Source: a virus. Taken from it: a stretch of DNA of 64,000 nt. Numbering within the stretch: the first letter of the stretch is position 1; each line of letters opens with the position of its first letter. A program made the translations under genes and the position numbers. The notes beneath the pieces were generated by a model that saw only the letters and a program-made list of their open reading frames with translations, was not told the origin of the DNA and made no database searches. Of the stretch, positions 1 through 64,000 are shown piece by piece. Location of the stretch: IMG/VR virus record IMGVR_UViG_3300018080_000001, positions 64,001-128,000 of that record; one strand, given 5' to 3'.

Positions 1-2108
1 TATGTAGATCCAATAACCCACATCATAGCAGCATCTAAATCATTATTAAATACCGTTGACGCACCAATATCCATTGACTGTATAACACCATTATAATCTG
101 CATATACTAATGTATTAGTATTATCTATCACAACCAAAGTAGGATCAGCGGGAATATTTAACCTTTGCCCGCGACAATAAGCATGTCCGCCACGAACCGG
201 AAAATTAAGATTAACGCCTAAAGAAGCATCAGTTTCAAAACTACCATTCAGTTCATCCCTAGAAAATAGAATTCCGGAGTAATGAAGCTCATCCGTAGAA
301 TAATAATCCGTAACGGCTAATGCCTCATCCGCCATCTCATATGCACATAGATTCCCGTAATGCCTACGATCAATAGTGTGACGAACACCGCCACCCGCCT
401 GAAAATCTGTCTCCCAACCTAAAGCACCTCTAGTTTGATCCCACCAATAAAGAAGGGAACCAATTTTCATATTTTGATCGTAATCCAAATGTGCATAAAC
501 AGTTATAGTGTCTGAAGTGGTAGCCGCTGGTAATTTTACGTCTGGACTCGGACCATACGAAGATCTATTCACATATAAATCAATCCAGTGAACTCCAGTA
601 TCGTCATAGAGTCTTATAATTTGTCCTTCTGGATCAGAAGCACCAGGAGGAACAGTATTGTCAATAGTTACTGTATCTCCCGTAGTTCCACCCGTAGGAC
701 CCCAAGAAAAAGTATATACAGCGGCAGCAACCACGCAATTCAAATCATATGTGGTAGTAGCTGGATGATCATCGGACATATCAATAATCCAAGTACCAGT
801 AACCGTGCGCACGGGCAAAGTAGCGGGATTAGTATCCGTACGCAAATTAACTACCAGGGCTTCGTTCTGATCCACATATACTTCATATAACTTCGAACCC
901 TCTTTTACCGTGGTTCCTAATGCTCCGGCAGTAAAATTAGCCGGTGTAAACAAAATAGAAGTAGGACTCATACCATCTAATTTTTTACCATTTACGTAGT
1001 ATAAATCACCAGCAATGGGTGGTTGTACATTCAAGGTATCGCCACCTGGTGGTGTATTAATAGTTAAGCTCATTGCAAAAGTATTTAAATAAGATCCTCT
1101 CCAAATACCGTTGCAATGCTGAATATCCTGATGCTCTTCTAATAAACTTAAGGTAGCTGCACCTTCAATATTATCAGCACTAAGACCATGCGGATTATTA
1201 GGACCTACAATTCCGGTGCCTATAAAGTTCCGATGTAACGTGTCTTCACCAGTTAATCTGGGAATATCTTGATAATATAAATTAACAATGGTTATAGTCT
1301 CTGTAGTAGAACCTCCAATAACCGGCAACAAGGATATAATTACCTGTACACGAATTGTATTACCGGAACCATCCGCTATGTCCCTAATCTCATCTACAGT
1401 AAATGTCTCCACAGGACCAAGACCGCCCGTAGAAGACTGCCAACGAAGGGTATAATTAGGCGCACCTGTGTCATCATAAGTAAGCGTCCCATCCCCCGTA
1501 GGAGTACTAGAATCTACGGCAAGAATGGTAACACCAGTAATCGTAGTCAAAACCGTGGGGCTAGCATAAAGAATATTATTATAAACAGTGGGGTTAAAAA
1601 TATTGGAAGTGGTTAACGCATTCCCCACACCATTAGCACTAACTTTACCAATTAAAAGACACCTGTCCCTCGCGTCATTAGCCAGATTATTATCCGTTAA
1701 GGGAAGTGCTAAAAAATTAGTTTCACTATATACCCGTATTCTCCAAGCTAATGCCGCCTCCGTGGGGTATACGTTTCCATCGCTCTCATGAGGCTGATTA
1801 CCAATGTCGTCTTCAGTATAAACAGCGCAAACATAATTCACTACACCTAAAGTATAATCATCAAGAACAATAGAATAATAGTCACTAGTAGTACTGATAA
1901 ATTCCCCATTAGGCACGTAACCTGTTAGTTGCTTTATATCAATACGAGTATTATCCACTGCGTTAATTGTGATCTCACCCCCGGATTCCATTCCGCGAGA
2001 AGTCCAATCAACACGATTGCGCTTTATTTCTTCTGCTTTAGAAGTTTCAGTACGTCGTAATGCAACCTGATCCACCAAAACCCCATCGGGATATCTACTA
2101 CCTCTCAT
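1..2108 (-). CDS. Baseplate/tail-fibre attachment protein, C-terminus truncated by the window edge (not in the ORF track)
   Basis: ATG at 2108 preceded by AGGAG. My translation (MRGSRYPDGVLVDQVALRRTE...AMMWVIGST) stays open to position 1. It is beta-rich, contains NNPHG, and shares a 'GxGxLxY...LRW' module with the 1206-aa wedge protein. It lies downstream of the baseplate genes. Confidence 0.75.
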   Translation of the reverse strand, partial: MRGSRYPDGVLVDQVALRRTETSKAEEIKRNRVDWTSRGMESGGEITINAVDNTRIDIKQLTGYVPNGEFISTTSDYYSIVLDDYTLGVVNYVCAVYTEDDIGNQPHESDGNVYPTEAALAWRIRVYSETNFLALPLTDNNLANDARDRCLLIGKVSANGVGNALTTSNIFNPTVYNNILYASPTVLTTITGVTILAVDSSTPTGDGTLTYDDTGAPNYTLRWQSSTGGLGPVETFTVDEIRDIADGSGNTIRVQVIISLLPVIGGSTTETITIVNLYYQDIPRLTGEDTLHRNFIGTGIVGPNNPHGLSADNIEGAATLSLLEEHQDIQHCNGIWRGSYLNTFAMSLTINTPPGGDTLNVQPPIAGDLYYVNGKKLDGMSPTSILFTPANFTAGALGTTVKEGSKLYEVYVDQNEALVVNLRTDTNPATLPVRTVTGTWIIDMSDDHPATTTYDLNCVVAAAVYTFSWGPTGGTTGDTVTIDNTVPPGASDPEGQIIRLYDDTGVHWIDLYVNRSSYGPSPDVKLPAATTSDTITVYAHLDYDQNMKIGSLLYWWDQTRGALGWETDFQAGGGVRHTIDRRHYGNLCAYEMADEALAVTDYYSTDELHYSGILFSRDELNGSFETDASLGVNLNFPVRGGHAYCRGQRLNIPADPTLVVIDNTNTLVYADYNGVIQSMDIGASTVFNNDLDAAMMWVIGST

Positions 2109-2120
2109 TTTATTCTCCTG

Positions 2121-2600
2121 TTACCACCAAGCCCAACGATCCTGAAGTCCCTTCGGCCATTCGGACTTGGGAATATTAACTTTCTGCCCAGCATACTTTC
2201 TAGCTGCTTTTTCAAACCTGTTATCATAATAACTATGTTTATCCTTCATAAACAACCAAATAAAAATACTATTAAATATATACAAAAAAGGAAGTAAAAT
2301 ACCAAATATATACTGTTGATAACAATGCATAGTTTCATGCTTTATTGTTCTTCTCCATCTCTCTCCATTAGTATCCACAACAAATATATTACTACCGCAA
2401 CTATAACCCGCCCAGCCTTTTTCCTTAAAAAATTTTCTACAAAACCACCCATCATCACGCATATCCCAAGTTAAAATATAATTAGAATCAAAATCAAGCT
2501 TTGATATTTGTCCTGTAATAGCCAAGAATATTCCTAGTAACCAACCCCAAATAGAAAGTGGCATCGACCAAAGAAAACCTAGTAAATAAACTATAGACAT
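2121..2600 (-). CDS. Membrane protein with HExxH zincin-like motif
   Basis: Hydrophobic N-terminus, HETMH motif, then a TM segment and 'YYDNRFEKAA'. RBS GGAGG. Confidence 0.6.
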   Translation of the reverse strand: MSIVYLLGFLWSMPLSIWGWLLGIFLAITGQISKLDFDSNYILTWDMRDDGWFCRKFFKEKGWAGYSCGSNIFVVDTNGERWRRTIKHETMHCYQQYIFGILLPFLYIFNSIFIWLFMKDKHSYYDNRFEKAARKYAGQKVNIPKSEWPKGLQDRWAWW

Positions 2601-2609
2601 TTTTACCTC

Positions 2610-5600
2610 CTATGCCGGTTCAGTAAGAGCGGGTACCCACCTGTTTACTCCAAACGCGTGTAAGCACTTCAAGGTCATAGACCTAATTCTAAAATCTCGT
2701 AAATCACGTATACCTGTAACAGATAACCTCAATTGATGAAAATCATGATCATTTCTAATATTTTCATTTCTTTCTATAGTATTCCATGAAGCAGCCAAAC
2801 ACGCGGCGTTATTAATGCCAGAACGATGTTCAAAAACTTCCGTCAATCTACTCTTACCATAAACTCTCTTTTCCTTATGACTTAAAAAATAAGTAGCCCC
2901 CGCAATTAACTGTGAAAGATCGATCTCCACTGTTTTAGAATCCAGATATCTCCAGTATCTTTGGGACAACGTATAAGTATTAGAACCGTCTTCCACATTT
3001 ATATTAGAATCTGACATATTCATAGTAGATTGTTCTACTAGAGTTGCTCGTCCATTATTAGGATTGAAAAATAAGGGAATCGTAGCATCATATTCCCCCT
3101 GTTCCTTATCCAAACGATCCCATAAAAAATAGTCTGCAAATATTATATGATCAATCAAATTGTAACCTGTTAAATCCATGACCGGAACTGTAACCTGATA
3201 TATTAAACCATAATCTATTGTATATACGGAAGAAGCAGAATAACTAGAAGTAATTGTAACCTGATTAGCCGCAGTAAAACTCCATAAATCGTTTGGAAAA
3301 GCAATACCATCCTCGTATAAAATAGCATTAACCTGATCTTGATCAGAAGCATAAGTCAAAGTTGCTACCCAGTTTGGACCAACCGGGGTAAAAGATAACT
3401 GCTCATCTTCTACAGGCAAAAGCGTAGGATATACATAAGCATAGACAAAAGGATCAGACGCACTTATCGTTGTATTCACATGCGTGCAAACACTAAAATC
3501 AGCCTCACTAATAGCCCCAAACAAATTAGTGGGATTATTATTAGAATCGTATTCAGTTACATCCAATAAATCAATAGAAGAATTTGCAGCAGATATTCTA
3601 CGAGCATGACCCTGATTAACCGTAGTATCAGTAATTGTCACATCTCTATTCGTAGTTGCTGCCGGTGGAGTTCCGCTCAAAATTTTTAATAAACTCCACG
3701 TTATCGAAACTGTAATAGTAGAACCATCCGCAGAAGTTAGTATATAAGATCCATTACCCACCAAAGAAACCCAAGCACCGTAAGTACTTCCAAGTGTCTC
3801 CCACCTTAATCTTCTTGTATCCCCCACACTATTATATTCATATTCTATATTACCTACCCCAGCCGGTGTAGTTTCAGATATATGCGTTATTTCAACTCCG
3901 GATAAAGGTATAGTAATATTAGATTTTTTATGTCTTAATCCTAAGTATTCCTTCTCCAACAGGGATAAAGGATGCGGAGACCATAACCAAACCAATTCAC
4001 CAAAATACTGTCTGTGTCTGCTTCTCACCTGCGTAACTGTAGCCAAATAACTTGAAGAAATTAAATTAATTCCCACATTCATTGCATCTATAGAAAACTT
4101 TATATTACCTCCAGGTTTATCAATAGCAACAGATACTAAAATACCATTATCTAAACTCCCTGGTGGAACTGAATCGGGAGGTACTATAGTCTCAAACTCA
4201 GCGTATGTTGCTCCCTCATAACCTAAACCCCCGGTATCTACTACAATGGGAAATGCACCACTGCCTACCCACGTAGTTCCATTATCAAAACTAAAGGCTA
4301 ATGTTATTGTAGCTACACCCGCACCATAACTTCTGAACCAACCATTTATTTTGGCTTCAAATCCCTCGTAATCATAGAACATCCCCCGACTTCTCTGGGG
4401 AAAATTAGTACCACGTGGACCTGGCCTTGGCATAGGCCAATTCAGCACATGAGAACGAACCTCTAACGCAGTTTCTCCTCCTACAGTCTCCTCTATAATC
4501 CATTTAAACGCAGGATTAGGGTCTAAAGGATCGGGCTTACCTTCAATAACATCAGATGTATCTATAGTGGTTGTAATGGATGGGGGCGGTGTTTCTATCC
4601 ACCAATTATCAGGTGTTTCATCAAAACCATAATTAGTATCATCGGCCACTGTTATTGTGTCTATAGTCACACCGGCAGCAGGTAGTAATGAAGTATCACA
4701 GTTAATCCACAAGCCTAAAATTTGCGCCAAATTATTTCTCGTCCTATTATAACCAATAGAAAAATTTACAACAGCAGTAGCAGGCCAAGGCGCTACTAGA
4801 ACATCCATTAAATCCGTAATACAATTAACATGCAATTGAGCACTTAAGCTATCTGTTAAAATATAATTACCATTTTGTGTTATAGACACCCAAGGACTAT
4901 AAACAGCACCAAACGATCTCCATCTTAATCTCCTAGTCACCGGAGTAACGCTACCATCATATTCGTATTCTAAATCCGCATTGCCCAATACAGAAGGATT
5001 TCCCTGTATTTTATTTATATAAACACCATTTCTGATATTAGGATAAAAAACAAAGTCTCCAGGTTTATTTCCCAATATTATTGGCGCAATGTTCTGTACC
5101 CCGTGCTCTATTTTTATACTAGAATTAGGAGCCAAAGGACACTGTAAAAGTAACTTAGAATTGTAAACAGAAGCAAACGCAGCATATGGCGCACCATAAC
5201 GAACATCTGCCACCAAAGCATTATTTATATCCGTAACAACCGTAGCCAAAGGAACGGCAGCGCCCGGAGTAATTGTTATTGCAATTAAACCGTGGTTATC
5301 AATATCCATATACAAAATATCGTCAACACCAATAGTTATGTTAAAAGTTCCCGCCAACCCTAAGATATAAGCTGCTACTGTACTAGGATAACCCGGTATA
5401 AATAAATCTCCATCAGCAGCCTGTATAGTGGGTCCTGTAATACCGAAAGGCCCCCAATTAAGCTCATTAGTACCCGCAGTATAATATAGTCTGTGCAAAG
5501 CGCTAGGAGTAACATCCGCCTCCACGCCCAAGGGTGTTACTCCAGTTATATTACCCGTAGTAGATATACTATGTGATCTTTCCTTAAACCTATGATTCAT

Positions 5601-6230
5601 AGCCATAGAATGGTCTAAAAACCAATTCGGACCCCACATTCTACGGGAATAACCAAACGGTGGAATTTGAGTAAATTCAGCAACAGCAGTCTCTAAACCC
5701 CTGAACCTAGATCCGTAATTTCTATAACCCAATCTAAGCTCATGAATAAAATTACGATAAGTATCTAAGTCCTGGCCTAAATTATTATATGTTCTTATTG
5801 CCTCTCCAAAATGATCTTCAATCCCATTTATAGTTACGTTCTCTATCGATAAATCATCTTGAGTCTCTTGTATATTATCATCAATATACTCCAGCACTTC
5901 TGCATAAGAAGCTAGCCAAATAGCATAATCCCTCAGAGTAACATAGGATTTTAATTGACGACCATCCAAATGGTCTAACAAAATTATCTCGTTATCCCCT
6001 AGATCTAAATACCTCCAAAAAACAACGTTACCTTCAGCATCGGATAAAACAGTACCCGTAAATTTATCATTTATATAAACACCAAATTCATTAGTAGGTG
6101 TCCCTGTTTCTAGCCTTACTTCCGTCTTACCAGATCGATAAGGCAATACCATGCCCAAAGATCTGTAAAAATCCCCACCAACAATATTATCTATTAACTC
6201 GTTATACCTATATACACCGTCAATAGCCAT
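2610..6230 (-). CDS. Large baseplate wedge subunit
   Basis: 1206 aa, downstream of baseplate J. Wedge-like segment 'DLDTYRNFIHEL...GSRFRGLETAV' and repeated beta modules. Confidence 0.65.
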   Translation of the reverse strand: MAIDGVYRYNELIDNIVGGDFYRSLGMVLPYRSGKTEVRLETGTPTNEFGVYINDKFTGTVLSDAEGNVVFWRYLDLGDNEIILLDHLDGRQLKSYVTLRDYAIWLASYAEVLEYIDDNIQETQDDLSIENVTINGIEDHFGEAIRTYNNLGQDLDTYRNFIHELRLGYRNYGSRFRGLETAVAEFTQIPPFGYSRRMWGPNWFLDHSMAMNHRFKERSHSISTTGNITGVTPLGVEADVTPSALHRLYYTAGTNELNWGPFGITGPTIQAADGDLFIPGYPSTVAAYILGLAGTFNITIGVDDILYMDIDNHGLIAITITPGAAVPLATVVTDINNALVADVRYGAPYAAFASVYNSKLLLQCPLAPNSSIKIEHGVQNIAPIILGNKPGDFVFYPNIRNGVYINKIQGNPSVLGNADLEYEYDGSVTPVTRRLRWRSFGAVYSPWVSITQNGNYILTDSLSAQLHVNCITDLMDVLVAPWPATAVVNFSIGYNRTRNNLAQILGLWINCDTSLLPAAGVTIDTITVADDTNYGFDETPDNWWIETPPPSITTTIDTSDVIEGKPDPLDPNPAFKWIIEETVGGETALEVRSHVLNWPMPRPGPRGTNFPQRSRGMFYDYEGFEAKINGWFRSYGAGVATITLAFSFDNGTTWVGSGAFPIVVDTGGLGYEGATYAEFETIVPPDSVPPGSLDNGILVSVAIDKPGGNIKFSIDAMNVGINLISSSYLATVTQVRSRHRQYFGELVWLWSPHPLSLLEKEYLGLRHKKSNITIPLSGVEITHISETTPAGVGNIEYEYNSVGDTRRLRWETLGSTYGAWVSLVGNGSYILTSADGSTITVSITWSLLKILSGTPPAATTNRDVTITDTTVNQGHARRISAANSSIDLLDVTEYDSNNNPTNLFGAISEADFSVCTHVNTTISASDPFVYAYVYPTLLPVEDEQLSFTPVGPNWVATLTYASDQDQVNAILYEDGIAFPNDLWSFTAANQVTITSSYSASSVYTIDYGLIYQVTVPVMDLTGYNLIDHIIFADYFLWDRLDKEQGEYDATIPLFFNPNNGRATLVEQSTMNMSDSNINVEDGSNTYTLSQRYWRYLDSKTVEIDLSQLIAGATYFLSHKEKRVYGKSRLTEVFEHRSGINNAACLAASWNTIERNENIRNDHDFHQLRLSVTGIRDLRDFRIRSMTLKCLHAFGVNRWVPALTEPA

Positions 6231-6231
6231 A

Positions 6232-7221
6232 CTATACCCCGACGCCTTTTTTCACTCCGGTCTTAGATTTAATCTGCGCATCATTTATGAATGACATTTT
6301 TATATCCGATTGTTCACTGTTTATAACACGCAAAGAATCTAAATAATAATACTCATAAGCATTCAACGCCGTATAAGTACCGCCTGCAACTACAGATACA
6401 TCAACTAAACCCGCATAAGCCGCAGATTGACCTTTAGTATCTGTACTAGGAACTACTGTACCCCGCATTCTATTTACAGACACTGTAACCGAATCATGAA
6501 CCGGATTATCGGCAAATACGGCATATGGTCTAAAAACAAAACTCTCTACTATAATACCTGATACGGCATAAGCCGCTGCTACATTATCTGCGTATATTCT
6601 ATACGTGGCCAAAGAAGTTGACATCCCTACTTCAGTATAAATTACTGAACCATTAGCAATAAAATATACTTTATCATTATACCTTAATATCTTAAATGTT
6701 GACAAGCCTCTGGTCCACGGAGTACTATAACTAGTTACCAACGATCCCAAACTATATAAATCACAAACTAAAGTCATCGTACCTTGCGTATCCAGTTCCA
6801 ACCGCATTGAAGCATAATTATTTGCATCTACGTACAAAACATAATTTATTAAATAAACTGTAGAAACAGGGTATACGGTTATATGCGGTATAGTTACCCG
6901 AATCTCCGATTGAACATTAGTCCACACGGCTTTAGACTCAACACCTGCAATAGAACCCCCCACAGCACCTGTATCCAGAGTCAAATGTGAAGATCCTGTG
7001 GTCAAAGAACCGCTGCCCCCAGAAATGTCCGTCCAACGTGATAAATTTAAAACCCCTGCTGTGAAATCATCATTCCACTGAAGCGGATCAAAACCAGATC
7101 CTTCTATAATAAAATTATTTCCCCCCGTAGAAGGACCCCTAAAAGGAGAAACTCCCGTAATGGACATAGCCATTCCATATAAAATACCGGTACCATAAAT
7201 AAATGTATTATACTTAGCCAT
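6232..7221 (-). CDS. Baseplate-associated protein with IPT/TIG-like and lectin-like segments
   Basis: Starts with 'YNTFIYGTGILYG', followed by IPT/TIG-like 'ITGVSPFRGPSTGGNNFIIEGSGF'. Sits between baseplate J and the wedge gene. Confidence 0.55.
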   Translation of the reverse strand: MAKYNTFIYGTGILYGMAMSITGVSPFRGPSTGGNNFIIEGSGFDPLQWNDDFTAGVLNLSRWTDISGGSGSLTTGSSHLTLDTGAVGGSIAGVESKAVWTNVQSEIRVTIPHITVYPVSTVYLINYVLYVDANNYASMRLELDTQGTMTLVCDLYSLGSLVTSYSTPWTRGLSTFKILRYNDKVYFIANGSVIYTEVGMSTSLATYRIYADNVAAAYAVSGIIVESFVFRPYAVFADNPVHDSVTVSVNRMRGTVVPSTDTKGQSAAYAGLVDVSVVAGGTYTALNAYEYYYLDSLRVINSEQSDIKMSFINDAQIKSKTGVKKGVGV

Positions 7222-8649
7222 CTATGTCACCAAATTTATAACAAAATCCGTACTAAGTATTCTGGCATATTCCGCAGGATCTACGGCAATATCCGATACT
7301 CCCGTTCCATCTTGTTCAGCCAACGTAATATAAGTCCAATTATCCACGCCTTGCACCTGCGAGACAACCCTATCAATATCAAACTCTTCTACATCATCAC
7401 CCAGCTTCAACCCATTTATATACTCAGTCACCGCAGTCTTAACCGTTAATAACACACTATCAGGATTACCCGAATTAACTTTTAAATTAGCCTCTATCTC
7501 AAGATACTTAGGTTGAGCCGCTCTAAATAATTTATCCATACCCATGGAATAAAATCTGGGCTGCGTAAAATATGAGGCCAAAGTCTCAATCATAGAATTA
7601 TATTCGAATGTAATTATAACAGGATCATCCAAAGCAGCCGGTGCACTACCACCGGATATAAATTTTATACCGTCTTCAGCCATGTTACTATACGAATATT
7701 CACCTTCTCCTATTATCACTTCATAATCTGTTCCCTCTACAAACGTTACTCCACCTGTAGTAGCTACTTCCAAAACCCTTATCAAGGGCTGTCTATCCAC
7801 TTCTATCAGCGTTTCTACTCCTGGATAGCCTGTAGTGTACGTTCTCTCTACAGGGGCCTCAGTCATCGCCCAGACATCCACAGCGCCCGCATCAGTTTGT
7901 TCACGTGTAAGAAAAGTATCTTGTCCATACACCACATAAGCATCGTACACTGTATTAAAATTATCTAGAACATAACTTTTTACGCCTGCTGGTGTACCTA
8001 TATTACTACCTTCTACATGAAGAAGATAACGATCAGCTACTTCTCTATTTGTCTCCGTCCCCCTACCAGAAGAACTACGATTCCTATTATAAACCTCATC
8101 GAAACCTGACAACGGCCTTCGCATGGTCTTTATTGTATAAGCACCTATCGAAGTCTCTTCCCCGGTAGATACCGAAGCAGCTAAAACATCTAATTCATAT
8201 TTCTCTGTTTCCGCGTTATAATAAGCATCAGGAGAAGCAAAAAACATGGTCTGGGTTTCAATCGTCCTAAAATTTATAGCCACCCCCGTTTCAGGATCTA
8301 CGATAGTGGCTAACGGGAAATTAACAGGCACCGTAATATTTGCCGTCGGTGTTTGATTCCTGGAAAAAGTAACAACCACAATAGAGCGAGAACCATCCCA
8401 CCGAACAATTCCCTCGTTGAACATAATGCTATCAACATCATCGGGAACAAGTTTTTCTACATTTTTCAAGCTAGCTAAATCATTTACATAAACAACACGC
8501 TTATTCTGGTCCTCCATCACCTCTGATACAGGATCTATTTGTAAGTCTCTAACCGGACCTATAGCCGTATCCAGAGTGGGATCTCTGAGATTAACCCCAT
8601 CTGCTATCATCACCCCAAATTGCGGTGCCGTTATATTTCCAACACTCAT
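7222..8649 (-). CDS. Baseplate J-like wedge protein
   Basis: Motifs 'GRGTETNREVADRY', 'GTPAGVKSYVL', 'GAVDVW', 'YINGLKLGDDV...VQGVDN'. Confidence 0.88.
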   Translation of the reverse strand: MSVGNITAPQFGVMIADGVNLRDPTLDTAIGPVRDLQIDPVSEVMEDQNKRVVYVNDLASLKNVEKLVPDDVDSIMFNEGIVRWDGSRSIVVVTFSRNQTPTANITVPVNFPLATIVDPETGVAINFRTIETQTMFFASPDAYYNAETEKYELDVLAASVSTGEETSIGAYTIKTMRRPLSGFDEVYNRNRSSSGRGTETNREVADRYLLHVEGSNIGTPAGVKSYVLDNFNTVYDAYVVYGQDTFLTREQTDAGAVDVWAMTEAPVERTYTTGYPGVETLIEVDRQPLIRVLEVATTGGVTFVEGTDYEVIIGEGEYSYSNMAEDGIKFISGGSAPAALDDPVIITFEYNSMIETLASYFTQPRFYSMGMDKLFRAAQPKYLEIEANLKVNSGNPDSVLLTVKTAVTEYINGLKLGDDVEEFDIDRVVSQVQGVDNWTYITLAEQDGTGVSDIAVDPAEYARILSTDFVINLVT

Positions 8650-8651
8650 AA

Positions 8652-9092
8652 TCAGCTCCTTAATGAACCGCTAACCGGAAAATTAGCAGCCCCAGATACT
8701 GTAATAATTTCTAATTTCCAACGAATTATTCTACCATCAGCTAAATCCGGCCAAAACTGCACGGGAGAAAAATCATAAATAAGTTCTTCTGCCGTTCGCT
8801 GACTAAATTGATAAGTTCTTTGTGCTCGTCTAAGTCTCTCCAAACCGTTTCTGACCAATAATTGAAAATCTAGCATAACCGGCACATTTAATGTTGCCGC
8901 AGAAGGATTATTTTGGTCCAATCCCACAGCAGAATCCAAGCCGCACCCGATTCCACCAATATCTCTAACGTCTGTGGATAAAGTCATTTTACAATCTTGC
9001 TCTGTCTTAGCTTTACCCGTCACCTTTTTATATAAACCTGTGGATAAGCTCCTTACGTAATCTCCATTTTTTATTTGTAGCGTATAAGACAT
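8652..9092 (-). CDS. gp25/GPW-like baseplate wedge (sheath initiator) protein
   Basis: 146 aa, 'LQIKNGDYV...G..K..QD' N-terminus, immediately upstream of baseplate J. Confidence 0.65.
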   Translation of the reverse strand: MSYTLQIKNGDYVRSLSTGLYKKVTGKAKTEQDCKMTLSTDVRDIGGIGCGLDSAVGLDQNNPSAATLNVPVMLDFQLLVRNGLERLRRAQRTYQFSQRTAEELIYDFSPVQFWPDLADGRIIRWKLEIITVSGAANFPVSGSLRS

Positions 9093-9589
9093 TATGGCAC
9101 TTGTTCAGCTTCGCGCATCAAGGCTTGATATATGGCGTCATCCAAAATTTGTACTGACGCAACCAATTGAATCTTTGTATCCTCCCAATAAGATATAAGT
9201 TGGTCCACTTCATCCATATAACTAACCATATTGTGAAAACTTTCTCTGGTAATAGCCAATGAACTCACCGCACTCTCAAACAGACTTCTCGCAGGATCTA
9301 AAAAGTACTCATAAAACTCCGGACAAAATTCAGCTAGCGGTCCTTCCGGTGCACTCATTAACTGTTCTCTGATAGCTTCAATAACCTTTTGAAACTGCTC
9401 CCACAAAAATTCCTCGGCCTTGGCTAAAACATCCCACTGAGCTAACCACGCTCGTAATGCTGCGATTTGAGCATCAATAGCCGCTATAATACTCAGGAGT
9501 AAAGCTTTCAGAGTTTCCAAAATTTTGGAAGCCTGTTCGTAAATCCATCTAGCCACACATTTTGCCAAAGGTCTAGCTGGAGAACCCAT
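9092..9589 (-). CDS. Helical baseplate-region hypothetical protein
   Basis: Likely start is the ATG at 9589 (AGGAG RBS). Lies between the spike and gp25-like genes. Confidence 0.55.
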   Translation of the reverse strand: MGSPARPLAKCVARWIYEQASKILETLKALLLSIIAAIDAQIAALRAWLAQWDVLAKAEEFLWEQFQKVIEAIREQLMSAPEGPLAEFCPEFYEYFLDPARSLFESAVSSLAITRESFHNMVSYMDEVDQLISYWEDTKIQLVASVQILDDAIYQALMREAEQVP

Positions 9590-9638
9590 ATAAAAACTCC
9601 TTCCCAAAAATTATATTAACACAAAACATTTACAAACC

Positions 9639-10961
9639 TTAAACAGTCCTAACAGTAGTACTTAAACAAACTGGTGTGGGCAACAATGCAGCTAAAGTTG
9701 CTGCCGCAACTCCCGCAGCAGCTAAAGGCAAATTTGGAGGAAATATTGACGCTGTATTTAAAGAAGCACTAAGAACAGTTAAAAATGTAACCATAGCCGC
9801 AGAAAAACTATCGCCTTTAACCACCCGATCAGTTGCTGCCGCACTTCCTAAATTAACAAAACCGGATAAACTTATGCTAGGAGCGCTAACAGCAACAGAA
9901 GCCGAAGAACTCAAACTCATGGTACCTGTAGAATTTAGACTCATCGAACCACTAGAAGTGATATTAACCGTAACCCCTGTTATATCAACAGAAGTAATTG
10001 CCGTTAAACTTGTACTAAGATTATTTACACTCCACTGGGCCAATGGCGTAGTCCAAGAAAATTTTGTCGCTAAATTAGCAGATACAACAAAATTTCCTAA
10101 TGTATCAATCTTTTCTTCATAAACATCAATATTACCGCTCAAATCCTTTAACAGTGTATAATCTCTTACAAATTGTCCAGCTTCTCCAATCATAGGAGAA
10201 AATAGAGTATCATTAATAACATCCCCACAAGATTTACGCGCTATAGTGGTACCACCAGGAATTAATCCACCATATCGTATATCGTAATTAACTTCCTGTG
10301 CCTGACCACCTCTAGCACTATATATATTAGTCTCTTGTTCATCTGTTGGCAAAACTCTACGTCTAGCACCACCCCTTCTTATTTCTGAAGACTCTCCCAC
10401 ATTTTCTATCTCTAATGTTGTTGTAGTAGTAATATCACCCGTTGGTTTATTTATATTAATACTATGGGGTCCACTACGTATCTTCGCCCTATCGCCTAAG
10501 TGTAAAACAGAATTACGTGCACTCATAAAATCCCAATCACCGGGTCTCAATCTTTCTCTGCCCGATGCAGGACCCCATCCAATTCCACCCCGGGCCTCAT
10601 TTTCTTGATCATATTGATCAAAACCCTCATAGAAAATAGCATGATAACCTAAAGCATAAGCCGTACCATTAGCATCAAACGCAATGAGTAAAGAATCTCC
10701 CACCTGCGGTATATATCGACCCCAGGAAGAACGTAAATAGTTCTTATCACTCTCATTCATTTTGGGTGGAACCGACAAACCTAATAAAGGAATTGTTACT
10801 TTTCTACTGTAAGCTAAGGATTCAAACAATACATTTACAGTCCCCTCATCAACATATACATCAGTTACCCTAGCCCGATGTATACTATTCATAAAAGAAT
10901 TCTCCTTAGACTTACGACTTAAAAAAGAACTAGATTCCTTATTTACAATATTTCTTCCCAT
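9639..10961 (-). CDS. Baseplate central spike / gpV-like protein
   Basis: N-terminal OB-fold-like 'ARVTDVYVDEGTVNV...YIPQVGDSLLIAF'. C-terminal Ser/Thr-rich beta-helix and 'VNLGS...VVKGD'. Confidence 0.75.
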   Translation of the reverse strand: MGRNIVNKESSSFLSRKSKENSFMNSIHRARVTDVYVDEGTVNVLFESLAYSRKVTIPLLGLSVPPKMNESDKNYLRSSWGRYIPQVGDSLLIAFDANGTAYALGYHAIFYEGFDQYDQENEARGGIGWGPASGRERLRPGDWDFMSARNSVLHLGDRAKIRSGPHSININKPTGDITTTTTLEIENVGESSEIRRGGARRRVLPTDEQETNIYSARGGQAQEVNYDIRYGGLIPGGTTIARKSCGDVINDTLFSPMIGEAGQFVRDYTLLKDLSGNIDVYEEKIDTLGNFVVSANLATKFSWTTPLAQWSVNNLSTSLTAITSVDITGVTVNITSSGSMSLNSTGTMSLSSSASVAVSAPSISLSGFVNLGSAAATDRVVKGDSFSAAMVTFLTVLSASLNTASIFPPNLPLAAAGVAAATLAALLPTPVCLSTTVRTV

Positions 10962-13423
10962 TACTTCTTCTTATTTGTCTCTACTTTAGTTTGTTTCAGC
11001 AACTCCGCTAAATTATAAGGTCTATTACCATTACCAAAATGCGCGTGTATAGGTCTCCCCCTATCATCTAGCCTACCACCCCAACCTCTAATTTGATTAA
11101 CGTTAATTGTTGTATCAACATTAGAATTCCACACAATACTGTGCTGCAAATTAACTATATTTGCATAATAATTTCGCTTCCTCCAAAAAATAGGTCTATT
11201 TACCATCAAACCAAACATAGGTACTACCGGAATAGATGTATTACGAGCTTCTGCATTAACCCTATTTAATTCAAGAGCACAAAAAAATTGAGCAGCTCTG
11301 TCACCTTCTAAAATACCCCAAACATTACCATCCATCACTCTAACACCCAGTATAGGAATCAACTCCTTTATCGAAGATATTTGATATCTTGTTTCTAAGT
11401 TATTCAGAGCTGTTTGATTCTTAAAATAATTGGGCTGCGCTCTATATACAGTAAGAACACCTTCATCCGTAGAAGTATTGCTAAAACCTAACTGTTCATG
11501 CTCTTCCACAGTAAATTCACGTTCATAATTAAACTCAGCTTTCTTCTCATAATTATATAATTCTAAATCAGCATCAAGCTTTGTAGTCTCAAAAACCATA
11601 CTGGTTAGTTTATCTACATCAGAATATTCACCGTCATATGATTTTGCAAAAATATCGTTATAACTGTTGTTAAAACTTTTATTCACGTCATCAACATAGC
11701 TATCTGCAATTCCATACTTACCCACGAATTCCCCCGGATCAAAATCAAAAAATGGCATTTCAAAGATCACATCGCCTTTAGGCGTAGCATAAAATCTAAA
11801 ATCAATTCTCTGCGCCAAATCATAAATATATGACAATCTATCCCTAAAATGAGAATGGATAGAGCTTATCGTACCCATCCCCCGATCCAAAACATCGCCC
11901 AAATTAGTATCCAAAGTAGCTGGGGCGAAGTAGTAAACTTTACCCCCGCCAACAGGATACTTGTCTAAATTAGTTCCTATAACAGTTATTATATCCTCTA
12001 TCTTCGGCATTCCCGACGTAAGCAATTCAGTAGGTATATCTTCATCTCGATCCAACATATCTGTTAAATCTATTTCCCTAACCCTGTGATGTATAATTTC
12101 ATTCCACTTATTTAAGTCCTCAATACCACTACCCAAAGCCTTATCCCCGGTTGAAGCTTCAGCCCCGTCATATTGAAAATATATATAGTGCAATCCTATG
12201 GCATCTGACCTACGCTTAAATCCAACATTACGAGAACTGGTCACAGCAGCCATATTCAATTTATCCAAGCGTTCTATTCTACCTGCTTGTTTATGTTTTC
12301 TAATTACGTTTTCTCCGGTCTCCGTAAGTGTCTCTGCCCTCACATCAGGACCAGGCAGTATTTTCTCTAGCTCATTCGGACTAATATTCATTATATTGGT
12401 CAAATAATTCAACCTGGCATCCGCATCCATATTAGCTATCTCACGCATTACCGTTTCATTAATAACTTTTTCCGCAGATTGCGAACCAAAAAATATTGTC
12501 TCTAATATTTCAAAAATAGTAAAACCTTCAAAAATTTCTTGAAAAGGAATTACCCCGGTGCTCGAAACAGTATTCAATTCTTCACGAAGAACATCCTCGA
12601 TATTAGGATCAGCTAAACCCGTAGACAATTGAATAAGAGAGTATCTGGCCATTTTTGTTACATCAGTACATGTAATTGTAACATTAGAACTTTTATTTAC
12701 ATCTGAATCCTCAGTATAACTCGTAACAAATCCGGTAAACATCCAATACCATCTGCGTGCGTCAAAAGGATCTCTAAACACTACGCGAACAGGATCATTA
12801 GAATGAAATACGCAATCACCTTCTTGAAAAGGATAATCATGTATAATACCACCCGGATATTTAACTAACTCCGACTCCGAATTGGTAGGATTAACTTTAC
12901 TCCGGTATCCCAATTTTTCCGTTATAACAGATCTCTTGATAGACCCCCACGGAGTCTCAGCATCATAGGCAACTGCTAATTTATTCTCCTCTTGTTCCCT
13001 TAAATTCATCAACTCTTTTTGTACTTCGCTACTAAAAGAATCGACACCAAGATTCTCATCACTAACACCGGAACTAATAGCATCCCAAAGATCCTGATTT
13101 AAATGCTGGAACTCATCTATATTATTATATTCACTCTTTTTTATAGTTCCATCTATATACTTGTTATAATTTGCAATAGATTGTCCTATTGCGATTAAAT
13201 CCTGATGTGTGATAATATAACGGTCTTCATGATTATTAAGGGTAATAGCGCAAGATCCTGGAGTTCTCTCCGCACTACCTCCAGATTGATTTACCCGCAC
13301 AGAAAGAACATCGTTAGTAATTTCTTGCCCATAAATAAATACTCTATACGCAGGAAAAGCTGTCCTATGTACAGTTCCACCGGCCAAAACATCTGCGTAT
13401 GCTACTTCGTCTAAACTTGCCAT
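10961..13423 (-). CDS. Baseplate hub protein (gp27/gpD-like)
   Basis: Motifs 'RVFIYGQEITNDV', 'MFTGFVTSYTE...VTITCTD', 'FRFYATPKGDVIFEMP'. Located upstream of the spike. Confidence 0.75.
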   Translation of the reverse strand: MASLDEVAYADVLAGGTVHRTAFPAYRVFIYGQEITNDVLSVRVNQSGGSAERTPGSCAITLNNHEDRYIITHQDLIAIGQSIANYNKYIDGTIKKSEYNNIDEFQHLNQDLWDAISSGVSDENLGVDSFSSEVQKELMNLREQEENKLAVAYDAETPWGSIKRSVITEKLGYRSKVNPTNSESELVKYPGGIIHDYPFQEGDCVFHSNDPVRVVFRDPFDARRWYWMFTGFVTSYTEDSDVNKSSNVTITCTDVTKMARYSLIQLSTGLADPNIEDVLREELNTVSSTGVIPFQEIFEGFTIFEILETIFFGSQSAEKVINETVMREIANMDADARLNYLTNIMNISPNELEKILPGPDVRAETLTETGENVIRKHKQAGRIERLDKLNMAAVTSSRNVGFKRRSDAIGLHYIYFQYDGAEASTGDKALGSGIEDLNKWNEIIHHRVREIDLTDMLDRDEDIPTELLTSGMPKIEDIITVIGTNLDKYPVGGGKVYYFAPATLDTNLGDVLDRGMGTISSIHSHFRDRLSYIYDLAQRIDFRFYATPKGDVIFEMPFFDFDPGEFVGKYGIADSYVDDVNKSFNNSYNDIFAKSYDGEYSDVDKLTSMVFETTKLDADLELYNYEKKAEFNYEREFTVEEHEQLGFSNTSTDEGVLTVYRAQPNYFKNQTALNNLETRYQISSIKELIPILGVRVMDGNVWGILEGDRAAQFFCALELNRVNAEARNTSIPVVPMFGLMVNRPIFWRKRNYYANIVNLQHSIVWNSNVDTTINVNQIRGWGGRLDDRGRPIHAHFGNGNRPYNLAELLKQTKVETNKKK

Positions 13424-13426
13424 TCT

Positions 13427-14212
13427 TTATCCCAAATCGTTCATAAATTCCCTACTCAGATTAGACACCAAAACACTATAAATATAATCCAATGAAGGAT
13501 AAGAATTCTGCGCCGTAAATCCAAAATTATAATTTACACTAAATGGTGTAGGTTCTGCGGAATCTGTAAACTCCAGAGGTCTATCAAAATGTCCAATAAA
13601 AGTAATGAGAGTATTACCAAATAAAGGACTGGAATATGTTATATAATAATAAACAGGTGCCCCACTTCTTGGGTCCATCACAGGTTCTCTAGTAAGCGTA
13701 TGCAAATTATGAAAATTAGCCAACTTAGCAGCGCCCGCCATACTTTTAGCAACACCTTTTTGTTCTAAACCAACTGCGGCATCCCTTTGAGCAATAGTTT
13801 CAGCGGATTTCTGGTTTAACCAATCAACCCCCTTTTCTATACGCCCGGATACCTCATTAACCCAACCCCCTTTTTTATACCCGCCGCGTTTAAGATTTAT
13901 ATTCCCTGTTTGTCCGGAAAACTCCATTTGAAGAATATCATTATTCCTACCGACCCTATTAGTCCAATGAACAAATACAGAACCACCTTGAGTATCTTTT
14001 TTAGTTATACGTTTAGATGAACGAAAAGAAACTGTATTAGGATTCACATGCATACTTACACCAGGAATTCCATAACGCAAGCGATAAGAAGAAGTTAGAT
14101 AAAAAGGTGTGCGCAAAGACACAGCCTCATACGGATTCAGTGCACGTTCCAGAGCTTTGGCAAAATTAGGGATACTACTAGTCTCATTAAATAATTGTGC
14201 AATGGCAGTCAT
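13427..14212 (-). CDS. Tail tube initiator / distal tail protein
   Basis: Motifs 'MHVNPNTVSF...T.GG.FVHW...FSGQTG', 'FIGHF...F..SA..PFSVNYNFGF'. Lies between the tape-measure genes and the hub. Confidence 0.65.
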   Translation of the reverse strand: MTAIAQLFNETSSIPNFAKALERALNPYEAVSLRTPFYLTSSYRLRYGIPGVSMHVNPNTVSFRSSKRITKKDTQGGSVFVHWTNRVGRNNDILQMEFSGQTGNINLKRGGYKKGGWVNEVSGRIEKGVDWLNQKSAETIAQRDAAVGLEQKGVAKSMAGAAKLANFHNLHTLTREPVMDPRSGAPVYYYITYSSPLFGNTLITFIGHFDRPLEFTDSAEPTPFSVNYNFGFTAQNSYPSLDYIYSVLVSNLSREFMNDLG

Positions 14213-17194
14213 CTAATCCTCCAATGTAAATATAGAAGGTAATCCACCCCATTCACCTTCTTTTTCTCTTCCTCGTTCTTTTTCAATCTCTCTCAACTGT
14301 ACCATGGGCGGCAACTCCTGCTTTCGAATAAAACGCGCCTCTTCTTTTTCCCGCCATTTAGCCGCATCCGTAGCTTCTTTCGTTACTTTACCCCCAGAAC
14401 CCCAGAAAGAAGCCCTATTAATATTAAGGGTATTTACTTTACCCCTAGTAAATTTAGGCATTGCTACACGTTTACTTGGATCTCTGGGTCCATAACCTTT
14501 ACCCAAGGTGCTATGATAAAAATAGGTAGCTCCACCCGTAGGATCTAAAGCACGACCCTCAAGAATTTTTCTAGCTAATTCACGACTCTCTTTAGTAGCT
14601 TCGCGTTTAGTTGCATAAGGGCGCATCTTCCCACCTTTAGTTGTGCCCTGTCTACCAAATCCCGTACCGCCTGTTATAACCTCTTCCAAAGTCTGTCCGA
14701 ACCCACCTTGTTTTAGTCTGTTTAAAGCAGTAAATCCAATTCCCGCAGCTTCAATTTCCCTAGTCCCTGTAAGCGGCTTACGACCCATTTCACTACGTAT
14801 CATTCGGGCCAATGCTTCTTCATCCACTTCACTATAAGAACGCATTCCCATTCTAGTTTCTGTAATAGCAGATTCATCCCCAAATAATAACCCACAACGT
14901 GGACAATTACCCATCAACATCAAATTAATATTACCTAATTGATCAGTTCCACTGGAGACTATAGACAGCTGGCCTCCAACCCATTGCTCTTCTTCCAATC
15001 TGATCTGACCTTCGGGTGTTTCTAGATAAGATTCTGCAATAGGAACTTCATAAGTAGCCTCTTCCGTCCCTACTTCTACGGGAACGGTTACAACTCTAAT
15101 AGTCTCCGTAGTAGGAGTATAGCGTTCCACCATACGGGGAACTTCCTCAGACCCCATACCAATTTGAGGTACAGAATGAGGAACTCTTATACGTACAGGA
15201 TTAAGTCTCGGATAAATAGAGGGTAAAACTTCTGCTCGTTCTTCTGGAGTTAACTTCTGTATTTCTTCCGAAGACAGAATTGCAATGGGTTGACCCTCTT
15301 GCTCCTTTTCCCCTTTACCTAATGGATCAAATTCTATAGCCCTAGCTAAATTATCAAAAGTTGATCCTAATATTGTTTTTCCCGATCTTTCAGCGGCACC
15401 TTTCATATCTCGTAAACCACCTATCATCTGTTTAAAACCTTTATCCATACCAGAAGACAGATCGCCTACTTTACTTAACAGTATTTCATTAGCCTCTTCA
15501 TCACCACGCAGGTAATTTATTATCATTTGTGGTACAGATCTAAAGAATCCAATCAAAGTAGCTAGTAGATTCCCCATTACACTGAGAATACCTTCACCCA
15601 TCTTAGAAATACCTTGCATCCATTCATTCATATTACGCTGAAATCTACTTTGTTTTTGCTTTTCAGTTTGAAGAGATTCCTGAATAGTCTTTATATTTTT
15701 ATCCACAATTTCTTCCGCTCTTTTTATATCTCCCTCATCTATCGCCCTTTTAACCATCATAATACTATTAGAACCCTCTACTCCCATCTTAAGACCGCTG
15801 GCTTCTTGTAAAATATATTTGGCTAAAGTTTCGTCACCTTGGGCAGCACGCAACACTACACCGCCCAATTTTTCTATAAATTTCATCAGTTCATCTTTTC
15901 TCCCACCTTCGGCGACCCTACTAAAAGCTTCCTGCATCTTTTGTATAGCGTCTAAGCCCTTACCAAAACCCATCTCCTCGCCAATCATCATCTTCCACTC
16001 ATTGGACATATTAACGATACTGGATGCCATCTGGGTTAAACCCATTGCCGCTTGTCTACCAGCAAATTGACGAGGAACACCCATTTTTTCAAAGCTATCT
16101 TGTAGAGTCATAGATAAATCAATAACATCATCAATATCAAATCCAAATTTCTGTAAGGAACCCGCCGCACTCTCCACATTTTTAGTAAATTGTTGAACAC
16201 CTATACCAGATTCCATACCCGCAGAAATCATCTTAAGCGTAGTGTCTCTTGCCTCACCTAAAGTCTTTCCATACTCGGATATATAAGTAATAGTCCTTCT
16301 GGCTGTATCACCACCCGCTAATTCCAACATCTTATCAATACCCAGGGTCAAAGTAAGATAATTATCAGCAACCCCGCGAATATCCGTATCTACTTCGCTT
16401 AGCATCTGTTCAATAGTCAATCCACCTTCGGCAAACGCTTGTGCAACCCCTTGAACTTCTTGCCTAGCAATACCATAAAATTGCTGTAGATTTTCCTGCA
16501 ATTTAGAAATATAATTGGTTCCTGATCGGACCATCCTATCTACAGCACTATCATACATAGTAATCAATATATTGGTTACTTCTCCAGCTTCACGTTGTAT
16601 TCTATCTCTCCGCTGAAAACCAAAAGCCATCCACATCACACCACCGGCTAAAATAGCACCTGGCAATGGTAAGTGTACTTTTCTTAACATACCTGTAATA
16701 GAATTCTTTAAACTTTTTACTTCTCTACCAATAACGCTTTTTTCAAATTTTCTCTGTTTTTCTCTGCGCTCCCTTTCCTTTCGCTTCTTCTCTTCTTCTT
16801 TTAGTTTCCGCTCTTCTTCATTAAAATCTATTTCCGTAACTACTTTATCTTGTTCCACAACCTCTTTTGTAACCTCATTAGACAATAAAGAAAATTTTTC
16901 TGTTGCGTCATCTAAAGTATTATTAAAAAGTGACAAAGAAATACCGGACTTCTCTGCAAAAGAAATAAATGTATTGGAAATAGCATTTTTTTGATTTTCA
17001 ATTAAATTTATAGTTTCTTCAATATTCTCTAAACCTTCTATATTCAACTCTTTAACGGCTTCTTTAAAATAATCTATAGAGTCAAGCATATCATCGAACG
17101 CATCTGCATTCTCATCAGAAACTTCAGCAATAGCAGATCCCAACTCGGTAAATCTGGTCTTTACTTCTTCTACTTGAGTTGGATCTACGAGCAT
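14213..17194 (-). CDS. Tape-measure-like protein 2 with C-terminal SleB/cell-wall-hydrolase (Hydrolase_2) domain
   Basis: Long helical protein. The C-terminal 'ALARMIRSEMG...ALNRLK...LEEVI...DPTGGATYFY' has the catalytic Glu pattern of the SleB family. Confidence 0.75.
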   Translation of the reverse strand: MLVDPTQVEEVKTRFTELGSAIAEVSDENADAFDDMLDSIDYFKEAVKELNIEGLENIEETINLIENQKNAISNTFISFAEKSGISLSLFNNTLDDATEKFSLLSNEVTKEVVEQDKVVTEIDFNEEERKLKEEEKKRKERERREKQRKFEKSVIGREVKSLKNSITGMLRKVHLPLPGAILAGGVMWMAFGFQRRDRIQREAGEVTNILITMYDSAVDRMVRSGTNYISKLQENLQQFYGIARQEVQGVAQAFAEGGLTIEQMLSEVDTDIRGVADNYLTLTLGIDKMLELAGGDTARRTITYISEYGKTLGEARDTTLKMISAGMESGIGVQQFTKNVESAAGSLQKFGFDIDDVIDLSMTLQDSFEKMGVPRQFAGRQAAMGLTQMASSIVNMSNEWKMMIGEEMGFGKGLDAIQKMQEAFSRVAEGGRKDELMKFIEKLGGVVLRAAQGDETLAKYILQEASGLKMGVEGSNSIMMVKRAIDEGDIKRAEEIVDKNIKTIQESLQTEKQKQSRFQRNMNEWMQGISKMGEGILSVMGNLLATLIGFFRSVPQMIINYLRGDEEANEILLSKVGDLSSGMDKGFKQMIGGLRDMKGAAERSGKTILGSTFDNLARAIEFDPLGKGEKEQEGQPIAILSSEEIQKLTPEERAEVLPSIYPRLNPVRIRVPHSVPQIGMGSEEVPRMVERYTPTTETIRVVTVPVEVGTEEATYEVPIAESYLETPEGQIRLEEEQWVGGQLSIVSSGTDQLGNINLMLMGNCPRCGLLFGDESAITETRMGMRSYSEVDEEALARMIRSEMGRKPLTGTREIEAAGIGFTALNRLKQGGFGQTLEEVITGGTGFGRQGTTKGGKMRPYATKREATKESRELARKILEGRALDPTGGATYFYHSTLGKGYGPRDPSKRVAMPKFTRGKVNTLNINRASFWGSGGKVTKEATDAAKWREKEEARFIRKQELPPMVQLREIEKERGREKEGEWGGLPSIFTLED

Positions 17195-19675
17195 CTATTC
17201 ACCTACTGCCTGAATTTCACCTTTAAGAACTGCGTCCCTAATATCTCCTTGGTCTATCATACTTCGCACGGTAATAGCCTGTACAGGCTGTTGGCTAACA
17301 AGACGTGTACTTTCCGTAGTAGGAACTCTCCTAGCCGGTGAAGGCATCCTCGGCGATTCTTGCACAGTCTGCGCAGCAGGCATACCCATTTCTTCCATGG
17401 CAGGAGTACTGGGTCTTTCTGTTATTTGTTGAAGAGGATAAGGAACCGGAGACATTCTCCCCCCCTCCTCTTCCCTTTGAAAAGACTCTTTTAAACTTTC
17501 TCTTTCCTCTTCTTCTATGATAACACCCTCTTTCCCCGGACCAAATGTATTATTCCACCAATCTGAAGTTTCTTCCATTATAGAATCTAACAGGAATCCG
17601 CGCATTCGTTGCGCTTTTACAGTTGATTCAACGGCTTCTTCCCTGGTCTGACCTAGAACAGCTTGCCTTAAAATAACAGCGGGCTCTCCCGTAAATCCTG
17701 CGCTAGGCCCAATAAAATCTGTCTTCAAAGCTTTTTTAACTGGTGCAACAATATCCTGTAACTTTCCCCCTAATTGAGTTCCTCCTAATTTCTTCGACCC
17801 TTCTGCTATGGTATCCACACCCTTTAGCAATGAATCAAATTGACCTTCCATAGCAGCGCTAATCTTATCCAGCGCTTTATTCCTTTCTTGCGCTGGCATA
17901 AACAAAGCCGAAATAGCAGCTATTAAACCTCGCCAACCTGCGATAGAAGCGCCTAATATACCTGTAAGAATCTCTAATACACCTTCACCAATCTTACTTA
18001 GACCTTCTATAAGCTGTCTCTGAGTTTTTTGCATTTCAGACATTTGCGTTCCTTCTGTCTGAAATACTTTTATCAACTTTTCTCTTTCAGCATTACCTAA
18101 TTCAGAGATTTTACGACCTTTTTCAAACTTAGCCGCTGCATCCGCAATATCCGTTGCCCCTTCATTACTAAAACCTTGTTGCTGTAAATAAAAAATTCTT
18201 TTATTCCTATCCGTACCCACCATTTCAGTAGATACACTAGAAACAGCCTCAATAGTTTTCTGCAAAAAACCTTCCGCTTTTCCCGCTGCAACCCTACGAA
18301 AACCTTCTTGAAACTGTTGTAACGTATCATAGATATCTCTACCCGGAGTTACTCTTTGCGCTACAAGTGCTCTGAAACCACCAGACATACCAGAAATACC
18401 CGCAGCAATACCACTCAGACCCCTTGCAGCCCTCTGACCAGCAAATTGCTTAGTAAGACCCATAGCCTCGTAGTGTTCCTGCAACTTACTCATTACACCT
18501 ACGACATCTTCAACATCAATTCCATACTGTGTAAGAGCTTGACTACCCGTCATTACACTGTCAACAAACCTACTAACACCCATTCCGGAGCGTTGGGCTG
18601 CAAACGTTAATCTTGTATATTTATCCGCAGCCTCATCTAATTGATCTCCGTATTCAGCAACTAATTTAATAACATTCTGGGACGAAGCCCCTGTAGCTAC
18701 ACCCCACATTTTATCCAGACCTAAAGTAACTGTCTCCACATTTGAACCAACAATACCTAAACGCTGATCAAATTTTTCCGTTAATTGATCTACTTCAAAT
18801 CCCGCATCTACAAATTGTTTAACTACCCTCTGTACTTCTTTACGCCCGATACCATAATAGTACTGTGCTTTTTCCTGAAAATCAGCAAACCAGCGAACTG
18901 CTTTATTCGTCTCCCTATCAAATATGCTATTGGTGGCAGCTTCAAATACATTAGCCACTTCACCACGTTCCGCTTGCTTTCTAACATCTTCCCGGATACC
19001 AAGAATCATCATCCCGAGAAGAGATCCTATAATACCACCTTTAATACCACCGGGAATACCACGGCCAACTGTGCCGACCATGGCGTCCTTCCCCTTTTCC
19101 AACTCTCCTCGTACTCGACCTGTAATTTCTTTCGTTAAAGCCTTCAACTGGCTTTCTGATTCTTCTACATCTTTTACCGCGTCTTTTGCACTTTTTGCAG
19201 CTCTCTCGGCTTTATCTAACGCCGCATCAGCCGTGGACTGTGCTGCTTCAGCAGCAGCCCCCGCAGTACCAGCATCCATCGCCAATGAACTAGATGGTAA
19301 AATATCGGATAAACGATCCTGAACTGTATCAGCTGTCTGCGCTCCAACACTATCCTTCAAAGTAAAACCGGAAATCTTAGTTATATTAGTAGCAATATCT
19401 TCCGCTTTTTTAGAAAACTCTTCCAAATTGCCAATAGTCAAACCCATGTGACTATTGTGCAAGTCATACATTGAATCCAATAAAGACGTGACATTTATTA
19501 CAGATTCAGATAAACCGTCAATATAACCTTTTAACTCAACTACATCAGTTTTTACACCTTTGGCCATCTCCTGAACAGCTGTACCAAAGTCTGTATAAAC
19601 CTCTTTTACATCCGAGACTTCGTTTATTAGTTCAGATAAATCAAAATTTATCACATATGACTGAGGATCAATCAT
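17195..19675 (-). CDS. Tape-measure-like protein 1
   Basis: 826-aa Ala/Gly-rich helical protein directly after the tail chaperones. Paralogous to 14213-17194. Confidence 0.75.
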   Translation of the reverse strand: MIDPQSYVINFDLSELINEVSDVKEVYTDFGTAVQEMAKGVKTDVVELKGYIDGLSESVINVTSLLDSMYDLHNSHMGLTIGNLEEFSKKAEDIATNITKISGFTLKDSVGAQTADTVQDRLSDILPSSSLAMDAGTAGAAAEAAQSTADAALDKAERAAKSAKDAVKDVEESESQLKALTKEITGRVRGELEKGKDAMVGTVGRGIPGGIKGGIIGSLLGMMILGIREDVRKQAERGEVANVFEAATNSIFDRETNKAVRWFADFQEKAQYYYGIGRKEVQRVVKQFVDAGFEVDQLTEKFDQRLGIVGSNVETVTLGLDKMWGVATGASSQNVIKLVAEYGDQLDEAADKYTRLTFAAQRSGMGVSRFVDSVMTGSQALTQYGIDVEDVVGVMSKLQEHYEAMGLTKQFAGQRAARGLSGIAAGISGMSGGFRALVAQRVTPGRDIYDTLQQFQEGFRRVAAGKAEGFLQKTIEAVSSVSTEMVGTDRNKRIFYLQQQGFSNEGATDIADAAAKFEKGRKISELGNAEREKLIKVFQTEGTQMSEMQKTQRQLIEGLSKIGEGVLEILTGILGASIAGWRGLIAAISALFMPAQERNKALDKISAAMEGQFDSLLKGVDTIAEGSKKLGGTQLGGKLQDIVAPVKKALKTDFIGPSAGFTGEPAVILRQAVLGQTREEAVESTVKAQRMRGFLLDSIMEETSDWWNNTFGPGKEGVIIEEEERESLKESFQREEEGGRMSPVPYPLQQITERPSTPAMEEMGMPAAQTVQESPRMPSPARRVPTTESTRLVSQQPVQAITVRSMIDQGDIRDAVLKGEIQAVGE

Positions 19676-20204
19676 CGATTGTTAACCTACTCCTATTTAT
19701 ATCCTTTTTTTCTTCGTCTTTCTTAAATAAATCCTCTTTATCTATTTCGTTACCATCTTCATCCACATAATCAATTTCATGTTCTCTTATATATTTAGAC
19801 TGGGGTGAATTCCAAATCGCATGTTTCCGCATCTCTTCTGGATCATCAAATAGAATATCCCCGTCATCAAATTCTTCCACGACTTCTAAGTCCTCCAAAG
19901 AATCTATTTCAACGGGTTTAATTTTTGCTTCTTCCTGTGCTTGAAATTCTTGGAATTTCTCCCCTACATCCTTCACCCATTCTCTTCTACCCACTATTAA
20001 AGACAATGGTATAAACTCGTCATCATCAGTCCTTCTCAAAAGACCATCATCGCCTTCAACCGGAACAATATCCAGTCCATAAATATGAAGTAAAGTCTTT
20101 TTCAAAGCCTTCATAAAAAACCGATAATCCTCGTACTTATTTTCCTCCTCAAATCTAGCGCTCTCGTACTCGAATAACCAACGGGTAGAATTCATCCGAT
20201 CCAC
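19668..20204 (-). CDS. Tail assembly chaperone, post-frameshift (GT-like) portion
   Basis: The frame is open, with no stop, from the slippery site at 20342-20348 into this ORF. Confidence 0.75.
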   Translation of the reverse strand: MDRMNSTRWLFEYESARFEEENKYEDYRFFMKALKKTLLHIYGLDIVPVEGDDGLLRRTDDDEFIPLSLIVGRREWVKDVGEKFQEFQAQEEAKIKPVEIDSLEDLEVVEEFDDGDILFDDPEEMRKHAIWNSPQSKYIREHEIDYVDEDGNEIDKEDLFKKDEEKKDINRSRLTIDD

Positions 20205-20269
20205 AGAAGGATCACTTATTAATATGTTCTTCCGGGCTAATACCCTTGATTTTATATGTAATTGATTCC

Positions 20270-20794
20270 TTATTGTTCTCCAGTAGGGGAAGGATCGGTC
20301 GAATTCGGATTCTCTTCCTTCTCCGAACCTTCCCCTGATGAGTTTTTTGCTGCTACTTGCGCCGCATCCCTGCGAGAACTAAGCGCATTATAAAAATCCT
20401 CAAGTTCTTGTACGAACGTAGGCGGACGTTCCGCTAACCATTCCATGAGATGCTCAGCCGCAAAATACTTTTTTGCGTACTTATTTTTAGATTCGTAACT
20501 ACGTCTAGAATCTTCATCCAAATCCAACCACTTTTGATCAAATAATTTATTTTCGACAGATGATCCATCTATCTCCCTGATGGACATAGCCAATGTAGGA
20601 AGACGCAAAGTTCTAGTGGCAGTCGCTACATTCGAAGGATCGATGAACCGAATACTCCAATTAAGTTCCTCTTCGGTAAGTAATCGAATAAGAAACTTAT
20701 GCTGATCCTTTATAAATATGTCCTGAAGTTCCTTGCCATCTAGTTCTTCAGCCAAATCGGTTAACACACGGAGGGGGTCTGTCTCGACGGACAT
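20270..20794 (-). CDS. Tail assembly chaperone (G-like)
   Basis: Sits between tube and tape measure. Ends 'AAKNSSGEGS...' over an A-AAA-AAC slippery heptamer. Confidence 0.82.
   Translation of the reverse strand: MSVETDPLRVLTDLAEELDGKELQDIFIKDQHKFLIRLLTEEELNWSIRFIDPSNVATATRTLRLPTLAMSIREIDGSSVENKLFDQKWLDLDEDSRRSYESKNKYAKKYFAAEHLMEWLAERPPTFVQELEDFYNALSSRRDAAQVAAKNSSGEGSEKEENPNSTDPSPTGEQ
20285..20348 (-). promoter_or_regulatory. -1 programmed ribosomal frameshift signal (A AAA AAC plus downstream stem-loop)
   Basis: Heptamer at 20342-20348, then a 5-nt spacer. The stem AGGGGAAGGTTCGG / CCGATCCTTCCCCT pairs at 13 of 14 positions (20323-20336 with 20285-20298). Confidence 0.85.
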
Positions 20795-20851
20795 GAGCTT
20801 TCGCTCCTTTCTCTCGTATACTACGAGGTACTAATTGTAAACTTCCACTCC

Positions 20852-21298
20852 TTAGAAGTAATCTTTTCTCACATAATCAATTGCGGCATTGACCCTAACA
20901 ACTTTATCCCCATCAGCTGGAAGATTTCTTCCAAGAGATGTAAACCAACAACCAGAATACACAATAATAGCGGTAGAACCATCTGGATTTGCCCACGTTT
21001 CTTTAATACTAAGAGGGTTAGTTTGATCCGTTAACATAGTGAGATCAAAATTAATACCCCATGCCTGCTCCATACGTTTATTAAAAAGATCAACTCTATT
21101 AACATTAATAGTAGTTCCTGTGATATTCATAGGAACTCGTTCATAAATCTCACCCGCAGTAGCAGAATTCAATTCATATACTGGTGTAGTTGGTCTGGCT
21201 TCGTTCGGAGCCCAACTTTGTATCAGACCCACAGTTATACCATTAACCCGGATAGTAACTGCATGACTAGATCTAACTGATGTGTTTGGAACTGGCAT
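20852..21298 (-). CDS. Tail tube protein
   Basis: 148 aa directly after the sheath. Motifs 'VGLIQSW...VYEL...', 'YSGCWFTSLGR...V.VNA.IDY'. Confidence 0.85.
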   Translation of the reverse strand: MPVPNTSVRSSHAVTIRVNGITVGLIQSWAPNEARPTTPVYELNSATAGEIYERVPMNITGTTINVNRVDLFNKRMEQAWGINFDLTMLTDQTNPLSIKETWANPDGSTAIIVYSGCWFTSLGRNLPADGDKVVRVNAAIDYVRKDYF

Positions 21299-21345
21299 TT
21301 ATCTTACCACCTTTTAATTTGTAGTATCTCCGTTCTCCTGCTCAA

Positions 21346-23805
21346 TTACTCTGAGCTAGAGAAAAACGGGTTGTCAACACTGTACTCACCGAAGAACCTC
21401 TTAGCCGGATACTTCAGGTAATACCAATACTTAAATGTGAATGTCCGTGGATCTGTACTCTGCGCTACCCGAATATCAGTCTGCGGATTAAGCCGTCTAC
21501 TTGTACCATCCGCATTTCTATACGGTCCAATTACTCCGGATTCTATATTCGCTTCAATCCCATTTTTAATCCAGGACTTAATATCACTGACAAAATCAGC
21601 CAAATCATCAGGAACAACGCCGCGAACATTATTATCCAGTAAATTATTAATCGTAGAAGTCAGAACATCATTAGCCGCACTAGATTGAGGTTCCTCAAAA
21701 GATACAACTCCAGCACCCCCAGCCTCAGTAGTAAGGGGGTCCAGCATCACAGCACGACCACCCGTCATTGTAATAACATTCACGCCACTATCAGCGAGAG
21801 TATGTCTCTCAGCATCCAAATATGTTTCAAAGTTCTCAATCTCAAATCCAACAATAGTATCACCCACCATAGCGTCTGAAGGATTATCCAACGAAGCAAA
21901 ATGTGCGGCAACAGCTACGGACAAGTATGATCCATCTACTTCTATGGTAACTTCCCTATCATCCTCTAGAGTAAGAATTCTATCCGCCTCTGTAGGAGCT
22001 TGCAAAATCTGCCTGCCTCTACCGGGAGAGGTGTTACCGGGCTGGAGGGTGACTGTAGACCGATAAACTAAAGTATCGGGAGTATCAGGATCTCCAATAT
22101 CAGAGCCCCTAGCCATCCCGTACCAGCCCCGGCGCGGTTTCTTCTCATAGAGAGAAGACATATCAGAAACATGCTCTTGCAGATATACGGCAGAATCCAA
22201 AGAAGTATCAATAACTATAACCTCAGTAATTGAACTGCTCTGCTCACAAACATCAATTGCAGCTCTAATTTGTGCGGTACTTGGTGTACCAGGAACTGTC
22301 GTATCATCTATCTGTATGAGATAAATAGAAGAAGCATCATTCTCAAATGCAATTTCTCCGGCGATGCAAAGCTTATTCCGTGTATAATTATCAATAGTCA
22401 ACGGAGAAGTATACTCATAAAGCTGCGTTGGATTATAAACCCTATGTGGTTCTGTATAATCTGTAGAAGCTCTCGTATGATCGTAAGTTACATAATAAGT
22501 CGTAGCGAATGCAGGTCTACTACCAGTTCCCAAGGTTTCGTATGGAAGGCTAGAAGCCGGAATACCAAACAGGGTGGTAAAAGCATTGTTAGCCACGGTA
22601 AAAAACTGAACTGAAGAAGAATTCCCCTTAGCCGTAGGGTAATTCTCAAATGGATCAGGAGTCGTAACAGCTAGTGTCGTACCACCCACAACATAAGCAC
22701 AGTGGGAGAACTGAGGGCCATAATTAGTACTGGCATTAAGAGCAAGATTAATGTCTTCCGCCACTTGAGCAGCCGTCTGAGCACCACCAGCAGTTAATGT
22801 AACCGTAAGCTGCGCTCCATCATTAATAGACATCAAAAGAGCATCGTTAGTAGCTAATACAATAGCATAGGGTCCGGCAATACCAGTAAGATTTGCTTCG
22901 GCTGAAGAAGTAGTTACCCAATCAACAGTATTACCTGTTTTTTCATAATCTGAATTCTTTGTATAGGACACAGCACCAGGATACGCACCAACATAGGTAA
23001 TACTACTCAAGGGCGTAGTTGCTGTAGCTGAAGTAAGAGGATCTACAACAGTATCCACTGTAACATAATCAATTGTATATGTAGTACTAGAATTATAAAC
23101 AGCATCCGTAACCCTAACCACAGTAGGTGCCTGATAACCAATAGCAGCGGTAGGAACCCACGCCGCATTAGAGATGGTAGAAGCTGCATCCGCATAAGTA
23201 GCAGCTAAATCCTGATACGATAGAAAAACTTTAACATCCGAGGCAGAAGTTGTAATAGGGGATGTAATCACAAGCGTATCATTTGCTACCGCACCTGTAA
23301 TAGTTGTAGCAACTGCATTATATGCAGTACCATATGCAGGATCAGCAGCAAGAGCCGTGTTAATATCCGTGGCAATAGTTGTAATCGGGGTAGCAGCACC
23401 AGAAGTAAGGGTAATAGTTAATACCTTTTTACCATCCAAAGAAATAGTAAATTTAGTATTAGTTGTAGTGTTAGCAGTAGCACCCGCAACAGCATTACCC
23501 GTAATAGTAGCCGCAACAAAACTCCAATCACCCAAACCCATGGCGTTAGCGTTTGCATATAGAACAGAGTTGTTTCGGCTTCTGTCGCAAGTATTCGTAA
23601 GAGTGGCAGTATGCGGAGAAACGGCGGCCACAGTTAACGTTTCATCGTAAACCTTACCCCTGATTACAGCCTCACTAGTTACTCGGCGTGTACGGGGAGC
23701 TATCGCCACAATAGCCGGTGTTCTTTCAGACGTTACTGAAACAGAACCAGGCTCATTTACCTGTTGTATATAACTACCAGGATCTACATAACCAACAGCT
23801 ACCAT
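21346..23805 (-). CDS. Contractile tail sheath protein
   Basis: N-terminal 'YVDPGSYIQQ' and sheath C-terminal 'L...GVNVI...DPRTFTFKYWYYLKYPAKRF'. Contains inserted surface domains. Confidence 0.9.
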   Translation of the reverse strand: MVAVGYVDPGSYIQQVNEPGSVSVTSERTPAIVAIAPRTRRVTSEAVIRGKVYDETLTVAAVSPHTATLTNTCDRSRNNSVLYANANAMGLGDWSFVAATITGNAVAGATANTTTNTKFTISLDGKKVLTITLTSGAATPITTIATDINTALAADPAYGTAYNAVATTITGAVANDTLVITSPITTSASDVKVFLSYQDLAATYADAASTISNAAWVPTAAIGYQAPTVVRVTDAVYNSSTTYTIDYVTVDTVVDPLTSATATTPLSSITYVGAYPGAVSYTKNSDYEKTGNTVDWVTTSSAEANLTGIAGPYAIVLATNDALLMSINDGAQLTVTLTAGGAQTAAQVAEDINLALNASTNYGPQFSHCAYVVGGTTLAVTTPDPFENYPTAKGNSSSVQFFTVANNAFTTLFGIPASSLPYETLGTGSRPAFATTYYVTYDHTRASTDYTEPHRVYNPTQLYEYTSPLTIDNYTRNKLCIAGEIAFENDASSIYLIQIDDTTVPGTPSTAQIRAAIDVCEQSSSITEVIVIDTSLDSAVYLQEHVSDMSSLYEKKPRRGWYGMARGSDIGDPDTPDTLVYRSTVTLQPGNTSPGRGRQILQAPTEADRILTLEDDREVTIEVDGSYLSVAVAAHFASLDNPSDAMVGDTIVGFEIENFETYLDAERHTLADSGVNVITMTGGRAVMLDPLTTEAGGAGVVSFEEPQSSAANDVLTSTINNLLDNNVRGVVPDDLADFVSDIKSWIKNGIEANIESGVIGPYRNADGTSRRLNPQTDIRVAQSTDPRTFTFKYWYYLKYPAKRFFGEYSVDNPFFSSSE

Positions 23806-23951
23806 GTCTATTTTCTCCTGTTTGATAGGACATTAATAAACTTAAATATATCGAGAGAGTATTTCATACGACTCCGCTTATAAAGCGCCCAAATTCATTT
23901 TATTTTATCTTGTTATTTGTAGGGATTTTTAAAGATATAGAACAGATCGGT

Positions 23952-25124
23952 TTATCTAGGTAATTTATTATTATATTTTATCCAGTCCTTACCAAAATAG
24001 TCACCATTAGGAATTTCATTATATAATTCAGGTCTTACGTTATCTCGCTCTAAGAAAACAGGGGGAGTAACTAAATCTCTATCTATATAGTCGGCGGCAA
24101 AAACAGGTATAGATCCTCTTCTAGCATATATATAATCATAAGTTTCTCCACCATATCTTGTAGTATTCAACTCGGCAGACCAGTTAAATTGACTCTGAAA
24201 AATTATATGAAACCATTCCGCAGGGTCTAAGCCTCTTTCTTGGTAGGAGCGTCCTATAAATTGAAATCGTCGCTTTTCCATATAAAAAGTAAAAAAATTA
24301 TATACTAAATCTGCTAACTCTGTTCTTGTATTTAAATCATCAGTGACAATATCCACACTCACAGTCATATCACCACAAGAAACGTATCTATTCTTAGGTG
24401 GATTATCTGTATTCAAATAAGTATCAGAATCGCCTATAACAAAACCCAAAGTATTTAAACAATCTGTATCACCACCAGTTATTTCAATATAATTTGGAGA
24501 AGTTAATCCACAAGGACCACCTGTAGAAATTCTTATCTTATCATCACTCGTAGGCTCTAAATTATAGTATAAAGCTTGTGTCCTGTTAATAGCGCTACAT
24601 AACTCTGCCGTTGTAACTGCTGTCATACTACTAAATAAAGACGCATCAAAAGTTATAGTGGACGTTGTTTCACTATCAGACGCTCCACCAGGCCATGTTT
24701 TGAACTCAAGTGTCCAACCATCTGTTAAATCATATGGACCTTCAATACTACTTATAATAGAAGGCGCGTACTGAACATGAGTTACGAAACTATCCCCTAT
24801 ACCCAGTTTTCTCTCGCGAAGAATGGTAGAAGTTATAGCCACCATCGGAAATTCATCCGGAGTATCTGCATAAGCCATAACTAAATCAACAGAATTTTCT
24901 AAATTGGATTCATTTCCCGTAGCACCAATGGCAAACTTTTGTATATTTGGTGTTTCTGTTATTTTTGTATTGGCATCAGCTACTTTATAATCAAAGAATT
25001 TTTTTAACTCAGAAGCAAAAGCATCTTTAGTCGTTTCTACTAATTGACCAAAACGGGGTGGATCAGTAGAATCATAAGGCTGTGTAGGAACATATTTACG
25101 ATCTGCTAAATTTTCAGTTGACAT
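23952..25124 (-). CDS. Tail completion/terminator-like protein
   Basis: Motifs 'FPMVAIT', 'VSVDIVTDDLNTRTELADLV'. Directly upstream of the sheath. Confidence 0.55.
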   Translation of the reverse strand: MSTENLADRKYVPTQPYDSTDPPRFGQLVETTKDAFASELKKFFDYKVADANTKITETPNIQKFAIGATGNESNLENSVDLVMAYADTPDEFPMVAITSTILRERKLGIGDSFVTHVQYAPSIISSIEGPYDLTDGWTLEFKTWPGGASDSETTSTITFDASLFSSMTAVTTAELCSAINRTQALYYNLEPTSDDKIRISTGGPCGLTSPNYIEITGGDTDCLNTLGFVIGDSDTYLNTDNPPKNRYVSCGDMTVSVDIVTDDLNTRTELADLVYNFFTFYMEKRRFQFIGRSYQERGLDPAEWFHIIFQSQFNWSAELNTTRYGGETYDYIYARRGSIPVFAADYIDRDLVTPPVFLERDNVRPELYNEIPNGDYFGKDWIKYNNKLPR

Positions 25125-25127
25125 CTA

Positions 25128-25574
25128 TTAATCTTCCTCAGTTTCACCCAATGCTTTTAAACCTTCTTCTTCCATTTTTTTAAGTCTAGTATAATAATCG
25201 GGTATCTCATTTAAATGATCCAAGGAGATGCGTCGAGAAGTTTCCATATCATCTGTATGCTCGTATTCAACTTCTACCCCCATTGCTAACTCTTTAGGAT
25301 CTACTTCATCTAGCCCAATACCAACTTCATTAGCCCGTCCTGTAGTCAAAAAAATAACATATAATGTAGCCAATTCATAAATGTACTGTTCTATTTTGTC
25401 TACATCATACCCTTCTTCTTCACACCAATCGTGTACCTGATCATCCGTAGGATTAGGGTTATCTTTAATAAATTCTATAATATCTCCGCGTACTTTATCA
25501 TCAGATTTTTGCTGACCATAAAGAGATTTATAAATACGATGAAAACCTTGGTCCCTAATAGTTTTCATTACCAT
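25128..25574 (-). CDS. DUF5661-like acidic protein with shared N-terminal leader
   Basis: 'ELAMGVEVEYEHTDD...ISLDHLNEIPDYYTRL' resembles DUF5661. Leader IRDQGFHRIYKSLYGQ. Confidence 0.65.
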   Translation of the reverse strand: MVMKTIRDQGFHRIYKSLYGQQKSDDKVRGDIIEFIKDNPNPTDDQVHDWCEEEGYDVDKIEQYIYELATLYVIFLTTGRANEVGIGLDEVDPKELAMGVEVEYEHTDDMETSRRISLDHLNEIPDYYTRLKKMEEEGLKALGETEED

Positions 25575-25586
25575 TATACTCCACCA

Positions 25587-26039
25587 TCACGTTTGATAAA
25601 TTTCATCGTCATCAATAAATAAATCAACTGTACCAAATTTATCAGCAGCCGCACTCAAAGCATCTCCAAAATCACCCCAATCACCATCCCAAAAACCCGC
25701 TCCATGCCCATTTCTAGTTAACCAAAAATCGTGTCCTGCTCTAGCTTCATCATTTCCCGTAACTTCATATGCTTGAGAAAGGAGTTCCTCATTTTCCAAC
25801 TGAAATTTAGAACAATCTTCTCGCATCTTATCAATAGTTTCACGATTTATATCATCTATACTATAATTTTCATCCAAAGGAACACCACCACTTGGATCAG
25901 ACTCATCATTTGTCGACCACAAGGCTGTTTCCATATATTGTTGAGTAAACTCATCAATTTCCGGAATAACATAACCTTGTGCTACCTTAAGAACTCTATT
26001 AATTCTACCCATACCTGCATCTGAAATACCGCGTTTCAT
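25587..26039 (-). CDS. Acidic conserved phage protein with shared leader
   Basis: Contains the 'GHDFWLTRNGHGAGFWD' motif. Leader ISDAGMGRINRVLKVAQ. Confidence 0.65.
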   Translation of the reverse strand: MKRGISDAGMGRINRVLKVAQGYVIPEIDEFTQQYMETALWSTNDESDPSGGVPLDENYSIDDINRETIDKMREDCSKFQLENEELLSQAYEVTGNDEARAGHDFWLTRNGHGAGFWDGDWGDFGDALSAAADKFGTVDLFIDDDEIYQT

Positions 26040-26040
26040 T

Positions 26041-26427
26041 TCATTCCTCCAATCTCTTTAGCATCTGCGATAATGCATCTTGTTTATCATAAGGCCACAC
26101 CCAAACTAAGTTATTATCCGCATCCAAAGTACTAAAATTAATATCAAAATAATCTAAGCCCATTTCCAATAGCTGTCCGGCCCTCATTGGCTCTACAACA
26201 ATATCCCTTTGCAATCTTGATCTCAAATCTTCTGCCGTATCCGAATCAGGAACAAAGTATACTTCTCTTTCCCCATTAGGACCTGTTACTATGACTGAAA
26301 AACCTTCAGTATCTTCTATACTACCCGCAGATTCTTCCGATAATGATTGACCTTTTACAATTTTAGCCAACCTTTTAAAATCATTGGAAAATGCTTCCCC
26401 GAAACTTGTGTTCACGCTTCTCCCCAT
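26041..26427 (-). CDS. Acidic hypothetical protein with degenerate shared leader
   Basis: Likely start is the ATG at 26427 (AAGGAAG RBS). Leader FSNDFKRLAKIVKGQ. Confidence 0.6.
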   Translation of the reverse strand: MGRSVNTSFGEAFSNDFKRLAKIVKGQSLSEESAGSIEDTEGFSVIVTGPNGEREVYFVPDSDTAEDLRSRLQRDIVVEPMRAGQLLEMGLDYFDINFSTLDADNNLVWVWPYDKQDALSQMLKRLEE

Positions 26428-26438
26428 TTTTCTTCCTT

Positions 26439-27503
26439 TTACCAAACCAATGAAAATGGTCCTACTGGATCTACGTATCGTATATCCATTGTCTGTTGTA
26501 CTATCACATAGGCAAAAGGATCTGAAGGTGACCAACTTGTAACCTTATATCTAGATCCTGTTTGCACACCATCTTTTATCTCAAACAAAACTTTATTATC
26601 TTTTACATATTCATCTTCAGACCCTATTTCAATTGTAGGATCAAATAAAGAAAATCCCGCCGTCCACACTTTTAAATTATCTTGAACAGGCAAATCCGCG
26701 TGCTCACCCTTAGTATTCCTACTAATAGGAATTGAACGCATCAATAATACCCAAGGTCCAAATCTGTACTCTCCACAATCGGATTTTTCCGAATCTGCAC
26801 CACCTAAAGCATCTCCAGAAGATAAATCAATCCTCGCATATCTTGCTCTAACTATCTCAAATGCAGGAGTTATTATACTGGTGGTATCCCGCGTTAATGT
26901 AGCTTTAAACCTTATATTACCGGAAGAAGGATTTACTGTAGCGAGATTGTCTATATCATCCCAAATAATACCGGAATCCAAAGAATATTCAACAACGACA
27001 TTAGATTGTCCTTCAATACGGACAAATGATAAAGCCTGTGATTCCCAAGTAGATCCAAAAGCTGTTCGACTAAATGATTTATCTCCTGATTCTATAGTAC
27101 CTGAAGTAGAAGTAGAAGTTAAAACAACTTTCGCCGATTTGAAAGTCTTTGTTATTTCAACTCCTGTAAGAGTTACATCAGAATCCGTAGCCGACATCCA
27201 CACAGTATCATAACCAAATTTTAAATAACCAGGAACATACCTCTCACCATAGCAAGAGCCACATTTGGCGTCTGATTGCTTATTGGATTGTTTATAACAA
27301 GCGCATTCATTACCACTTTTGACGCCCATCCACATATCAGATCGGATTCCCCCCGCAAGAATCTGCTCTATCAACAATGCTCTTTGAGAGGCATGTTCCT
27401 GTTCTGCTTTTACATGTTTGAAAATATCACGAGACCAAGATCCTGTGGCCATATGACCAAGACCTTCGCAACCATCCGCACCAAACCTACTCCAGCATAC
27501 CAT
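26439..27503 (-). CDS. Neck / head-closure-like protein
   Basis: Zn-binding neck-type motif 'CACY...CGSCYGERYVPGY' and C-terminal 'RYKVTSW...QQTMDI'. Lies between head and tail genes. Confidence 0.55.
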   Translation of the reverse strand: MVCWSRFGADGCEGLGHMATGSWSRDIFKHVKAEQEHASQRALLIEQILAGGIRSDMWMGVKSGNECACYKQSNKQSDAKCGSCYGERYVPGYLKFGYDTVWMSATDSDVTLTGVEITKTFKSAKVVLTSTSTSGTIESGDKSFSRTAFGSTWESQALSFVRIEGQSNVVVEYSLDSGIIWDDIDNLATVNPSSGNIRFKATLTRDTTSIITPAFEIVRARYARIDLSSGDALGGADSEKSDCGEYRFGPWVLLMRSIPISRNTKGEHADLPVQDNLKVWTAGFSLFDPTIEIGSEDEYVKDNKVLFEIKDGVQTGSRYKVTSWSPSDPFAYVIVQQTMDIRYVDPVGPFSLVW

Positions 27504-27679
27504 TATCTTCTCTCAAATGTTTCCTCTATAATCTCGTGTAAGCTTGTATTTTCATAATCGGAATCTTCTAATTTAGCTTTAAAATCTTCCCATTTATCAG
27601 GATCTAATAAATTAATAAAAAATATATTATCATCTTCAGTATCATTATTTAAATTAACTTTTTTATTGTTTATTATCAT
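27503..27679 (-). CDS. Small acidic hypothetical protein (58 aa, not in the ORF track)
   Basis: MIINNKKVNLNNDTEDDNIFFINLLDPDKW...FERR*. Fills the gap, and its stop overlaps the next ATG. Confidence 0.5.
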   Translation of the reverse strand: MIINNKKVNLNNDTEDDNIFFINLLDPDKWEDFKAKLEDSDYENTSLHEIIEETFERR

Positions 27680-27692
27680 TAATAAAAATTAA

Positions 27693-28028
27693 TTACCAAT
27701 TCATGGTTTGAGCAAGAATATAATCTTCCTCATTCATCCAATCAGGAACCTCTTTTAAAAGATCATCTGCCTCGTCTCCCTGAAAAAACCATCCGTCATC
27801 AGGATATTCAGGATTATCAATAGCTACATAAGGAAGACCTTGATTAATCTCCACAGTCCAACCTTCAGCTCTGGCTGCTTCTGCACGTTGTTCATAATCT
27901 TTTGCCATATTTTTTATTCGTTCAGCTTTTTCAGGATCTCCACCAGCGGCTTCCATATAAATGTCTTCTTCAAATACTTGTGCTACTTTAGCAATCCTTT
28001 TGAAACCATTATCTGATATACTTTTCAT
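27693..28028 (-). CDS. Acidic hypothetical protein with shared leader
   Basis: Likely start is the ATG at 28028 (AAGGAG RBS). Leader MKSISDNGFKRIAKVAQ. Confidence 0.65.
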   Translation of the reverse strand: MKSISDNGFKRIAKVAQVFEEDIYMEAAGGDPEKAERIKNMAKDYEQRAEAARAEGWTVEINQGLPYVAIDNPEYPDDGWFFQGDEADDLLKEVPDWMNEEDYILAQTMNW

Positions 28029-28032
28029 TTTT

Positions 28033-28278
28033 CTACTCCTTATATTGAGAACAGAATTTGTTGTCACCTTCAAAATTATATTCAACAACAGGTCGTCCAT
28101 TAAATGGGCAAACATCAAATATACAAGCAAATCTTTTTTCTTTAATTACACTCATTTTCTTTATTTTTTGTAGTGTATACGTACCATTTTTTACCATTTT
28201 ACCGTACACATCAAAATCCCCTACGACACCAGGAGCTGAACAAGTGTCATCTGATAAATTATAAAATCTACAAACCAA
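28033..28278 (-). CDS. Small Cys-rich hypothetical protein
   Basis: TTG start after a GGGGG RBS. Several cysteines, and it fits the gene packing. Confidence 0.5.
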   Translation of the reverse strand: MVCRFYNLSDDTCSAPGVVGDFDVYGKMVKNGTYTLQKIKKMSVIKEKRFACIFDVCPFNGRPVVEYNFEGDNKFCSQYKE

Positions 28279-28299
28279 ATTTTCCCCCTAATTTTTCTA

Positions 28300-29199
28300 C
28301 TATCCATTGAAATAATAATTCCTAAATAATGATCCTGTTGGTGAAGAGGCAATAAGGTTATACCACATATAGCCCATTCTCGTCTCAACACTCGCAGTAC
28401 CAGACCTTACAAATTTACGTTTAACTTCTGGTACATATTTATCTAACTCAGCTCTTAACTGATTCATCATCGGATTTAATCCTGAAAAATGCTGTAGTAC
28501 AAAACTATGACCCTGATCACTATATGAAGGTATATCGGTATCAATAGCAAATAAAGACTGCGAAGTAATACCAATATATAAAGAGGCTCGTATAAGAACA
28601 TCAGAAAATTGACTGACAGGAAAGTCATCTAAAGTATTCCAAACAGGGTACGGAGGTCTACCATTTATATAAGAAAGACCTTGCATAAGATATAAAATTA
28701 ACATACTATCACTGTACCCGATATAACAGTACTTCTCTGGAACGTTAGGTTTTATCGATTTATCAATCATCAAACGAAACATAGGCAAAATAGACAAAAC
28801 CTTAGGTGATACAACTTGCATCACTTGTGTTCTATATAAATTTTCTGTATTCTCATTAACTCTAGCATGCCAATTAAATAACGTAGTTCCCGACGTTGTA
28901 GTTTCATCAGGAAGCATTTTTATAGAATATTTTCCTGTAGCATCATGTCTGATACGACTAATAGTCGGTGGTGTAGGTTCTGGCCAGTAAGTATCTGTTA
29001 GTATACTCGTACCATTAGAATCAGTAACTTCTAAATCAAGAGCACCTTTAGAACCAGATGGTGTAGTTTCTTCAACTATATCCACCGGCTTACCCTCAGA
29101 ATCCAGTATAGTAACATCCACCAAACGATATGAATTAGTCCTAGCTAATTCAATCATATTCGCTACAGCAGGAACATCTAGTCCGGGTTCAATAATCAT
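28300..29199 (-). CDS. Head-tail adaptor / neck protein
   Basis: Ig-like N-terminus, then adaptor-like 'LRxMID...YSDSML...L..IN..PP...SYSDQGHSF'. Located in the head-tail junction region. Confidence 0.6.
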   Translation of the reverse strand: MIIEPGLDVPAVANMIELARTNSYRLVDVTILDSEGKPVDIVEETTPSGSKGALDLEVTDSNGTSILTDTYWPEPTPPTISRIRHDATGKYSIKMLPDETTTSGTTLFNWHARVNENTENLYRTQVMQVVSPKVLSILPMFRLMIDKSIKPNVPEKYCYIGYSDSMLILYLMQGLSYINGRPPYPVWNTLDDFPVSQFSDVLIRASLYIGITSQSLFAIDTDIPSYSDQGHSFVLQHFSGLNPMMNQLRAELDKYVPEVKRKFVRSGTASVETRMGYMWYNLIASSPTGSLFRNYYFNG

Positions 29200-29204
29200 C
29201 GTAT

Positions 29205-29426
29205 TTAAAAAGAACTTAAATGAGTCTCCGATAAACTCTTTACTTTAGCCAGAAACTCCATGTACGCAGAATCCAACCCTTCTCGTACTTCCGCATCTAA
29301 CCAAGACGGTAGATCTTCCCAAATAGGTTCAATTGCGGTATATAAACGAGAAGAAAGACCCTCCATAGTTTGTTGTGAATTTAAACTCTTAGCCACACGA
29401 CGTAATCCCTTGTCAGAAATAGACAT
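29205..29426 (-). CDS. Small protein with shared leader
   Basis: Leader MSISDKGLRRVAKSLNSQ. Confidence 0.6.
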   Translation of the reverse strand: MSISDKGLRRVAKSLNSQQTMEGLSSRLYTAIEPIWEDLPSWLDAEVREGLDSAYMEFLAKVKSLSETHLSSF

Positions 29427-29437
29427 ATTTCACCTTC

Positions 29438-29818
29438 CTAATCTCCTAGCAATGCCACCACCACGTTCGCATCCACTGGAGTTGCTGTAATTGTTATTGC
29501 CGTAATACCTGCCTTATAAAACATCATAGCGCCATCAGCGGCTATATTGAAAGTATCTGTGCCACCGTTTAGTACAACCTGAATAGCAGCGTCAGTACCG
29601 ACATAAACCATATCGGCAGACGCTACAGTACCAAAAGGAATCGCAACAGGTGCGCCTGTAACTATTTTATAAGAATTAGCACCACCTTCATTATAAGTTA
29701 ATTGGGGACCTGTCGTATCCGAAGATGTGATAGTAGGTGCTCCCAATATTACAGATGTATTAGCCCCACCTGTTACCGTCGGATACGCAATAGTTCCGGT
29801 TAACGTTGCTGTAGCCAT
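29438..29818 (-). CDS. Small beta-rich virion structural protein
   Basis: Thr/Ala/Gly-rich, 126 aa, in the structural region. Confidence 0.5.
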   Translation of the reverse strand: MATATLTGTIAYPTVTGGANTSVILGAPTITSSDTTGPQLTYNEGGANSYKIVTGAPVAIPFGTVASADMVYVGTDAAIQVVLNGGTDTFNIAADGAMMFYKAGITAITITATPVDANVVVALLGD

Positions 29819-29819
29819 T

Positions 29820-30290
29820 TTATATGCTCCCGTCTGTTGCCCAATTTACACCAAAAGCTAGCCCCACTGCTAATAAACCACCAGTCAAAATACCTGCAAT
29901 ATAAATAAATGTCGGCGTTTTATACCAAGCATTCTTTTCTTTCAATCTATTTTCATATACTTCGCGTTCTTTTATTCTCAAATCATGCTCAGCTTCAAAA
30001 GACAATTTCCATTTATCACTTATCTTCTCAGTGACCTCTATATTAAGTTGTTTTAATTTTATAATCTCATCTTTTAATTTTAACTCTTCCTTCAATAAGG
30101 ATATCTTCTCACGACTTATTTGTAATTCCTTAAGATCAATTAATACTCTCTTACCAATATCTAAAGAAAAAAAATAGCCTTCAGTACCCTTATAATTTAT
30201 AACCGCACGTTCTACTTTATCCGCGTAAGACACAAAAGTAAAACTAGTAATTATTATACAAACTAATAAACTTTTTATGTTTAACAACAC
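29820..30290 (-). CDS. Spanin-like coiled-coil protein (signal peptide plus C-terminal TM)
   Basis: N-terminal signal sequence, coiled coil, then 'WYK...TM'. Overlaps the upstream TM/coiled-coil gene by one base. Confidence 0.45.
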   Translation of the reverse strand: MLLNIKSLLVCIIITSFTFVSYADKVERAVINYKGTEGYFFSLDIGKRVLIDLKELQISREKISLLKEELKLKDEIIKLKQLNIEVTEKISDKWKLSFEAEHDLRIKEREVYENRLKEKNAWYKTPTFIYIAGILTGGLLAVGLAFGVNWATDGSI

Positions 30291-30643
30291 TAATAACCCA
30301 TGTTTTCAAACTCTTTAAGAACCTCTTCGGGTTTCATACTTTTAATTTTCTCTTTCTCAATATTTAATTTATTATCTAACTTTTCTATTTTATTATTTAT
30401 TTTAATAACTTCAGAAGTAATAAATCCTTCTTTTTCTTCTATAATCCTCTTCTCCGTATTTAAATTAGCTATTTCTGCTTGTACTCTGGCTATTTTAGCT
30501 TCTTTTCTAGCTATAAAAACTTCTTCACTATTTTTTCTTAATATAATATAACAAATAGAAACTATAACAGCTACCAAACCGGAAGCTATCCAAATAATAT
30601 TTTTCTTAATCCAATTCCAAACTTTTTTCATCTTATATATCAC
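30290..30643 (-). CDS. i-spanin-like protein
   Basis: One N-terminal TM followed by a Lys/Glu coiled coil. Near the holin-like gene. Confidence 0.5.
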   Translation of the reverse strand: MIYKMKKVWNWIKKNIIWIASGLVAVIVSICYIILRKNSEEVFIARKEAKIARVQAEIANLNTEKRIIEEKEGFITSEVIKINNKIEKLDNKLNIEKEKIKSMKPEEVLKEFENMGY

Positions 30644-30849
30644 TTATAAACATATTCACTAACAATACGCATTAGCTCGTCTTCCGGTATACTCTGCAAT
30701 ATAACCTCTAAAAAAGCAGTATCACCCACTTCGTTCCTAATTTTTTCTACAAAGTTAAAAGAATCTTCAAAAATATTCTCCTGTCCTACCAACTTCAAAC
30801 TACCGGCTATCCTACCTAAAGCATTGTCCGAAATACCTTTATTCAACAT
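30640..30849 (-). CDS. Small acidic protein with shared leader
   Basis: Likely start is the ATG at 30849 (AAGGAG RBS). Leader GISDNALGRIAGSLKLVGQ. Confidence 0.6.
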   Translation of the reverse strand: MLNKGISDNALGRIAGSLKLVGQENIFEDSFNFVEKIRNEVGDTAFLEVILQSIPEDELMRIVSEYVYK

Positions 30850-31186
30850 TTTGCTCTCCTTTAACAGCATTTTCTTTTTGTTTTAAAAACAATCGTAAAA
30901 ATCTTTTAACAAATGGATATGTAGAACCAGAAACAGATCCGGCAATAATACCTAGAATAATAGATTGCGCGAGTACCTCCGTAATGCGTAATCCTGGTAC
31001 AAAAGCCAGTACCATACCAAGTAAAAATGGCATAATAGTTATAACCAATTTATAAAATTCATTTTTCTCCAATTTTGGATTAACTGTATCAACTACTTTA
31101 CGAACAATAAATAGAATTATCCCCGTAAATAAAGATATCAACCAAAAATTTAATCCTGTAAATACAGAAATTATCTCTAATTCCAT
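30839..31186 (-). CDS. Putative holin
   Basis: 115 aa with three hydrophobic segments, 'LGIIAGSVSG..Y', and a basic C-terminus. Confidence 0.6.
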   Translation of the reverse strand: MELEIISVFTGLNFWLISLFTGIILFIVRKVVDTVNPKLEKNEFYKLVITIMPFLLGMVLAFVPGLRITEVLAQSIILGIIAGSVSGSTYPFVKRFLRLFLKQKENAVKGEQNVE

Positions 31187-31196
31187 GTCCTACCTC

Positions 31197-31649
31197 CTAT
31201 AATGAATCCCCCGCGCCTTCGGATAAAAAGAAAACCAACATGGTTATGTCTGCTGCCGGTGCAGCAATTTTATTCTCAATAAAAAGAGAAATAGGTGGTC
31301 CATAAAGCATAGGTGTATTTGGATTATTCAATTTCGTAGCAGGGTATAACTTAGCATCAGTATGAATATTATTACAAATTTCAACACCGGTAAGTGTCGT
31401 GGTAGCACCTTGTTGTATCCCATTAGACAAAGTAGAAGTAGCAACAAATGGATCACCCACCCATGTACCGCCATAATAAACTTTAAAATCTATATTACCT
31501 GCTGGAAATGCGGTACCTCTAGAAGTTACAAAAATATTTATATTCTTCAATGGTGTAAGACACGGTTGATCCCATACACGAGTACTCGGAGCAGCACCTC
31601 CAGCATTAGTCAATGTGACTTCATGCACAGTCATTCTATTTTGAGCCAT
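31197..31649 (-). CDS. Hypothetical virion protein
   Basis: Beta-rich, 150 aa, AAGGAG RBS. Confidence 0.5.
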   Translation of the reverse strand: MAQNRMTVHEVTLTNAGGAAPSTRVWDQPCLTPLKNINIFVTSRGTAFPAGNIDFKVYYGGTWVGDPFVATSTLSNGIQQGATTTLTGVEICNNIHTDAKLYPATKLNNPNTPMLYGPPISLFIENKIAAPAADITMLVFFLSEGAGDSL

Positions 31650-31735
31650 GGTAAAAACTCCTTATAAAAGAATTTGAACAAACAAATCCCTAAATAAATT
31701 ATATAGTACAAGATATAGGAAGATTAAAAATATAA

Positions 31736-32590
31736 CTAGACTTGAACATGAGCCAGTTGCTTTAGCACCCAGTCTTTTGCCTTTTGATAAATCAAATGGC
31801 TCTGTAAGTACTCGTAATCAACTCGCTTCAAATTATGGGCCATACCCTCTAGCTTACGAACAAACTCATCCTCCGGAAGCATATCCGATCCGGCATCCTC
31901 ACCCTGTCGCATACAAAGACCAGTAATGGGTGGATAAATCATTTCCTGGACTTCAACAACCTCTTTCTCCGCATCTTTATCAACGTCCTTAGATAGCTTA
32001 CGTCCGGAATCTACCTGCTTAGATCTACTCAAAAGTAACCGTTGCTCTTCGTACGCTTCCAATATTTCAACATCCACAGTAGTACCTTTATCCGAAGCTA
32101 ACTTCTCATAGAAATTATTATATTCATCTTCATTCAAAAGATCCATAATAGGTGGATGCCTGTTCAACATCTTTCGCAAATCCATACTCTTTTTCAATTC
32201 TTCAAAAGGAACGAACTGCGTTAGATTGTAAGGCTTCTGACTCTCAGGAATAATAATCGGATAAATATCCGGAGCCTTACCAAATTGAAGTGCAATTTGT
32301 GTATTAGACATATTCAGCACATACACATCTCGTTCTTCTTTAAAATAGTTGGTAAAATTCTTTACAGCTTGTAGCATATCCATTTTTCTCACCCGTTTCT
32401 CTCCCTTTAACCTTATGGTGAAGGGGTTAGTGTTGAAGACAAGAGCCTTACCCTGTTTAACCAAGATCCTTGCTTTGGCAGGATGTGTAAACGAGATGTG
32501 TCTGTTGTCCACATCCAGAACACTAATTTTTGACTGATCTTTGTTTGGCAATGCAAGGACTCTCGCCCAACTCTCCCATACATTTTGCAT
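31736..32590 (-). CDS. Post-capsid protein with N-terminal PLMP/RRXRR-like domain
   Basis: Residues 22-61, ISVLDVDNRHISFTHPAKARILVKQGKALVFNTNPFTIRL, match the IscB PLMP pattern. A possible internal start lies at 32383. Confidence 0.65.
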   Translation of the reverse strand: MQNVWESWARVLALPNKDQSKISVLDVDNRHISFTHPAKARILVKQGKALVFNTNPFTIRLKGEKRVRKMDMLQAVKNFTNYFKEERDVYVLNMSNTQIALQFGKAPDIYPIIIPESQKPYNLTQFVPFEELKKSMDLRKMLNRHPPIMDLLNEDEYNNFYEKLASDKGTTVDVEILEAYEEQRLLLSRSKQVDSGRKLSKDVDKDAEKEVVEVQEMIYPPITGLCMRQGEDAGSDMLPEDEFVRKLEGMAHNLKRVDYEYLQSHLIYQKAKDWVLKQLAHVQV

Positions 32591-32596
32591 GGGGTT

Positions 32597-32629
32597 AAAA
32601 AGAACGGGGAGTAATATTACTCCCCGTTC
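32597..32629 (-). terminator. Rho-independent terminator after the major capsid gene
   Basis: Perfect 28-bp palindrome GAACGGGGAGTAAT/ATTACTCCCCGTTC (32602-32629), followed by TTTTT on the minus strand. Confidence 0.85.
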
Positions 32630-32638
32630 AGCACCCTT

Positions 32639-33859
32639 TTACTTAACTCCCTTGGCCACAGCCTTACTATTGGCGCAACCGAAAGAAACCAATTCACAGA
32701 ATGACCAACCCTTAACAGTTTCCATATTGGCGTACTTATTAAAGGGTTCGCTAAACAGATCCATTCGAATACCCATCTCACCAAAATACTCAGAAGCCGT
32801 ACAGGCATAGAAAGTACCGGCCGGAATGACTTCCTCAACACCAATACCCGCAGCCGTAAGAATCTGAGCACTTAGGATATTCCCGATATGTCCAGCTAAA
32901 ATCAACTCACGCTCAGTTACAGGATCAACAGCCGTTGACATCGTAGTAATAATGTCAGAAAGCTCCGCACGATTAATGAAGAACTTCTCCACCATCAAAC
33001 GATGCCGCTCAACTTGAAAACGAACAGCCTCAAAAGCTGCAATACCCAACGTGGCATAAGTCGTCACGGTGTTAATCGCGGTTGAAGCGGCATCCGCCAG
33101 AGCAATACCGAGTTTATCCTCCTGAAGCTCAATCTCTTGACGGGCAGTATCCTGCGCACGATCAAGAACATCAAAGTTCAGATGATAGATATCTGCGATA
33201 TCCACGGTCGGAAAAGAGGTAATCTTGTCCTCTTTAGGGGTGATCCATTTGGACTTAATCCTTGATTCCGGAGTCTGCCCGTCCTGACCAACAACCCAAG
33301 CAACCGAACGAACATCTACAGGAATACGGAAAAGTTCACCTTGAGCAACATCTCGCACTCTATACCACTTACGAGCAAAACCTTCGTAATCAAGAATTTG
33401 CTTAATAGGATATGCAAGCTCTTGCCCAACAACATGCCAACCCGCGTCAGATGTTCGATCAGTCAAAGCAGCTGCAAGAATTTCTCGACGCTGCTCCGGA
33501 CTCATAGTCTGAGAGGGATCATCAGGATTGTATGGACGCAGGGAACTTGCTTCCTTAGACGTGGTATTAAGAAGCTGGCGAATCTGCACAAGTGCGTCTT
33601 TCGCGTCATCAGCGTTAATCTGTCCTTCTTTATTGAACATCTTATCGCCGACAGCTGCTTTCACATCACGCGGAGTATAGCTGTAACGCTGCGGATTATA
33701 CTGTCCGTTCTCATCATACAGCTGCTCATCCTTACGAGAAGTCAACCGTTGCTTAGGACGCATGTGTACACGTCGTTGTTTGCCCTTAGTAGCTCTCCTA
33801 GCCGACGTAGAAGGGGCAGGACGATTACTATTACTGATGCTCTTATAGGGATTACCCAT
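32639..33859 (-). CDS. Major capsid protein (HK97-fold) with basic N-terminal propeptide
   Basis: Motifs 'LAYPIKQILDYEGFARK', 'ITSFPTVDIADI....FDVLDRAQD.ARQEIELQED', 'KGWSFCELVSFGCANSKAV'. Follows the scaffold and decoration genes and precedes a terminator. Confidence 0.88.
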   Translation of the reverse strand: MGNPYKSISNSNRPAPSTSARRATKGKQRRVHMRPKQRLTSRKDEQLYDENGQYNPQRYSYTPRDVKAAVGDKMFNKEGQINADDAKDALVQIRQLLNTTSKEASSLRPYNPDDPSQTMSPEQRREILAAALTDRTSDAGWHVVGQELAYPIKQILDYEGFARKWYRVRDVAQGELFRIPVDVRSVAWVVGQDGQTPESRIKSKWITPKEDKITSFPTVDIADIYHLNFDVLDRAQDTARQEIELQEDKLGIALADAASTAINTVTTYATLGIAAFEAVRFQVERHRLMVEKFFINRAELSDIITTMSTAVDPVTERELILAGHIGNILSAQILTAAGIGVEEVIPAGTFYACTASEYFGEMGIRMDLFSEPFNKYANMETVKGWSFCELVSFGCANSKAVAKGVK

Positions 33860-33873
33860 CGTACTACTCCTTT

Positions 33874-34653
33874 CTAGGTCAAGCCACCACGGTAGCGAAT
33901 GCCCATGTACGGATCAGATGCCGTAGGAACTTGGAATACTGTTCCAATGTCCGGTCCTGCCCCCGTACCCGTCAATGTTACATACCCATCAAGACCCTGA
34001 GCCGTAGCCCCGGCCTCAACCACACTATTCACCGCGTAGATTTTACTCGGGTCATACGCAGTTGTGAAAATAGTAGACCAGTTATTAATAACTGTCATGC
34101 GGCTGTCATTGTACTCTGTATAATCGAGAGAATTAAAAAAATTCTTACCCTCAAACTGGAGTGTAGACAGTGGAACTTGATACATATACGTTACGTACAC
34201 ATACCCACCGGAAGGAATGGTAGAACCTGCTGTACGCACCACAGTACCATTAGTGTAATTGACGGTATAATCACTACCCGCACCTTCAGTGTACGTTGTA
34301 CCACCACCAACTACTGCGCTTGAAACTCGAACACCACCACCTGAACCAGTAGGATCAAGTAATATTGCGTTTGCAAGAGACGTAGCAACAACACCGGTTA
34401 ACTGAATATACTCGTCAACCACTGTTTCGTACAAAGCTGTCGTCTTGTCATACTTGGCAAAACCAAACGGAGCAGCACCAGTGCTGACAATGATCTCCTG
34501 ACTCGTATTAAGCTCGACCAACATACCGGCTCTAAACGTAGTAGTTGCATTAACCACATACGTACCGATATTTGATCCAATAACCGAGCGCTTCAGATCA
34601 ATACCTGCATTGATAATGCTAGTTTGGTACGCCTGCCATTGAGGTGTAGCCAT
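33874..34653 (-). CDS. Head decoration / capsid cement protein
   Basis: Motifs 'FRAGMLVEL', 'G..TV', 'IGTVFQVPTASDPYMGI'. Immediately upstream of the capsid gene. Confidence 0.7.
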   Translation of the reverse strand: MATPQWQAYQTSIINAGIDLKRSVIGSNIGTYVVNATTTFRAGMLVELNTSQEIIVSTGAAPFGFAKYDKTTALYETVVDEYIQLTGVVATSLANAILLDPTGSGGGVRVSSAVVGGGTTYTEGAGSDYTVNYTNGTVVRTAGSTIPSGGYVYVTYMYQVPLSTLQFEGKNFFNSLDYTEYNDSRMTVINNWSTIFTTAYDPSKIYAVNSVVEAGATAQGLDGYVTLTGTGAGPDIGTVFQVPTASDPYMGIRYRGGLT

Positions 34654-34680
34654 AATCTAGCTCCTTTTGAAATACAGCAG

Positions 34681-36783
34681 CTACTTACGCATATCTCCAA
34701 GTTGCCTGCCCAATTTAGTAGACGTAAGCGCGTTGCTAATTTCATCAAAATTTGTTTCATGAGGAATACTGACAGGTTCCTCTGTTTTCACATTAAAATT
34801 CCCAGAAGACAATTTTTCTCTCATACTTCTGGAATCTCTGCTCGCCACTACATTATCATTCGTTTCCACTGGAGTAGGAAACAGTCCTTCAATATCTTTC
34901 TGTACATCATTCAGATAAGAATCATCCTTTTCCAAAAGATCCGCTGCTTTGGATAAAAGATCTTCAACAAAGCTATCATGACCTTCTTGTGCAATAAGCT
35001 CAATCAATTCTACGGCTGTTCTCTGGTCCATTCCCGTATAGATTTCACCATCAGAAAATTCAACCGCACCTTCATTAGCCGCTAGAACATCAGCCATCGC
35101 AACTTTATAACTATTTGGATAATGATTTAACTTCATCCTAGCAGATGCAATCCGTACACATTTAGAAAACTTATGAGCAAACTTTTCAACTTGCTCTTGC
35201 ACTAATTTCTCAGCACGAGCTTGATATAGTTTCTTATAGTTATCTTCTAATTCAGCTGTTTTGAAATCCACTTCAGCTTCATCCAAAGAAGACTCCTCCG
35301 GCTTATCCGGCTCCTCTTTAGTATCAGTATCCGACTCATCCGTAACACTCATATCCCGAGCATCGCCAATACCTTCGGGCTTTTCCTCGGTAACAACTTC
35401 AATATCATCCTCGATACCGCCCAACTTCTTATAACGTGCTACCGTCTTCTCTTTGGATTTTCTCTCTTTAACTTTTTCTTTTAACGATACTTTAGTAACT
35501 GTTGGTTTCTCCTCAGTATCTGTATCCATTTCCTTCAACACATCAGATTCGCCCTTATCCAGCTCTTCTCTAGAATCCGTATCGCCGCCCCCAGTAACAG
35601 GCTCATCCACTGGAAGGACTTCACCACCTGTAGTCTCTATATCTTCATCCACTCCCGCTTTAAGCAAACGGGAACCGCATAACTCAGCGGCTTTACTCCA
35701 ACCATCACGTATAATAACGCTCTTAACCTTATTAGCTAATTTAGCCAAAGCCTTTTTATCCGCTTTAACTTTCTTATTAGTAAGACCGAAAAACATGGGG
35801 CCATGATCTTCATGGTGCGCAGCTATGTTCCCTTCTTTCGTAATCACAATTTTAGATTTCTTAGCCCGAATGAGTTGTTCTCTATCCAAACCCATCTCAT
35901 CCACCGTAGGCATTTTCTTATCTTCTTCTTTCAATTCCCTAAGCTTTTTCATTTTATCTTCTTTATCATCCTCGTCCTTATCCTTATCCAGCTTAGGTTT
36001 ATCTTTATCCTTTTTATCCCTATCCTTTTCGTCTTCTTCCTCTTCCGCCAGCATGGGTGGAGTACTAACAGGAGGTGGCGTTGACATATCCTGTACCGCT
36101 TGAGCAGACTTAATCCGGGCCAAAGCAATAATATATTTACGAGCCTTACCCATTAACTTCTTTACTTCATCCTCATCACGATCTTCAGATTTTTCATCAA
36201 TCTTCTTTAAATCTTTTACCTTCTTCTCTAGTCCTTCTTCCTCTTTCTTTTCCTTCTTCTCTTCCTTTATTTCTTCCTTCTCTTCTTTCTCTTCTTTCTT
36301 ATCTTCTTCACCCAAAATTAATTTAGCTGCACTCATTATTTTCTTAAGTTCTTCTTTATCGCCTTTTTCTAATTCTTCTTCCTTACCTTCCAACTCCTCA
36401 AGAATTCCTTCTAGTTCTCCTGCACCTTCTTCAATATCTTTTTTCTTATCAATTTCTTTTAACTCCTCTTTAGCTTCGCCCTTATCCTCTTTAGAAAGCA
36501 TTCCCTTTTCCTTCATAAACTCCACCATAAGATCAAATGCTTCTTCAGGATCTTCAACATTCCGCAACTTAGCCAAGCAACCTTCAAAGTCCTCTGGCAT
36601 TTTAACTGCACTACGCCGAAACATAGACTTCCGAATTAAATCTTGTGTCTGACTTTCAATAACACTTCGATCAGACGCGCTTAATTCGATATCTCCGCGA
36701 TTGAATATATCTGCTACAGTCCTAAATAGTTCGATTTTATGATCCATCTTCGGTGCTCCTATGTTACCGAGGTTGAAGTGCAT
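34681..36783 (-). CDS. Capsid scaffolding / prohead core protein
   Basis: Very K/E/D-rich, low-complexity 700-aa ORF between the protease and capsid genes. The true start may be the later ATG (MDHKIELF). Confidence 0.7.
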   Translation of the reverse strand: MHFNLGNIGAPKMDHKIELFRTVADIFNRGDIELSASDRSVIESQTQDLIRKSMFRRSAVKMPEDFEGCLAKLRNVEDPEEAFDLMVEFMKEKGMLSKEDKGEAKEELKEIDKKKDIEEGAGELEGILEELEGKEEELEKGDKEELKKIMSAAKLILGEEDKKEEKEEKEEIKEEKKEKKEEEGLEKKVKDLKKIDEKSEDRDEDEVKKLMGKARKYIIALARIKSAQAVQDMSTPPPVSTPPMLAEEEEDEKDRDKKDKDKPKLDKDKDEDDKEDKMKKLRELKEEDKKMPTVDEMGLDREQLIRAKKSKIVITKEGNIAAHHEDHGPMFFGLTNKKVKADKKALAKLANKVKSVIIRDGWSKAAELCGSRLLKAGVDEDIETTGGEVLPVDEPVTGGGDTDSREELDKGESDVLKEMDTDTEEKPTVTKVSLKEKVKERKSKEKTVARYKKLGGIEDDIEVVTEEKPEGIGDARDMSVTDESDTDTKEEPDKPEESSLDEAEVDFKTAELEDNYKKLYQARAEKLVQEQVEKFAHKFSKCVRIASARMKLNHYPNSYKVAMADVLAANEGAVEFSDGEIYTGMDQRTAVELIELIAQEGHDSFVEDLLSKAADLLEKDDSYLNDVQKDIEGLFPTPVETNDNVVASRDSRSMREKLSSGNFNVKTEEPVSIPHETNFDEISNALTSTKLGRQLGDMRK

Positions 36784-37672
36784 GATTCAGTATACTAGCC
36801 ACCGACCCGGGAATGGTTTCGGCATGCTTAACTACAAAATTTGCGATTTCTTGCAAATCGTTTTTATTAAAATTCTTATTACTGGCCGCTAAACTAAGAA
36901 TATCATCTTGAATTTCAGCCGTCTCATCAGCCGGGTCATCAACCGCAGAAATCTCTTGGAAAATAGTTCCCATACACTTTTCCCAAGCCAACCGCATTGA
37001 TCCATCTTTAGCCTTAAGCGGCATTCTGGCATGTTTTCCACGGACGCATTTACATAATTCAAAATCTGTAGTAGCTACGTTGCCGCATACTGCGCACTCC
37101 GTAGCAACAACATCACAACCCATAGAAAATTTTCTTACAGATCCACTCTTATACGCACTAGCAAGAGCTGGATCTTTTGTAGTATCTACGCCAATAAGCA
37201 ACTCTACAAAAACGTCCCGATCAACGTCTTTACCCAAAGCCTCTTTAACTGCTCTTTTAACAGTGTCATCAGCAGCATTCTGAGTATTGAGATGGCTATC
37301 TAATATAACACCACGACTTAATTTAAGATCGGAAGCATTATGGTTAACAAAATGAGGCTTTAAGTTATAAGTCTTATAAACTTGACTAGCAATTATATCA
37401 TCAAACCGCTCTAATTCAGCTTGTTCCCAACCATCCAAATTATTATTTGGACGGTCAGCACTATTTGCCCGAGCAGGAATAAAAATATAATCCCTTGGAT
37501 CTCTACTTATAACGTAAGCATCCGCAACAGAATCTAATGCAGCCTCAACATTCATATTCACTCCATCTTCCATATAAAAAGATGAAATTTTTGATGAAGC
37601 AGATTTAGATCTGGACCATGAACCATTATGTCGGAAACCTAATGGCTCCCACTGTGATATTTTTCTGAACAT
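36764..37672 (-). CDS. Prohead (capsid maturation) protease
   Basis: Motifs 'PNNNLDGW', 'KPHFVNH', 'GVILDS', 'FSMGC...CAVCGN', 'FQEISAVDDPADETA'. Confidence 0.8.
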   Translation of the reverse strand: MFRKISQWEPLGFRHNGSWSRSKSASSKISSFYMEDGVNMNVEAALDSVADAYVISRDPRDYIFIPARANSADRPNNNLDGWEQAELERFDDIIASQVYKTYNLKPHFVNHNASDLKLSRGVILDSHLNTQNAADDTVKRAVKEALGKDVDRDVFVELLIGVDTTKDPALASAYKSGSVRKFSMGCDVVATECAVCGNVATTDFELCKCVRGKHARMPLKAKDGSMRLAWEKCMGTIFQEISAVDDPADETAEIQDDILSLAASNKNFNKNDLQEIANFVVKHAETIPGSVASILNHALQPR

Positions 37673-37755
37673 ATACTACCTTATAAAAGTATAGTCCTCT
37701 ACTAAACAAATTGTAGTTTAATTATAATAGGAGATTTAAAACAACTGAGGATTAA

Positions 37756-38070
37756 TTAAGTTAAATACTTCAGTACTAAATCATCAAAAGTTTTTTTATC
37801 TAAATCAGTTTTTAACTCTTTATACTGCCAGATGCCAGTACACGCTTCCCCCAGAATACTATCGATCCAACCATAATCATTGCGATTATGGTTAACAATT
37901 TTTAATCGCCCACCCTTTTTTATGAATCTACCCAGCATACGACCACAAACCATATTAAAAGACTTCACAAAAGATTCTACTTTAGATCTACAATAATAAC
38001 TACCATCTACATAATTATGATAAACCAAAGAAACAGGTCTATCTTCGTCCGAAATTAAAAAAATACGCAT
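37756..38070 (-). CDS. Hypothetical protein
   Basis: ORF consistent with operon packing. Confidence 0.5.
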   Translation of the reverse strand: MRIFLISDEDRPVSLVYHNYVDGSYYCRSKVESFVKSFNMVCGRMLGRFIKKGGRLKIVNHNRNDYGWIDSILGEACTGIWQYKELKTDLDKKTFDDLVLKYLT

Positions 38071-38073
38071 AAT

Positions 38074-38190
38074 TTAATTTTTCTTTTCTTTTTTATCTTT
38101 CTTCTTAGAATCCTCTGCCTCTCCTTTCAAATCTTTATAGTCAATGACCTTACCAACTACCTTTGCATCACTTCTTTTTTTGAAACCCAT
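38074..38190 (-). CDS. Small basic protein (38 aa, not in the ORF track)
   Basis: MGFKKRSDAKVVGKVIDYKDLKGEAEDSKKKDKKEKKN*, with a GAGG RBS. Fills the gap. Confidence 0.45.
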   Translation of the reverse strand: MGFKKRSDAKVVGKVIDYKDLKGEAEDSKKKDKKEKKN

Positions 38191-38197
38191 TTTTGCC

Positions 38198-39184
38198 TCA
38201 CGTTATTAGTGCTCTTGTTTCAGCATCCCAATAATGATTATCGTATCTTATAACCTCTTTACCATCTAAATAATAAGTTTCTAAATCATTTTTATTTATA
38301 TCTGCGTCCAAAAACGAATCTAGCTCTTTTGCCTTACCAAACTCACGAACAAATACATCAGGTCCATATCCATACACATAGCCATTATGAACGTACAAAA
38401 CATCGTCTTCTTCATCATATACGACAACTTCATCAGCTTCAATACCGGTAATATCTCCATAAAAAATATTAGTAAATTTTATTTTATTATACGACAAATT
38501 TACGAGTAGATTTATAAAATTTTTGTTTTTAAATTCTAAAGGAAAATCTACTATAACTTTTCCCGAAATATTAATCTCTTTCACATCCAAATTCCCGAGC
38601 AAAGGTCCACTATATACCTCGCGAAAAATAACCGGAAAATAATCACAAGAACAATGTGCGTGTGATATTGTATCTCCATCTAAAAGAACATTTAATATAT
38701 AATTAGTATCAAAAATACAACCGTTATAAGCATTACAAACCGGACACAATCCAGAAGATTTAAACATAACTTGATGGATACCCATATCCAAAAAAGCTTT
38801 TGTCCTAGCTATAGAGCACAAAGCAAAATAATCATTCACGTTGGACATAGCAAATTCCAAAATATTTATATCGCTATCATCCATAATTAAGTCTTTAGCG
38901 CTTAAAGCAACCCCCTTCATAAGGGTGGACTTAATAGACAAAAAATCAAATATTTTAAAAGCTTTTTTCTTGCTATTTAAGAATATTTCATAATACTTAT
39001 CAGGCTTAATTATAATTTTATCCGAAATAAATTTATCAAGATCGTTTTCTAAAACAGGGCCATTAGCAAGTGATAGGATAGTTTTCTTATCAAACACATT
39101 TTTTTTAATTAACTTTTCACTAGACTTTTTTAGTAAAGCTGCGGAACCATCGCCAACAAAAAAAGAATCAAAATCCTCACTCAC
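38198..39184 (-). CDS. Head morphogenesis protein (SPP1 gp7 / Mu gpF-like)
   Basis: 'CPVCNAYNG...HAHCSC..P' motif, directly after the portal. Confidence 0.65.
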   Translation of the reverse strand: MSEDFDSFFVGDGSAALLKKSSEKLIKKNVFDKKTILSLANGPVLENDLDKFISDKIIIKPDKYYEIFLNSKKKAFKIFDFLSIKSTLMKGVALSAKDLIMDDSDINILEFAMSNVNDYFALCSIARTKAFLDMGIHQVMFKSSGLCPVCNAYNGCIFDTNYILNVLLDGDTISHAHCSCDYFPVIFREVYSGPLLGNLDVKEINISGKVIVDFPLEFKNKNFINLLVNLSYNKIKFTNIFYGDITGIEADEVVVYDEEDDVLYVHNGYVYGYGPDVFVREFGKAKELDSFLDADINKNDLETYYLDGKEVIRYDNHYWDAETRALIT

Positions 39185-40953
39185 TATTCTACTCCCATAG
39201 GCATTGCACCCTCAGAAGGTGCTTCAATACTTTCTTCAGGTGTCCCAGCTTCCCCGCTACCTGGTGCTCCTGGACCTGTAGGCTTAGCAGCATTCGGAGG
39301 TTTAGCTGCCCCTCCAGCTGGCTTAGGAGCCCCTCCCGGGGGAGCAGCTCCCGGCTTAGGCATCGTAGTTTCTTGCTTATACTGCTGTGCTAACTCTGTT
39401 CCCAACGTTTTGTCAATAATCTCTTTTTTCTCTTTCCATTCCACTGCTTTGTTCTTCGTTTCTGCCTTCCAATCAAGACCTAAAACAGAACCAACAGTAG
39501 ACTGGGAAACATCAAATCCCAATTTTTCCATTTGTAAAAGAGCTTGTAGCAAATCACTGTCAACAGAAGGATCTAACTTATTTTTCCATTGTAATTTCGG
39601 CATAATAAGCAAATTCTCATCCGATAGTTCCTGTGCAGTTCTCTTCTTTCTATATCCACCTGCTATTTCTTTTGGACTAGATTTATACCAACCGTTCACA
39701 ATAGCTATCGGCCTTATAAATTTTGGATAAATCCAAACACTCTCAAAATATTGCCTCAAGGACAGAAGACGACGAAGAAAAACTTGAAGACCGCCTTTCA
39801 CACTGCTAAATGAAACCTCTCCCGTCATAAAGCCTTTAGACAATCCAAGAGCTGTTAGCTTTACTTTTTCGATAACATCATGCTCACCACGAATTGAAAT
39901 AGCTCGATCAGTAGTCCCCCAAGCTTCAAAATTTATACCATAATCCCAACAAAGCCATGCATTCGGATCAACCTCACATCTACTCAGCATAGCTAATAAC
40001 TCCGTTTCCCTTTCAGGATCAGGAATCCACTGTGTAGCAGCATCACCAAGTTTAATAACTTTAATCGGACTCGCATGACGCCTATAAGTGGCAATAGTGC
40101 TGTTATATACAGCGTCCTCCACCATCCAAATACGCCATAATCTTGATGCCATAGAAGTACCACGACTATCATAGGGTGATAGTCTCCGAGCAATGAAAGA
40201 ACAATTACTAGACTCCAATTTAATTGGTTGTCTCGCTAAAACGCGGCTAACAAATTCAGATGGCAATGAAGTTCTTAATTTAATAGAGTCTGGAGATCTG
40301 TCGGACAAAAGCTTAATTAGCTCCTCATCGGGTTGCAAATATATAATAGGGTCCATATTTATAATGGGAGAATCTTTTACCTCTATATTATCCGGATTGT
40401 GTAAAGCTATATAATCCCAGATACCCAAATCTTCGTTGAAAAAACAATGAGGGAAAACTTCACCAAGTACTAAATACTCCCTCACCATTTGTTTCAGTCG
40501 ATCAAGAAAATCAACCTTCTCGCACATTAAATTAATAGTATTTTTTATATCCTCTTTATCCCCGTCTTCTACTTGAACTTCAAACGAGCTAACAAGCATC
40601 TCACTGTACATATCCATCGCCATGCCAAACATGGGATCTAATTTTTGGAATAATCTCCAATAAGAATTGGCCGTCCTACGATCAATCGGATACTGCATCC
40701 GATCAGGGCTTTCAATTTCTGGCAGGTACGGCCTTTGCATATGATTAAGTACTTGACCACCACCTCCACCACCATATGTAGTTTGCATAGTACCTGGATT
40801 AAAAGTTCCCATACGTGGAGGTAGAGGATTCAAAGTACCACCGATCTTAGCCACATCATCTCTAACAACTTCCCTCTGCATAGATCTTGGATTAGTAGAT
40901 ATAATGCGCGGTTTAAAAGAATTAGCCCTTTTTTTAAATTCATCTTTATCCAT
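39184..40953 (-). CDS. Portal protein
   Basis: Motifs 'REYLVLGEVF', 'LHNPDNIEV', 'PYDSRGTS', 'PIKVIKLG', 'ALGLSKGFMTGE.SFS'. Pro/Ala/Gly-rich C-tail. Confidence 0.88.
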   Translation of the reverse strand: MDKDEFKKRANSFKPRIISTNPRSMQREVVRDDVAKIGGTLNPLPPRMGTFNPGTMQTTYGGGGGGQVLNHMQRPYLPEIESPDRMQYPIDRRTANSYWRLFQKLDPMFGMAMDMYSEMLVSSFEVQVEDGDKEDIKNTINLMCEKVDFLDRLKQMVREYLVLGEVFPHCFFNEDLGIWDYIALHNPDNIEVKDSPIINMDPIIYLQPDEELIKLLSDRSPDSIKLRTSLPSEFVSRVLARQPIKLESSNCSFIARRLSPYDSRGTSMASRLWRIWMVEDAVYNSTIATYRRHASPIKVIKLGDAATQWIPDPERETELLAMLSRCEVDPNAWLCWDYGINFEAWGTTDRAISIRGEHDVIEKVKLTALGLSKGFMTGEVSFSSVKGGLQVFLRRLLSLRQYFESVWIYPKFIRPIAIVNGWYKSSPKEIAGGYRKKRTAQELSDENLLIMPKLQWKNKLDPSVDSDLLQALLQMEKLGFDVSQSTVGSVLGLDWKAETKNKAVEWKEKKEIIDKTLGTELAQQYKQETTMPKPGAAPPGGAPKPAGGAAKPPNAAKPTGPGAPGSGEAGTPEESIEAPSEGAMPMGVE

Positions 40954-40956
40954 CTA

Positions 40957-41490
40957 TTACTCTTCTACATCCTTCTTCTGCTTTTGTTCCTTCAACTTAG
41001 TATCCACAATAATACCAGCCTCCCTAAGAGTAAACATCTCCCGCGCTGATAACTCTTCCGGAAGATCTTTTCGCTCTATATTAGAAAAATTAATCTCTAC
41101 TTTTTTCTTTAATAAAGACGGTAATTGTTTTATACGGTCTTCCTCTTTTTTAATAGAATCCTTATAATTTTCTTTCAATTCGTTTAGCTTTTCTTTATAT
41201 AAAACTAAATTTTCTGCTTTTATAGCGTGAAGTCCTGTTCTCTCGTCTATGATACAATTACCATCTTCATCCCTACTACAGTAATCTTGAATTAATTCCA
41301 AACGTTTTCTATTATATGGCAAAAGTTCTTCCATTTCTTTTCCCGCTTCCTCAAGAAAAGAAATTTTATCCTTTATCGCAATCATATTTGTAGAAATATC
41401 CCAACGAAAATCCAAAGTTCCTAATTTTTCTTCAGAAATTTTACTAAGAACATTCCAAATATCAACTAGATCTTTGTTACTAAATTCCAT
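40957..41490 (-). CDS. Hypothetical helical protein (fibre-gene-associated type)
   Basis: 'KRLELIQDYC.RDEDG' pattern, typical of small genes that follow phage fibre genes. Confidence 0.5.
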   Translation of the reverse strand: MEFSNKDLVDIWNVLSKISEEKLGTLDFRWDISTNMIAIKDKISFLEEAGKEMEELLPYNRKRLELIQDYCSRDEDGNCIIDERTGLHAIKAENLVLYKEKLNELKENYKDSIKKEEDRIKQLPSLLKKKVEINFSNIERKDLPEELSAREMFTLREAGIIVDTKLKEQKQKKDVEE

Positions 41491-41556
41491 TTTTAATTAC
41501 CTCTTTAAAGTTTTTATTATAATATACTTTTTAAAAAACATAGACTTATTAGAACT

Positions 41557-43575
41557 CTAACTCGTTGAAGCACTAAAATCACTATAGTATACCACAATTC
41601 TCACTTTCATATCATCTACAGTAACATTAGAATCTGTAGTAATCGTTAATGTAGTGGCGCTACCATTAGCAATGGGTAATTGAGTTCCATCATTTCCTCC
41701 CGGAGAAACCGCAGTATTTCCTAAAGATACACCCGCATTTTGAATTAATTCATCAGCATTTCCACTACCCGTGATACCAACATCATAATTAGTCGCACCA
41801 CCTCCAGCTGCATCTGTACATCTTACTGTCACTCCCCAAATTAATGAATTTGCAGGAGCTAAATTACCTGAAGTTGCAACTCCTCCTGCACCTTGACCAA
41901 CTGCAATTGTAACCTCTTCAGAAACCCATTGACACCCTAAACCACAAGATGCAGCATTTTGCCCACCAACAGAATAACCCTGAACAACAAACAATTCGTC
42001 CGTTCCTGGATCACTAGCACTAGTACCAATCCACACACCATCACCAATAGAAATAGTTCCTCCTTGAGAATTATTTCTAGTTGCAAAAACCCTTACTATA
42101 CCATCCTGCGTCCCGACACCATTAGTTTCACATTCTACTTCAATTTCTCCATATGTACACTGAGAAGGCGTAGCATTTTGACCAAAAAATCTAATGTGGC
42201 ATATATCACCTACACCATGAGCACTACCATTAGTCACAAATAAATAAGCATCCCCAGAACCATTATATACTGTAGTTGTAGGAGCAGATAATGAACCATT
42301 ATAACCAATAGAAAAACCTAACACAGAATTACAAGAAATACCTAAATAATCATTAAATATTCTGTATAAACCTAATCCCGTATCATCAAAGAATTTTATC
42401 GCAGGATCACTCTCAGTGCCGGGCGGTGCATAGTAATAACCGTCAGTATCTATATACGCCACATTAGCTTCATCAGAATCCCGCCAGACCTGAATATTAG
42501 TTGAACCGTCATTAGTAGATCCTTTTACAATTAATTTACCAATCGCCGGTGTCCCGTCAAAATCTGTAGTTCCTATACCAACATTTTCTCCTGATATAGA
42601 CATCCGTGTAGCAAGAGATCCACCAGAACTAGTCTTAAAATCTAGTCTACTTTCTTCACTGGCCGCTGTATGATTAATACAATAATTAGAGATACCTGAA
42701 TATACATAAGAAGTCGGTGTACTATTCATTCCGATAAAAGCTATACTAGAAATATCTGTCGCAGAACCATGTGCATTTGTTGTTAATAAATTTAAATAAG
42801 CTTGACCGCTAGCATTATATACATTCGTCACAGGAGAACTCGTACCTGTATCATAATTAACAACTAAACCAGTAACTTGATTAACCGTAACTCCTACAGC
42901 ATCTCCAAACGTGGTAGCGTTATATAACCCATTATTAGAATCACTCTCCCAGGCTATCGATGGTGCAGCAGAGTTACCGTCCGCGTATTTACCTATTCCT
43001 TTTACTAAAGTATCACCACTGCTATCAATAATTAACTTATCAACTGCATTCTGTTTTATACTCAATGCTGTATCAGAGTTATCATCCTTATCGTACTCTA
43101 AAACTAAATTAGTAGCAGTACCTCCATTTTCTAATGTAATACCTTCAGCCTCAACAAGCATAGTTGTCAAAGCTTCAATATTCATAGACGTAGTAGACTG
43201 TATTTCAATTGTTGTCGTCGCTTTAAGTTCAGCCGTAGCAGTAGATTTTAAACTTAAAGCAGCTCCAGTTCCCGTTGATTTGAGGGTAAGTGCTGCACCA
43301 TCGACACTCCCCACAACACCGGCATCGTCCCCATTACCAGAAGTATTAGAAATAAGAAGATTTCCGTTCGTTCCATTTACCCAAAAATCATTGCCACCCA
43401 TCGCAAAATTAACATCCGTGGCAGGACTTATATTAATATCCCCGGAAGAAACTGTAGAAATATCTAAATCTCCACTTGCAGAAGGAGAAATATTCCCCGC
43501 ATATAGAGTATTTGCATCAGCAACACGTGTATACTTTCCACTATTTAAAGTAATAGGATGTCCACTCGCTGACAT
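41557..43575 (-). CDS. Fibre / beta-repeat virion protein
   Basis: Fibre-type motifs 'DGNSAAPSIAW.SD.NNGLY' and 'RMSISGENVGIGTT'. N-terminus shared with 43588-45027. Confidence 0.7.
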   Translation of the reverse strand: MSASGHPITLNSGKYTRVADANTLYAGNISPSASGDLDISTVSSGDINISPATDVNFAMGGNDFWVNGTNGNLLISNTSGNGDDAGVVGSVDGAALTLKSTGTGAALSLKSTATAELKATTTIEIQSTTSMNIEALTTMLVEAEGITLENGGTATNLVLEYDKDDNSDTALSIKQNAVDKLIIDSSGDTLVKGIGKYADGNSAAPSIAWESDSNNGLYNATTFGDAVGVTVNQVTGLVVNYDTGTSSPVTNVYNASGQAYLNLLTTNAHGSATDISSIAFIGMNSTPTSYVYSGISNYCINHTAASEESRLDFKTSSGGSLATRMSISGENVGIGTTDFDGTPAIGKLIVKGSTNDGSTNIQVWRDSDEANVAYIDTDGYYYAPPGTESDPAIKFFDDTGLGLYRIFNDYLGISCNSVLGFSIGYNGSLSAPTTTVYNGSGDAYLFVTNGSAHGVGDICHIRFFGQNATPSQCTYGEIEVECETNGVGTQDGIVRVFATRNNSQGGTISIGDGVWIGTSASDPGTDELFVVQGYSVGGQNAASCGLGCQWVSEEVTIAVGQGAGGVATSGNLAPANSLIWGVTVRCTDAAGGGATNYDVGITGSGNADELIQNAGVSLGNTAVSPGGNDGTQLPIANGSATTLTITTDSNVTVDDMKVRIVVYYSDFSASTS

Positions 43576-43587
43576 ATTAAATCCTTC

Positions 43588-45027
43588 CTACAAACTAACA
43601 GGTTCACCTAAAACAATTACGATTGTACGACTAGAACCTGATCCTGTATCCAACGAATATCCTACTCTCTGGGATTCCCCCGACGTAGGAGCTGTACTCG
43701 TAACTTCACCATCTGTACCAGACATATAAACAACTTGTCCGACAGTCCAAGCTCCAACATCCGACGTAAGAACAGTGGATTTACCAGAACTTTTAATACT
43801 TACAGAAGCACCGCCAGCTACTCCAGTTTGAGCTACGCCAACAACAAAATTCTGATTTGCCGTGTCTTTATTAGCCTTAACAATTTTTCCGGTGGCTGAT
43901 CCATCATCGGCAGACACAATATCGTATTGGGTAATAGCTTCATCCGCTGTATCCGACCACACGCCAACATCAGTTATCTCGCCCTTAAGCTCGTTAAGAC
44001 CACCTATAATAGAAGTCGCAGTAAAACCACTTAAAGAAGTGTCCCCCGCTTCATTCAACGTTATAGTAGCCGCACGAGCACCTAAAGTAAGATCAGCAGC
44101 CGCTCCAGAAACAGTAAAATTGGACGCACTGGTAGCGTCCAAAGCAATGTCAATTCCGTCAACATCAACAGAATTAGCATTACCATTAATTGTTACCCCG
44201 CCAACACCATTCAAAGTAATTACACCTGCTAATGTAGCGGTTAAAGTTAAATTCGTATTCACCGTAGTCCACGTAGAAGCAGCAGCCGCATTCAAAGCAA
44301 TACCCGCTGATGTATCTAAATTAATAGTAGAAGCATCAATATCAACAGAAAGATCATTTGCGCCACCTCTCAAAAATTTAGCATGATCTGTACCATTCAG
44401 CACCTGAAAACCGTCTGCTCCCGTACCGGGAATAGCAGATAAATCAACTGTAAAAGAGTAATCACCAGTAAGATTCCAAATAGTATCATAAGCATCTACA
44501 GTAATCGTAGCCCCGTTATTATAACCGTCGTCCAAATCCCAGGTAGATGCCGCCGCAGTAGACCAAGAAGCCCCATTCCACCATTGCAAATCATTAGATC
44601 CATCTATTCTTATGGCTCCAGTTTCACCCACAGAACTACTAGGAAGAACCAGCACACCCGTACCAGTTACCCTTTCAAAACGCACATCAATTGCAACCAA
44701 CACAGATAGATCACACTTTAAAGAGGCAGAATCGCTACTACCGCCACCAATAGATATAGAGTCTCCAGAATTATCACCAAGAGTGACATTACCATTAAAA
44801 GTAGCACCACCCGTAACAGTTTCCGCACCGTCAACAGCTAAATCGCCTAAAACTCTAGTTATTCTTCCTACAGTACCTAACTTTAGCTCTCCGGTACCAT
44901 TGGCAAGAACCAATAAATCTAAATCCGTGGTATTAGGTTGAACAACACCAACATATAAAGTGTCTGTTTCAGCAACCCTAGTATACTTTCCACTATTTAA
45001 CGTAATTGGATTTCCACTTGCAGACAT
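43588..45027 (-). CDS. Fibre protein with C-terminal capsid-cement (DUF2190-like) domain
   Basis: Beta-repeat shaft and C-terminal 'VVGVA...WTVGQVVYMSGTDGEVTSTAPT...QRVG'. Confidence 0.65.
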   Translation of the reverse strand: MSASGNPITLNSGKYTRVAETDTLYVGVVQPNTTDLDLLVLANGTGELKLGTVGRITRVLGDLAVDGAETVTGGATFNGNVTLGDNSGDSISIGGGSSDSASLKCDLSVLVAIDVRFERVTGTGVLVLPSSSVGETGAIRIDGSNDLQWWNGASWSTAAASTWDLDDGYNNGATITVDAYDTIWNLTGDYSFTVDLSAIPGTGADGFQVLNGTDHAKFLRGGANDLSVDIDASTINLDTSAGIALNAAAASTWTTVNTNLTLTATLAGVITLNGVGGVTINGNANSVDVDGIDIALDATSASNFTVSGAAADLTLGARAATITLNEAGDTSLSGFTATSIIGGLNELKGEITDVGVWSDTADEAITQYDIVSADDGSATGKIVKANKDTANQNFVVGVAQTGVAGGASVSIKSSGKSTVLTSDVGAWTVGQVVYMSGTDGEVTSTAPTSGESQRVGYSLDTGSGSSRTIVIVLGEPVSL

Positions 45028-45357
45028 TTAAACCCCCCTAACTTTTTTATCTAGATTTTTTATATTTTTCTTTTTGCCTAAAATTCTGCCTTTAACACGA
45101 GAAGACTTTTCTTCCATAAATAATTTATTCCTAGCAACCCAAGGTTCCCCATTAATAAAAATAGGAGGTGGCACATAGTTTTCTAAAGCTTTTTTCATTC
45201 TTAGATCTTCAACCTCTAAAATCTCTCCCGGCTCTATAATAAATTCTTCTTTTTTTCCGTCTTCCGTAGGCAATCTAATCTTTATCTTAGAACCTGTACC
45301 ATCCCAGTCTTTAGCAAATACCGACATTTTATCAGAGACTTTAAACTTCGTACCCAT
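45028..45357 (-). CDS. Hypothetical basic protein
   Basis: ORF packed within the fibre cluster. Confidence 0.5.
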   Translation of the reverse strand: MGTKFKVSDKMSVFAKDWDGTGSKIKIRLPTEDGKKEEFIIEPGEILEVEDLRMKKALENYVPPPIFINGEPWVARNKLFMEEKSSRVKGRILGKKKNIKNLDKKVRGV

Positions 45358-45366
45358 TGATAAACC

Positions 45367-46035
45367 TCAATTAAATAAAGGTTCTCCGAAAGAGAACGCA
45401 AAAGTTGTGGCATTCTTTACATATCCAACAGATTGAGATATAGTTCCCGCCGCTGTAACGGGTGTTGCAGTTATTGCACCGTCAACACCTAAAAAATATT
45501 GCGTTCCTGGGGTTAAAGCTGCAAAACCGCCAATTATAACATCCTTGGAAATATAACAAGTAGTGCCCGTAGGTTTATTATATACTACAGATAAAGCAGG
45601 TCCAAAATTAGCCCCCGCAGCATTAGATGCAAATTTAACAGTATCTGCAACAGTATCTATCTGAACCACATCACCGACAGCAACACCCAACGGACAATTA
45701 TATAAGCCCATGCCACTGCCAACAAGAAGATTATAACTCACTCCAGTATCATCAGTATACCACAAAGAAAAACCCGGACCTCCTGTGTTGTCTACCCATA
45801 CCGTAGGATCTCCTGGAGTACCCGGATTAGCGGCTTTACCCAATGGATCAAAAGACACACCACCAAGACCAATACAAGGATCGTTGTCTATACCAAGTTT
45901 TGCCTCAATGTTTTCGATTGCTTCATATCCACTGTTTTGGTGATCTACGATCACCTCATCAACGCCATCAAGAAGACGAGGAAGAAAACTATCTAAAGAA
46001 GTAGGATAAACACTGCCGCCATAAACTGTAGTCAT
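45367..46035 (-). CDS. Capsid-fibre/decoration-like protein
   Basis: Motifs 'YPTSLDSF...AIENIEAKLG' and 'LTPGTQYFLG..GAITATP'. Likely start is the ATG at 46035. Confidence 0.6.
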   Translation of the reverse strand: MTTVYGGSVYPTSLDSFLPRLLDGVDEVIVDHQNSGYEAIENIEAKLGIDNDPCIGLGGVSFDPLGKAANPGTPGDPTVWVDNTGGPGFSLWYTDDTGVSYNLLVGSGMGLYNCPLGVAVGDVVQIDTVADTVKFASNAAGANFGPALSVVYNKPTGTTCYISKDVIIGGFAALTPGTQYFLGVDGAITATPVTAAGTISQSVGYVKNATTFAFSFGEPLFN

Positions 46036-46189
46036 ATTCTCACCATTCCATACATAGGCATACAAGTACCTAGTAGAATTCTAATTTAAGTCTAACATGT
46101 AATCTCGTAGGGAATTTTAAATATAGTACTATATAGTAAGGAATATAAGCTCAGTACGGCATTAACTATAACATAAAAAAATAAAAAAT

Positions 46190-46230
46190 ATATCTCAGTA
46201 TATTGACAGCTTAAAAAAGTGTATTATATT
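46190..46230 (+). promoter_or_regulatory. sigma70-like promoter, copy 1
   Basis: TTGACA at 46203-46208, TATATT at 46225-46230, A-rich UP region. AAGGAG RBS before the ATG at 46254. Confidence 0.75.
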
Positions 46231-46253
46231 TTATATAACACAAGGAGAAAACA

Positions 46254-46436
46254 ATGAAAATCAGAAAAACAGAAACATTGAAAAAAGAAAAATACACCTT
46301 CAAAATATATAGAGAAGGCCAATACTGGTATGCAGATATTCACAGAAAAAACGAAGAAACCTGCACTAGAAAATGGGGATGTACCACAACAAAAAAGAAA
46401 ATTTTAGAGTATATTAATCACTTTTGCAAAAAATAA
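46254..46436 (+). CDS. Small basic hypothetical protein (probably early-expressed)
   Basis: Has its own promoter and a strong RBS. Opposite strand to the structural operon. Confidence 0.7.
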   Translation: MKIRKTETLKKEKYTFKIYREGQYWYADIHRKNEETCTRKWGCTTTKKKILEYINHFCKK

Positions 46437-46441
46437 AAAAC

Positions 46442-46483
46442 ATATCTCAGTATATTGACAGCTTAAAAATTAAGTACTATGTT
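46442..46483 (+). promoter_or_regulatory. sigma70-like promoter, copy 2
   Basis: Contains 28 nt identical to copy 1 (ATATCTCAGTATATTGACAGCTTAAAAA). TTGACA at 46455-46460, a 17-nt spacer, then TATGTT. Confidence 0.75.
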
Positions 46484-46506
46484 TTATTTAACAAAGGAGA
46501 AAAACA

Positions 46507-46833
46507 ATGAAAAAAATAACCAGCATAGATGAAGTCCGCATCGCAAACCAAGACGTGGCAAACGCTGTTCTTATTAGAATCACAACAAAACGAGGATCTG
46601 TTCCAGGAATGCCTTGGTTTGGATCTAGACTACATACTATTACTACGCTTGGAGATTGTCATACTAGAGTAATAGAAGGTTTTCTTCTGGAAGCTGTAGC
46701 TGATTTGGTTAGTGAAAATAAGATCAAAGATGTTTCTGCCACTGCATTTATAGAAAACTACAAATTTAATTGGGAACTATCTTGGGTAGACTGCACTGAT
46801 GGTCAAAAACACCTCTTAGTATCGCCAGAATAA
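46507..46833 (+). CDS. Mu gp46 / gp25-like baseplate-wedge homologue
   Basis: 'NAVLIRITTKRGS.P..P.FGSRLH......EAVADLV....IKDV' follows the GP46/GPW family pattern. Confidence 0.65.
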   Translation: MKKITSIDEVRIANQDVANAVLIRITTKRGSVPGMPWFGSRLHTITTLGDCHTRVIEGFLLEAVADLVSENKIKDVSATAFIENYKFNWELSWVDCTDGQKHLLVSPE

Positions 46834-46839
46834 AAAGCG

Positions 46840-47217
46840 CTACTCCAACCTCTCGTACTCATACCTATCTCGTAAATTAGTCCATATAAATTGACCTTTA
46901 GACGGTGCAGCAAAAAACTGATCAAACACTTCGGGCTCAACATTATAATAACCGTATAAAGATTCTGGCCTGTTTCCTTTGGCTAAAAATCTTACATACA
47001 AAATTTGGTTATCATCGTCATACCCAAATTCTTTTACATTAGAACTTTCAACAGGATACATCGTTGGAAACTGATCACCAGTTTCCTCCTCTACAACCTG
47101 CTCCGCATCCTCTACAAACTGCTCTTCTTCATACAAAGGTGTTTCATATTCCTGTTGAGCCATTTTATAACCTACTGTTGAAGCAATACGCTCCAATGCT
47201 GAATCAGATAAACTCAT
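46840..47217 (-). CDS. KTSC-domain protein with shared leader
   Basis: KTSC pattern 'VESSNVKEFGYD....LYVRF...YGYYNV...F..F..APSKGQF'. Leader LSDSALERIASTVGYKMAQ. Confidence 0.8.
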   Translation of the reverse strand: MSLSDSALERIASTVGYKMAQQEYETPLYEEEQFVEDAEQVVEEETGDQFPTMYPVESSNVKEFGYDDDNQILYVRFLAKGNRPESLYGYYNVEPEVFDQFFAAPSKGQFIWTNLRDRYEYERLE

Positions 47218-47218
47218 G

Positions 47219-48613
47219 TTATTGCTGTATAATAGCCTCTACAAAACCTTTTATACCCTCACATACTAAAGCCTTAATCTTTTCTTGATTAAAAGACTCT
47301 ACATTATCCCACTCCGTTTCATGCGGAGGAACTCCAGTAGAAGGATCACCCTCTACTTTTTTATAAACGATACTATATGCATTAACATCATTGCCCCCAA
47401 CAACAGTTAATTCTACTTCAGCTTCATACGCTTCTTCCTCCACCATGATAGCATCAATAACATCCTCAAAATGCATAGAAGATAGCCTATCACCTTCTAT
47501 AGCCTCGGAAATAAACTCCATATAAACTTCAGACGTTGTATTACCTGCTGGGGGAATCGCTTCCAAAGCCATATCCACACAGTTTCTAATAAAACCGTCT
47601 CCCACCTCCACCTCTATTTTACCCACGAACTCCGCGCCTTCCGGCATTTCATCGGGCATAGCGTACTGCGCCTTTCTCCCCGCCGCTATTGCACCCCCCA
47701 AACTCTCCGTTACCTTATTAAACTTATCAGGATCTGATTCTTTCAAATCCATTAATTTGTCAAGAACCTCTACAATTTGTAAAGACTCCTCATACTTTAT
47801 TCTTTGGTCTTCAGAATACTGAGCTAAATTATTTTTCAAAAGATCTGCTGAACTTTGCACAGCATTCCAGTCCCCGTCATAAACCGCACTCTGAATTTGC
47901 TCCAAGCCCCTAGCAATTTCTTGTATTTCTTGAGACCTTGACTGCGGACTATATTTAAATTTTTCAATCTCGTCTAAAGTAAATTCCATGTCAGCAACAG
48001 TAGAATCAAGCCTAGAAATATAATCAAGAAGTTGATTAACACGATCTTGCTCCTTATCCACAGAACTCATAGACCTGTCAAAAAAAGAAAAAGCAGTCTC
48101 CAGATCCATAGGAGACATACGACCTTGTTCCGTATATAAACCGGGAATATTAGATTTATAAAATATAACTTTTCCATCTTTATCTAAAGCAACACCAACG
48201 GACTCTAAAACTTCTTTCAATCTTTCAATATCCTCTAATTCATCATACTCCTCTAAAGTCCACGCTTCCTCTATATCTTCATCCCCCAACGGTATGATCT
48301 CTTCTTCAGCTTCGAAATCAGGATATTCTTCTTCCGACTCGGCATATTCTTCAGGAACAAAAAGTCCGCCGTCCTCTTTCTGAACAAAACGTTGTGCGGC
48401 TTTACTCAATTTACTGGAAATATTAGATTCTTCTGCACTTTTTACTTTTCCCGTCCTAACACCTATACCTCTTTCAGCAAGAGCCACAGTAAAAGGATAA
48501 ACGTCCTCTTCATCTAAACTTTTTACCAGCATATTATATGAATCTTGACGAAGAATTCCTTCTTCTTCCATCATCAATTCCGCACGTCCTATAGCATCTT
48601 GTAATGTAATCAT
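47219..48613 (-). CDS. Large acidic protein, possible internal head (poly)protein
   Basis: Very Glu/Asp-rich, with internal KAAQ and RKAQ motifs. Confidence 0.55.
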   Translation of the reverse strand: MITLQDAIGRAELMMEEEGILRQDSYNMLVKSLDEEDVYPFTVALAERGIGVRTGKVKSAEESNISSKLSKAAQRFVQKEDGGLFVPEEYAESEEEYPDFEAEEEIIPLGDEDIEEAWTLEEYDELEDIERLKEVLESVGVALDKDGKVIFYKSNIPGLYTEQGRMSPMDLETAFSFFDRSMSSVDKEQDRVNQLLDYISRLDSTVADMEFTLDEIEKFKYSPQSRSQEIQEIARGLEQIQSAVYDGDWNAVQSSADLLKNNLAQYSEDQRIKYEESLQIVEVLDKLMDLKESDPDKFNKVTESLGGAIAAGRKAQYAMPDEMPEGAEFVGKIEVEVGDGFIRNCVDMALEAIPPAGNTTSEVYMEFISEAIEGDRLSSMHFEDVIDAIMVEEEAYEAEVELTVVGGNDVNAYSIVYKKVEGDPSTGVPPHETEWDNVESFNQEKIKALVCEGIKGFVEAIIQQ

Positions 48614-49182
48614 CGATTTCTCCGTCCAACCCTAGTATTAGAAGCACTAGCCTTCATTGCAGATTTTATAGTATCTTCTATAGCTTTAAGCTGTTTTTTA
48701 TTCTTTTTTTCTTCTTCTACTTTTACACCTTCAAAAGCCACACGTAAAGATTCTTGAGAATTTTCTAATTTCTTAACAGAAACTTGTACTTCTTCTACCT
48801 TCTCCGTAGTCCCCTCTACAGTACCTGTTAGACTATAATACTGTTTAAACGCAGCACCGATAACACCAATTATAGCTATGATAACTACTATTTTTATTGT
48901 TTTCCAACCATCTAAAGTTTTTCTAATACCTTCAATATTTGCACTCTGAATTTCAATATCCTTAGTTATTTTATCCAAAGAACTTTCTTTTACACACATA
49001 TGCTCCCCCGCTTTCTTACGAGCGCTCAAAGCTATTTTTTTAGTCTCATCTAAACCTTTTTGCAAAGAATCTATTTTTACATCGACATACTTTTCATTAG
49101 CCTTAGTATCCAATTCATTCTTTACCCAGCTCCAACTTGGGGGTGGAGGGGCAGAAGATGTATCCCTTGATTTCGCTGCCAT
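48610..49182 (-). CDS. Membrane-anchored coiled-coil protein
   Basis: One central TM (IVVIIAIIGVIGAAF) flanked by coiled coils. Confidence 0.5.
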   Translation of the reverse strand: MAAKSRDTSSAPPPPSWSWVKNELDTKANEKYVDVKIDSLQKGLDETKKIALSARKKAGEHMCVKESSLDKITKDIEIQSANIEGIRKTLDGWKTIKIVVIIAIIGVIGAAFKQYYSLTGTVEGTTEKVEEVQVSVKKLENSQESLRVAFEGVKVEEEKKNKKQLKAIEDTIKSAMKASASNTRVGRRNR

Positions 49183-49213
49183 AGTTCACCTCGCATCTTC
49201 CCCCGTCCTTTCT

Positions 49214-49858
49214 TCATGACGATACAGAATATATATCTTCAAGAGAAATCCCATTAATTTCATCTATATTTGCATTAGGTACAGCATTTATATCGTCTTT
49301 AAATATTAAGTCATAATTAATCTCTAATTCAGGTCTATAAGAAGCTGTTGAATAATTAGCGTTATAACAATCCTTGTACTCATCACTGGCAGAATCACCA
49401 CCATCCACAATTAAACCAATGTAATCAGAAGAACTGTACCCGCCACGATCAAACCAATCCTTAACAGCTAACTTCATATCAGGAGATGTATACTCAGTAC
49501 CCACAACCCAATTTGTTGATATAGACCAATTTTGGGAATTACCAATATCTGTGTAACCAAAAGCTAAATTTGTAGTAGACAAATTCGGAGCAGACCCATC
49601 ATGCACATGAACACCGCTTGTATAAGCGCCAGAACCTTGTGCTGCACAAGTTAATCTTATATAAGAAGAATTAACCGTTATATTATGCCGTGAAATATCA
49701 ATATTTGGTTGCCACCTACAAGCTAAACGAAAATCTCGATCTATTGTATCTATCTTAGGATACCCAAAAGTCAAAGGTTGCGCCGTACTTCTATTACCAC
49801 TATCATACATATCGTGACCCTGGTCCAGGGTAGTGGTATTCTGCTTATACTGGTCCAT
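49214..49858 (-). CDS. DNRLRE-like carbohydrate-binding virion domain protein
   Basis: Motifs 'ITVNSSYIRL', 'DM..AVKDW', 'YRPELEINY'. Located in the fibre cluster. Confidence 0.5.
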   Translation of the reverse strand: MDQYKQNTTTLDQGHDMYDSGNRSTAQPLTFGYPKIDTIDRDFRLACRWQPNIDISRHNITVNSSYIRLTCAAQGSGAYTSGVHVHDGSAPNLSTTNLAFGYTDIGNSQNWSISTNWVVGTEYTSPDMKLAVKDWFDRGGYSSSDYIGLIVDGGDSASDEYKDCYNANYSTASYRPELEINYDLIFKDDINAVPNANIDEINGISLEDIYSVSS

Positions 49859-50414
49859 TTATTTTTTCCTGTTTTCTTAACTTACTAGAACATATAGGGA
49901 TTTTACCTGTACATACAGGCTTTACTATATAAATAGCGGGTTCCGATTTATTTACACTGGCTATTCTCCGCGCCACCTTTGAATACTCTTTTTGCCAACA
50001 GCGGCCTTTGTCTTTTTCGCACAACACGATAACATCATAATCCACATTATGTGCGTCTTCTAAAGCATCGGCAATAGTGTCATATGTTAAATATGTAACC
50101 CGATTTTCTGCATTTAGATCATTATTTATATAAGTTTCTACAATTTGCTTTCTAAAATTTATATCCTGAATACCCCAGGTCTCTCCCTGTGGCGACGAAT
50201 AAAATGCGGACTTAGTAAAAGCAACAACCATATTTTCACATAAATTAAATGCCTGCTCTAAAATATATTCATGACCACAATGAAATCTGTCCCAATTACC
50301 GAATATCGCACCTGTATCGTATTTATACATATTTCTCCGTTTTCCTAGCTCCCCCCGAACTATCTTTACTTCATCTTTAACAACTTTTTTATCTTTTTTA
50401 TCTTTTTTAACCAT
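49845..50414 (-). CDS. HxGH nucleotidyltransferase (cytidylyltransferase / archaeal-type PPAT-like)
   Basis: 'FGNWDRFHCGH' (HxGH) and C-terminal 'ICSSKLR'. Confidence 0.75.
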   Translation of the reverse strand: MVKKDKKDKKVVKDEVKIVRGELGKRRNMYKYDTGAIFGNWDRFHCGHEYILEQAFNLCENMVVAFTKSAFYSSPQGETWGIQDINFRKQIVETYINNDLNAENRVTYLTYDTIADALEDAHNVDYDVIVLCEKDKGRCWQKEYSKVARRIASVNKSEPAIYIVKPVCTGKIPICSSKLRKQEKINGPV

Positions 50415-50415
50415 A

Positions 50416-53400
50416 TTAATTTATTTTTATCTCCGTCCAAGATGCGGGATCAAAATAAATAGCGTTCGACGCAGTCGCCCAGCCTACACGCTGAGAATAA
50501 TCCCCTGTTGTTGTAGGATTAGTCTGCGTTAATTGACCGGCTGTAGTACTCACATATATTATACCTCCGGGTGTCCAGCTCCAAGTGTCATTCCTAATAG
50601 TACCACTTAATAAAACAGGTTTAGATCCTGTACCTGTAGCAAGAGCTAATGCTATACACGGCATAAAGGCATCCACATTGGCATCTGCCATATCAAAATT
50701 TCCGTCACTGGCAATCGACAAAGGAGCACCAACACCTGCTGTATTTGTATCCACTGTAGCCGTAACCCAATCCCCCGTATAATCCAAATTAGAAGCAGGC
50801 ACCAAAACTAATTGTCTTTTATTAGTACTACGCCACGTAAGATTGCCCGCCAAAAAATGCTCTGAATTATTATCCCCCTTGGGACAAAGTCCGTGAGCGC
50901 TTATAGTAGCATTTAAATCAGTATTATCTTGAGGATCATCAAAATCGTCTAATCTAACAGCATCCGACCCACCTTTTCGGTGTGAAGAACCGTGTACTGT
51001 GGGAGTTCTAGTATCACTGGAATCGTCCAGTGTAGCATCCGATATTTTGGCATTAAGATTAGCCAAAGTATCTGCACTATGCGCAGCGCCGCCCATAGCA
51101 TGTGCTGTGGGCGTTCTAGACGCTGAAGAATCATCCAACGTGGCATCAGAAATCTTAGCGTTCAGATTGGCTAGAGTGTCCGCAGAATGAAGAGCACCCG
51201 CTAAACCGTGCGCTGTAGGAGTACGGGATGCAGAAGAATCATCCAACGTGGCGTCCGACACCTTGGCATTCAGATTAGCAAGGGTGTCAGCACTATGCTC
51301 CACACCCGCTAAATTGTGTGTAAAATCGGATATTGTATTTTTTAGTTGTGTACCCGTATGATTAGCCCGTGCTCTATCCGTTGCATGATAGTGTAAAGCC
51401 GTATCACCGGTATCAGTTAAATCTGTATGCTGAGCATTAGTAAAATGATAATAATCATTTAAAGCCCCACCCTGGATACCAGTCAACGTGTTATGACCGC
51501 CAAAAGGTGATGTAGAAACTGATAGATATGGATCAAACGGAGATTGTATGTCTGTAAAACTAACCCCATTATACTGTACTATAATCTTGAATATAAGAGT
51601 ACCCACGGAAACATTATCAAATTCCGGAGGTAATGTTGTGGGCAATTTAGCTATCTGAGCATCCGATAAATTCGAATAAACCGCTTGTCCATATAAAACA
51701 GACAAAAACGGCGTGGTATCAAAAACTAAAAAACCCCAGTGAACACCATAATTTCCAGCGCCTACAGCTGTCAACACCCCACTGTTATCATAGTTTTGAT
51801 TATCTATCTGTGTCTGACTACTGACCCGATTCCACCCACCAGCGCCATTTTGGTATACATAGGTAAAAGTATCCGCGCCTGAAGTATCAAAAGACGGATG
51901 AGAAATTCTTCGAGAACCATAGAAAAAAAACCCAGCAGTAACACTTAAATTACGAGTTCCGGTTTCTGTGGTCTTTGTCCCAGTTTTTACATGTTCATAG
52001 CCTTTTGTAGTAACAGATTTCTCATAATAGTTATGCTGCATGTCTACAGCTTGATTCCTGAAATCTCTTATGTATAAAGTATTTCCATTTCGTACAATAA
52101 TATAAATGAATATCTCAGAAAATCCATTAACTGGAGTTGTGGAATTTGTTATAATAGGATTTCCCGAATTCTCATCTATATACACATAATTTATAACATT
52201 ACCCGGAGTTGCTTCAGTAAGAGCAATAGAAGCCGCTGCGGGTACAGCATAAACCTTAAGCTCAGAAGACTCGGTAGCACCAACCCGTAACATAGCTTCA
52301 CCCGCAGCTACACCCACAGTCCCATCACCATTATCAGTAATCGCAAACCCATTTACTGTAGTTGAGCACCAATCAGCATTAAATAAACACGCCAAATCAG
52401 TACACGTAATAACCCCAGCATTCCCTTTTGTTATATAAGTCGCAGTAAAAGGATGATCAGGATCAGCAAGACCAGAAAGATTTCCATGATCTTGGACACT
52501 ACCCTCAACAGGATTTGCCCGACTAACACGCCAATCAACAAAGTCCTCACCCGTACCCGTAGATACAAATCTGGTTTTCACAGCATTAGTATAGGCGCTG
52601 CTAGTTTCACTGATAATAGAAGCGATAGCCAAAAATTCCTCAAAGGGTAAACCTGTTAAAATAAGTGAAGAAATTTCAGTATTAGCACCCGTACGAGCGG
52701 ACGCTACATCCGCGTATTCAACCTGTCCAACCACCGCAATAAAAGGCTGATTAGGATCATTAGTACCAAATACATGTATTAGAATAAATTTTCCCTCACC
52801 ACCTTCTGTTAACTGCCAATTACCGCCAGTAAACTGATTCCAAGCCATCCTACCCGTACCCGTTGTAGTCAAAGGAAAAGCAGTTTGCGGATCTATACGA
52901 CGCCAAACACCAGAACCTGATCGATAAAAAACCGGCCAATTTGCAGTAGAAACACGCGCGGATAACGTGTGTATAATATCCTCGTCTATTATTTGACCGC
53001 GTGTCAAACCCAACTGCGCGTGAGCATCTAAACTGCCATCACCGTCCACAACCATAGAAATAGGAGCTAGACCAAAATGATATACGGTACCAATAGCTGT
53101 ATGCCATAAAAACTGATCGGCACCGTCCATTTTAGGACCATGCCTTTCTTCAGCAAAATACAAAGCCTTTTTATTATCCGCATCCCAATAAATAATAGAA
53201 ACTATTGCATTTTGTAAATAAGTAGAAAAAGAAAGAGACGCTTCCTCTTTCAACGTGTAGTCCTCATAATATAAAAAATGTGATCCTTCGATATCCGAGA
53301 TAATAAGAGTGTCCGTATAATCTATATTACGTTTCTGCCCAGATGTATAGTAGGAAAAAGAAGATCCCGTAGGTTGAATAGTAAAGGCGCGAGTACCGTC

Positions 53401-53694
53401 GTCAAAAGCTATAGATGAATCCGTAGTATTAATAAAACCATTGGGCTCCGTACTGTCTACAAATTGATCTATTATAAGAACAGGAATGCTTTTTATTTCA
53501 CTACCATTTTCATCGGTAATAGTTATATACTCATTATCCACAGCATTTTGAATAGACGAAGATGCGGCCACTTCCTCTGCGGTAAATTCCACTAATAAAT
53601 CGTAATTAACAGTAGGGTGCGTAAAAGTTCTTGCACCCAAGTCATCCAAAACAACTGGACTCTGTAATCCGGTAGTTGTCAAATATATAGGCAT
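50416..53694 (-). CDS. Long fibre protein with His-containing repeats and C-terminal cement-like domain
   Basis: 1092 aa with 'HGNLSGL...H', 'ANHTGTQ', three 36-aa repeats, and 'WTPGGIIYVSTTAGQLT...QRVG'. Confidence 0.75.
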   Translation of the reverse strand: MPIYLTTTGLQSPVVLDDLGARTFTHPTVNYDLLVEFTAEEVAASSSIQNAVDNEYITITDENGSEIKSIPVLIIDQFVDSTEPNGFINTTDSSIAFDDGTRAFTIQPTGSSFSYYTSGQKRNIDYTDTLIISDIEGSHFLYYEDYTLKEEASLSFSTYLQNAIVSIIYWDADNKKALYFAEERHGPKMDGADQFLWHTAIGTVYHFGLAPISMVVDGDGSLDAHAQLGLTRGQIIDEDIIHTLSARVSTANWPVFYRSGSGVWRRIDPQTAFPLTTTGTGRMAWNQFTGGNWQLTEGGEGKFILIHVFGTNDPNQPFIAVVGQVEYADVASARTGANTEISSLILTGLPFEEFLAIASIISETSSAYTNAVKTRFVSTGTGEDFVDWRVSRANPVEGSVQDHGNLSGLADPDHPFTATYITKGNAGVITCTDLACLFNADWCSTTVNGFAITDNGDGTVGVAAGEAMLRVGATESSELKVYAVPAAASIALTEATPGNVINYVYIDENSGNPIITNSTTPVNGFSEIFIYIIVRNGNTLYIRDFRNQAVDMQHNYYEKSVTTKGYEHVKTGTKTTETGTRNLSVTAGFFFYGSRRISHPSFDTSGADTFTYVYQNGAGGWNRVSSQTQIDNQNYDNSGVLTAVGAGNYGVHWGFLVFDTTPFLSVLYGQAVYSNLSDAQIAKLPTTLPPEFDNVSVGTLIFKIIVQYNGVSFTDIQSPFDPYLSVSTSPFGGHNTLTGIQGGALNDYYHFTNAQHTDLTDTGDTALHYHATDRARANHTGTQLKNTISDFTHNLAGVEHSADTLANLNAKVSDATLDDSSASRTPTAHGLAGALHSADTLANLNAKISDATLDDSSASRTPTAHAMGGAAHSADTLANLNAKISDATLDDSSDTRTPTVHGSSHRKGGSDAVRLDDFDDPQDNTDLNATISAHGLCPKGDNNSEHFLAGNLTWRSTNKRQLVLVPASNLDYTGDWVTATVDTNTAGVGAPLSIASDGNFDMADANVDAFMPCIALALATGTGSKPVLLSGTIRNDTWSWTPGGIIYVSTTAGQLTQTNPTTTGDYSQRVGWATASNAIYFDPASWTEIKIN
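50995..51318 (-). repeat. Three tandem 108-bp (36-aa) repeats
   Basis: HxxxGxxHSADTLANLNAK(V/I)SDATLDDSSxxRTPTx, three times. Confidence 0.9.
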
Positions 53695-53698
53695 TATC

Positions 53699-54307
53699 CT
53701 ATCTCCTTACCACTAGTACATTAATAATCGGACGATCTATTAATGTGCCATTACAATACATTTGAATCTCATCACCCGCATCAATATTTACTGACGGCGC
53801 AACATAACCCTGATCAGCGTTCACAATTGACAAAGAAACTATAGGTGTTAAAACACCGTTTTTACGCACTTCAGCCACCCATGTTTCGTTTCCACTAGTA
53901 GACACAGTAACAAAACCTATAGTAAGCGCAACAGGTACATAATAACCAGATATATTAGTAGGCACATTCCCAGGACCTCTTAAGTACGAATTAGTTACAA
54001 GACTATCTCTACCCGCAGAAATAAGAGCACTACCATAAGCCGAACTACCCACAGCAGCTATGTACTTCAAATCCATTACACCATCACGACTTAAGAGTAT
54101 TCCGTCCAAATAAACATCGATATCGGAGCTATCTATTAAACCAAGCAAAGAATTTACAAATAAATCATCCAATTGGATATATTTCATATCCAAAGTCTCG
54201 CTACCTTTAGGTGCTACGGTAACACTGGCAAATCCAGTTTTACCTATAACGGAAATAGACTTATTATCATCCTTATTAGTAATCGTAATAAATCGGGCAT
54301 CAGGCAT
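53699..54307 (-). CDS. Fibre-associated structural protein
   Basis: C-terminal jelly-roll-like 'EVRKNG...NIDAGDEIQ'. Likely start is the ATG at 54307. Confidence 0.5.
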   Translation of the reverse strand: MPDARFITITNKDDNKSISVIGKTGFASVTVAPKGSETLDMKYIQLDDLFVNSLLGLIDSSDIDVYLDGILLSRDGVMDLKYIAAVGSSAYGSALISAGRDSLVTNSYLRGPGNVPTNISGYYVPVALTIGFVTVSTSGNETWVAEVRKNGVLTPIVSLSIVNADQGYVAPSVNIDAGDEIQMYCNGTLIDRPIINVLVVRR

Positions 54308-54408
54308 TTCACACCCCCTGACAAAATTATTAGAAGTGAAGATCTCCCCCACATCATAACAAAATATATTATCACTATAATGTAGAGAATTCTTAAAGAC
54401 TTTAAATA

Positions 54409-54579
54409 TTATTTATTATAATTATCGGAATAAAGTTTACATTTAGAATAGTATTCACCGCACACTTCTTTATCACAAGTACTGTCGTGCTCACCAAAAC
54501 AGGAAGGCTTACTCGATACTTTTTTATCCGACAACTTAGTAAAAACTATTTTCTCTATCTTTTTCCTACGCTTAGCCAT
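54409..54579 (-). CDS. Small basic Cys-rich protein (56 aa, not in the ORF track)
   Basis: MAKRRKKIEK...PSCFGEHDSTCDKEVCGEYYSKCK...*. The ATG abuts the terminase stop. Confidence 0.55.
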   Translation of the reverse strand: MAKRRKKIEKIVFTKLSDKKVSSKPSCFGEHDSTCDKEVCGEYYSKCKLYSDNYNK

Positions 54580-56763
54580 TTACCAAGGTCTCTTACCGGG
54601 CAATAACCTACCTGTATAAGATCCAGCCTGAGAAACTTGTCGCTTTCTCATCTCGCGCAGCTTCATAGTATCCGACGTTCTATCTACTACAGAATCTTGT
54701 ACCAGTTTATTAGCGCCCACTACACAATGTGCAGTGTCATCGGAATCAATACCGCGCTTCTTACCTTTATTTGGGTTAAAAACTTTCTTCAAGTCCGGAG
54801 ATCTGTTCAAACGCATAAGCTCCACAACCGCCACACCCGCTCCACTCATTTCAACTTGTGTCTTCCCAAACATTAAATTTCCATGTGCATCTATATCAAG
54901 ATTGTCTTTTTCATCGGGTGGCAGCATCACAACACGACCGTTATAAGCTAAACGTACAAAAGACACAAAATCCTCGACCTTCAAACTCTCTTTATGAGAC
55001 ATAATACCTAAATCTCTTATCTGTTGTATGGAACTATCAGAACTCCAACGATCAAAACAGACTGAAGCAATATTAATACGATCTTTTAAATTTTGGATAA
55101 TATCTATAATACATTGAAACCAAATATCGCGCTCAACAGTGGGTACAATGCGCATAGCGAAATCCACCACCGTCGTTAACATCTCTCCAGGGTGTATTCT
55201 TGAGACAATAGGCTTAACCGGCTGATTTACAAAACGCTTCCCCATTCCTCTAGCTGAAGGACTATCGGGATGAACACCGTACCTATCCTGTATATGCATC
55301 ATGCCGCCTGATGGCTCTATACGCCCTCTGGCTGGCTCCGCAATCGCCGCATTGCCCTCTTCATATATCTCAGCATCAACCCACTCAGGATGAGCACAGA
55401 CAAGCGCAAAACTATCCCAAGAGACACCCGCATCACCAAACAAATAATGAGGGGTCTTAGGCACTAAATCGCAAAATTCTAAGGCAGAAGCCACATACAA
55501 CTTTTCCGTTTTATCACTACGGTATTCTTCAACAAACGTAGCAATCGGCCTACGATTAAAATCAATTGAAGACCAAAATCTTAAGGGATCATCAATCAAC
55601 GGTGTTTCTGCATTTGGAGGATTAGCCCCAAAATCTCTCTCCGCACCTATTGGATCTTCCGCGTATTTATCATCAAAAGCAGACCTTGGCTGCTCTGGAT
55701 TAAACTCCCATGTAGGGCAGTGCACCCAATAAGTTTTCTTCAACTCCCTGGCCTGTGCTCTTTTGCAATGAAGCATCGCAGGATCTTCTTGAGATAGGGG
55801 GGAAGTAACATTAAACATCATACCAAAAGGTAACGTTGTAATATCATGAACCAGATTATAGTTTCTTACCGTCATCAAAGAGTTGTCCAAAACTCGATAT
55901 AACTCTTTAGCAGATCGTGCGCTTTCCGTATCCTGTAAACGAGACCACTCATCAATAGAAGAAAATATCCTAGTTTTACCCGCTACACCACTACTATCGG
56001 AAGCAATCCTATTGTAACGAACTTGTAAATAACCATCACTTATAATATGATCTAACTGACGGTACTTCCAAGGATCTACGCTGCCTGTCTGCTTTCTTTC
56101 CTTTTTCTTAACCCAATTTATATACTTTTTTATCCAAGGGCTGTTCTTGCGCATCTCTCTATATTTTGCGTATATAGTATCTTGCGCCTGAGTTGCAGTA
56201 GATGCGGCAAAAGTCACTTCAAACCATTCTGATCTCTCCTGACCTAGAAATGTTTGGAGAGCTCCTTTGTTTCTTATACCCTGGGTTATAGCTAAATGCT
56301 CTATATAACCCCCAACATGACCGCCTGAATACGATTTTCCCGCACGCATTCCTATAATCCAAATACCGTCATTTACATAACGAATAACCCCGTCTTTAAG
56401 AAATTCCCGCATCGTATTGCCGCACTTAGGACAAACAAAATCTTTATAATCGGTATTCCAAACTAATAATGTCTCGGACTCTAATTCTAATCTAGATTTA
56501 CCCCAACAACTTATATCTTCAGGATCTTGAGAATTACATAACTTGCATCTCAAATTAAACATATCTCGAAGATGCTGGTATTGCCCCCAAAACTTATAAG
56601 TAGACGGAACATTCCAGTACTCCGTACGAGTAATCCATTCAATTATGTTTGGAGCCGGTTGACTAAGATATTCTAAATCTTTATCGACAGAAGCTGACCC
56701 AGAAGAAACGCAGCTATCTATTTTATCGTCTAAATCAGATAAAAAATCATCCAAGTCTTTCAT
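54580..56763 (-). CDS. terL: Terminase large subunit
   Basis: Walker A 'GMRAGKS', Walker B 'FSSIDEW', coupling motif 'VTSP', nuclease motifs 'FGDAGVSWDSFA', 'CFDRW', 'SDDTAHC'. Confidence 0.9.
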   Translation of the reverse strand: MKDLDDFLSDLDDKIDSCVSSGSASVDKDLEYLSQPAPNIIEWITRTEYWNVPSTYKFWGQYQHLRDMFNLRCKLCNSQDPEDISCWGKSRLELESETLLVWNTDYKDFVCPKCGNTMREFLKDGVIRYVNDGIWIIGMRAGKSYSGGHVGGYIEHLAITQGIRNKGALQTFLGQERSEWFEVTFAASTATQAQDTIYAKYREMRKNSPWIKKYINWVKKKERKQTGSVDPWKYRQLDHIISDGYLQVRYNRIASDSSGVAGKTRIFSSIDEWSRLQDTESARSAKELYRVLDNSLMTVRNYNLVHDITTLPFGMMFNVTSPLSQEDPAMLHCKRAQARELKKTYWVHCPTWEFNPEQPRSAFDDKYAEDPIGAERDFGANPPNAETPLIDDPLRFWSSIDFNRRPIATFVEEYRSDKTEKLYVASALEFCDLVPKTPHYLFGDAGVSWDSFALVCAHPEWVDAEIYEEGNAAIAEPARGRIEPSGGMMHIQDRYGVHPDSPSARGMGKRFVNQPVKPIVSRIHPGEMLTTVVDFAMRIVPTVERDIWFQCIIDIIQNLKDRINIASVCFDRWSSDSSIQQIRDLGIMSHKESLKVEDFVSFVRLAYNGRVVMLPPDEKDNLDIDAHGNLMFGKTQVEMSGAGVAVVELMRLNRSPDLKKVFNPNKGKKRGIDSDDTAHCVVGANKLVQDSVVDRTSDTMKLREMRKRQVSQAGSYTGRLLPGKRPW

Positions 56764-57014
56764 TAACTTTTCTTTAAAGACCTAGAACTAGTACTTAAAC
56801 CACAATCATATAGACATTTCAAGAATTCTTTGAAAGTCATATTAATATTATAGGATCTACCACATTTTAAATGAACTACACAAAAAGGTTCTCCCGAAAT
56901 AGATAGCTTGGTATGGTCTTCAACAGACGATATATCCTCCGGTTCTATTAGAACTTGTTCATACGTGTCTACAGAACCAGAATGTAAATAAAGCAATGAA
57001 ATTTTACTTTTCAT
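56763..57014 (-). CDS. Hypothetical protein
   Basis: Stop overlaps the terL start. Confidence 0.5.
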   Translation of the reverse strand: MKSKISLLYLHSGSVDTYEQVLIEPEDISSVEDHTKLSISGEPFCVVHLKCGRSYNINMTFKEFLKCLYDCGLSTSSRSLKKS

Positions 57015-57015
57015 A

Positions 57016-57300
57016 TTATAACAATCTTTCCAAATAAAAATTATTTACTAAAATTTTATTTATTGTATTTGTTATCTTAAGATCAGGAATATTTTCCGGA
57101 ATTTTATATTTATCTCCATCAATATATAGTACTAAACCTTTAGGGCGAAGATTAAAAACTTTCGGAATTTCTACTACTGCAACTTTTATATTCTCACCTT
57201 CAACATAATCAGAATCAACCATTACAACACGAGCAATAGGTTTTCCAATCTCATCACGAGCCATATGATCTTTAGAAAAATATTTTGGTTTATCTACCAC
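57016..57300 (-). CDS. Hypothetical protein
   Basis: Tight operon packing. Confidence 0.5.
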   Translation of the reverse strand: MVDKPKYFSKDHMARDEIGKPIARVVMVDSDYVEGENIKVAVVEIPKVFNLRPKGLVLYIDGDKYKIPENIPDLKITNTINKILVNNFYLERLL

Positions 57301-57494
57301 TAAATCCAGCCCTTCTTTTCAGCAAACCAACTGGATGCTATTAAATCACCTTCAGTTCCTTCCTTATATACTTCAGAATCATCATCAATTTGGGATAAAG
57401 GAATCCATAGAGCCTCATCAAATTCATCGCACTCAACTAAAATGGCTTTATCTGTTTCTCTGACACAGACACATTTTTCTATTGTGTGTTTCAT
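57300..57494 (-). CDS. Small conserved phage protein
   Basis: 'ETDKAILV......WIPLSQI' motif, common in phage small beta proteins. Confidence 0.6.
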   Translation of the reverse strand: MKHTIEKCVCVRETDKAILVECDEFDEALWIPLSQIDDDSEVYKEGTEGDLIASSWFAEKKGWI

Positions 57495-57760
57495 CTTTCT
57501 TTATTCTCGCCTATAACAACAGGACCCACAGGTTCAAATAAAATTGACGTTTCTCCAATATAAGCACATTTAAAAGTATAATCATTTATGACATACTTTT
57601 CACCCACGGTAAAAATACTCCAATGTTTCGGTACAGGAGATCCATCAGGTCTTAATAAAACATTTTTAACAAAGGTATCGGGATTATATTCATTTATTTT
57701 ATCAGCAATTTTCTTCGTGTCTGAAGATAGTACTTCAAATTTATTTGTTTCGGGATTCAT
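57491..57760 (-). CDS. Hypothetical protein
   Basis: Overlapping stop/start packing. Confidence 0.55.
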   Translation of the reverse strand: MNPETNKFEVLSSDTKKIADKINEYNPDTFVKNVLLRPDGSPVPKHWSIFTVGEKYVINDYTFKCAYIGETSILFEPVGPVVIGENKER

Positions 57761-57772
57761 TTTTTATCCTAT

Positions 57773-58003
57773 CTAGTTGCCTCGCGTGCGTTTATATAAT
57801 CCTCGCGGAAACGGAATCTGTTCACAACAAGTCTTAGGTCTTAAATCTCTAGAACGAAAATTACCAGTTTTTTCGTTTTCGTTTTTAGATAATTCAAATT
57901 CAAAACCCTTTTCATAACACGGAGCATTAAAACACTTGTAATTACCTTTTTTATTAATAGTTTCCTCTGCTGTCATTTTTCCACACAATGGACATTTCTT
58001 CAT
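57773..58003 (-). CDS. Zinc-ribbon small protein
   Basis: CPLC...CFNAPC. Confidence 0.5.
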   Translation of the reverse strand: MKKCPLCGKMTAEETINKKGNYKCFNAPCYEKGFEFELSKNENEKTGNFRSRDLRPKTCCEQIPFPRGLYKRTRGN

Positions 58004-58004
58004 T

Positions 58005-58799
58005 TTATTTTATCCCAAAATCCTTTATTATACTATTTATAATATCGCGCACAGCAGATTTCATATTGGTCTTAACCTTCGACCTTATTAAAGAAATTAC
58101 CTCGTCTGGAACAGATGAATTAGCCGGTAATATCTGCCTAAGCATTGTGTTTGCCTCTTCAGTGGCATCAATTAAACTATTTAAAAAAGACATTGTTGTA
58201 TGCTCAACCGCGCTTTTAATTGCGGATTCAGTTATTTTACTACTATTTTTTAATTTTAATAAATCTTGTCTAGTAGATATAGCGGATTGAGCTAAATCAA
58301 ATGCCAATTTCATTTCTTGTATGCTCGGTTTTTTATTAGGATTTTTTTCCAACTCCTTTTTGGTTCGATCATTATATTCCATAAGACGCTGCTCTAAATC
58401 ACGAATCATGTCTCGAAGTTGATTAAATTTATCTAACTCTGTTATATAACCATCTGTTACAACGGCATCTGCCATAGCCTGCGTTGTTTCATCAAACGCG
58501 GCAGAACCACGCTCAACAGAAGTTGTTATACTGCGAGAAACCTCTAGCATCATTAAGTCCACTGTAGGAATATGTTGTTTAAAATGATTAGATAAATTTT
58601 GATGATTAAATTTCGGAAGCTGTTTTTCTCTAATAACTCCATTATTATAAACTTCTATCGAGTTATTTAACCAAGCCAAAACTTTAGTTTGAGACATTTT
58701 ATCTTTTAATACTTTATTATGTACTTGTACCCAAAGATCTTTGTCTCGCTTAATTAATTTGCATAACTTGCATTTGTAATGTAACTTTGCTTTAGTCAT
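58005..58799 (-). CDS. Candidate terminase small subunit
   Basis: N-terminal CxxC plus HTH-like 'NLSNHFKQH', followed by coiled coils. Lies about 1.2 kb upstream of terL. Confidence 0.5.
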   Translation of the reverse strand: MTKAKLHYKCKLCKLIKRDKDLWVQVHNKVLKDKMSQTKVLAWLNNSIEVYNNGVIREKQLPKFNHQNLSNHFKQHIPTVDLMMLEVSRSITTSVERGSAAFDETTQAMADAVVTDGYITELDKFNQLRDMIRDLEQRLMEYNDRTKKELEKNPNKKPSIQEMKLAFDLAQSAISTRQDLLKLKNSSKITESAIKSAVEHTTMSFLNSLIDATEEANTMLRQILPANSSVPDEVISLIRSKVKTNMKSAVRDIINSIIKDFGIK

Positions 58800-58847
58800 T
58801 ATTCAGCACAACAAAAAGATATAATATTGTAATTCTCCAAAATCACG

Positions 58848-59255
58848 CTACCCTCCGGCTACTGTATCATACCCATAAATCTCACAACTCGTAGGATCTT
58901 CTTCCCCGCAATCGGGTAAATTCTTAACACGATTTAATTGCTCTTCGGAAATTTCCTCGCGGTGCATCGCCAAATAATGTATGCACAAAAAATTTGTTAT
59001 TTCCCCACCGGGAAGTAGATAATCAACATTTGAACTAGCCGCGCCACAAGAACAAGTATGAAAGCCTCTTGTAGAAAGCCCAGCAATAAATTTACCTGTA
59101 TTTACTCCAACACGGCCTATGCCACTATCCGCGCAACCTTCGCACACAGCAGATCTAAAACAAGCAGTCATTTTTTTAGTAAGATTATCTATCACGGGCT
59201 TCTTACCCGGTTTATTTTTAGGCTCAATAAAAAGTAAAAATCTGTTATCGATCAT
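58848..59255 (-). CDS. Cys/His-rich conserved hypothetical protein
   Basis: 'RGFHTCSCG...LCIHYLAMHR'. Confidence 0.55.
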   Translation of the reverse strand: MIDNRFLLFIEPKNKPGKKPVIDNLTKKMTACFRSAVCEGCADSGIGRVGVNTGKFIAGLSTRGFHTCSCGAASSNVDYLLPGGEITNFLCIHYLAMHREEISEEQLNRVKNLPDCGEEDPTSCEIYGYDTVAGG

Positions 59256-59259
59256 CCCA

Positions 59260-59670
59260 TCACCCTATATTATATTTGAATCGTTGCCCGTCACTCTCAG
59301 GACTACCACAAAAATAAGTGTACCAGAAAAAACCTGCGTCAATTAGACCCACTAGCGGAAATATAATAAAAAATATTTTCCACTCAGTTGGAACTAAGTA
59401 AACTACAAGTGACATAAGAAAGAACCAAAATAAACCAGCAAAAAATGGTGCTATGTGTCTTGGCTTTGGGGAAGCAAACTCAGAAGCCTCTCCAGAAATG
59501 TAACGAGAAAAATAAAATCTAGAACGATACCGGTGCGGGTAGGGGTAAACACCCAAAGGTTTTCTTCCCTCAACGATCCAACCAACCAAAAGGTGGCTTA
59601 ACTCATGCATAAGATTTTGCATAAACCAGGCTACGGGGATAGTCAAGAAAACATACCAAGAAAATTCCAT
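59260..59670 (-). CDS. Membrane HExxH (M50/zincin-like) peptidase
   Basis: TM followed by 'MHELSH', then 'IAPF' and a C-terminal 'SDG'. Likely start is the ATG at 59670 (GAGGAG RBS). Confidence 0.6.
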   Translation of the reverse strand: MEFSWYVFLTIPVAWFMQNLMHELSHLLVGWIVEGRKPLGVYPYPHRYRSRFYFSRYISGEASEFASPKPRHIAPFFAGLFWFFLMSLVVYLVPTEWKIFFIIFPLVGLIDAGFFWYTYFCGSPESDGQRFKYNIG

Positions 59671-59870
59671 TTCGCAGCTCCTCACAAAATAAGATACTTT
59701 TACAAAAAATAAGATTTTGATAATCGATAGCAATAAGCGGATTAAAAATTTATTTTCAAATTTTTAAATATAAAAACTATATTTTTAGTTATAAACTATA
59801 ATAGACCCTTCCCCTCTTTCCTTCCTTCTCCCCCATACCCCCTCTTCTATCCTATTACCCTAACCCTTTA

Positions 59871-59904
59871 GAACTTAGAAATACATGTTTGTATTTCTAA
59901 GTTC
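59871..59904. repeat. Perfect 15-bp inverted repeat in a non-coding gap
   Basis: GAACTTAGAAATACA-tgtt-TGTATTTCTAAGTTC. Confidence 0.85.
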
Positions 59905-60082
59905 ATATTGTTATTAGACTACTTGTCACCTATGGTGACATGTACTCCAAGTTCTATGTTCAATCTCTGCTACTATATTTATATTATAACTATGTTCAAA
60001 TGGACGTATAGCTATAATATAAATATAGATAGCAAGATTTTCCCTACGGTAAAATCTACTATTCAGCGCACGCGCGCGTGAT

Positions 60083-60379
60083 CTAATCTAAAAGAGAATT
60101 TCCAGATAGAAAAATACTTCTGAGATTTCCTAATTCAAAAATTATAGCTTCAAGTTTATTGTATGCTTGGTTTCTACATTTACCAGCTAAAATTATTTCC
60201 ATAGTTTCATAAGATAATCTTTCTAGCTTATCTATAGACTTAAGCTCTACACTTTCCTGGATTTCTTCTAAATGTTTTTTTAACTTTACATCGTGTTTTA
60301 TACTTATTAATGGTGTTTTTTCTACATTTTCCATGTTATTATTTTCTATTAATTCTATTTTTTTATCTACGTTTTTCAT
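60083..60379 (-). CDS. Hypothetical protein
   Basis: Likely start is the ATG at 60379 (GAGGA RBS). Confidence 0.45.
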   Translation of the reverse strand: MKNVDKKIELIENNNMENVEKTPLISIKHDVKLKKHLEEIQESVELKSIDKLERLSYETMEIILAGKCRNQAYNKLEAIIFELGNLRSIFLSGNSLLD

Positions 60380-60384
60380 AGAAT

Positions 60385-60588
60385 CTAATCCTCTTGATCT
60401 ACTATTTTTTCCAGTAATTTTATTAAATCTTCGCACGCTTCTTTCTTGAAATGAACAACTACAATGCCTCCATTTACATTATTTTTTGTACAATAATTAT
60501 ACTGAATTTTTAATTTTTCTAAAATTAAAAACAAGTCTAAATTATCTACTTTTGATAAACCTAATTTTATAGGTTTTATATTACTCAT
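60385..60588 (-). CDS. Hypothetical protein
   Basis: ATGA overlap with the upstream gene. Confidence 0.45.
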   Translation of the reverse strand: MSNIKPIKLGLSKVDNLDLFLILEKLKIQYNYCTKNNVNGGIVVVHFKKEACEDLIKLLEKIVDQED

Positions 60589-60773
60589 GGCGCTTCTTCC
60601 GTCATAAATTGCATGGAACTCTTGGTTAAAACCAGATCAGAAATTTTTAGTCTTTCATCAGGATTCAAGCACGTAGCACACGTAAGTTTTTTTCTAAACT
60701 TTATAACTATATCAACTTTTCCGCAATGCTTACACACACCCTTTTTACCCAGACTTCTACTGTTATTTGTCAT
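60585..60773 (-). CDS. Zinc-ribbon small protein
   Basis: CKHC...CATC. Start is coupled to the kinase stop (TAATG). Confidence 0.55.
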   Translation of the reverse strand: MTNNSRSLGKKGVCKHCGKVDIVIKFRKKLTCATCLNPDERLKISDLVLTKSSMQFMTEEAP

Positions 60774-62074
60774 TATTCATTACCCGCTGTTTTCAGTATT
60801 GGTAGAGTTATATAAAAAGTAGTTCCTTTATCATCTGTTTTATATAATTCTAATTTTCCGCCCAATGCTTTTATTTTATTTTTAGCTAAAAATAAACCAA
60901 GCCCACTACTTCCTTGCTTTTCTTCATCTGTATTAAATTTTGTAAAAAGTTTATTCTTTATTTCCTCCTTTATACCCGGTCCATCATCTTCAATAGCAAT
61001 TGTTATAGATCCTCCACCATTTACTACCATTAATATTATTTCAACTTTTGAAGATCCGGCCTCAAAAGCATTATTAATTAAATTATCTATCGATATTCTT
61101 AAATTTTCCATTTTACCTTTTATATAAACATTAGGTAATTGTTTTATTATAATATTCTTATTTATATCGTTAGAATACAACTCGTCTATAAGATCTTTAA
61201 TACAAAATTTATCATCACCATCTTTTATATTACATAAATAATCTTCCGCTATTTTAGATATTTTATCTACATCTATTATAGTATCATTCAGCGCATCAGA
61301 TGCATCTATACTGTTGATTTCACTACTTTCTTTTATAAATTGAAGATTAAAATTAACCGGTAATATTAAATTTTTTATTTCATGCAGTAAAGTACCTACT
61401 GCAATAACACTGGAATCAACTTTATCCTCTTTTAATAATATATCTACTTGATCAAGAGCATCTTCCGTCTTTTCTTGTTTAACTTCTAGTGTTCTATATG
61501 AACGAGTTAATCTTGCTTGATGTAAATAAAAAACAAAATTAAATACAAATAAGAAAAACTGAATTACAGTAATATCTAGTATTAAAGAAAATATAAAAGG
61601 TATTAATATAATTTTAATAACACTTATAATAGAAATACCTATAAATCTAGCCCATTGATTACACATTATTATATAAAGAACCATCAAACTACACGAAACT
61701 GTCGGTACAGACGACAGTGATGCCATTATAGTAACCGACGAAGCATAAAGAGGTATATCTATTAATTGCGATATTACTGCTACGTGCTTATTTTTATGTT
61801 TCCAATAATAATGATAACCTGTAGAAGAGATTAAACCCGCGATACTAGAGAATATAAGAGGAAACCAACAAATAAAATAATAATAATTTTCATATAAATT
61901 TATACCAATATTGGTAAAAGAAAATAAAAACACAACGGGTATAACATAAGCCGGACCACATTGAAGCATAGAACCTTCTAAATTAATTGAATTATAATAT
62001 GAGAACCAGAGCTTTTTTATCCCTTGAACAAACTTACTAAATTTTGACAATATTCTATTGCTATTGAACCGCAT
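60773..62074 (-). CDS. Multi-pass membrane sensor histidine kinase
   Basis: About 5-6 TM segments. H-box 'LLHEIKN', N-box 'NLINNAFEA', G1 'IEDDGPGI', F 'LFTKF', G2 'GLGLFLAK'. Confidence 0.92.
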   Translation of the reverse strand: MRFNSNRILSKFSKFVQGIKKLWFSYYNSINLEGSMLQCGPAYVIPVVFLFSFTNIGINLYENYYYFICWFPLIFSSIAGLISSTGYHYYWKHKNKHVAVISQLIDIPLYASSVTIMASLSSVPTVSCSLMVLYIIMCNQWARFIGISIISVIKIILIPFIFSLILDITVIQFFLFVFNFVFYLHQARLTRSYRTLEVKQEKTEDALDQVDILLKEDKVDSSVIAVGTLLHEIKNLILPVNFNLQFIKESSEINSIDASDALNDTIIDVDKISKIAEDYLCNIKDGDDKFCIKDLIDELYSNDINKNIIIKQLPNVYIKGKMENLRISIDNLINNAFEAGSSKVEIILMVVNGGGSITIAIEDDGPGIKEEIKNKLFTKFNTDEEKQGSSGLGLFLAKNKIKALGGKLELYKTDDKGTTFYITLPILKTAGNE

Positions 62075-62769
62075 ATTTCTGCCTTACATTCTAAATCGTC
62101 TAACGCTCTATTAAATAAATTACTTTTATCTTTATTACTTAAACTTATATAACGTTCGTCTAGCGAATTTTTATCATGTATGATTTGTAAAATGATTCCA
62201 TAAGTCATACCTAAATTATACCAATTTTCTAAATTATCAGATCCTCCGGATATAGCAGCTAAATTAAAATATAGAGCGAACTGCTCTCCCGCAACTCTTT
62301 TAGCCACTTCATAATAAGTATCATAATCCCATAAAGTTGTAACTAATTCTAATCTTTGACCCACAAACATTTTGGATAACGAAGTAAACATTATGTTCGC
62401 AATTTTATCTGAGATAGAGTAAGATCTCATTACAGCCAGACTAAACATATGCGATTGAGTATTGATTTGCAAAGACATTGGTATATCCATATAAGATGAA
62501 TCACCATCCTGCATATCGTCGGTCAAGTTTACAGCGGCAAAGAACAACTCAGCCAAAGAACCCGCGACAAGGGCTTGGCTTTCTAAAGCTCCAATCTTCT
62601 TACTCACATCATATACTAACCCCCCGGGGTGTGCCTGTACAGAAGAACGGTCAAGAGCCTTCTGTATGTTCTCCCGAGAAGGCGCGTCAATAACAGGGAA
62701 TTGTTCTTGCGAGAGCTTGTAGAGCCATCTACGAGTCTCCCAGCTTATATAAGGGTTGGAAGCAGACAT
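62017..62769 (-). CDS. ComQ-like class I isoprenyl (peptide prenyl) transferase
   Basis: FARM 'LTDDMQDGD', 'GQRLEL', and a degenerate second motif 'LQIIHDKNS'. The 250-aa length is shorter than chain-elongating synthases. Confidence 0.78.
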   Translation of the reverse strand: MSASNPYISWETRRWLYKLSQEQFPVIDAPSRENIQKALDRSSVQAHPGGLVYDVSKKIGALESQALVAGSLAELFFAAVNLTDDMQDGDSSYMDIPMSLQINTQSHMFSLAVMRSYSISDKIANIMFTSLSKMFVGQRLELVTTLWDYDTYYEVAKRVAGEQFALYFNLAAISGGSDNLENWYNLGMTYGIILQIIHDKNSLDERYISLSNKDKSNLFNRALDDLECKAEICGSIAIEYCQNLVSLFKG

Positions 62770-62786
62770 GATTTATAAAATCAAAA

Positions 62787-63050
62787 CTAGGGAAAGTATA
62801 CAGCTGCGCCAGACACATTACTATTTAGGACGTTAGTATCGTCCATAAATTTCTTTACCGCGTCTTTCACAGTTTTTGCTTTGGCGGGGTCTCCAGCGGC
62901 CAGATCATCAATAGCTTCTTCCAGCTTCTTCTCAAATGCCGGATTAAAACTTTGTGCTCCTGGGTTTCCGGTAATAGCTCCGATCTCATACAATGCTTCT
63001 AGCATTGCAGGGAAAGAGCTAGCCATGTTAATAAGTACGGGGGTTGCCAT
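62787..63050 (-). CDS. Putative pheromone precursor peptide (ComX-like)
   Basis: 87 aa, strong AAGGAG RBS, 17 bp upstream of the prenyltransferase. N-terminal LINxxxxFPxxLxxL and C-terminal ...GAAVYFP. Confidence 0.55.
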   Translation of the reverse strand: MATPVLINMASSFPAMLEALYEIGAITGNPGAQSFNPAFEKKLEEAIDDLAAGDPAKAKTVKDAVKKFMDDTNVLNSNVSGAAVYFP

Positions 63051-63143
63051 TTTCTCTTCTCCTTGTTATTCATACATTCACTGCGAATGCATACAACAGT
63101 CTCTAATATACTATAGGATCTTTGGAAAATATAAAAAATCTAT

Positions 63144-63506
63144 TTATAACGGCGTAATTGTACTGGCTGTGGAAGGAACCACTCCATTATTATAGTCATC
63201 CAATAACTGATTATAATTTTCAATTATTTCATTTATTTTTGTTTTTAACGCAGGAATTGTAGGAACTTCGTTATCATCCAACCAATTAGCCAAGCCTTCT
63301 ATTATTATACGTGTAAATTTATCTGCCAACCATTCTTGACCAGGCGTTACCGTATCACCTGGTTCTGGCGGTGTTGGCGGGGTTCCGATATCTGGAGGAT
63401 ACTCAATTTTTAACCCTGTAGGATCTCCTAAAGCAAGTTTTATATCTTCTTTACTGGCATCTGCAACATCTTGTATTGCACTGCTTAAATCTCCGTAGGT
63501 AGTCAT
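63144..63506 (-). CDS. Hypothetical Pro-rich protein
   Basis: AGGAG RBS, 120 aa. Confidence 0.55.
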   Translation of the reverse strand: MTTYGDLSSAIQDVADASKEDIKLALGDPTGLKIEYPPDIGTPPTPPEPGDTVTPGQEWLADKFTRIIIEGLANWLDDNEVPTIPALKTKINEIIENYNQLLDDYNNGVVPSTASTITPL

Positions 63507-63517
63507 ATGAATGTCTC

Positions 63518-63766
63518 CTAATTCATATTTTTATTAGTTAGTTTTACCACTGATCCGTTATAAATATCGTTATATATCTTATTAATTTTTTTATTACGTG
63601 CTGTTATTTCTTTATTTAACTTTTTTACTTCTTCATTTAATATTACTAATTGATCTGTAAATACAGTTATATCTTTTTTTATTTTGTTGAATTGATCTTG
63701 CACAATGGCCTTAACAATTTCCGTAACAAACTTTCTTACAATATTTTTAGTTAACATTTTCCACAA
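63518..63766 (-). CDS. Small coiled-coil protein
   Basis: Heptad pattern and operon packing. Confidence 0.45.
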   Translation of the reverse strand: MWKMLTKNIVRKFVTEIVKAIVQDQFNKIKKDITVFTDQLVILNEEVKKLNKEITARNKKINKIYNDIYNGSVVKLTNKNMN

Positions 63767-63941
63767 TACCTTGTAACTCGTGAGCCATCTTTTTTATTTT
63801 ATCATCGTTATTAAGATTATTGCGCGTATAAATATCTAGGGCTTTTTTTATTCTTAGTTCTAAATGATTTACACGGCCAGATAAACTTACATTGGATTTC
63901 TTCAAATTATTTAGTTCCAATTCTTTATAAAAGTCACTCAT
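63747..63941 (-). CDS. Small coiled-coil protein
   Basis: GAGG RBS and heptad pattern. Confidence 0.45.
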   Translation of the reverse strand: MSDFYKELELNNLKKSNVSLSGRVNHLELRIKKALDIYTRNNLNNDDKIKKMAHELQGIVENVN

Positions 63942-64000
63942 TCGTTAGACCTCTTTCTTTTCTTTCCCATAAATTCTCTATACTCTGTTTTTACACTAGA

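Follow-up and report, generated by a model that had tools for sequence, protein, structure and literature searches.

A portable N-terminal leader on acidic small proteins of an uncultured large phage and its relatives, a candidate capsid-targeting propeptide

Results

A common leader opens unrelated genes in the window and beyond it

The window, a stretch of 64,000 nucleotides (positions 64,001 to 128,000 of IMG/VR virus record IMGVR_UViG_3300018080_000001), carries seven small open reading frames that a first-pass annotation had described as sharing an N-terminal leader. All seven were located, each on the minus strand. For leader gene 1 a start at 25568 (MKTIRDQ...) is likelier than the start given in that annotation, and leader gene 3 has a 23-residue leader if the GTG at 26415 is used. 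The leader genes of the window and of the rest of the genome are as follows.

25128..25568, minus strand: leader gene 1, leader MKTIRDQGFHRIYKSLYGQ (25512-25568), acidic cargo with a DUF5661 domain
25587..26039, minus strand: leader gene 2, 21-residue leader (25977-26039) ending in VAQ, cargo of phrog_1915 (GHDFWLTRNGHG motif)
26041..26427, minus strand: leader gene 3, leader ending in KGQ at 26347, start at ATG 26427 or GTG 26415
27693..28028, minus strand: leader gene 4, 17-residue leader MKSISDNGFKRIAKVAQ (27978-28028)
29205..29426, minus strand: leader gene 5, 18-residue leader (29373-29426) ending in NSQ
30640..30849, minus strand: leader gene 6, 23-residue leader (30781-30849) ending in VGQ
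46840..47217, minus strand: leader gene 7, 21-residue leader (47155-47217) ending in MAQ, cargo a KTSC domain
Genome 6849-7280, 8415-8858, 8919-9185 and 9201-9473: four leader genes outside the window
Genome 6061-6435: possible twelfth leader gene, degenerate

The earlier total of seven was therefore an undercount, as the whole genome holds 11 leader genes and perhaps 12. A 13-residue leader HMM, run against the 2427 stop-to-stop frames of the whole genome, gave 10 matches at 12-22 bits with the runner-up at 7.8, and an iterated profile gave 11 members in the 170,099-bp genome, each of them starting precisely at a coding-strand start codon. A post-hoc regular expression matched the 7 leaders and one spurious site in the window, compared with about 0.4 matches per shuffled window. 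Carrying the leader HMM to the whole genome and to relatives, a check that the annotation had proposed, added members in both: the 158-kb relative G001 has 17-19 leaders, all beginning at a start codon, and four of five further relatives have 2-5 leader genes just 3' of the capsid gene, again all at start codons. In the relative L031, three tandem leader genes directly follow the large-terminase homologue. No leader gene was found in the stretch examined of the relative L028, and the profile detected none in two relatives that are more distant, G002 and Rctr197k (50 kb of the latter examined).

A profile search of 1.84 billion representative proteins returned 80 significant leader matches, 72 of which begin at residue 1. 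Searching 50,697 GenBank phage records with tblastn gave no match to the leader. Degenerate-pattern scans of IMG/VR and JGI metagenomes, together with a word-indexed protein search, found the leader only in G000, G001 and one fragment; we attribute these few matches to the limiting patterns, because many more came from the exhaustive profile search and from the neighbourhoods of the protease gene. The carriers of the leader are an uncultured 170-kb phage and its relatives, in which it heads dozens of unrelated, strongly acidic small proteins.

Conservation of the leader lies in the peptide and stops sharply after the Gln

The leader consensus reads M-K-L-K-G-I-S-D-x-G-x-K-R-I-A, followed either by Q or by K-x-V-K-G/A/S-Q. 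This gives two fixed lengths of 16 or 21 residues, the Gln standing at position 21/20 in 43 cases and at 16/15 in 15 cases. [GAS]-Gln terminates 80 of 95 distinct leaders (~85%), the other 15% or so having no small-Gln end; P1 is Gln in 77 of 80 cases and Glu in three, P2 is G, A or S, and P3 is mostly Lys. Conservation drops off sharply right after the Gln, and a linker follows. The conserved residues (G5, S7, D8, G10, R13, A15 and the Gln) are retained at protease identities of 47-72%. The tag itself is basic, and its R-I-A segment would be amphipathic if helical (hydrophobic moment 0.62, compared with 0.35 for shuffles). Extra, second tags stand at module junctions in P0115, P0116 and P0160.

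Sequence comparison shows that the leader is conserved as a peptide and not as DNA. Differing codons encode 66-67% of the identical leader residues, nucleotide identity is not above amino-acid identity, and the DNA 5' of the leader genes is unrelated apart from a common ribosome-binding site. Because identical residues have differing codons and the upstream DNA is unrelated, selection acts at the level of the peptide.

The cargos are uniformly acidic and exchange rapidly

The annotation had called the proteins behind the leader unrelated and mostly acidic, which understated their charge: all 28 cargos of the genome and its nearest relative have a pI of 4.05-4.49 (about 4.1, compared with a genome median of 5.4). 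No mutual similarity between cargos was detected at E 1e-3 among the 11 members here and the 17-19 in G001, and the 72 tagged proteins fall into 61 cargo groups, bearing out the picture of a modular tag heading unrelated acidic proteins. Two phages with 72% identity between their capsid proteins have just one or two cargos in common.

The cargo labels assigned earlier hold, namely DUF5661 (E 4e-18), KTSC (E 4e-16) and phrog_1915 for the GHDFWLTRNGHG protein; folded domains among the cargos comprise DUF5661, KTSC, ArdA and Lcl_C. Homologues of phrog_1915 in 88 phages, as well as structural look-alikes, begin at the end of the tag and have no leader. In G001 the KTSC domain forms the C-terminus of a homologue of the upstream protein and has no leader of its own, so that this domain is tagged only where it is separately encoded, the closest that nature comes to hinting that the tag by itself might load a foreign protein. 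The ArdA match (PF07275) belongs to P0167, a cargo of a relative that lies outside the window, and scores 58.7 bits against a curated cut-off of 27. It begins directly after the tag, residues 22-112 corresponding to positions 74-151 of the 155-position profile, which is the C-terminal half of the domain only. The idea that cargos are DNA mimics or anti-defence proteins gains from this one antirestriction (DNA-mimic) domain in the relative's cargo. In other phages, homologues of another cargo, not ArdA, lie in terminal repeats or small-gene regions.

Leader genes are interleaved with head genes that include a gp21-type protease

As described earlier, the leader genes stand among late structural and lysis genes, interleaved with terminase, portal, protease, scaffold, capsid, neck and lysis genes; leader gene 6 is flanked by holin-like and membrane/coiled-coil lysis-type genes. 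Four of the 11 are distant from the head genes, among small genes (genome 6.8-9.5 kb). The neighbouring features of the window are as follows.

32639..33859, minus strand: major capsid protein, its basic N-terminal 80 residues ending in MFNKEGQ, followed by INADD (33620-33634)
34681..36783, minus strand: scaffold-like protein, 700 aa, very acidic, candidate docking partner
36764..37672, minus strand: prohead protease of T4 gp21 type (phrog_18299, E 1.3e-29)
39184..40953, minus strand: portal protein (phrog_16240, E 8e-69)
47219..48613, minus strand: 464-aa acidic protein with an internal leader-like NISSKLSKAAQ (48392-48424), a resemblance only
54580..56763, minus strand: large terminase

The gp21-type prohead protease is presumed to process the tag. 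Its His111 and Ser183 are invariant across 40 homologues, and its model (pLDDT 84.9) matches 5JBL_A with Z 11.8 and rmsd 2.7, 146 of 165 residues being aligned, and herpesvirus proteases with Z 5-5.8. Studied proteases of the gp21 type cleave after Glu, not Gln. The annotation had placed the cut after the small residue before the Gln, a position for which we find no support. A cut after the Gln is the better guess, because conservation stops there, Glu occasionally occupies the position and gp21-type proteases cut after Glu. A complex prediction for protease (40-row alignment) and leader (38-row alignment), made without control runs, scored 0.07 against a mark of 0.32 and speaks neither for nor against binding.

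Motifs like the leader end are not enriched in other proteins: a PSSM applied to all long proteins of both genomes gave 15 non-leader matches, compared with 13.75 in shuffles. Because of this shuffle-level count, matches in the scaffold (after ARIKSAQ), the portal and the 464-aa protein cannot be counted as cleavage sites and were dropped. An [AS]-Gln near the N-terminus of the protease, present in G000 and G001, was also set aside as a conserved site, as it is not found across the 40 homologues. The counterpart in G001 of the internal leader-like piece of the 464-aa protein reads IVERLARAAQ; tblastn found no match to this protein among GenBank phages.

The scaffold has a conserved motif, ALxxLANKV (35719-35754), that weakly resembles the second half of the leader (hhalign P = 0.047), which we regard as a lead only. 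Derivation of the leader as a copy of the scaffold's C-terminal tail (EISNAL..LGRQLG against GISDNALGRIAG) was rejected, as 66% and 13% of random windows score at least as high. The capsid protein belongs with those of PaBG, Lu11 and phage G, and not with T4 gp23. Its basic N-terminal extension ends in a conserved G-E in relatives and in G-Q here, and similarity to distant capsid proteins starts at that position. A fold model of this protein from a 7-row alignment reached pLDDT 36.

Discussion

On balance we lean towards the tag being a candidate capsid-targeting propeptide, similar in function and not in sequence to the capsid-targeting sequence (CTS) of T4, probably cut after the Gln and loading ejectable acidic effectors. 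The analysis establishes the build and spread of the tag, selection on the peptide, the charge rule, the turnover of cargos, the neighbourhood of the genes and the fold of the protease; the course of loading, cutting and delivery that we infer is the following. The tagged acidic proteins would be produced late, alongside the head proteins, and the basic amphipathic tag would dock on a component of the assembling prohead core, the foremost candidate being the 700-aa, very acidic scaffold. Docked cargo would become enclosed while the shell forms, and the gp21-type protease would cleave after the conserved small-residue-Gln and release it. The acidic cargo may then remain in the head and exit via the tail together with the DNA, acting in the new cell prior to any phage gene expression, for example against restriction. 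Its retention next to DNA is not a given, because acidic core proteins are usually expelled or degraded.

Among the alternatives, the one that deserves most weight, though we think it unlikely, is that the tag is a localisation or docking signal within the infected cell and not a virion signal. It might be a membrane-binding N-terminal amphipathic helix, or a short motif through which a single hub protein of host or phage gathers many acidic effectors in one place. The amphipathic character of the R-I-A segment, the basic charge of the tag and the position of some tagged genes outside the structural region are consistent with such a role. However, the conservation of specific residues and of two fixed lengths goes beyond the needs of lipid binding, the majority of tagged genes lie within the head and packaging module, and the sharp small-Gln boundary with its linker would be left unexplained.

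It is less probable still that the tag targets the prohead but that the acidic proteins are core or scaffold fillers, cut and expelled during DNA packaging, instead of effectors. The cargos are indeed as uniformly acidic as the scaffold, and acidic core proteins of T4 are degraded and exit the head (PMC9026906). Yet the extreme diversity and turnover of cargos with folded domains (DUF5661, KTSC, ArdA, Lcl_C) would be unexpected for a filler, and the presence of ArdA suggests that the cargos function in the next host cell.

We give little credence to the tag as a degron or timing signal read by some protease of host or phage that works outside the capsid. The short, conserved, N-terminal form of the tag and its defined end would suit such a signal, but we saw no further protease candidate, the surrounding genes are morphogenetic, and nothing in this analysis favours it. 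Recognition by a modifying enzyme, as with the leader of a RiPP, is a slighter prospect again: a single tag on many unrelated proteins is a hallmark of such systems too, but a search for radical-SAM PF04055 came back empty in both complete genomes and positive in all 14 controls, no enzyme gene recurrently adjoins the tagged genes in seven loci, and the cargos, at 50-250 residues, are folded domains. A repeated DNA cassette or translation-initiation element, for which the position at gene starts and nothing more would speak, is contradicted by the codon and nucleotide data above and by upstream regions that have only the ribosome-binding site in common, and hardly merits consideration.

Should the tag prove to be a signal for head loading, the proteins that bear it form a catalogue of those acting at the first moment of infection, already at least 61 unrelated families of which nearly all are without assigned function. 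The head-loaded class is where anti-restriction and other counter-defence proteins occur, and the ArdA cargo fits it. CTS-style loading would then not be peculiar to T4 but recurrent in phages with gp21-fold proteases, the variant here having a different address, a Gln instead of a Glu cut motif and a strict charge rule. A natural tag this short, its end being defined, would also be of practical use for loading capsids with proteins of choice.

A bolder version, which we offer tentatively and rather doubt, is that a clade of uncultured large phages uses a portable 16- or 21-residue address tag, and a gp21-type protease shifted to Gln at P1, to stock the head with a large, fast-exchanged set of acidic, DNA-mimic-like effectors that include ArdA and are delivered together with the genome. 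Uniform acidity would in that case be a physical rule for proteins that pass an electronegative tail channel with DNA, and the tag a ready index of new anti-defence proteins as well as a packaging handle.

Comparison with known systems

The passages on T4 in PMC3012670 and PMC9026906 (with Mullaney and Black 1996 cited there) describe a CTS on the internal proteins IPI, IPII and IPIII and on Alt that is removed by the prohead protease gp21, and both articles provide the precedent of a CTS combined with hypervariable internal proteins. The tag resembles it as a short N-terminal peptide with a fixed short end motif, common to otherwise unrelated fast-evolving proteins, in a phage whose protease has the gp21 fold and whose scaffold core is separate; an anti-restriction protein is known among the T4 cargos, and the tag family has one that is ArdA-like. 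T4 internal proteins are mostly basic, whereas all cargos here are acidic. The tag has no similarity to MKTYQEFIAE, is 16 or 21 residues long instead of 10, and ends in small-residue-Gln where the T4 sequence ends in (L/I)-x-Glu. There are 11-19 tagged genes per genome here against three or four in T4, many of them inside the head/neck/lysis operon; the capsid protein is not of the gp23 kind, and packaging and cleavage are proposals here.

In phiKZ, 201phi2-1 and SPN3US, propeptides are cut by gp175/gp245 after (S/A/G or A)-X-Glu (PMC10052503, PMC9026906), and those of SPN3US gp45 and gp225 are N-terminal and 20 and 24 residues long (PMC10052503). These phages share the gp21-like protease fold and short N-terminal propeptides with the system here, and many of their head-internal ejection proteins are processed. 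However, their propeptides have no one common sequence and carry the small residue at P3 and Glu at P1, compared with a small P2 and Gln at P1 here (Glu in 3 of 80), and cleavage is proven there by mass spectrometry, whereas here it is proposed.

Phage P1 packages the anti-restriction proteins of its Dar system (DarA, Hdf, DarB) in the head (PMC9024508, PMC12810830). Anti-restriction proteins loaded at morphogenesis and delivered with the DNA are what we propose here too, but loading in P1 relies on specific partners and on the order in which proteins are incorporated, not on one portable tag common to dozens of proteins. Encapsulins have no portal, DNA or protease, and their cargo-loading peptide, in most cases C-terminal, attaches directly to the shell protein and stays uncleaved. 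The tag is N-terminal and has no sequence likeness to these peptides; the parallel would lie in a short portable peptide that brings diverse cargo into an HK97-fold shell.

Eleven genes of the phage open with a common leader

All seven open reading frames that the first-pass annotation had described as sharing an ISDxGxxRIA leader were present in the window, with the starts it had assigned, and nearly all genes in the window lie on the minus strand. A regular expression built from the seven leaders returned those seven and one spurious site, compared with about 0.4 sites per shuffled window. The source record, of which the window covers bases 64001-128000, is a complete phage genome of 170,099 bp with terminal repeats. 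We searched all 2427 frames of this genome with a 13-residue HMM of the leader and obtained ten matches at 12-22 bits, the next best scoring 7.8. One HMM iteration with a relative's members added extended the original seven to 11 tagged genes, and all 11 leaders start precisely at an initiation codon of the coding strand. The additional genes, and a possible degenerate twelfth leader, lie outside the window.

Tagged genes and a candidate leader outside the window (genome coordinates)
6849-7280, tagged gene, found with the profile
8415-8858, tagged gene, found with the profile
8919-9185, tagged gene, found with the profile
9201-9473, tagged gene, found with the profile
6061-6435, possible degenerate twelfth leader MVDYRKVSKIIKGE, by resemblance

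Also outside the window, at 2.8-7.7 kb of the genome (L005:2846-7687), at least six small minus-strand ORFs open with MK..GKSV..LV.DS or MKDLGL, two of them rich in DSV/WDSV repeats; they share a second N-terminal motif or are paralogues.

The tagged genes are interspersed with genes for the large terminase, portal, protease, scaffold, a second head protein and the capsid protein, and neck-type and holin- or spanin-like genes also lie among them.

Context genes (window coordinates)
54580-56763, large terminase
36764-37672, prohead protease with a gp21-like fold

About a third of the tagged genes in this genome are distant from the head genes, as might be expected if the leader were a cytoplasmic docking or membrane tag, a reading that we consider unlikely.

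The leader is conserved as a peptide

Within the ten best-conserved codons, 66-67% of the identical residues in any leader pair are written with different codons, and nucleotide identity between leaders (0.56-0.58) is not above amino-acid identity. Selection for conservation thus acts on the protein, and these data rule out a DNA cassette or translation element. The sole element common to the sequences upstream of tagged genes is the ribosome-binding site.

The consensus of 95 distinct leaders reads M-K/R-L-K/R-G-I/L-S-D-x-G-x-K-R-I/V-A and is followed by one of two ends. Among the worldwide matches, the short end (15 cases) has Gln right after Ala, giving a total length of 16 or 15 residues, and the long end (43 cases) reads K-x-V/I-K-(G/A/S)-Gln, giving 21 or 20. 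The residue preceding Gln is Gly (35), Ala (31) or Ser (14), and the final conserved position is Gln in 77 leaders and Glu in three; about 15% of leaders are missing the small-residue-Gln end. Past the final Gln/Glu, conservation stops and acidic residues prevail, the tag itself being basic (+0.5 to +5.5). The segment around R-I-A would be amphipathic if helical (moment 0.62 versus 0.35 in shuffles). The core I-S-D-x-G-L-x-x-I-A also fits CC-type leucine-rich repeats, which explains the few false profile matches and suggests a turn plus helix cap.

The phage encodes a gp21-fold prohead protease

The model of the protease (pLDDT 84.9) matched T4 gp21 (5JBL_A) with Z 11.8 and an rmsd of 2.7 Å over 146 of 165 residues, and herpesvirus proteases with Z 5-5.8. 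Across 40 homologues, neither His111 nor Ser183 varies. A group of invariant cysteines (C193, C196 and C207, with a fourth Cys/His close by) is inserted in the gp21 fold and looks like a zinc-ribbon-type insert.

The capsid protein carries a basic N-terminal extension of 80 residues, which ends in MF(D/N)xxG-E in six relatives and in G-Q in this phage; it is past this point that the protein begins to resemble the capsid proteins of PaBG and Lu11. The end of the extension, a single site, would thus fit the small-residue-(Glu/Gln) rule. Sites resembling the leader end were not enriched in other head proteins (long proteins of both genomes, compared with shuffles), and the resemblance between leader and scaffold was marginal.

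Two further features of this region were observed. Directly after the capsid gene, window 31736-32590 encodes a protein that begins with an RRXRR domain (PF14239), and this position is kept in about five of six relatives' gene lists (the protease neighbourhoods L025, L026, L028 and, faintly, L029, and the contigs of the profile-search proteins P0019 and P0109); none is listed after the capsid gene in L027. The gene at the portal position encodes 589 aa in the window (39184-40953) and ~1005-1048 aa in relatives, several of which have LAGLIDADG/intein Pfam matches there (L025:5452-8469, L027:5246-8392, L028:5214-8273) and appear to carry intein-bearing portal genes.

The tag is found in uncultured relatives

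Among the relatives, G001 is the nearest; its complete genome has 157,936 bp, its capsid protein is 72% identical to that of this phage, and its 17-19 tagged genes form three clusters. Dense tandem arrays occur in G001, one upstream of the terminase block with six tagged genes in ~5 kb (L008:5917-10680) and a second with six in ~2.5 kb near 12 kb (L006:11536-14002), suggesting hot spots of cargo exchange. Metagenomes contain at least 100 homologues of the protease at 44-72% identity. Of five fetched protease neighbourhoods, four have tagged genes shortly downstream of the capsid gene (two in L025, five in L026, two in L027 and four to five in L029) and every cargo is acidic; L028 had no tagged gene within the stretch examined.

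Searched exhaustively against 1.84 billion representative proteins, the profile gave 80 matches at E up to 0.001, 72 of them starting at residue 1 of small proteins. Two contigs with such matches also encode homologues of this phage's genes, and on one of them the large terminase is directly followed by three tandem tagged genes. The leader was not found in any of 50,697 GenBank phage records, nor, with this profile, in the more distant relatives G002 and Rctr197k (50 kb of the latter). From the distribution of these sequence matches we infer that the tag is a property of one large uncultured phage clade. In G002 (IMGVR_UViG_3300027881_000013), whose capsid protein is 58% identical, three adjacent genes (L014:2811-4361) share another basic N-terminus, M.AN.DARRLHN.TE.R[VI]A.., and continue into acidic bodies (pI 4.05-4.85) that are unrelated to one another; the shared N-terminus may be a divergent version of such a tag.

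Tagged cargos are acidic, unrelated and modular

The cargo pI was 4.05-4.49 in 28 of 28 proteins from this genome and G001 (genome median 5.4), and below 5 in 69 of 71 worldwide cargos. Acidity could possibly keep cargos from sticking to DNA and to an electronegative tail channel. It is also possible that the head does not retain acidic proteins but expels them, in line with the improbable alternative that they are core filler.

The 72 worldwide cargos fall into 61 groups and are mutually unrelated; the only cargos common to this genome and G001 are phrog_1915 and DUF5661. Alignments with phrog_1915 homologues in 88 other phages begin at residue 24-27, the gene of Klebsiella phage FBKp34 starts at about the tag's end, and structural look-alikes of this cargo (120-123 residues) cover only residues 28-150. 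The acidic 464-aa protein encoded next to the tagged KTSC gene has a homologue in G001 (L009, 60816-62090) that itself ends in a KTSC domain; in the window (46840-48613) KTSC is a separate gene with its own tag, and the last 130 residues of the 464-aa protein are different. This apparent split or fusion supports, as a natural experiment, the modularity of the tag. Three worldwide matches (P0115, P0116, P0160) carry a further tag where two modules meet, and in G001 ..RLVKGQ stands between the halves of the DUF5661 protein.

Of 65 worldwide cargos, Pfam assigns names to just three. Among these is P0167, in which ArdA, an inhibitor of type I restriction that mimics DNA, matches residues 22-112 (58.7 bits), directly after the tag; the next gene on the same fragment also opens with a tag. 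Caulobacter phages carry homologues of the phrog_1915 cargo in their terminal repeats, and a Klebsiella phage has them in stretches of small genes rich in promoters; these would be typical places for early genes.

The tag as a proposed head-loading signal

A degron is a very improbable role for the tag, and a modifying-enzyme leader is scarcely credible, with no radical-SAM gene in either complete genome searched. We judge the chance that the tag is a head-loading (capsid-targeting) signal to be slightly better than even. This interpretation had been put forward in the first-pass annotation, and the modular tag, the acidic unrelated cargos among head genes, the gp21-fold protease and the ArdA cargo speak for it. 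The part that gained no support is the proposed cut between the small residue and Gln. Our guess is a cut after Gln, because Gln is strictly kept, Glu can replace it and homologous enzymes have Glu at P1.

In T4, internal proteins of diverse kinds reach the scaffold core by means of a 10-residue capsid targeting sequence, which gp21 removes; the set of these cargos varies among T-even phages and includes an anti-restriction protein (PMC3012670; PMC9026906). Head proteins of SPN3US have N-terminal propeptides of 20 and 24 residues (PMC10052503). The T4 capsid-targeting model is the best fit for the tag. The present system differs from T4 in tag sequence and length, in its strictly acidic cargo, in how many genes are tagged and in their location within the morphogenesis operon, and in its non-T4 capsid lineage; its end motif is small residue-Gln, whereas known systems have L/I-x-Glu or A-x-Glu.

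Follow-up and report, generated by a model that had tools for sequence, protein, structure and literature searches.

An uncultivated phage was found to carry a three-gene cassette in which a small peptide gene, a gene for a ComQ-like enzyme and a gene for a membrane histidine kinase follow one another on one strand. The enzyme has the fold and the motifs of a ComQ-type protein with a marked departure, a His in place of the Asn of its second motif, and the 87-aa peptide encoded beside it contains no tryptophan. We lean to the view that the 87-aa product is the cognate partner of the enzyme and is modified at a residue other than Trp, while giving this view rather less than an even chance of being right.

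In the mechanism that we propose, the peptide would have a helical leader and, after it, a short and flexible tail (...VSGAAVYFP), and the enzyme, which keeps a donor-binding FARM, would bind the leader. A prenyl group from GPP or FPP would then pass to a nucleophile of the tail other than Trp, chemically most plausibly Tyr85, and the modified tail would be cut off and released. The adjoining membrane histidine kinase would then sense the tail and signal via a host response regulator, in what may be a form of quorum sensing.

The phage and its cassette

The phage record is 170,099 bp long, has direct terminal repeats and is rated complete. The window, the 64,000-nucleotide stretch of DNA that was analysed, covers bases 64001-128000 of this record; its G+C content is 35.8%, and the minus strand carries about 92% of its ORFs. 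The large terminase (54580-56763) shares 35.7% identity with that of the nearest GenBank phage, Virus Rctr197k, and a terminase-based search of IMG/VR for relatives of the phage returned none. Five paralogous proteins of 519-538 aa with a common N-terminal domain are encoded past the end of the window, at genome positions 130249-139501 (window coordinates 66249-75501). Their genes come immediately upstream of the locus, which places the cassette between likely tail-spike genes and the terminase. No response regulator was found anywhere in the phage, so any signalling output must run via host proteins.

The candidate precursor gene (62787..63050, -) encodes an 87-aa ORFan and is preceded by a strong ribosome-binding site, AAGGAG (63064-63059, -), 8 nt before its ATG. 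Its GC1 of 0.56 exceeds its GC2 of 0.40, a coding-type pattern, and we regard the ORF as a real gene. The enzyme gene (62017..62769, -; 250 aa) follows on the same strand after a gap of 17 nt, and is overlapped by 58 nt by the kinase ORF (60773..62074, -; 433 aa), which has an alternative start, Met36, at 61969. A stop-codon recoding that would extend the 87-aa peptide was considered and rejected, because all three stops are in use in the phage (116 TAA, 69 TGA and 67 TAG) and table 11 leaves long ORFs unbroken.

The intergenic region upstream of the peptide gene (63051..63143, -) measures 93 nt, which puts it in the upper 17.5% of phage intergenic gaps (median 5 nt). Besides AAGGAG, it holds an imperfect inverted repeat, ATACATTC-n5-GAATGCAT at 63072-63092, in which 7/8 bases pair. 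The preliminary description had seen a possible operator in this repeat. The repeat is present, but the operator idea found no support in the counts: the same geometry (8 bp, at most one mismatch, 5-nt spacer) occurs 56 times in the 64-kb window, and 8-bp inverted repeats with 3-8-nt spacers occur 291 times, five of them within 62700-63200, so that the repeat stands at chance frequency. A sigma-70 scan gave no promoter match in the 93-nt gap.

Gene order in bacterial relatives

When the phage enzyme was compared with 401 Bacillota genomes, the best match had 30% identity over residues 63-203, and the locus of this match was found to consist of a small peptide, a ComQ-like enzyme and an overlapping membrane kinase. 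Within one Bacillota order (L166-L195), 29 of 30 loci carry peptide, ComQ and kinase in the order seen in the phage (X-Q-P), with peptides of 58-66 aa once over-long N-termini are trimmed. At these Bacillota X-Q-P loci the peptide gene stops a few nucleotides before the enzyme gene and the kinase lies directly next. Four high-GC metagenome contigs (L196-L199) have the same order with NHLP-like peptides of 74-91 aa, one peptide ORF call of 129 aa being probably over-extended at its N-terminus. The identity of X-Q-P enzymes to the phage enzyme, 20-28%, is the highest seen.

Across the four clades examined, 29 PalX loci of Paenibacillaceae among them, the gene for the partner peptide directly adjoins the enzyme gene and runs in its direction; a single locus, L192, has no adjacent partner peptide, and it also has no kinase. 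The 87-aa ORF is the sole co-oriented small gene directly adjacent to the phage enzyme gene, 17 nt away and in the order of 33 X-Q-P loci, so it resembles partner peptides in the broad sense by adjacency and departs from them in having no C-terminal Trp. Adjacency alone is weak evidence, since small ORFans flank most genes of this phage. The peptide had earlier been proposed as a ComQ-type precursor on several grounds; the positional argument has gained from cassettes in the same order, and the Asn-to-His change speaks for it as well, but the arguments from the leader and from the operator have fallen away.

The third codon position gives a further link between the genes. GC3 is 0.41 in the peptide gene and 0.45 in enzyme codons 1-125, compared with a genome mean of 0.277 (sd 0.071); in enzyme codons 126-250 it is 0.20, and in the kinase gene 0.16, which is in the bottom 5% of the genome. 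The block of raised GC3 suggests a common history of the peptide gene and the N-terminal half of the enzyme, and the break near 62395, inside the enzyme gene, looks like a recombination joint.

The bacterial survey yielded two observations in its own right. Peptide-ComQ-kinase cassettes abound among the 103 genomes of the Bacillota order (L166-L195, L202-L220): about 45 have strong matches, and several have multiple strong matches to the ComQ-type query on different contigs, up to four per genome. Each such locus carries its own Trp-tailed peptide, which suggests several parallel pheromone channels per cell. Contigs L197-L199 (53-60% G+C) mix features of the ComX and PalX systems: they pair ComQ-type enzymes with NHLP-like leaders (up to 17.8 bits with the PalX profile) and kinases of 915-934 aa.

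The ComQ-like enzyme

The enzyme was recognised by the Pfam polyprenyl_synt family at 27.7 bits (cut-off 27). A ComQ profile built from 14 Bacillaceae sequences scored it at 23.1 bits; a second profile, from 30 X-Q-P ComQ enzymes, scored it at 22.6 bits. In either search (E ~3e-6) it is the only match among the 1431 phage ORFs. Profiles of HepT and IspA, taken from the same genomes, gave 1.0 and -1.8 bits, and a PalQ profile gave -2.2 bits. PalQ/PalX was rejected as the closest family on this score together with -1.3 bits for the peptide.

Structural models agree with this assignment. The ESM Atlas model is an all-alpha IPPS fold with a pTM of 0.83. An AF2 model on alignment A1, which consisted of ComQ and IPPS sequences, also has an IPPS fold, with a pLDDT of 82 as against only 36 for AF2 on the single sequence. 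Foldseek aligned it to IPPS structures with TM scores of 0.77-0.80, the best PDB structure matches being to 4wk5 and to the mint GPPS small subunit.

The FARM of the enzyme, DDMQDGD (62500-62520, -), contributes D84, D85, D88 and D90, which align with 44/44 ComQ-type sequences. Extended by one residue to DDMQDGDS, it is nearly identical to the DD[IV]QDGDS of metagenomic ComQ-type enzymes and is without the RRG loop of IPPS, which HepT and IspA show as ...LRRG. The pseudo-SARM (62173-62187, -) reads Q195-I-I-H198-D199. ComQ is recognised here by NDxxx with a Gln one turn ahead of it, and 44/44 ComQ-type enzymes read Q-x-x-N-D; the phage enzyme has the Gln and the Asp, has His198 for the Asn, and has its third acidic residue displaced by two positions. 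A chain-elongating trans-IPPS would have a DDxxD SARM and RRG after the FARM, and the phage enzyme shows QIIHDKNSLD as its second motif and no RRG. ComQ-type enzymes exceed it in length by 55-100 residues.

In a maximum-likelihood tree the phage enzyme sits on a branch of 3.64 changes per site, joins with a support of 0 and is not placed in the ComQ clade. As the tree cannot place it, membership of the ComQ family rests on motifs and profiles and not on phylogeny. Judged by these, the protein is plausibly a highly diverged ComQ-type (trans-IDS-like) peptide prenyltransferase. A word-index search of 5.8 billion proteins returned no homologue of the enzyme even at E<=10, and none was found in IMG/VR, by tblastn against phage records or by sequence against the PDB. 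In the ESM Atlas, the cluster nearest to it by features (0.95) is one of 242 aa, mostly from Myxococcota, which by structure ranks level with three others (TM about 0.84).

The replaced Asn has a known role in a related enzyme. In StheQ, N215D causes a 98% loss of activity, and N215 was modelled 4 Å from the indole N1 (bioRxiv 10.64898/2026.08.29.745113). The Gln and Asp of the pseudo-SARM are thought to read the indole N-H (PMC13290415); because the phage enzyme retains both, it may yet be Trp-specific. For a phenol, His198 could conceivably serve as the base. With the Trp gone from the peptide and the Asn replaced in the enzyme, matching elements have been lost together in both.

The same changes can also be read as decay, in which case the cassette would be a remnant of a captured peptide-ComQ-kinase cassette with an impaired enzyme, a peptide that has lost its Trp and no signalling. 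The pseudo-SARM is altered at 2/3 of the positions whose mutation cripples StheQ (10.64898/2026.08.29.745113), and the His for Asn, the displaced acidic residue, the shortened C-terminus, the very long branch, the change of composition halfway along the enzyme gene and the missing response regulator all fit with such a history. Yet the genome is tightly packed and none of the three reading frames is broken, the enzyme keeps its FARM, K159, Q195 and D199, and the peptide gene has retained its strong ribosome-binding site and coding-type composition. We consider decay very improbable.

The 87-aa peptide and known precursor families

The preliminary description had seen a likeness between the N-terminus of the peptide and the ComX leader. 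This likeness found no support when the peptide was compared with ComX as a family. Pfam ComX (PF05952) does not match the 87-aa peptide, or anything else in the phage, at E<=10, and a ComX profile built on the peptides of 14 genuine comQ-comX-comP loci fetched from Bacillaceae genomes scores it at -0.6 bits, a value equalled by 228 of 1000 shuffled sequences. By published criteria a ComX has 52-73 aa, is encoded between comQ and comP and carries a Trp in its last 5-10 residues (PMC4008528); the phage peptide has 87 aa, its gene lies upstream of the enzyme gene, and it has no Trp at all. No ORF of at least 30 aa was found between the enzyme and kinase genes. A 23-codon ORF at the canonical comX position (61961-61890, -; ...FFYQYWYKFI), just past the enzyme gene, was judged to be probably a chance ORF, because 13 short ORFs with a Trp in their last 12 residues occur in 6.5 kb and because it lies, in another frame, inside the first membrane helix of the kinase. 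A pattern back-translated from the ComX core of B. subtilis 168 found nothing in genome_contigs.

The PalX/NHLP profile scores the peptide at -1.3 bits. The four partner families themselves (ComX, the X of X-Q-P, NHLP-like X and PalX) barely detect each other, with cross-family scores of -2.2 to 11.3 bits and a sole exception of 17.8 bits for NHLP-like X against PalX. Since known partner families cannot find each other by profile, the missing family similarity of the phage peptide is uninformative on its function.

Searches for homologues of the peptide gave little. The word-index search of 5.8 billion proteins returned only the peptide itself, and an ESM Atlas search returned nothing usable. 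An exhaustive HMMER search of 1.84 billion proteins had one match, to a repeat motif in P0003, a metagenomic repeat protein of 1661 aa that is rich in Ser/Asp. The motif (FPA..L..TG.PGA and TGN..SF..AFEK.L) is repeated five times and matches peptide residues 8-61, with an overall E of 3e-6 and 40% identity over 35 aa; the Pfam and PHROG matches of P0003 were uninformative. Co-folding of the enzyme (alignment A1) with the 87-aa peptide gave a score of 0.00 in a run without controls and counts neither way on binding.

It has also to be asked whether the peptide acts without being modified, as a leader-like decoy, adaptor or inhibitor that would bind either the phage enzyme or a ComQ of the host and would tune or block production of the host pheromone. 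Such a role would suit a product of precursor-like position and size from which the acceptor Trp is absent. We nevertheless find it improbable: with no similarity to any leader family, nothing points to docking on a host enzyme, and the phage has an enzyme of its own but no Trp-bearing substrate with which the peptide could compete.

The C-terminal tail and the proposed acceptor residue

Translation of 63050-62787 (-) bore out the earlier claim of a Trp-less peptide with Tyr third from the end. The peptide also has no Cys, His or Arg, and its C-terminal tail, NSNVSGAAVYFP (encoded 62790-62825, -), has Tyr85 (codon 62798-62796, -) in third and Phe86 in second place from the end.

For comparison, 76 bacterial partner peptides were collected (14 ComX, 29 X-Q-P, 4 metagenomic and 29 PalX; 10 further loci lie beyond these), and every one of them has a Trp at -1, -2 or -3. 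Among the 47 ComX-type peptides, Trp is at -2 in 43 and is the only Trp in 44, and the residue before it is F or Y in 30. Tyr85 had been placed at the Trp position of ComX; it is indeed third from the end, but the majority register of -2 aligns Phe86, not Tyr85, with the Trp. An adjacent aromatic pair occurs in the last five residues of 32/76 partner peptides as against 16/279 phage ORFs, and the Tyr-Phe pair of the phage tail resembles their [FY]-Trp pair.

All characterised trans-IDS-like peptide prenyltransferases act on Trp, and replacement of the Trp abolishes PalQ activity (PMC13290415). ComQ substrate studies are likewise consistent with a Trp target (PMC13731918). Modification of Tyr or Phe is pure conjecture, and we rate it as unlikely that the His-variant ComQ-family enzyme prenylates Tyr85, or another non-Trp residue, of an 87-aa phage precursor.

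The universal Trp of the partner peptides and the Trp specificity of the known enzymes lend weight to a different account, in which the 87-aa ORF codes for some small, unrelated protein of the phage and the enzyme uses a Trp-tailed host peptide, free Trp or indole, or some other acceptor. Ord1 reportedly acts on free Trp or indole. A host signal would then be re-tagged or boosted, and the kinase would sense either the product or the host's own signal. The retention of Q195 and D199 fits with this account, as does the lack of a match between the peptide and any precursor family. Trp-less ORFs are common in the phage, making up 41 of 139 (29%) of its ORFs of 60-120 aa, and a phage without a response regulator has to connect to host circuitry whichever account is right. 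Three points weigh on the other side: every bacterial cassette examined, save L192, has an adjacent partner peptide; the Asn required for Trp prenylation in StheQ is absent from the phage enzyme; and the aromatic-pair tail and the common GC3 block tie the peptide to the enzyme. An unrelated ORF is in our judgement quite possible, if on the doubtful side.

The membrane kinase

Four stretches of the kinase are hydrophobic, which corresponds to about five or six membrane helices; it also has an H-box (LLHEIKNLILP) whose HEIKN is NtrB-like, and a HATPase_c domain. ComP is defined by HisKA_3 (PF07730) and the ComP sensor; for the phage kinase only HATPase_c families match, and HMMs of the N-terminal regions of ComP and of the X-Q-P kinases gave no match to it. 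The kinase of L197 is of the HisKA/GAF class, resembling the phage kinase in being HisKA, and not of ComP's HisKA_3 class, which indicates that the kinase module is interchangeable and that a non-ComP kinase does not disqualify the phage cassette.

A 62-aa CxxC...CxxC zinc-ribbon ORF (60585-60773, -) begins on the stop codon of the kinase and may be its downstream partner in place of a response regulator. Elsewhere in the window, a 159-aa ORF (2121-2600, -) is the sole phage ORF that scores against the ComP N-terminal sensor profile (17.1 bits, E 1.4e-4, 1431 ORFs).

Novelty and implications

No ComQ-type gene was found among 50,697 phage records or in IMG/VR; the present one would be the first from any phage and would extend phage eavesdropping and talking past arbitrium-type and agr-type peptides. 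One phage record matched by a bacterial ComQ-type query, MT839172, was set aside as an ordinary octaprenyl synthase beside DNA polymerase I. In the literature, judged by title or abstract, no paper describing a phage ComQ-type gene was found.

The characterised IPPS-fold peptide prenyltransferases ComQ, StheQ, PalQ and ChrPC all modify tryptophan. If the phage peptide is modified at another residue, this would be the first departure from tryptophan among trans-IDS-like peptide prenyltransferases. The phage would also be the first to make a lipidated peptide signal, which its own membrane kinase would read. The joint loss of the peptide Trp and of the Trp-positioning Asn of the enzyme offers nature's own test of what determines the choice of acceptor, and perhaps a way to Tyr-selective long-chain lipidation. 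Should the peptide turn out to be unrelated, what is left is a phage with an orphan ComQ-like enzyme and a kinase, which is still unusual but a different story.

Comparison with known systems

Among phage systems, the nearest likeness is with arbitrium (AimP/AimR) and with the agr genes of phage phiCDHM1, which also consist of a phage-encoded small peptide and a sensor. Arbitrium peptides are unmodified and agr peptides are thiolactones, and we know of no prenyltransferase involved in arbitrium or phage agr systems.

In the comQXPA system of Bacillus (ComQ IPR033965, ComX PF05952, ComP, ComA), as in the phage, an enzyme of IPPS fold has a DDxxDxD FARM, is without an RRG loop and has a Gln ahead of its degenerate second motif; its gene adjoins, on one strand, those for a small soluble peptide and for a histidine kinase that crosses the membrane several times. 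The phage cassette differs in being phage-borne, in its order of peptide, enzyme and kinase in place of Q-X-P and in having no ComA. Its peptide has 87 aa and no Trp compared with the 52-73 aa of ComX, its pseudo-SARM has HD for ND, its enzyme has 250 in place of about 300 aa, and its kinase is without HisKA_3 and the ComP sensor domain.

Closer in gene order are the X-Q-P cassettes (L166-L195, L196-L199) and StheQ/StheX of Sphaerobacter thermophilus (10.64898/2026.08.29.745113), which also have the DD[IV]QDGDS type of FARM. Their peptides end in Trp (-1 to -3), unlike that of the phage, and their enzymes carry Q-x-x-N-D and measure 313-354 aa. The PalP-PalX-PalQ system of Paenibacillus alvei resembles the phage cassette in being a three-gene unit made up of a kinase, a precursor of about 80 aa with a long leader, and a peptide prenyltransferase of isoprenoid-synthase fold (PMC10853753). 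PalX, like the phage peptide, has a short core at its extreme C-terminus, but it ends in a Trp that PalQ strictly requires (PMC13290415), whereas the phage peptide has none.

Peptide Tyr prenylation, the chemistry that the preliminary description put forward, is established only for the cyanobactin enzymes PagF, LynF and PirF (as cited in PMC13731918). These enzymes have an ABBA fold unrelated to that of the phage enzyme, need no metal-binding FARM and belong to macrocyclic RiPP pathways and not to signalling cassettes.
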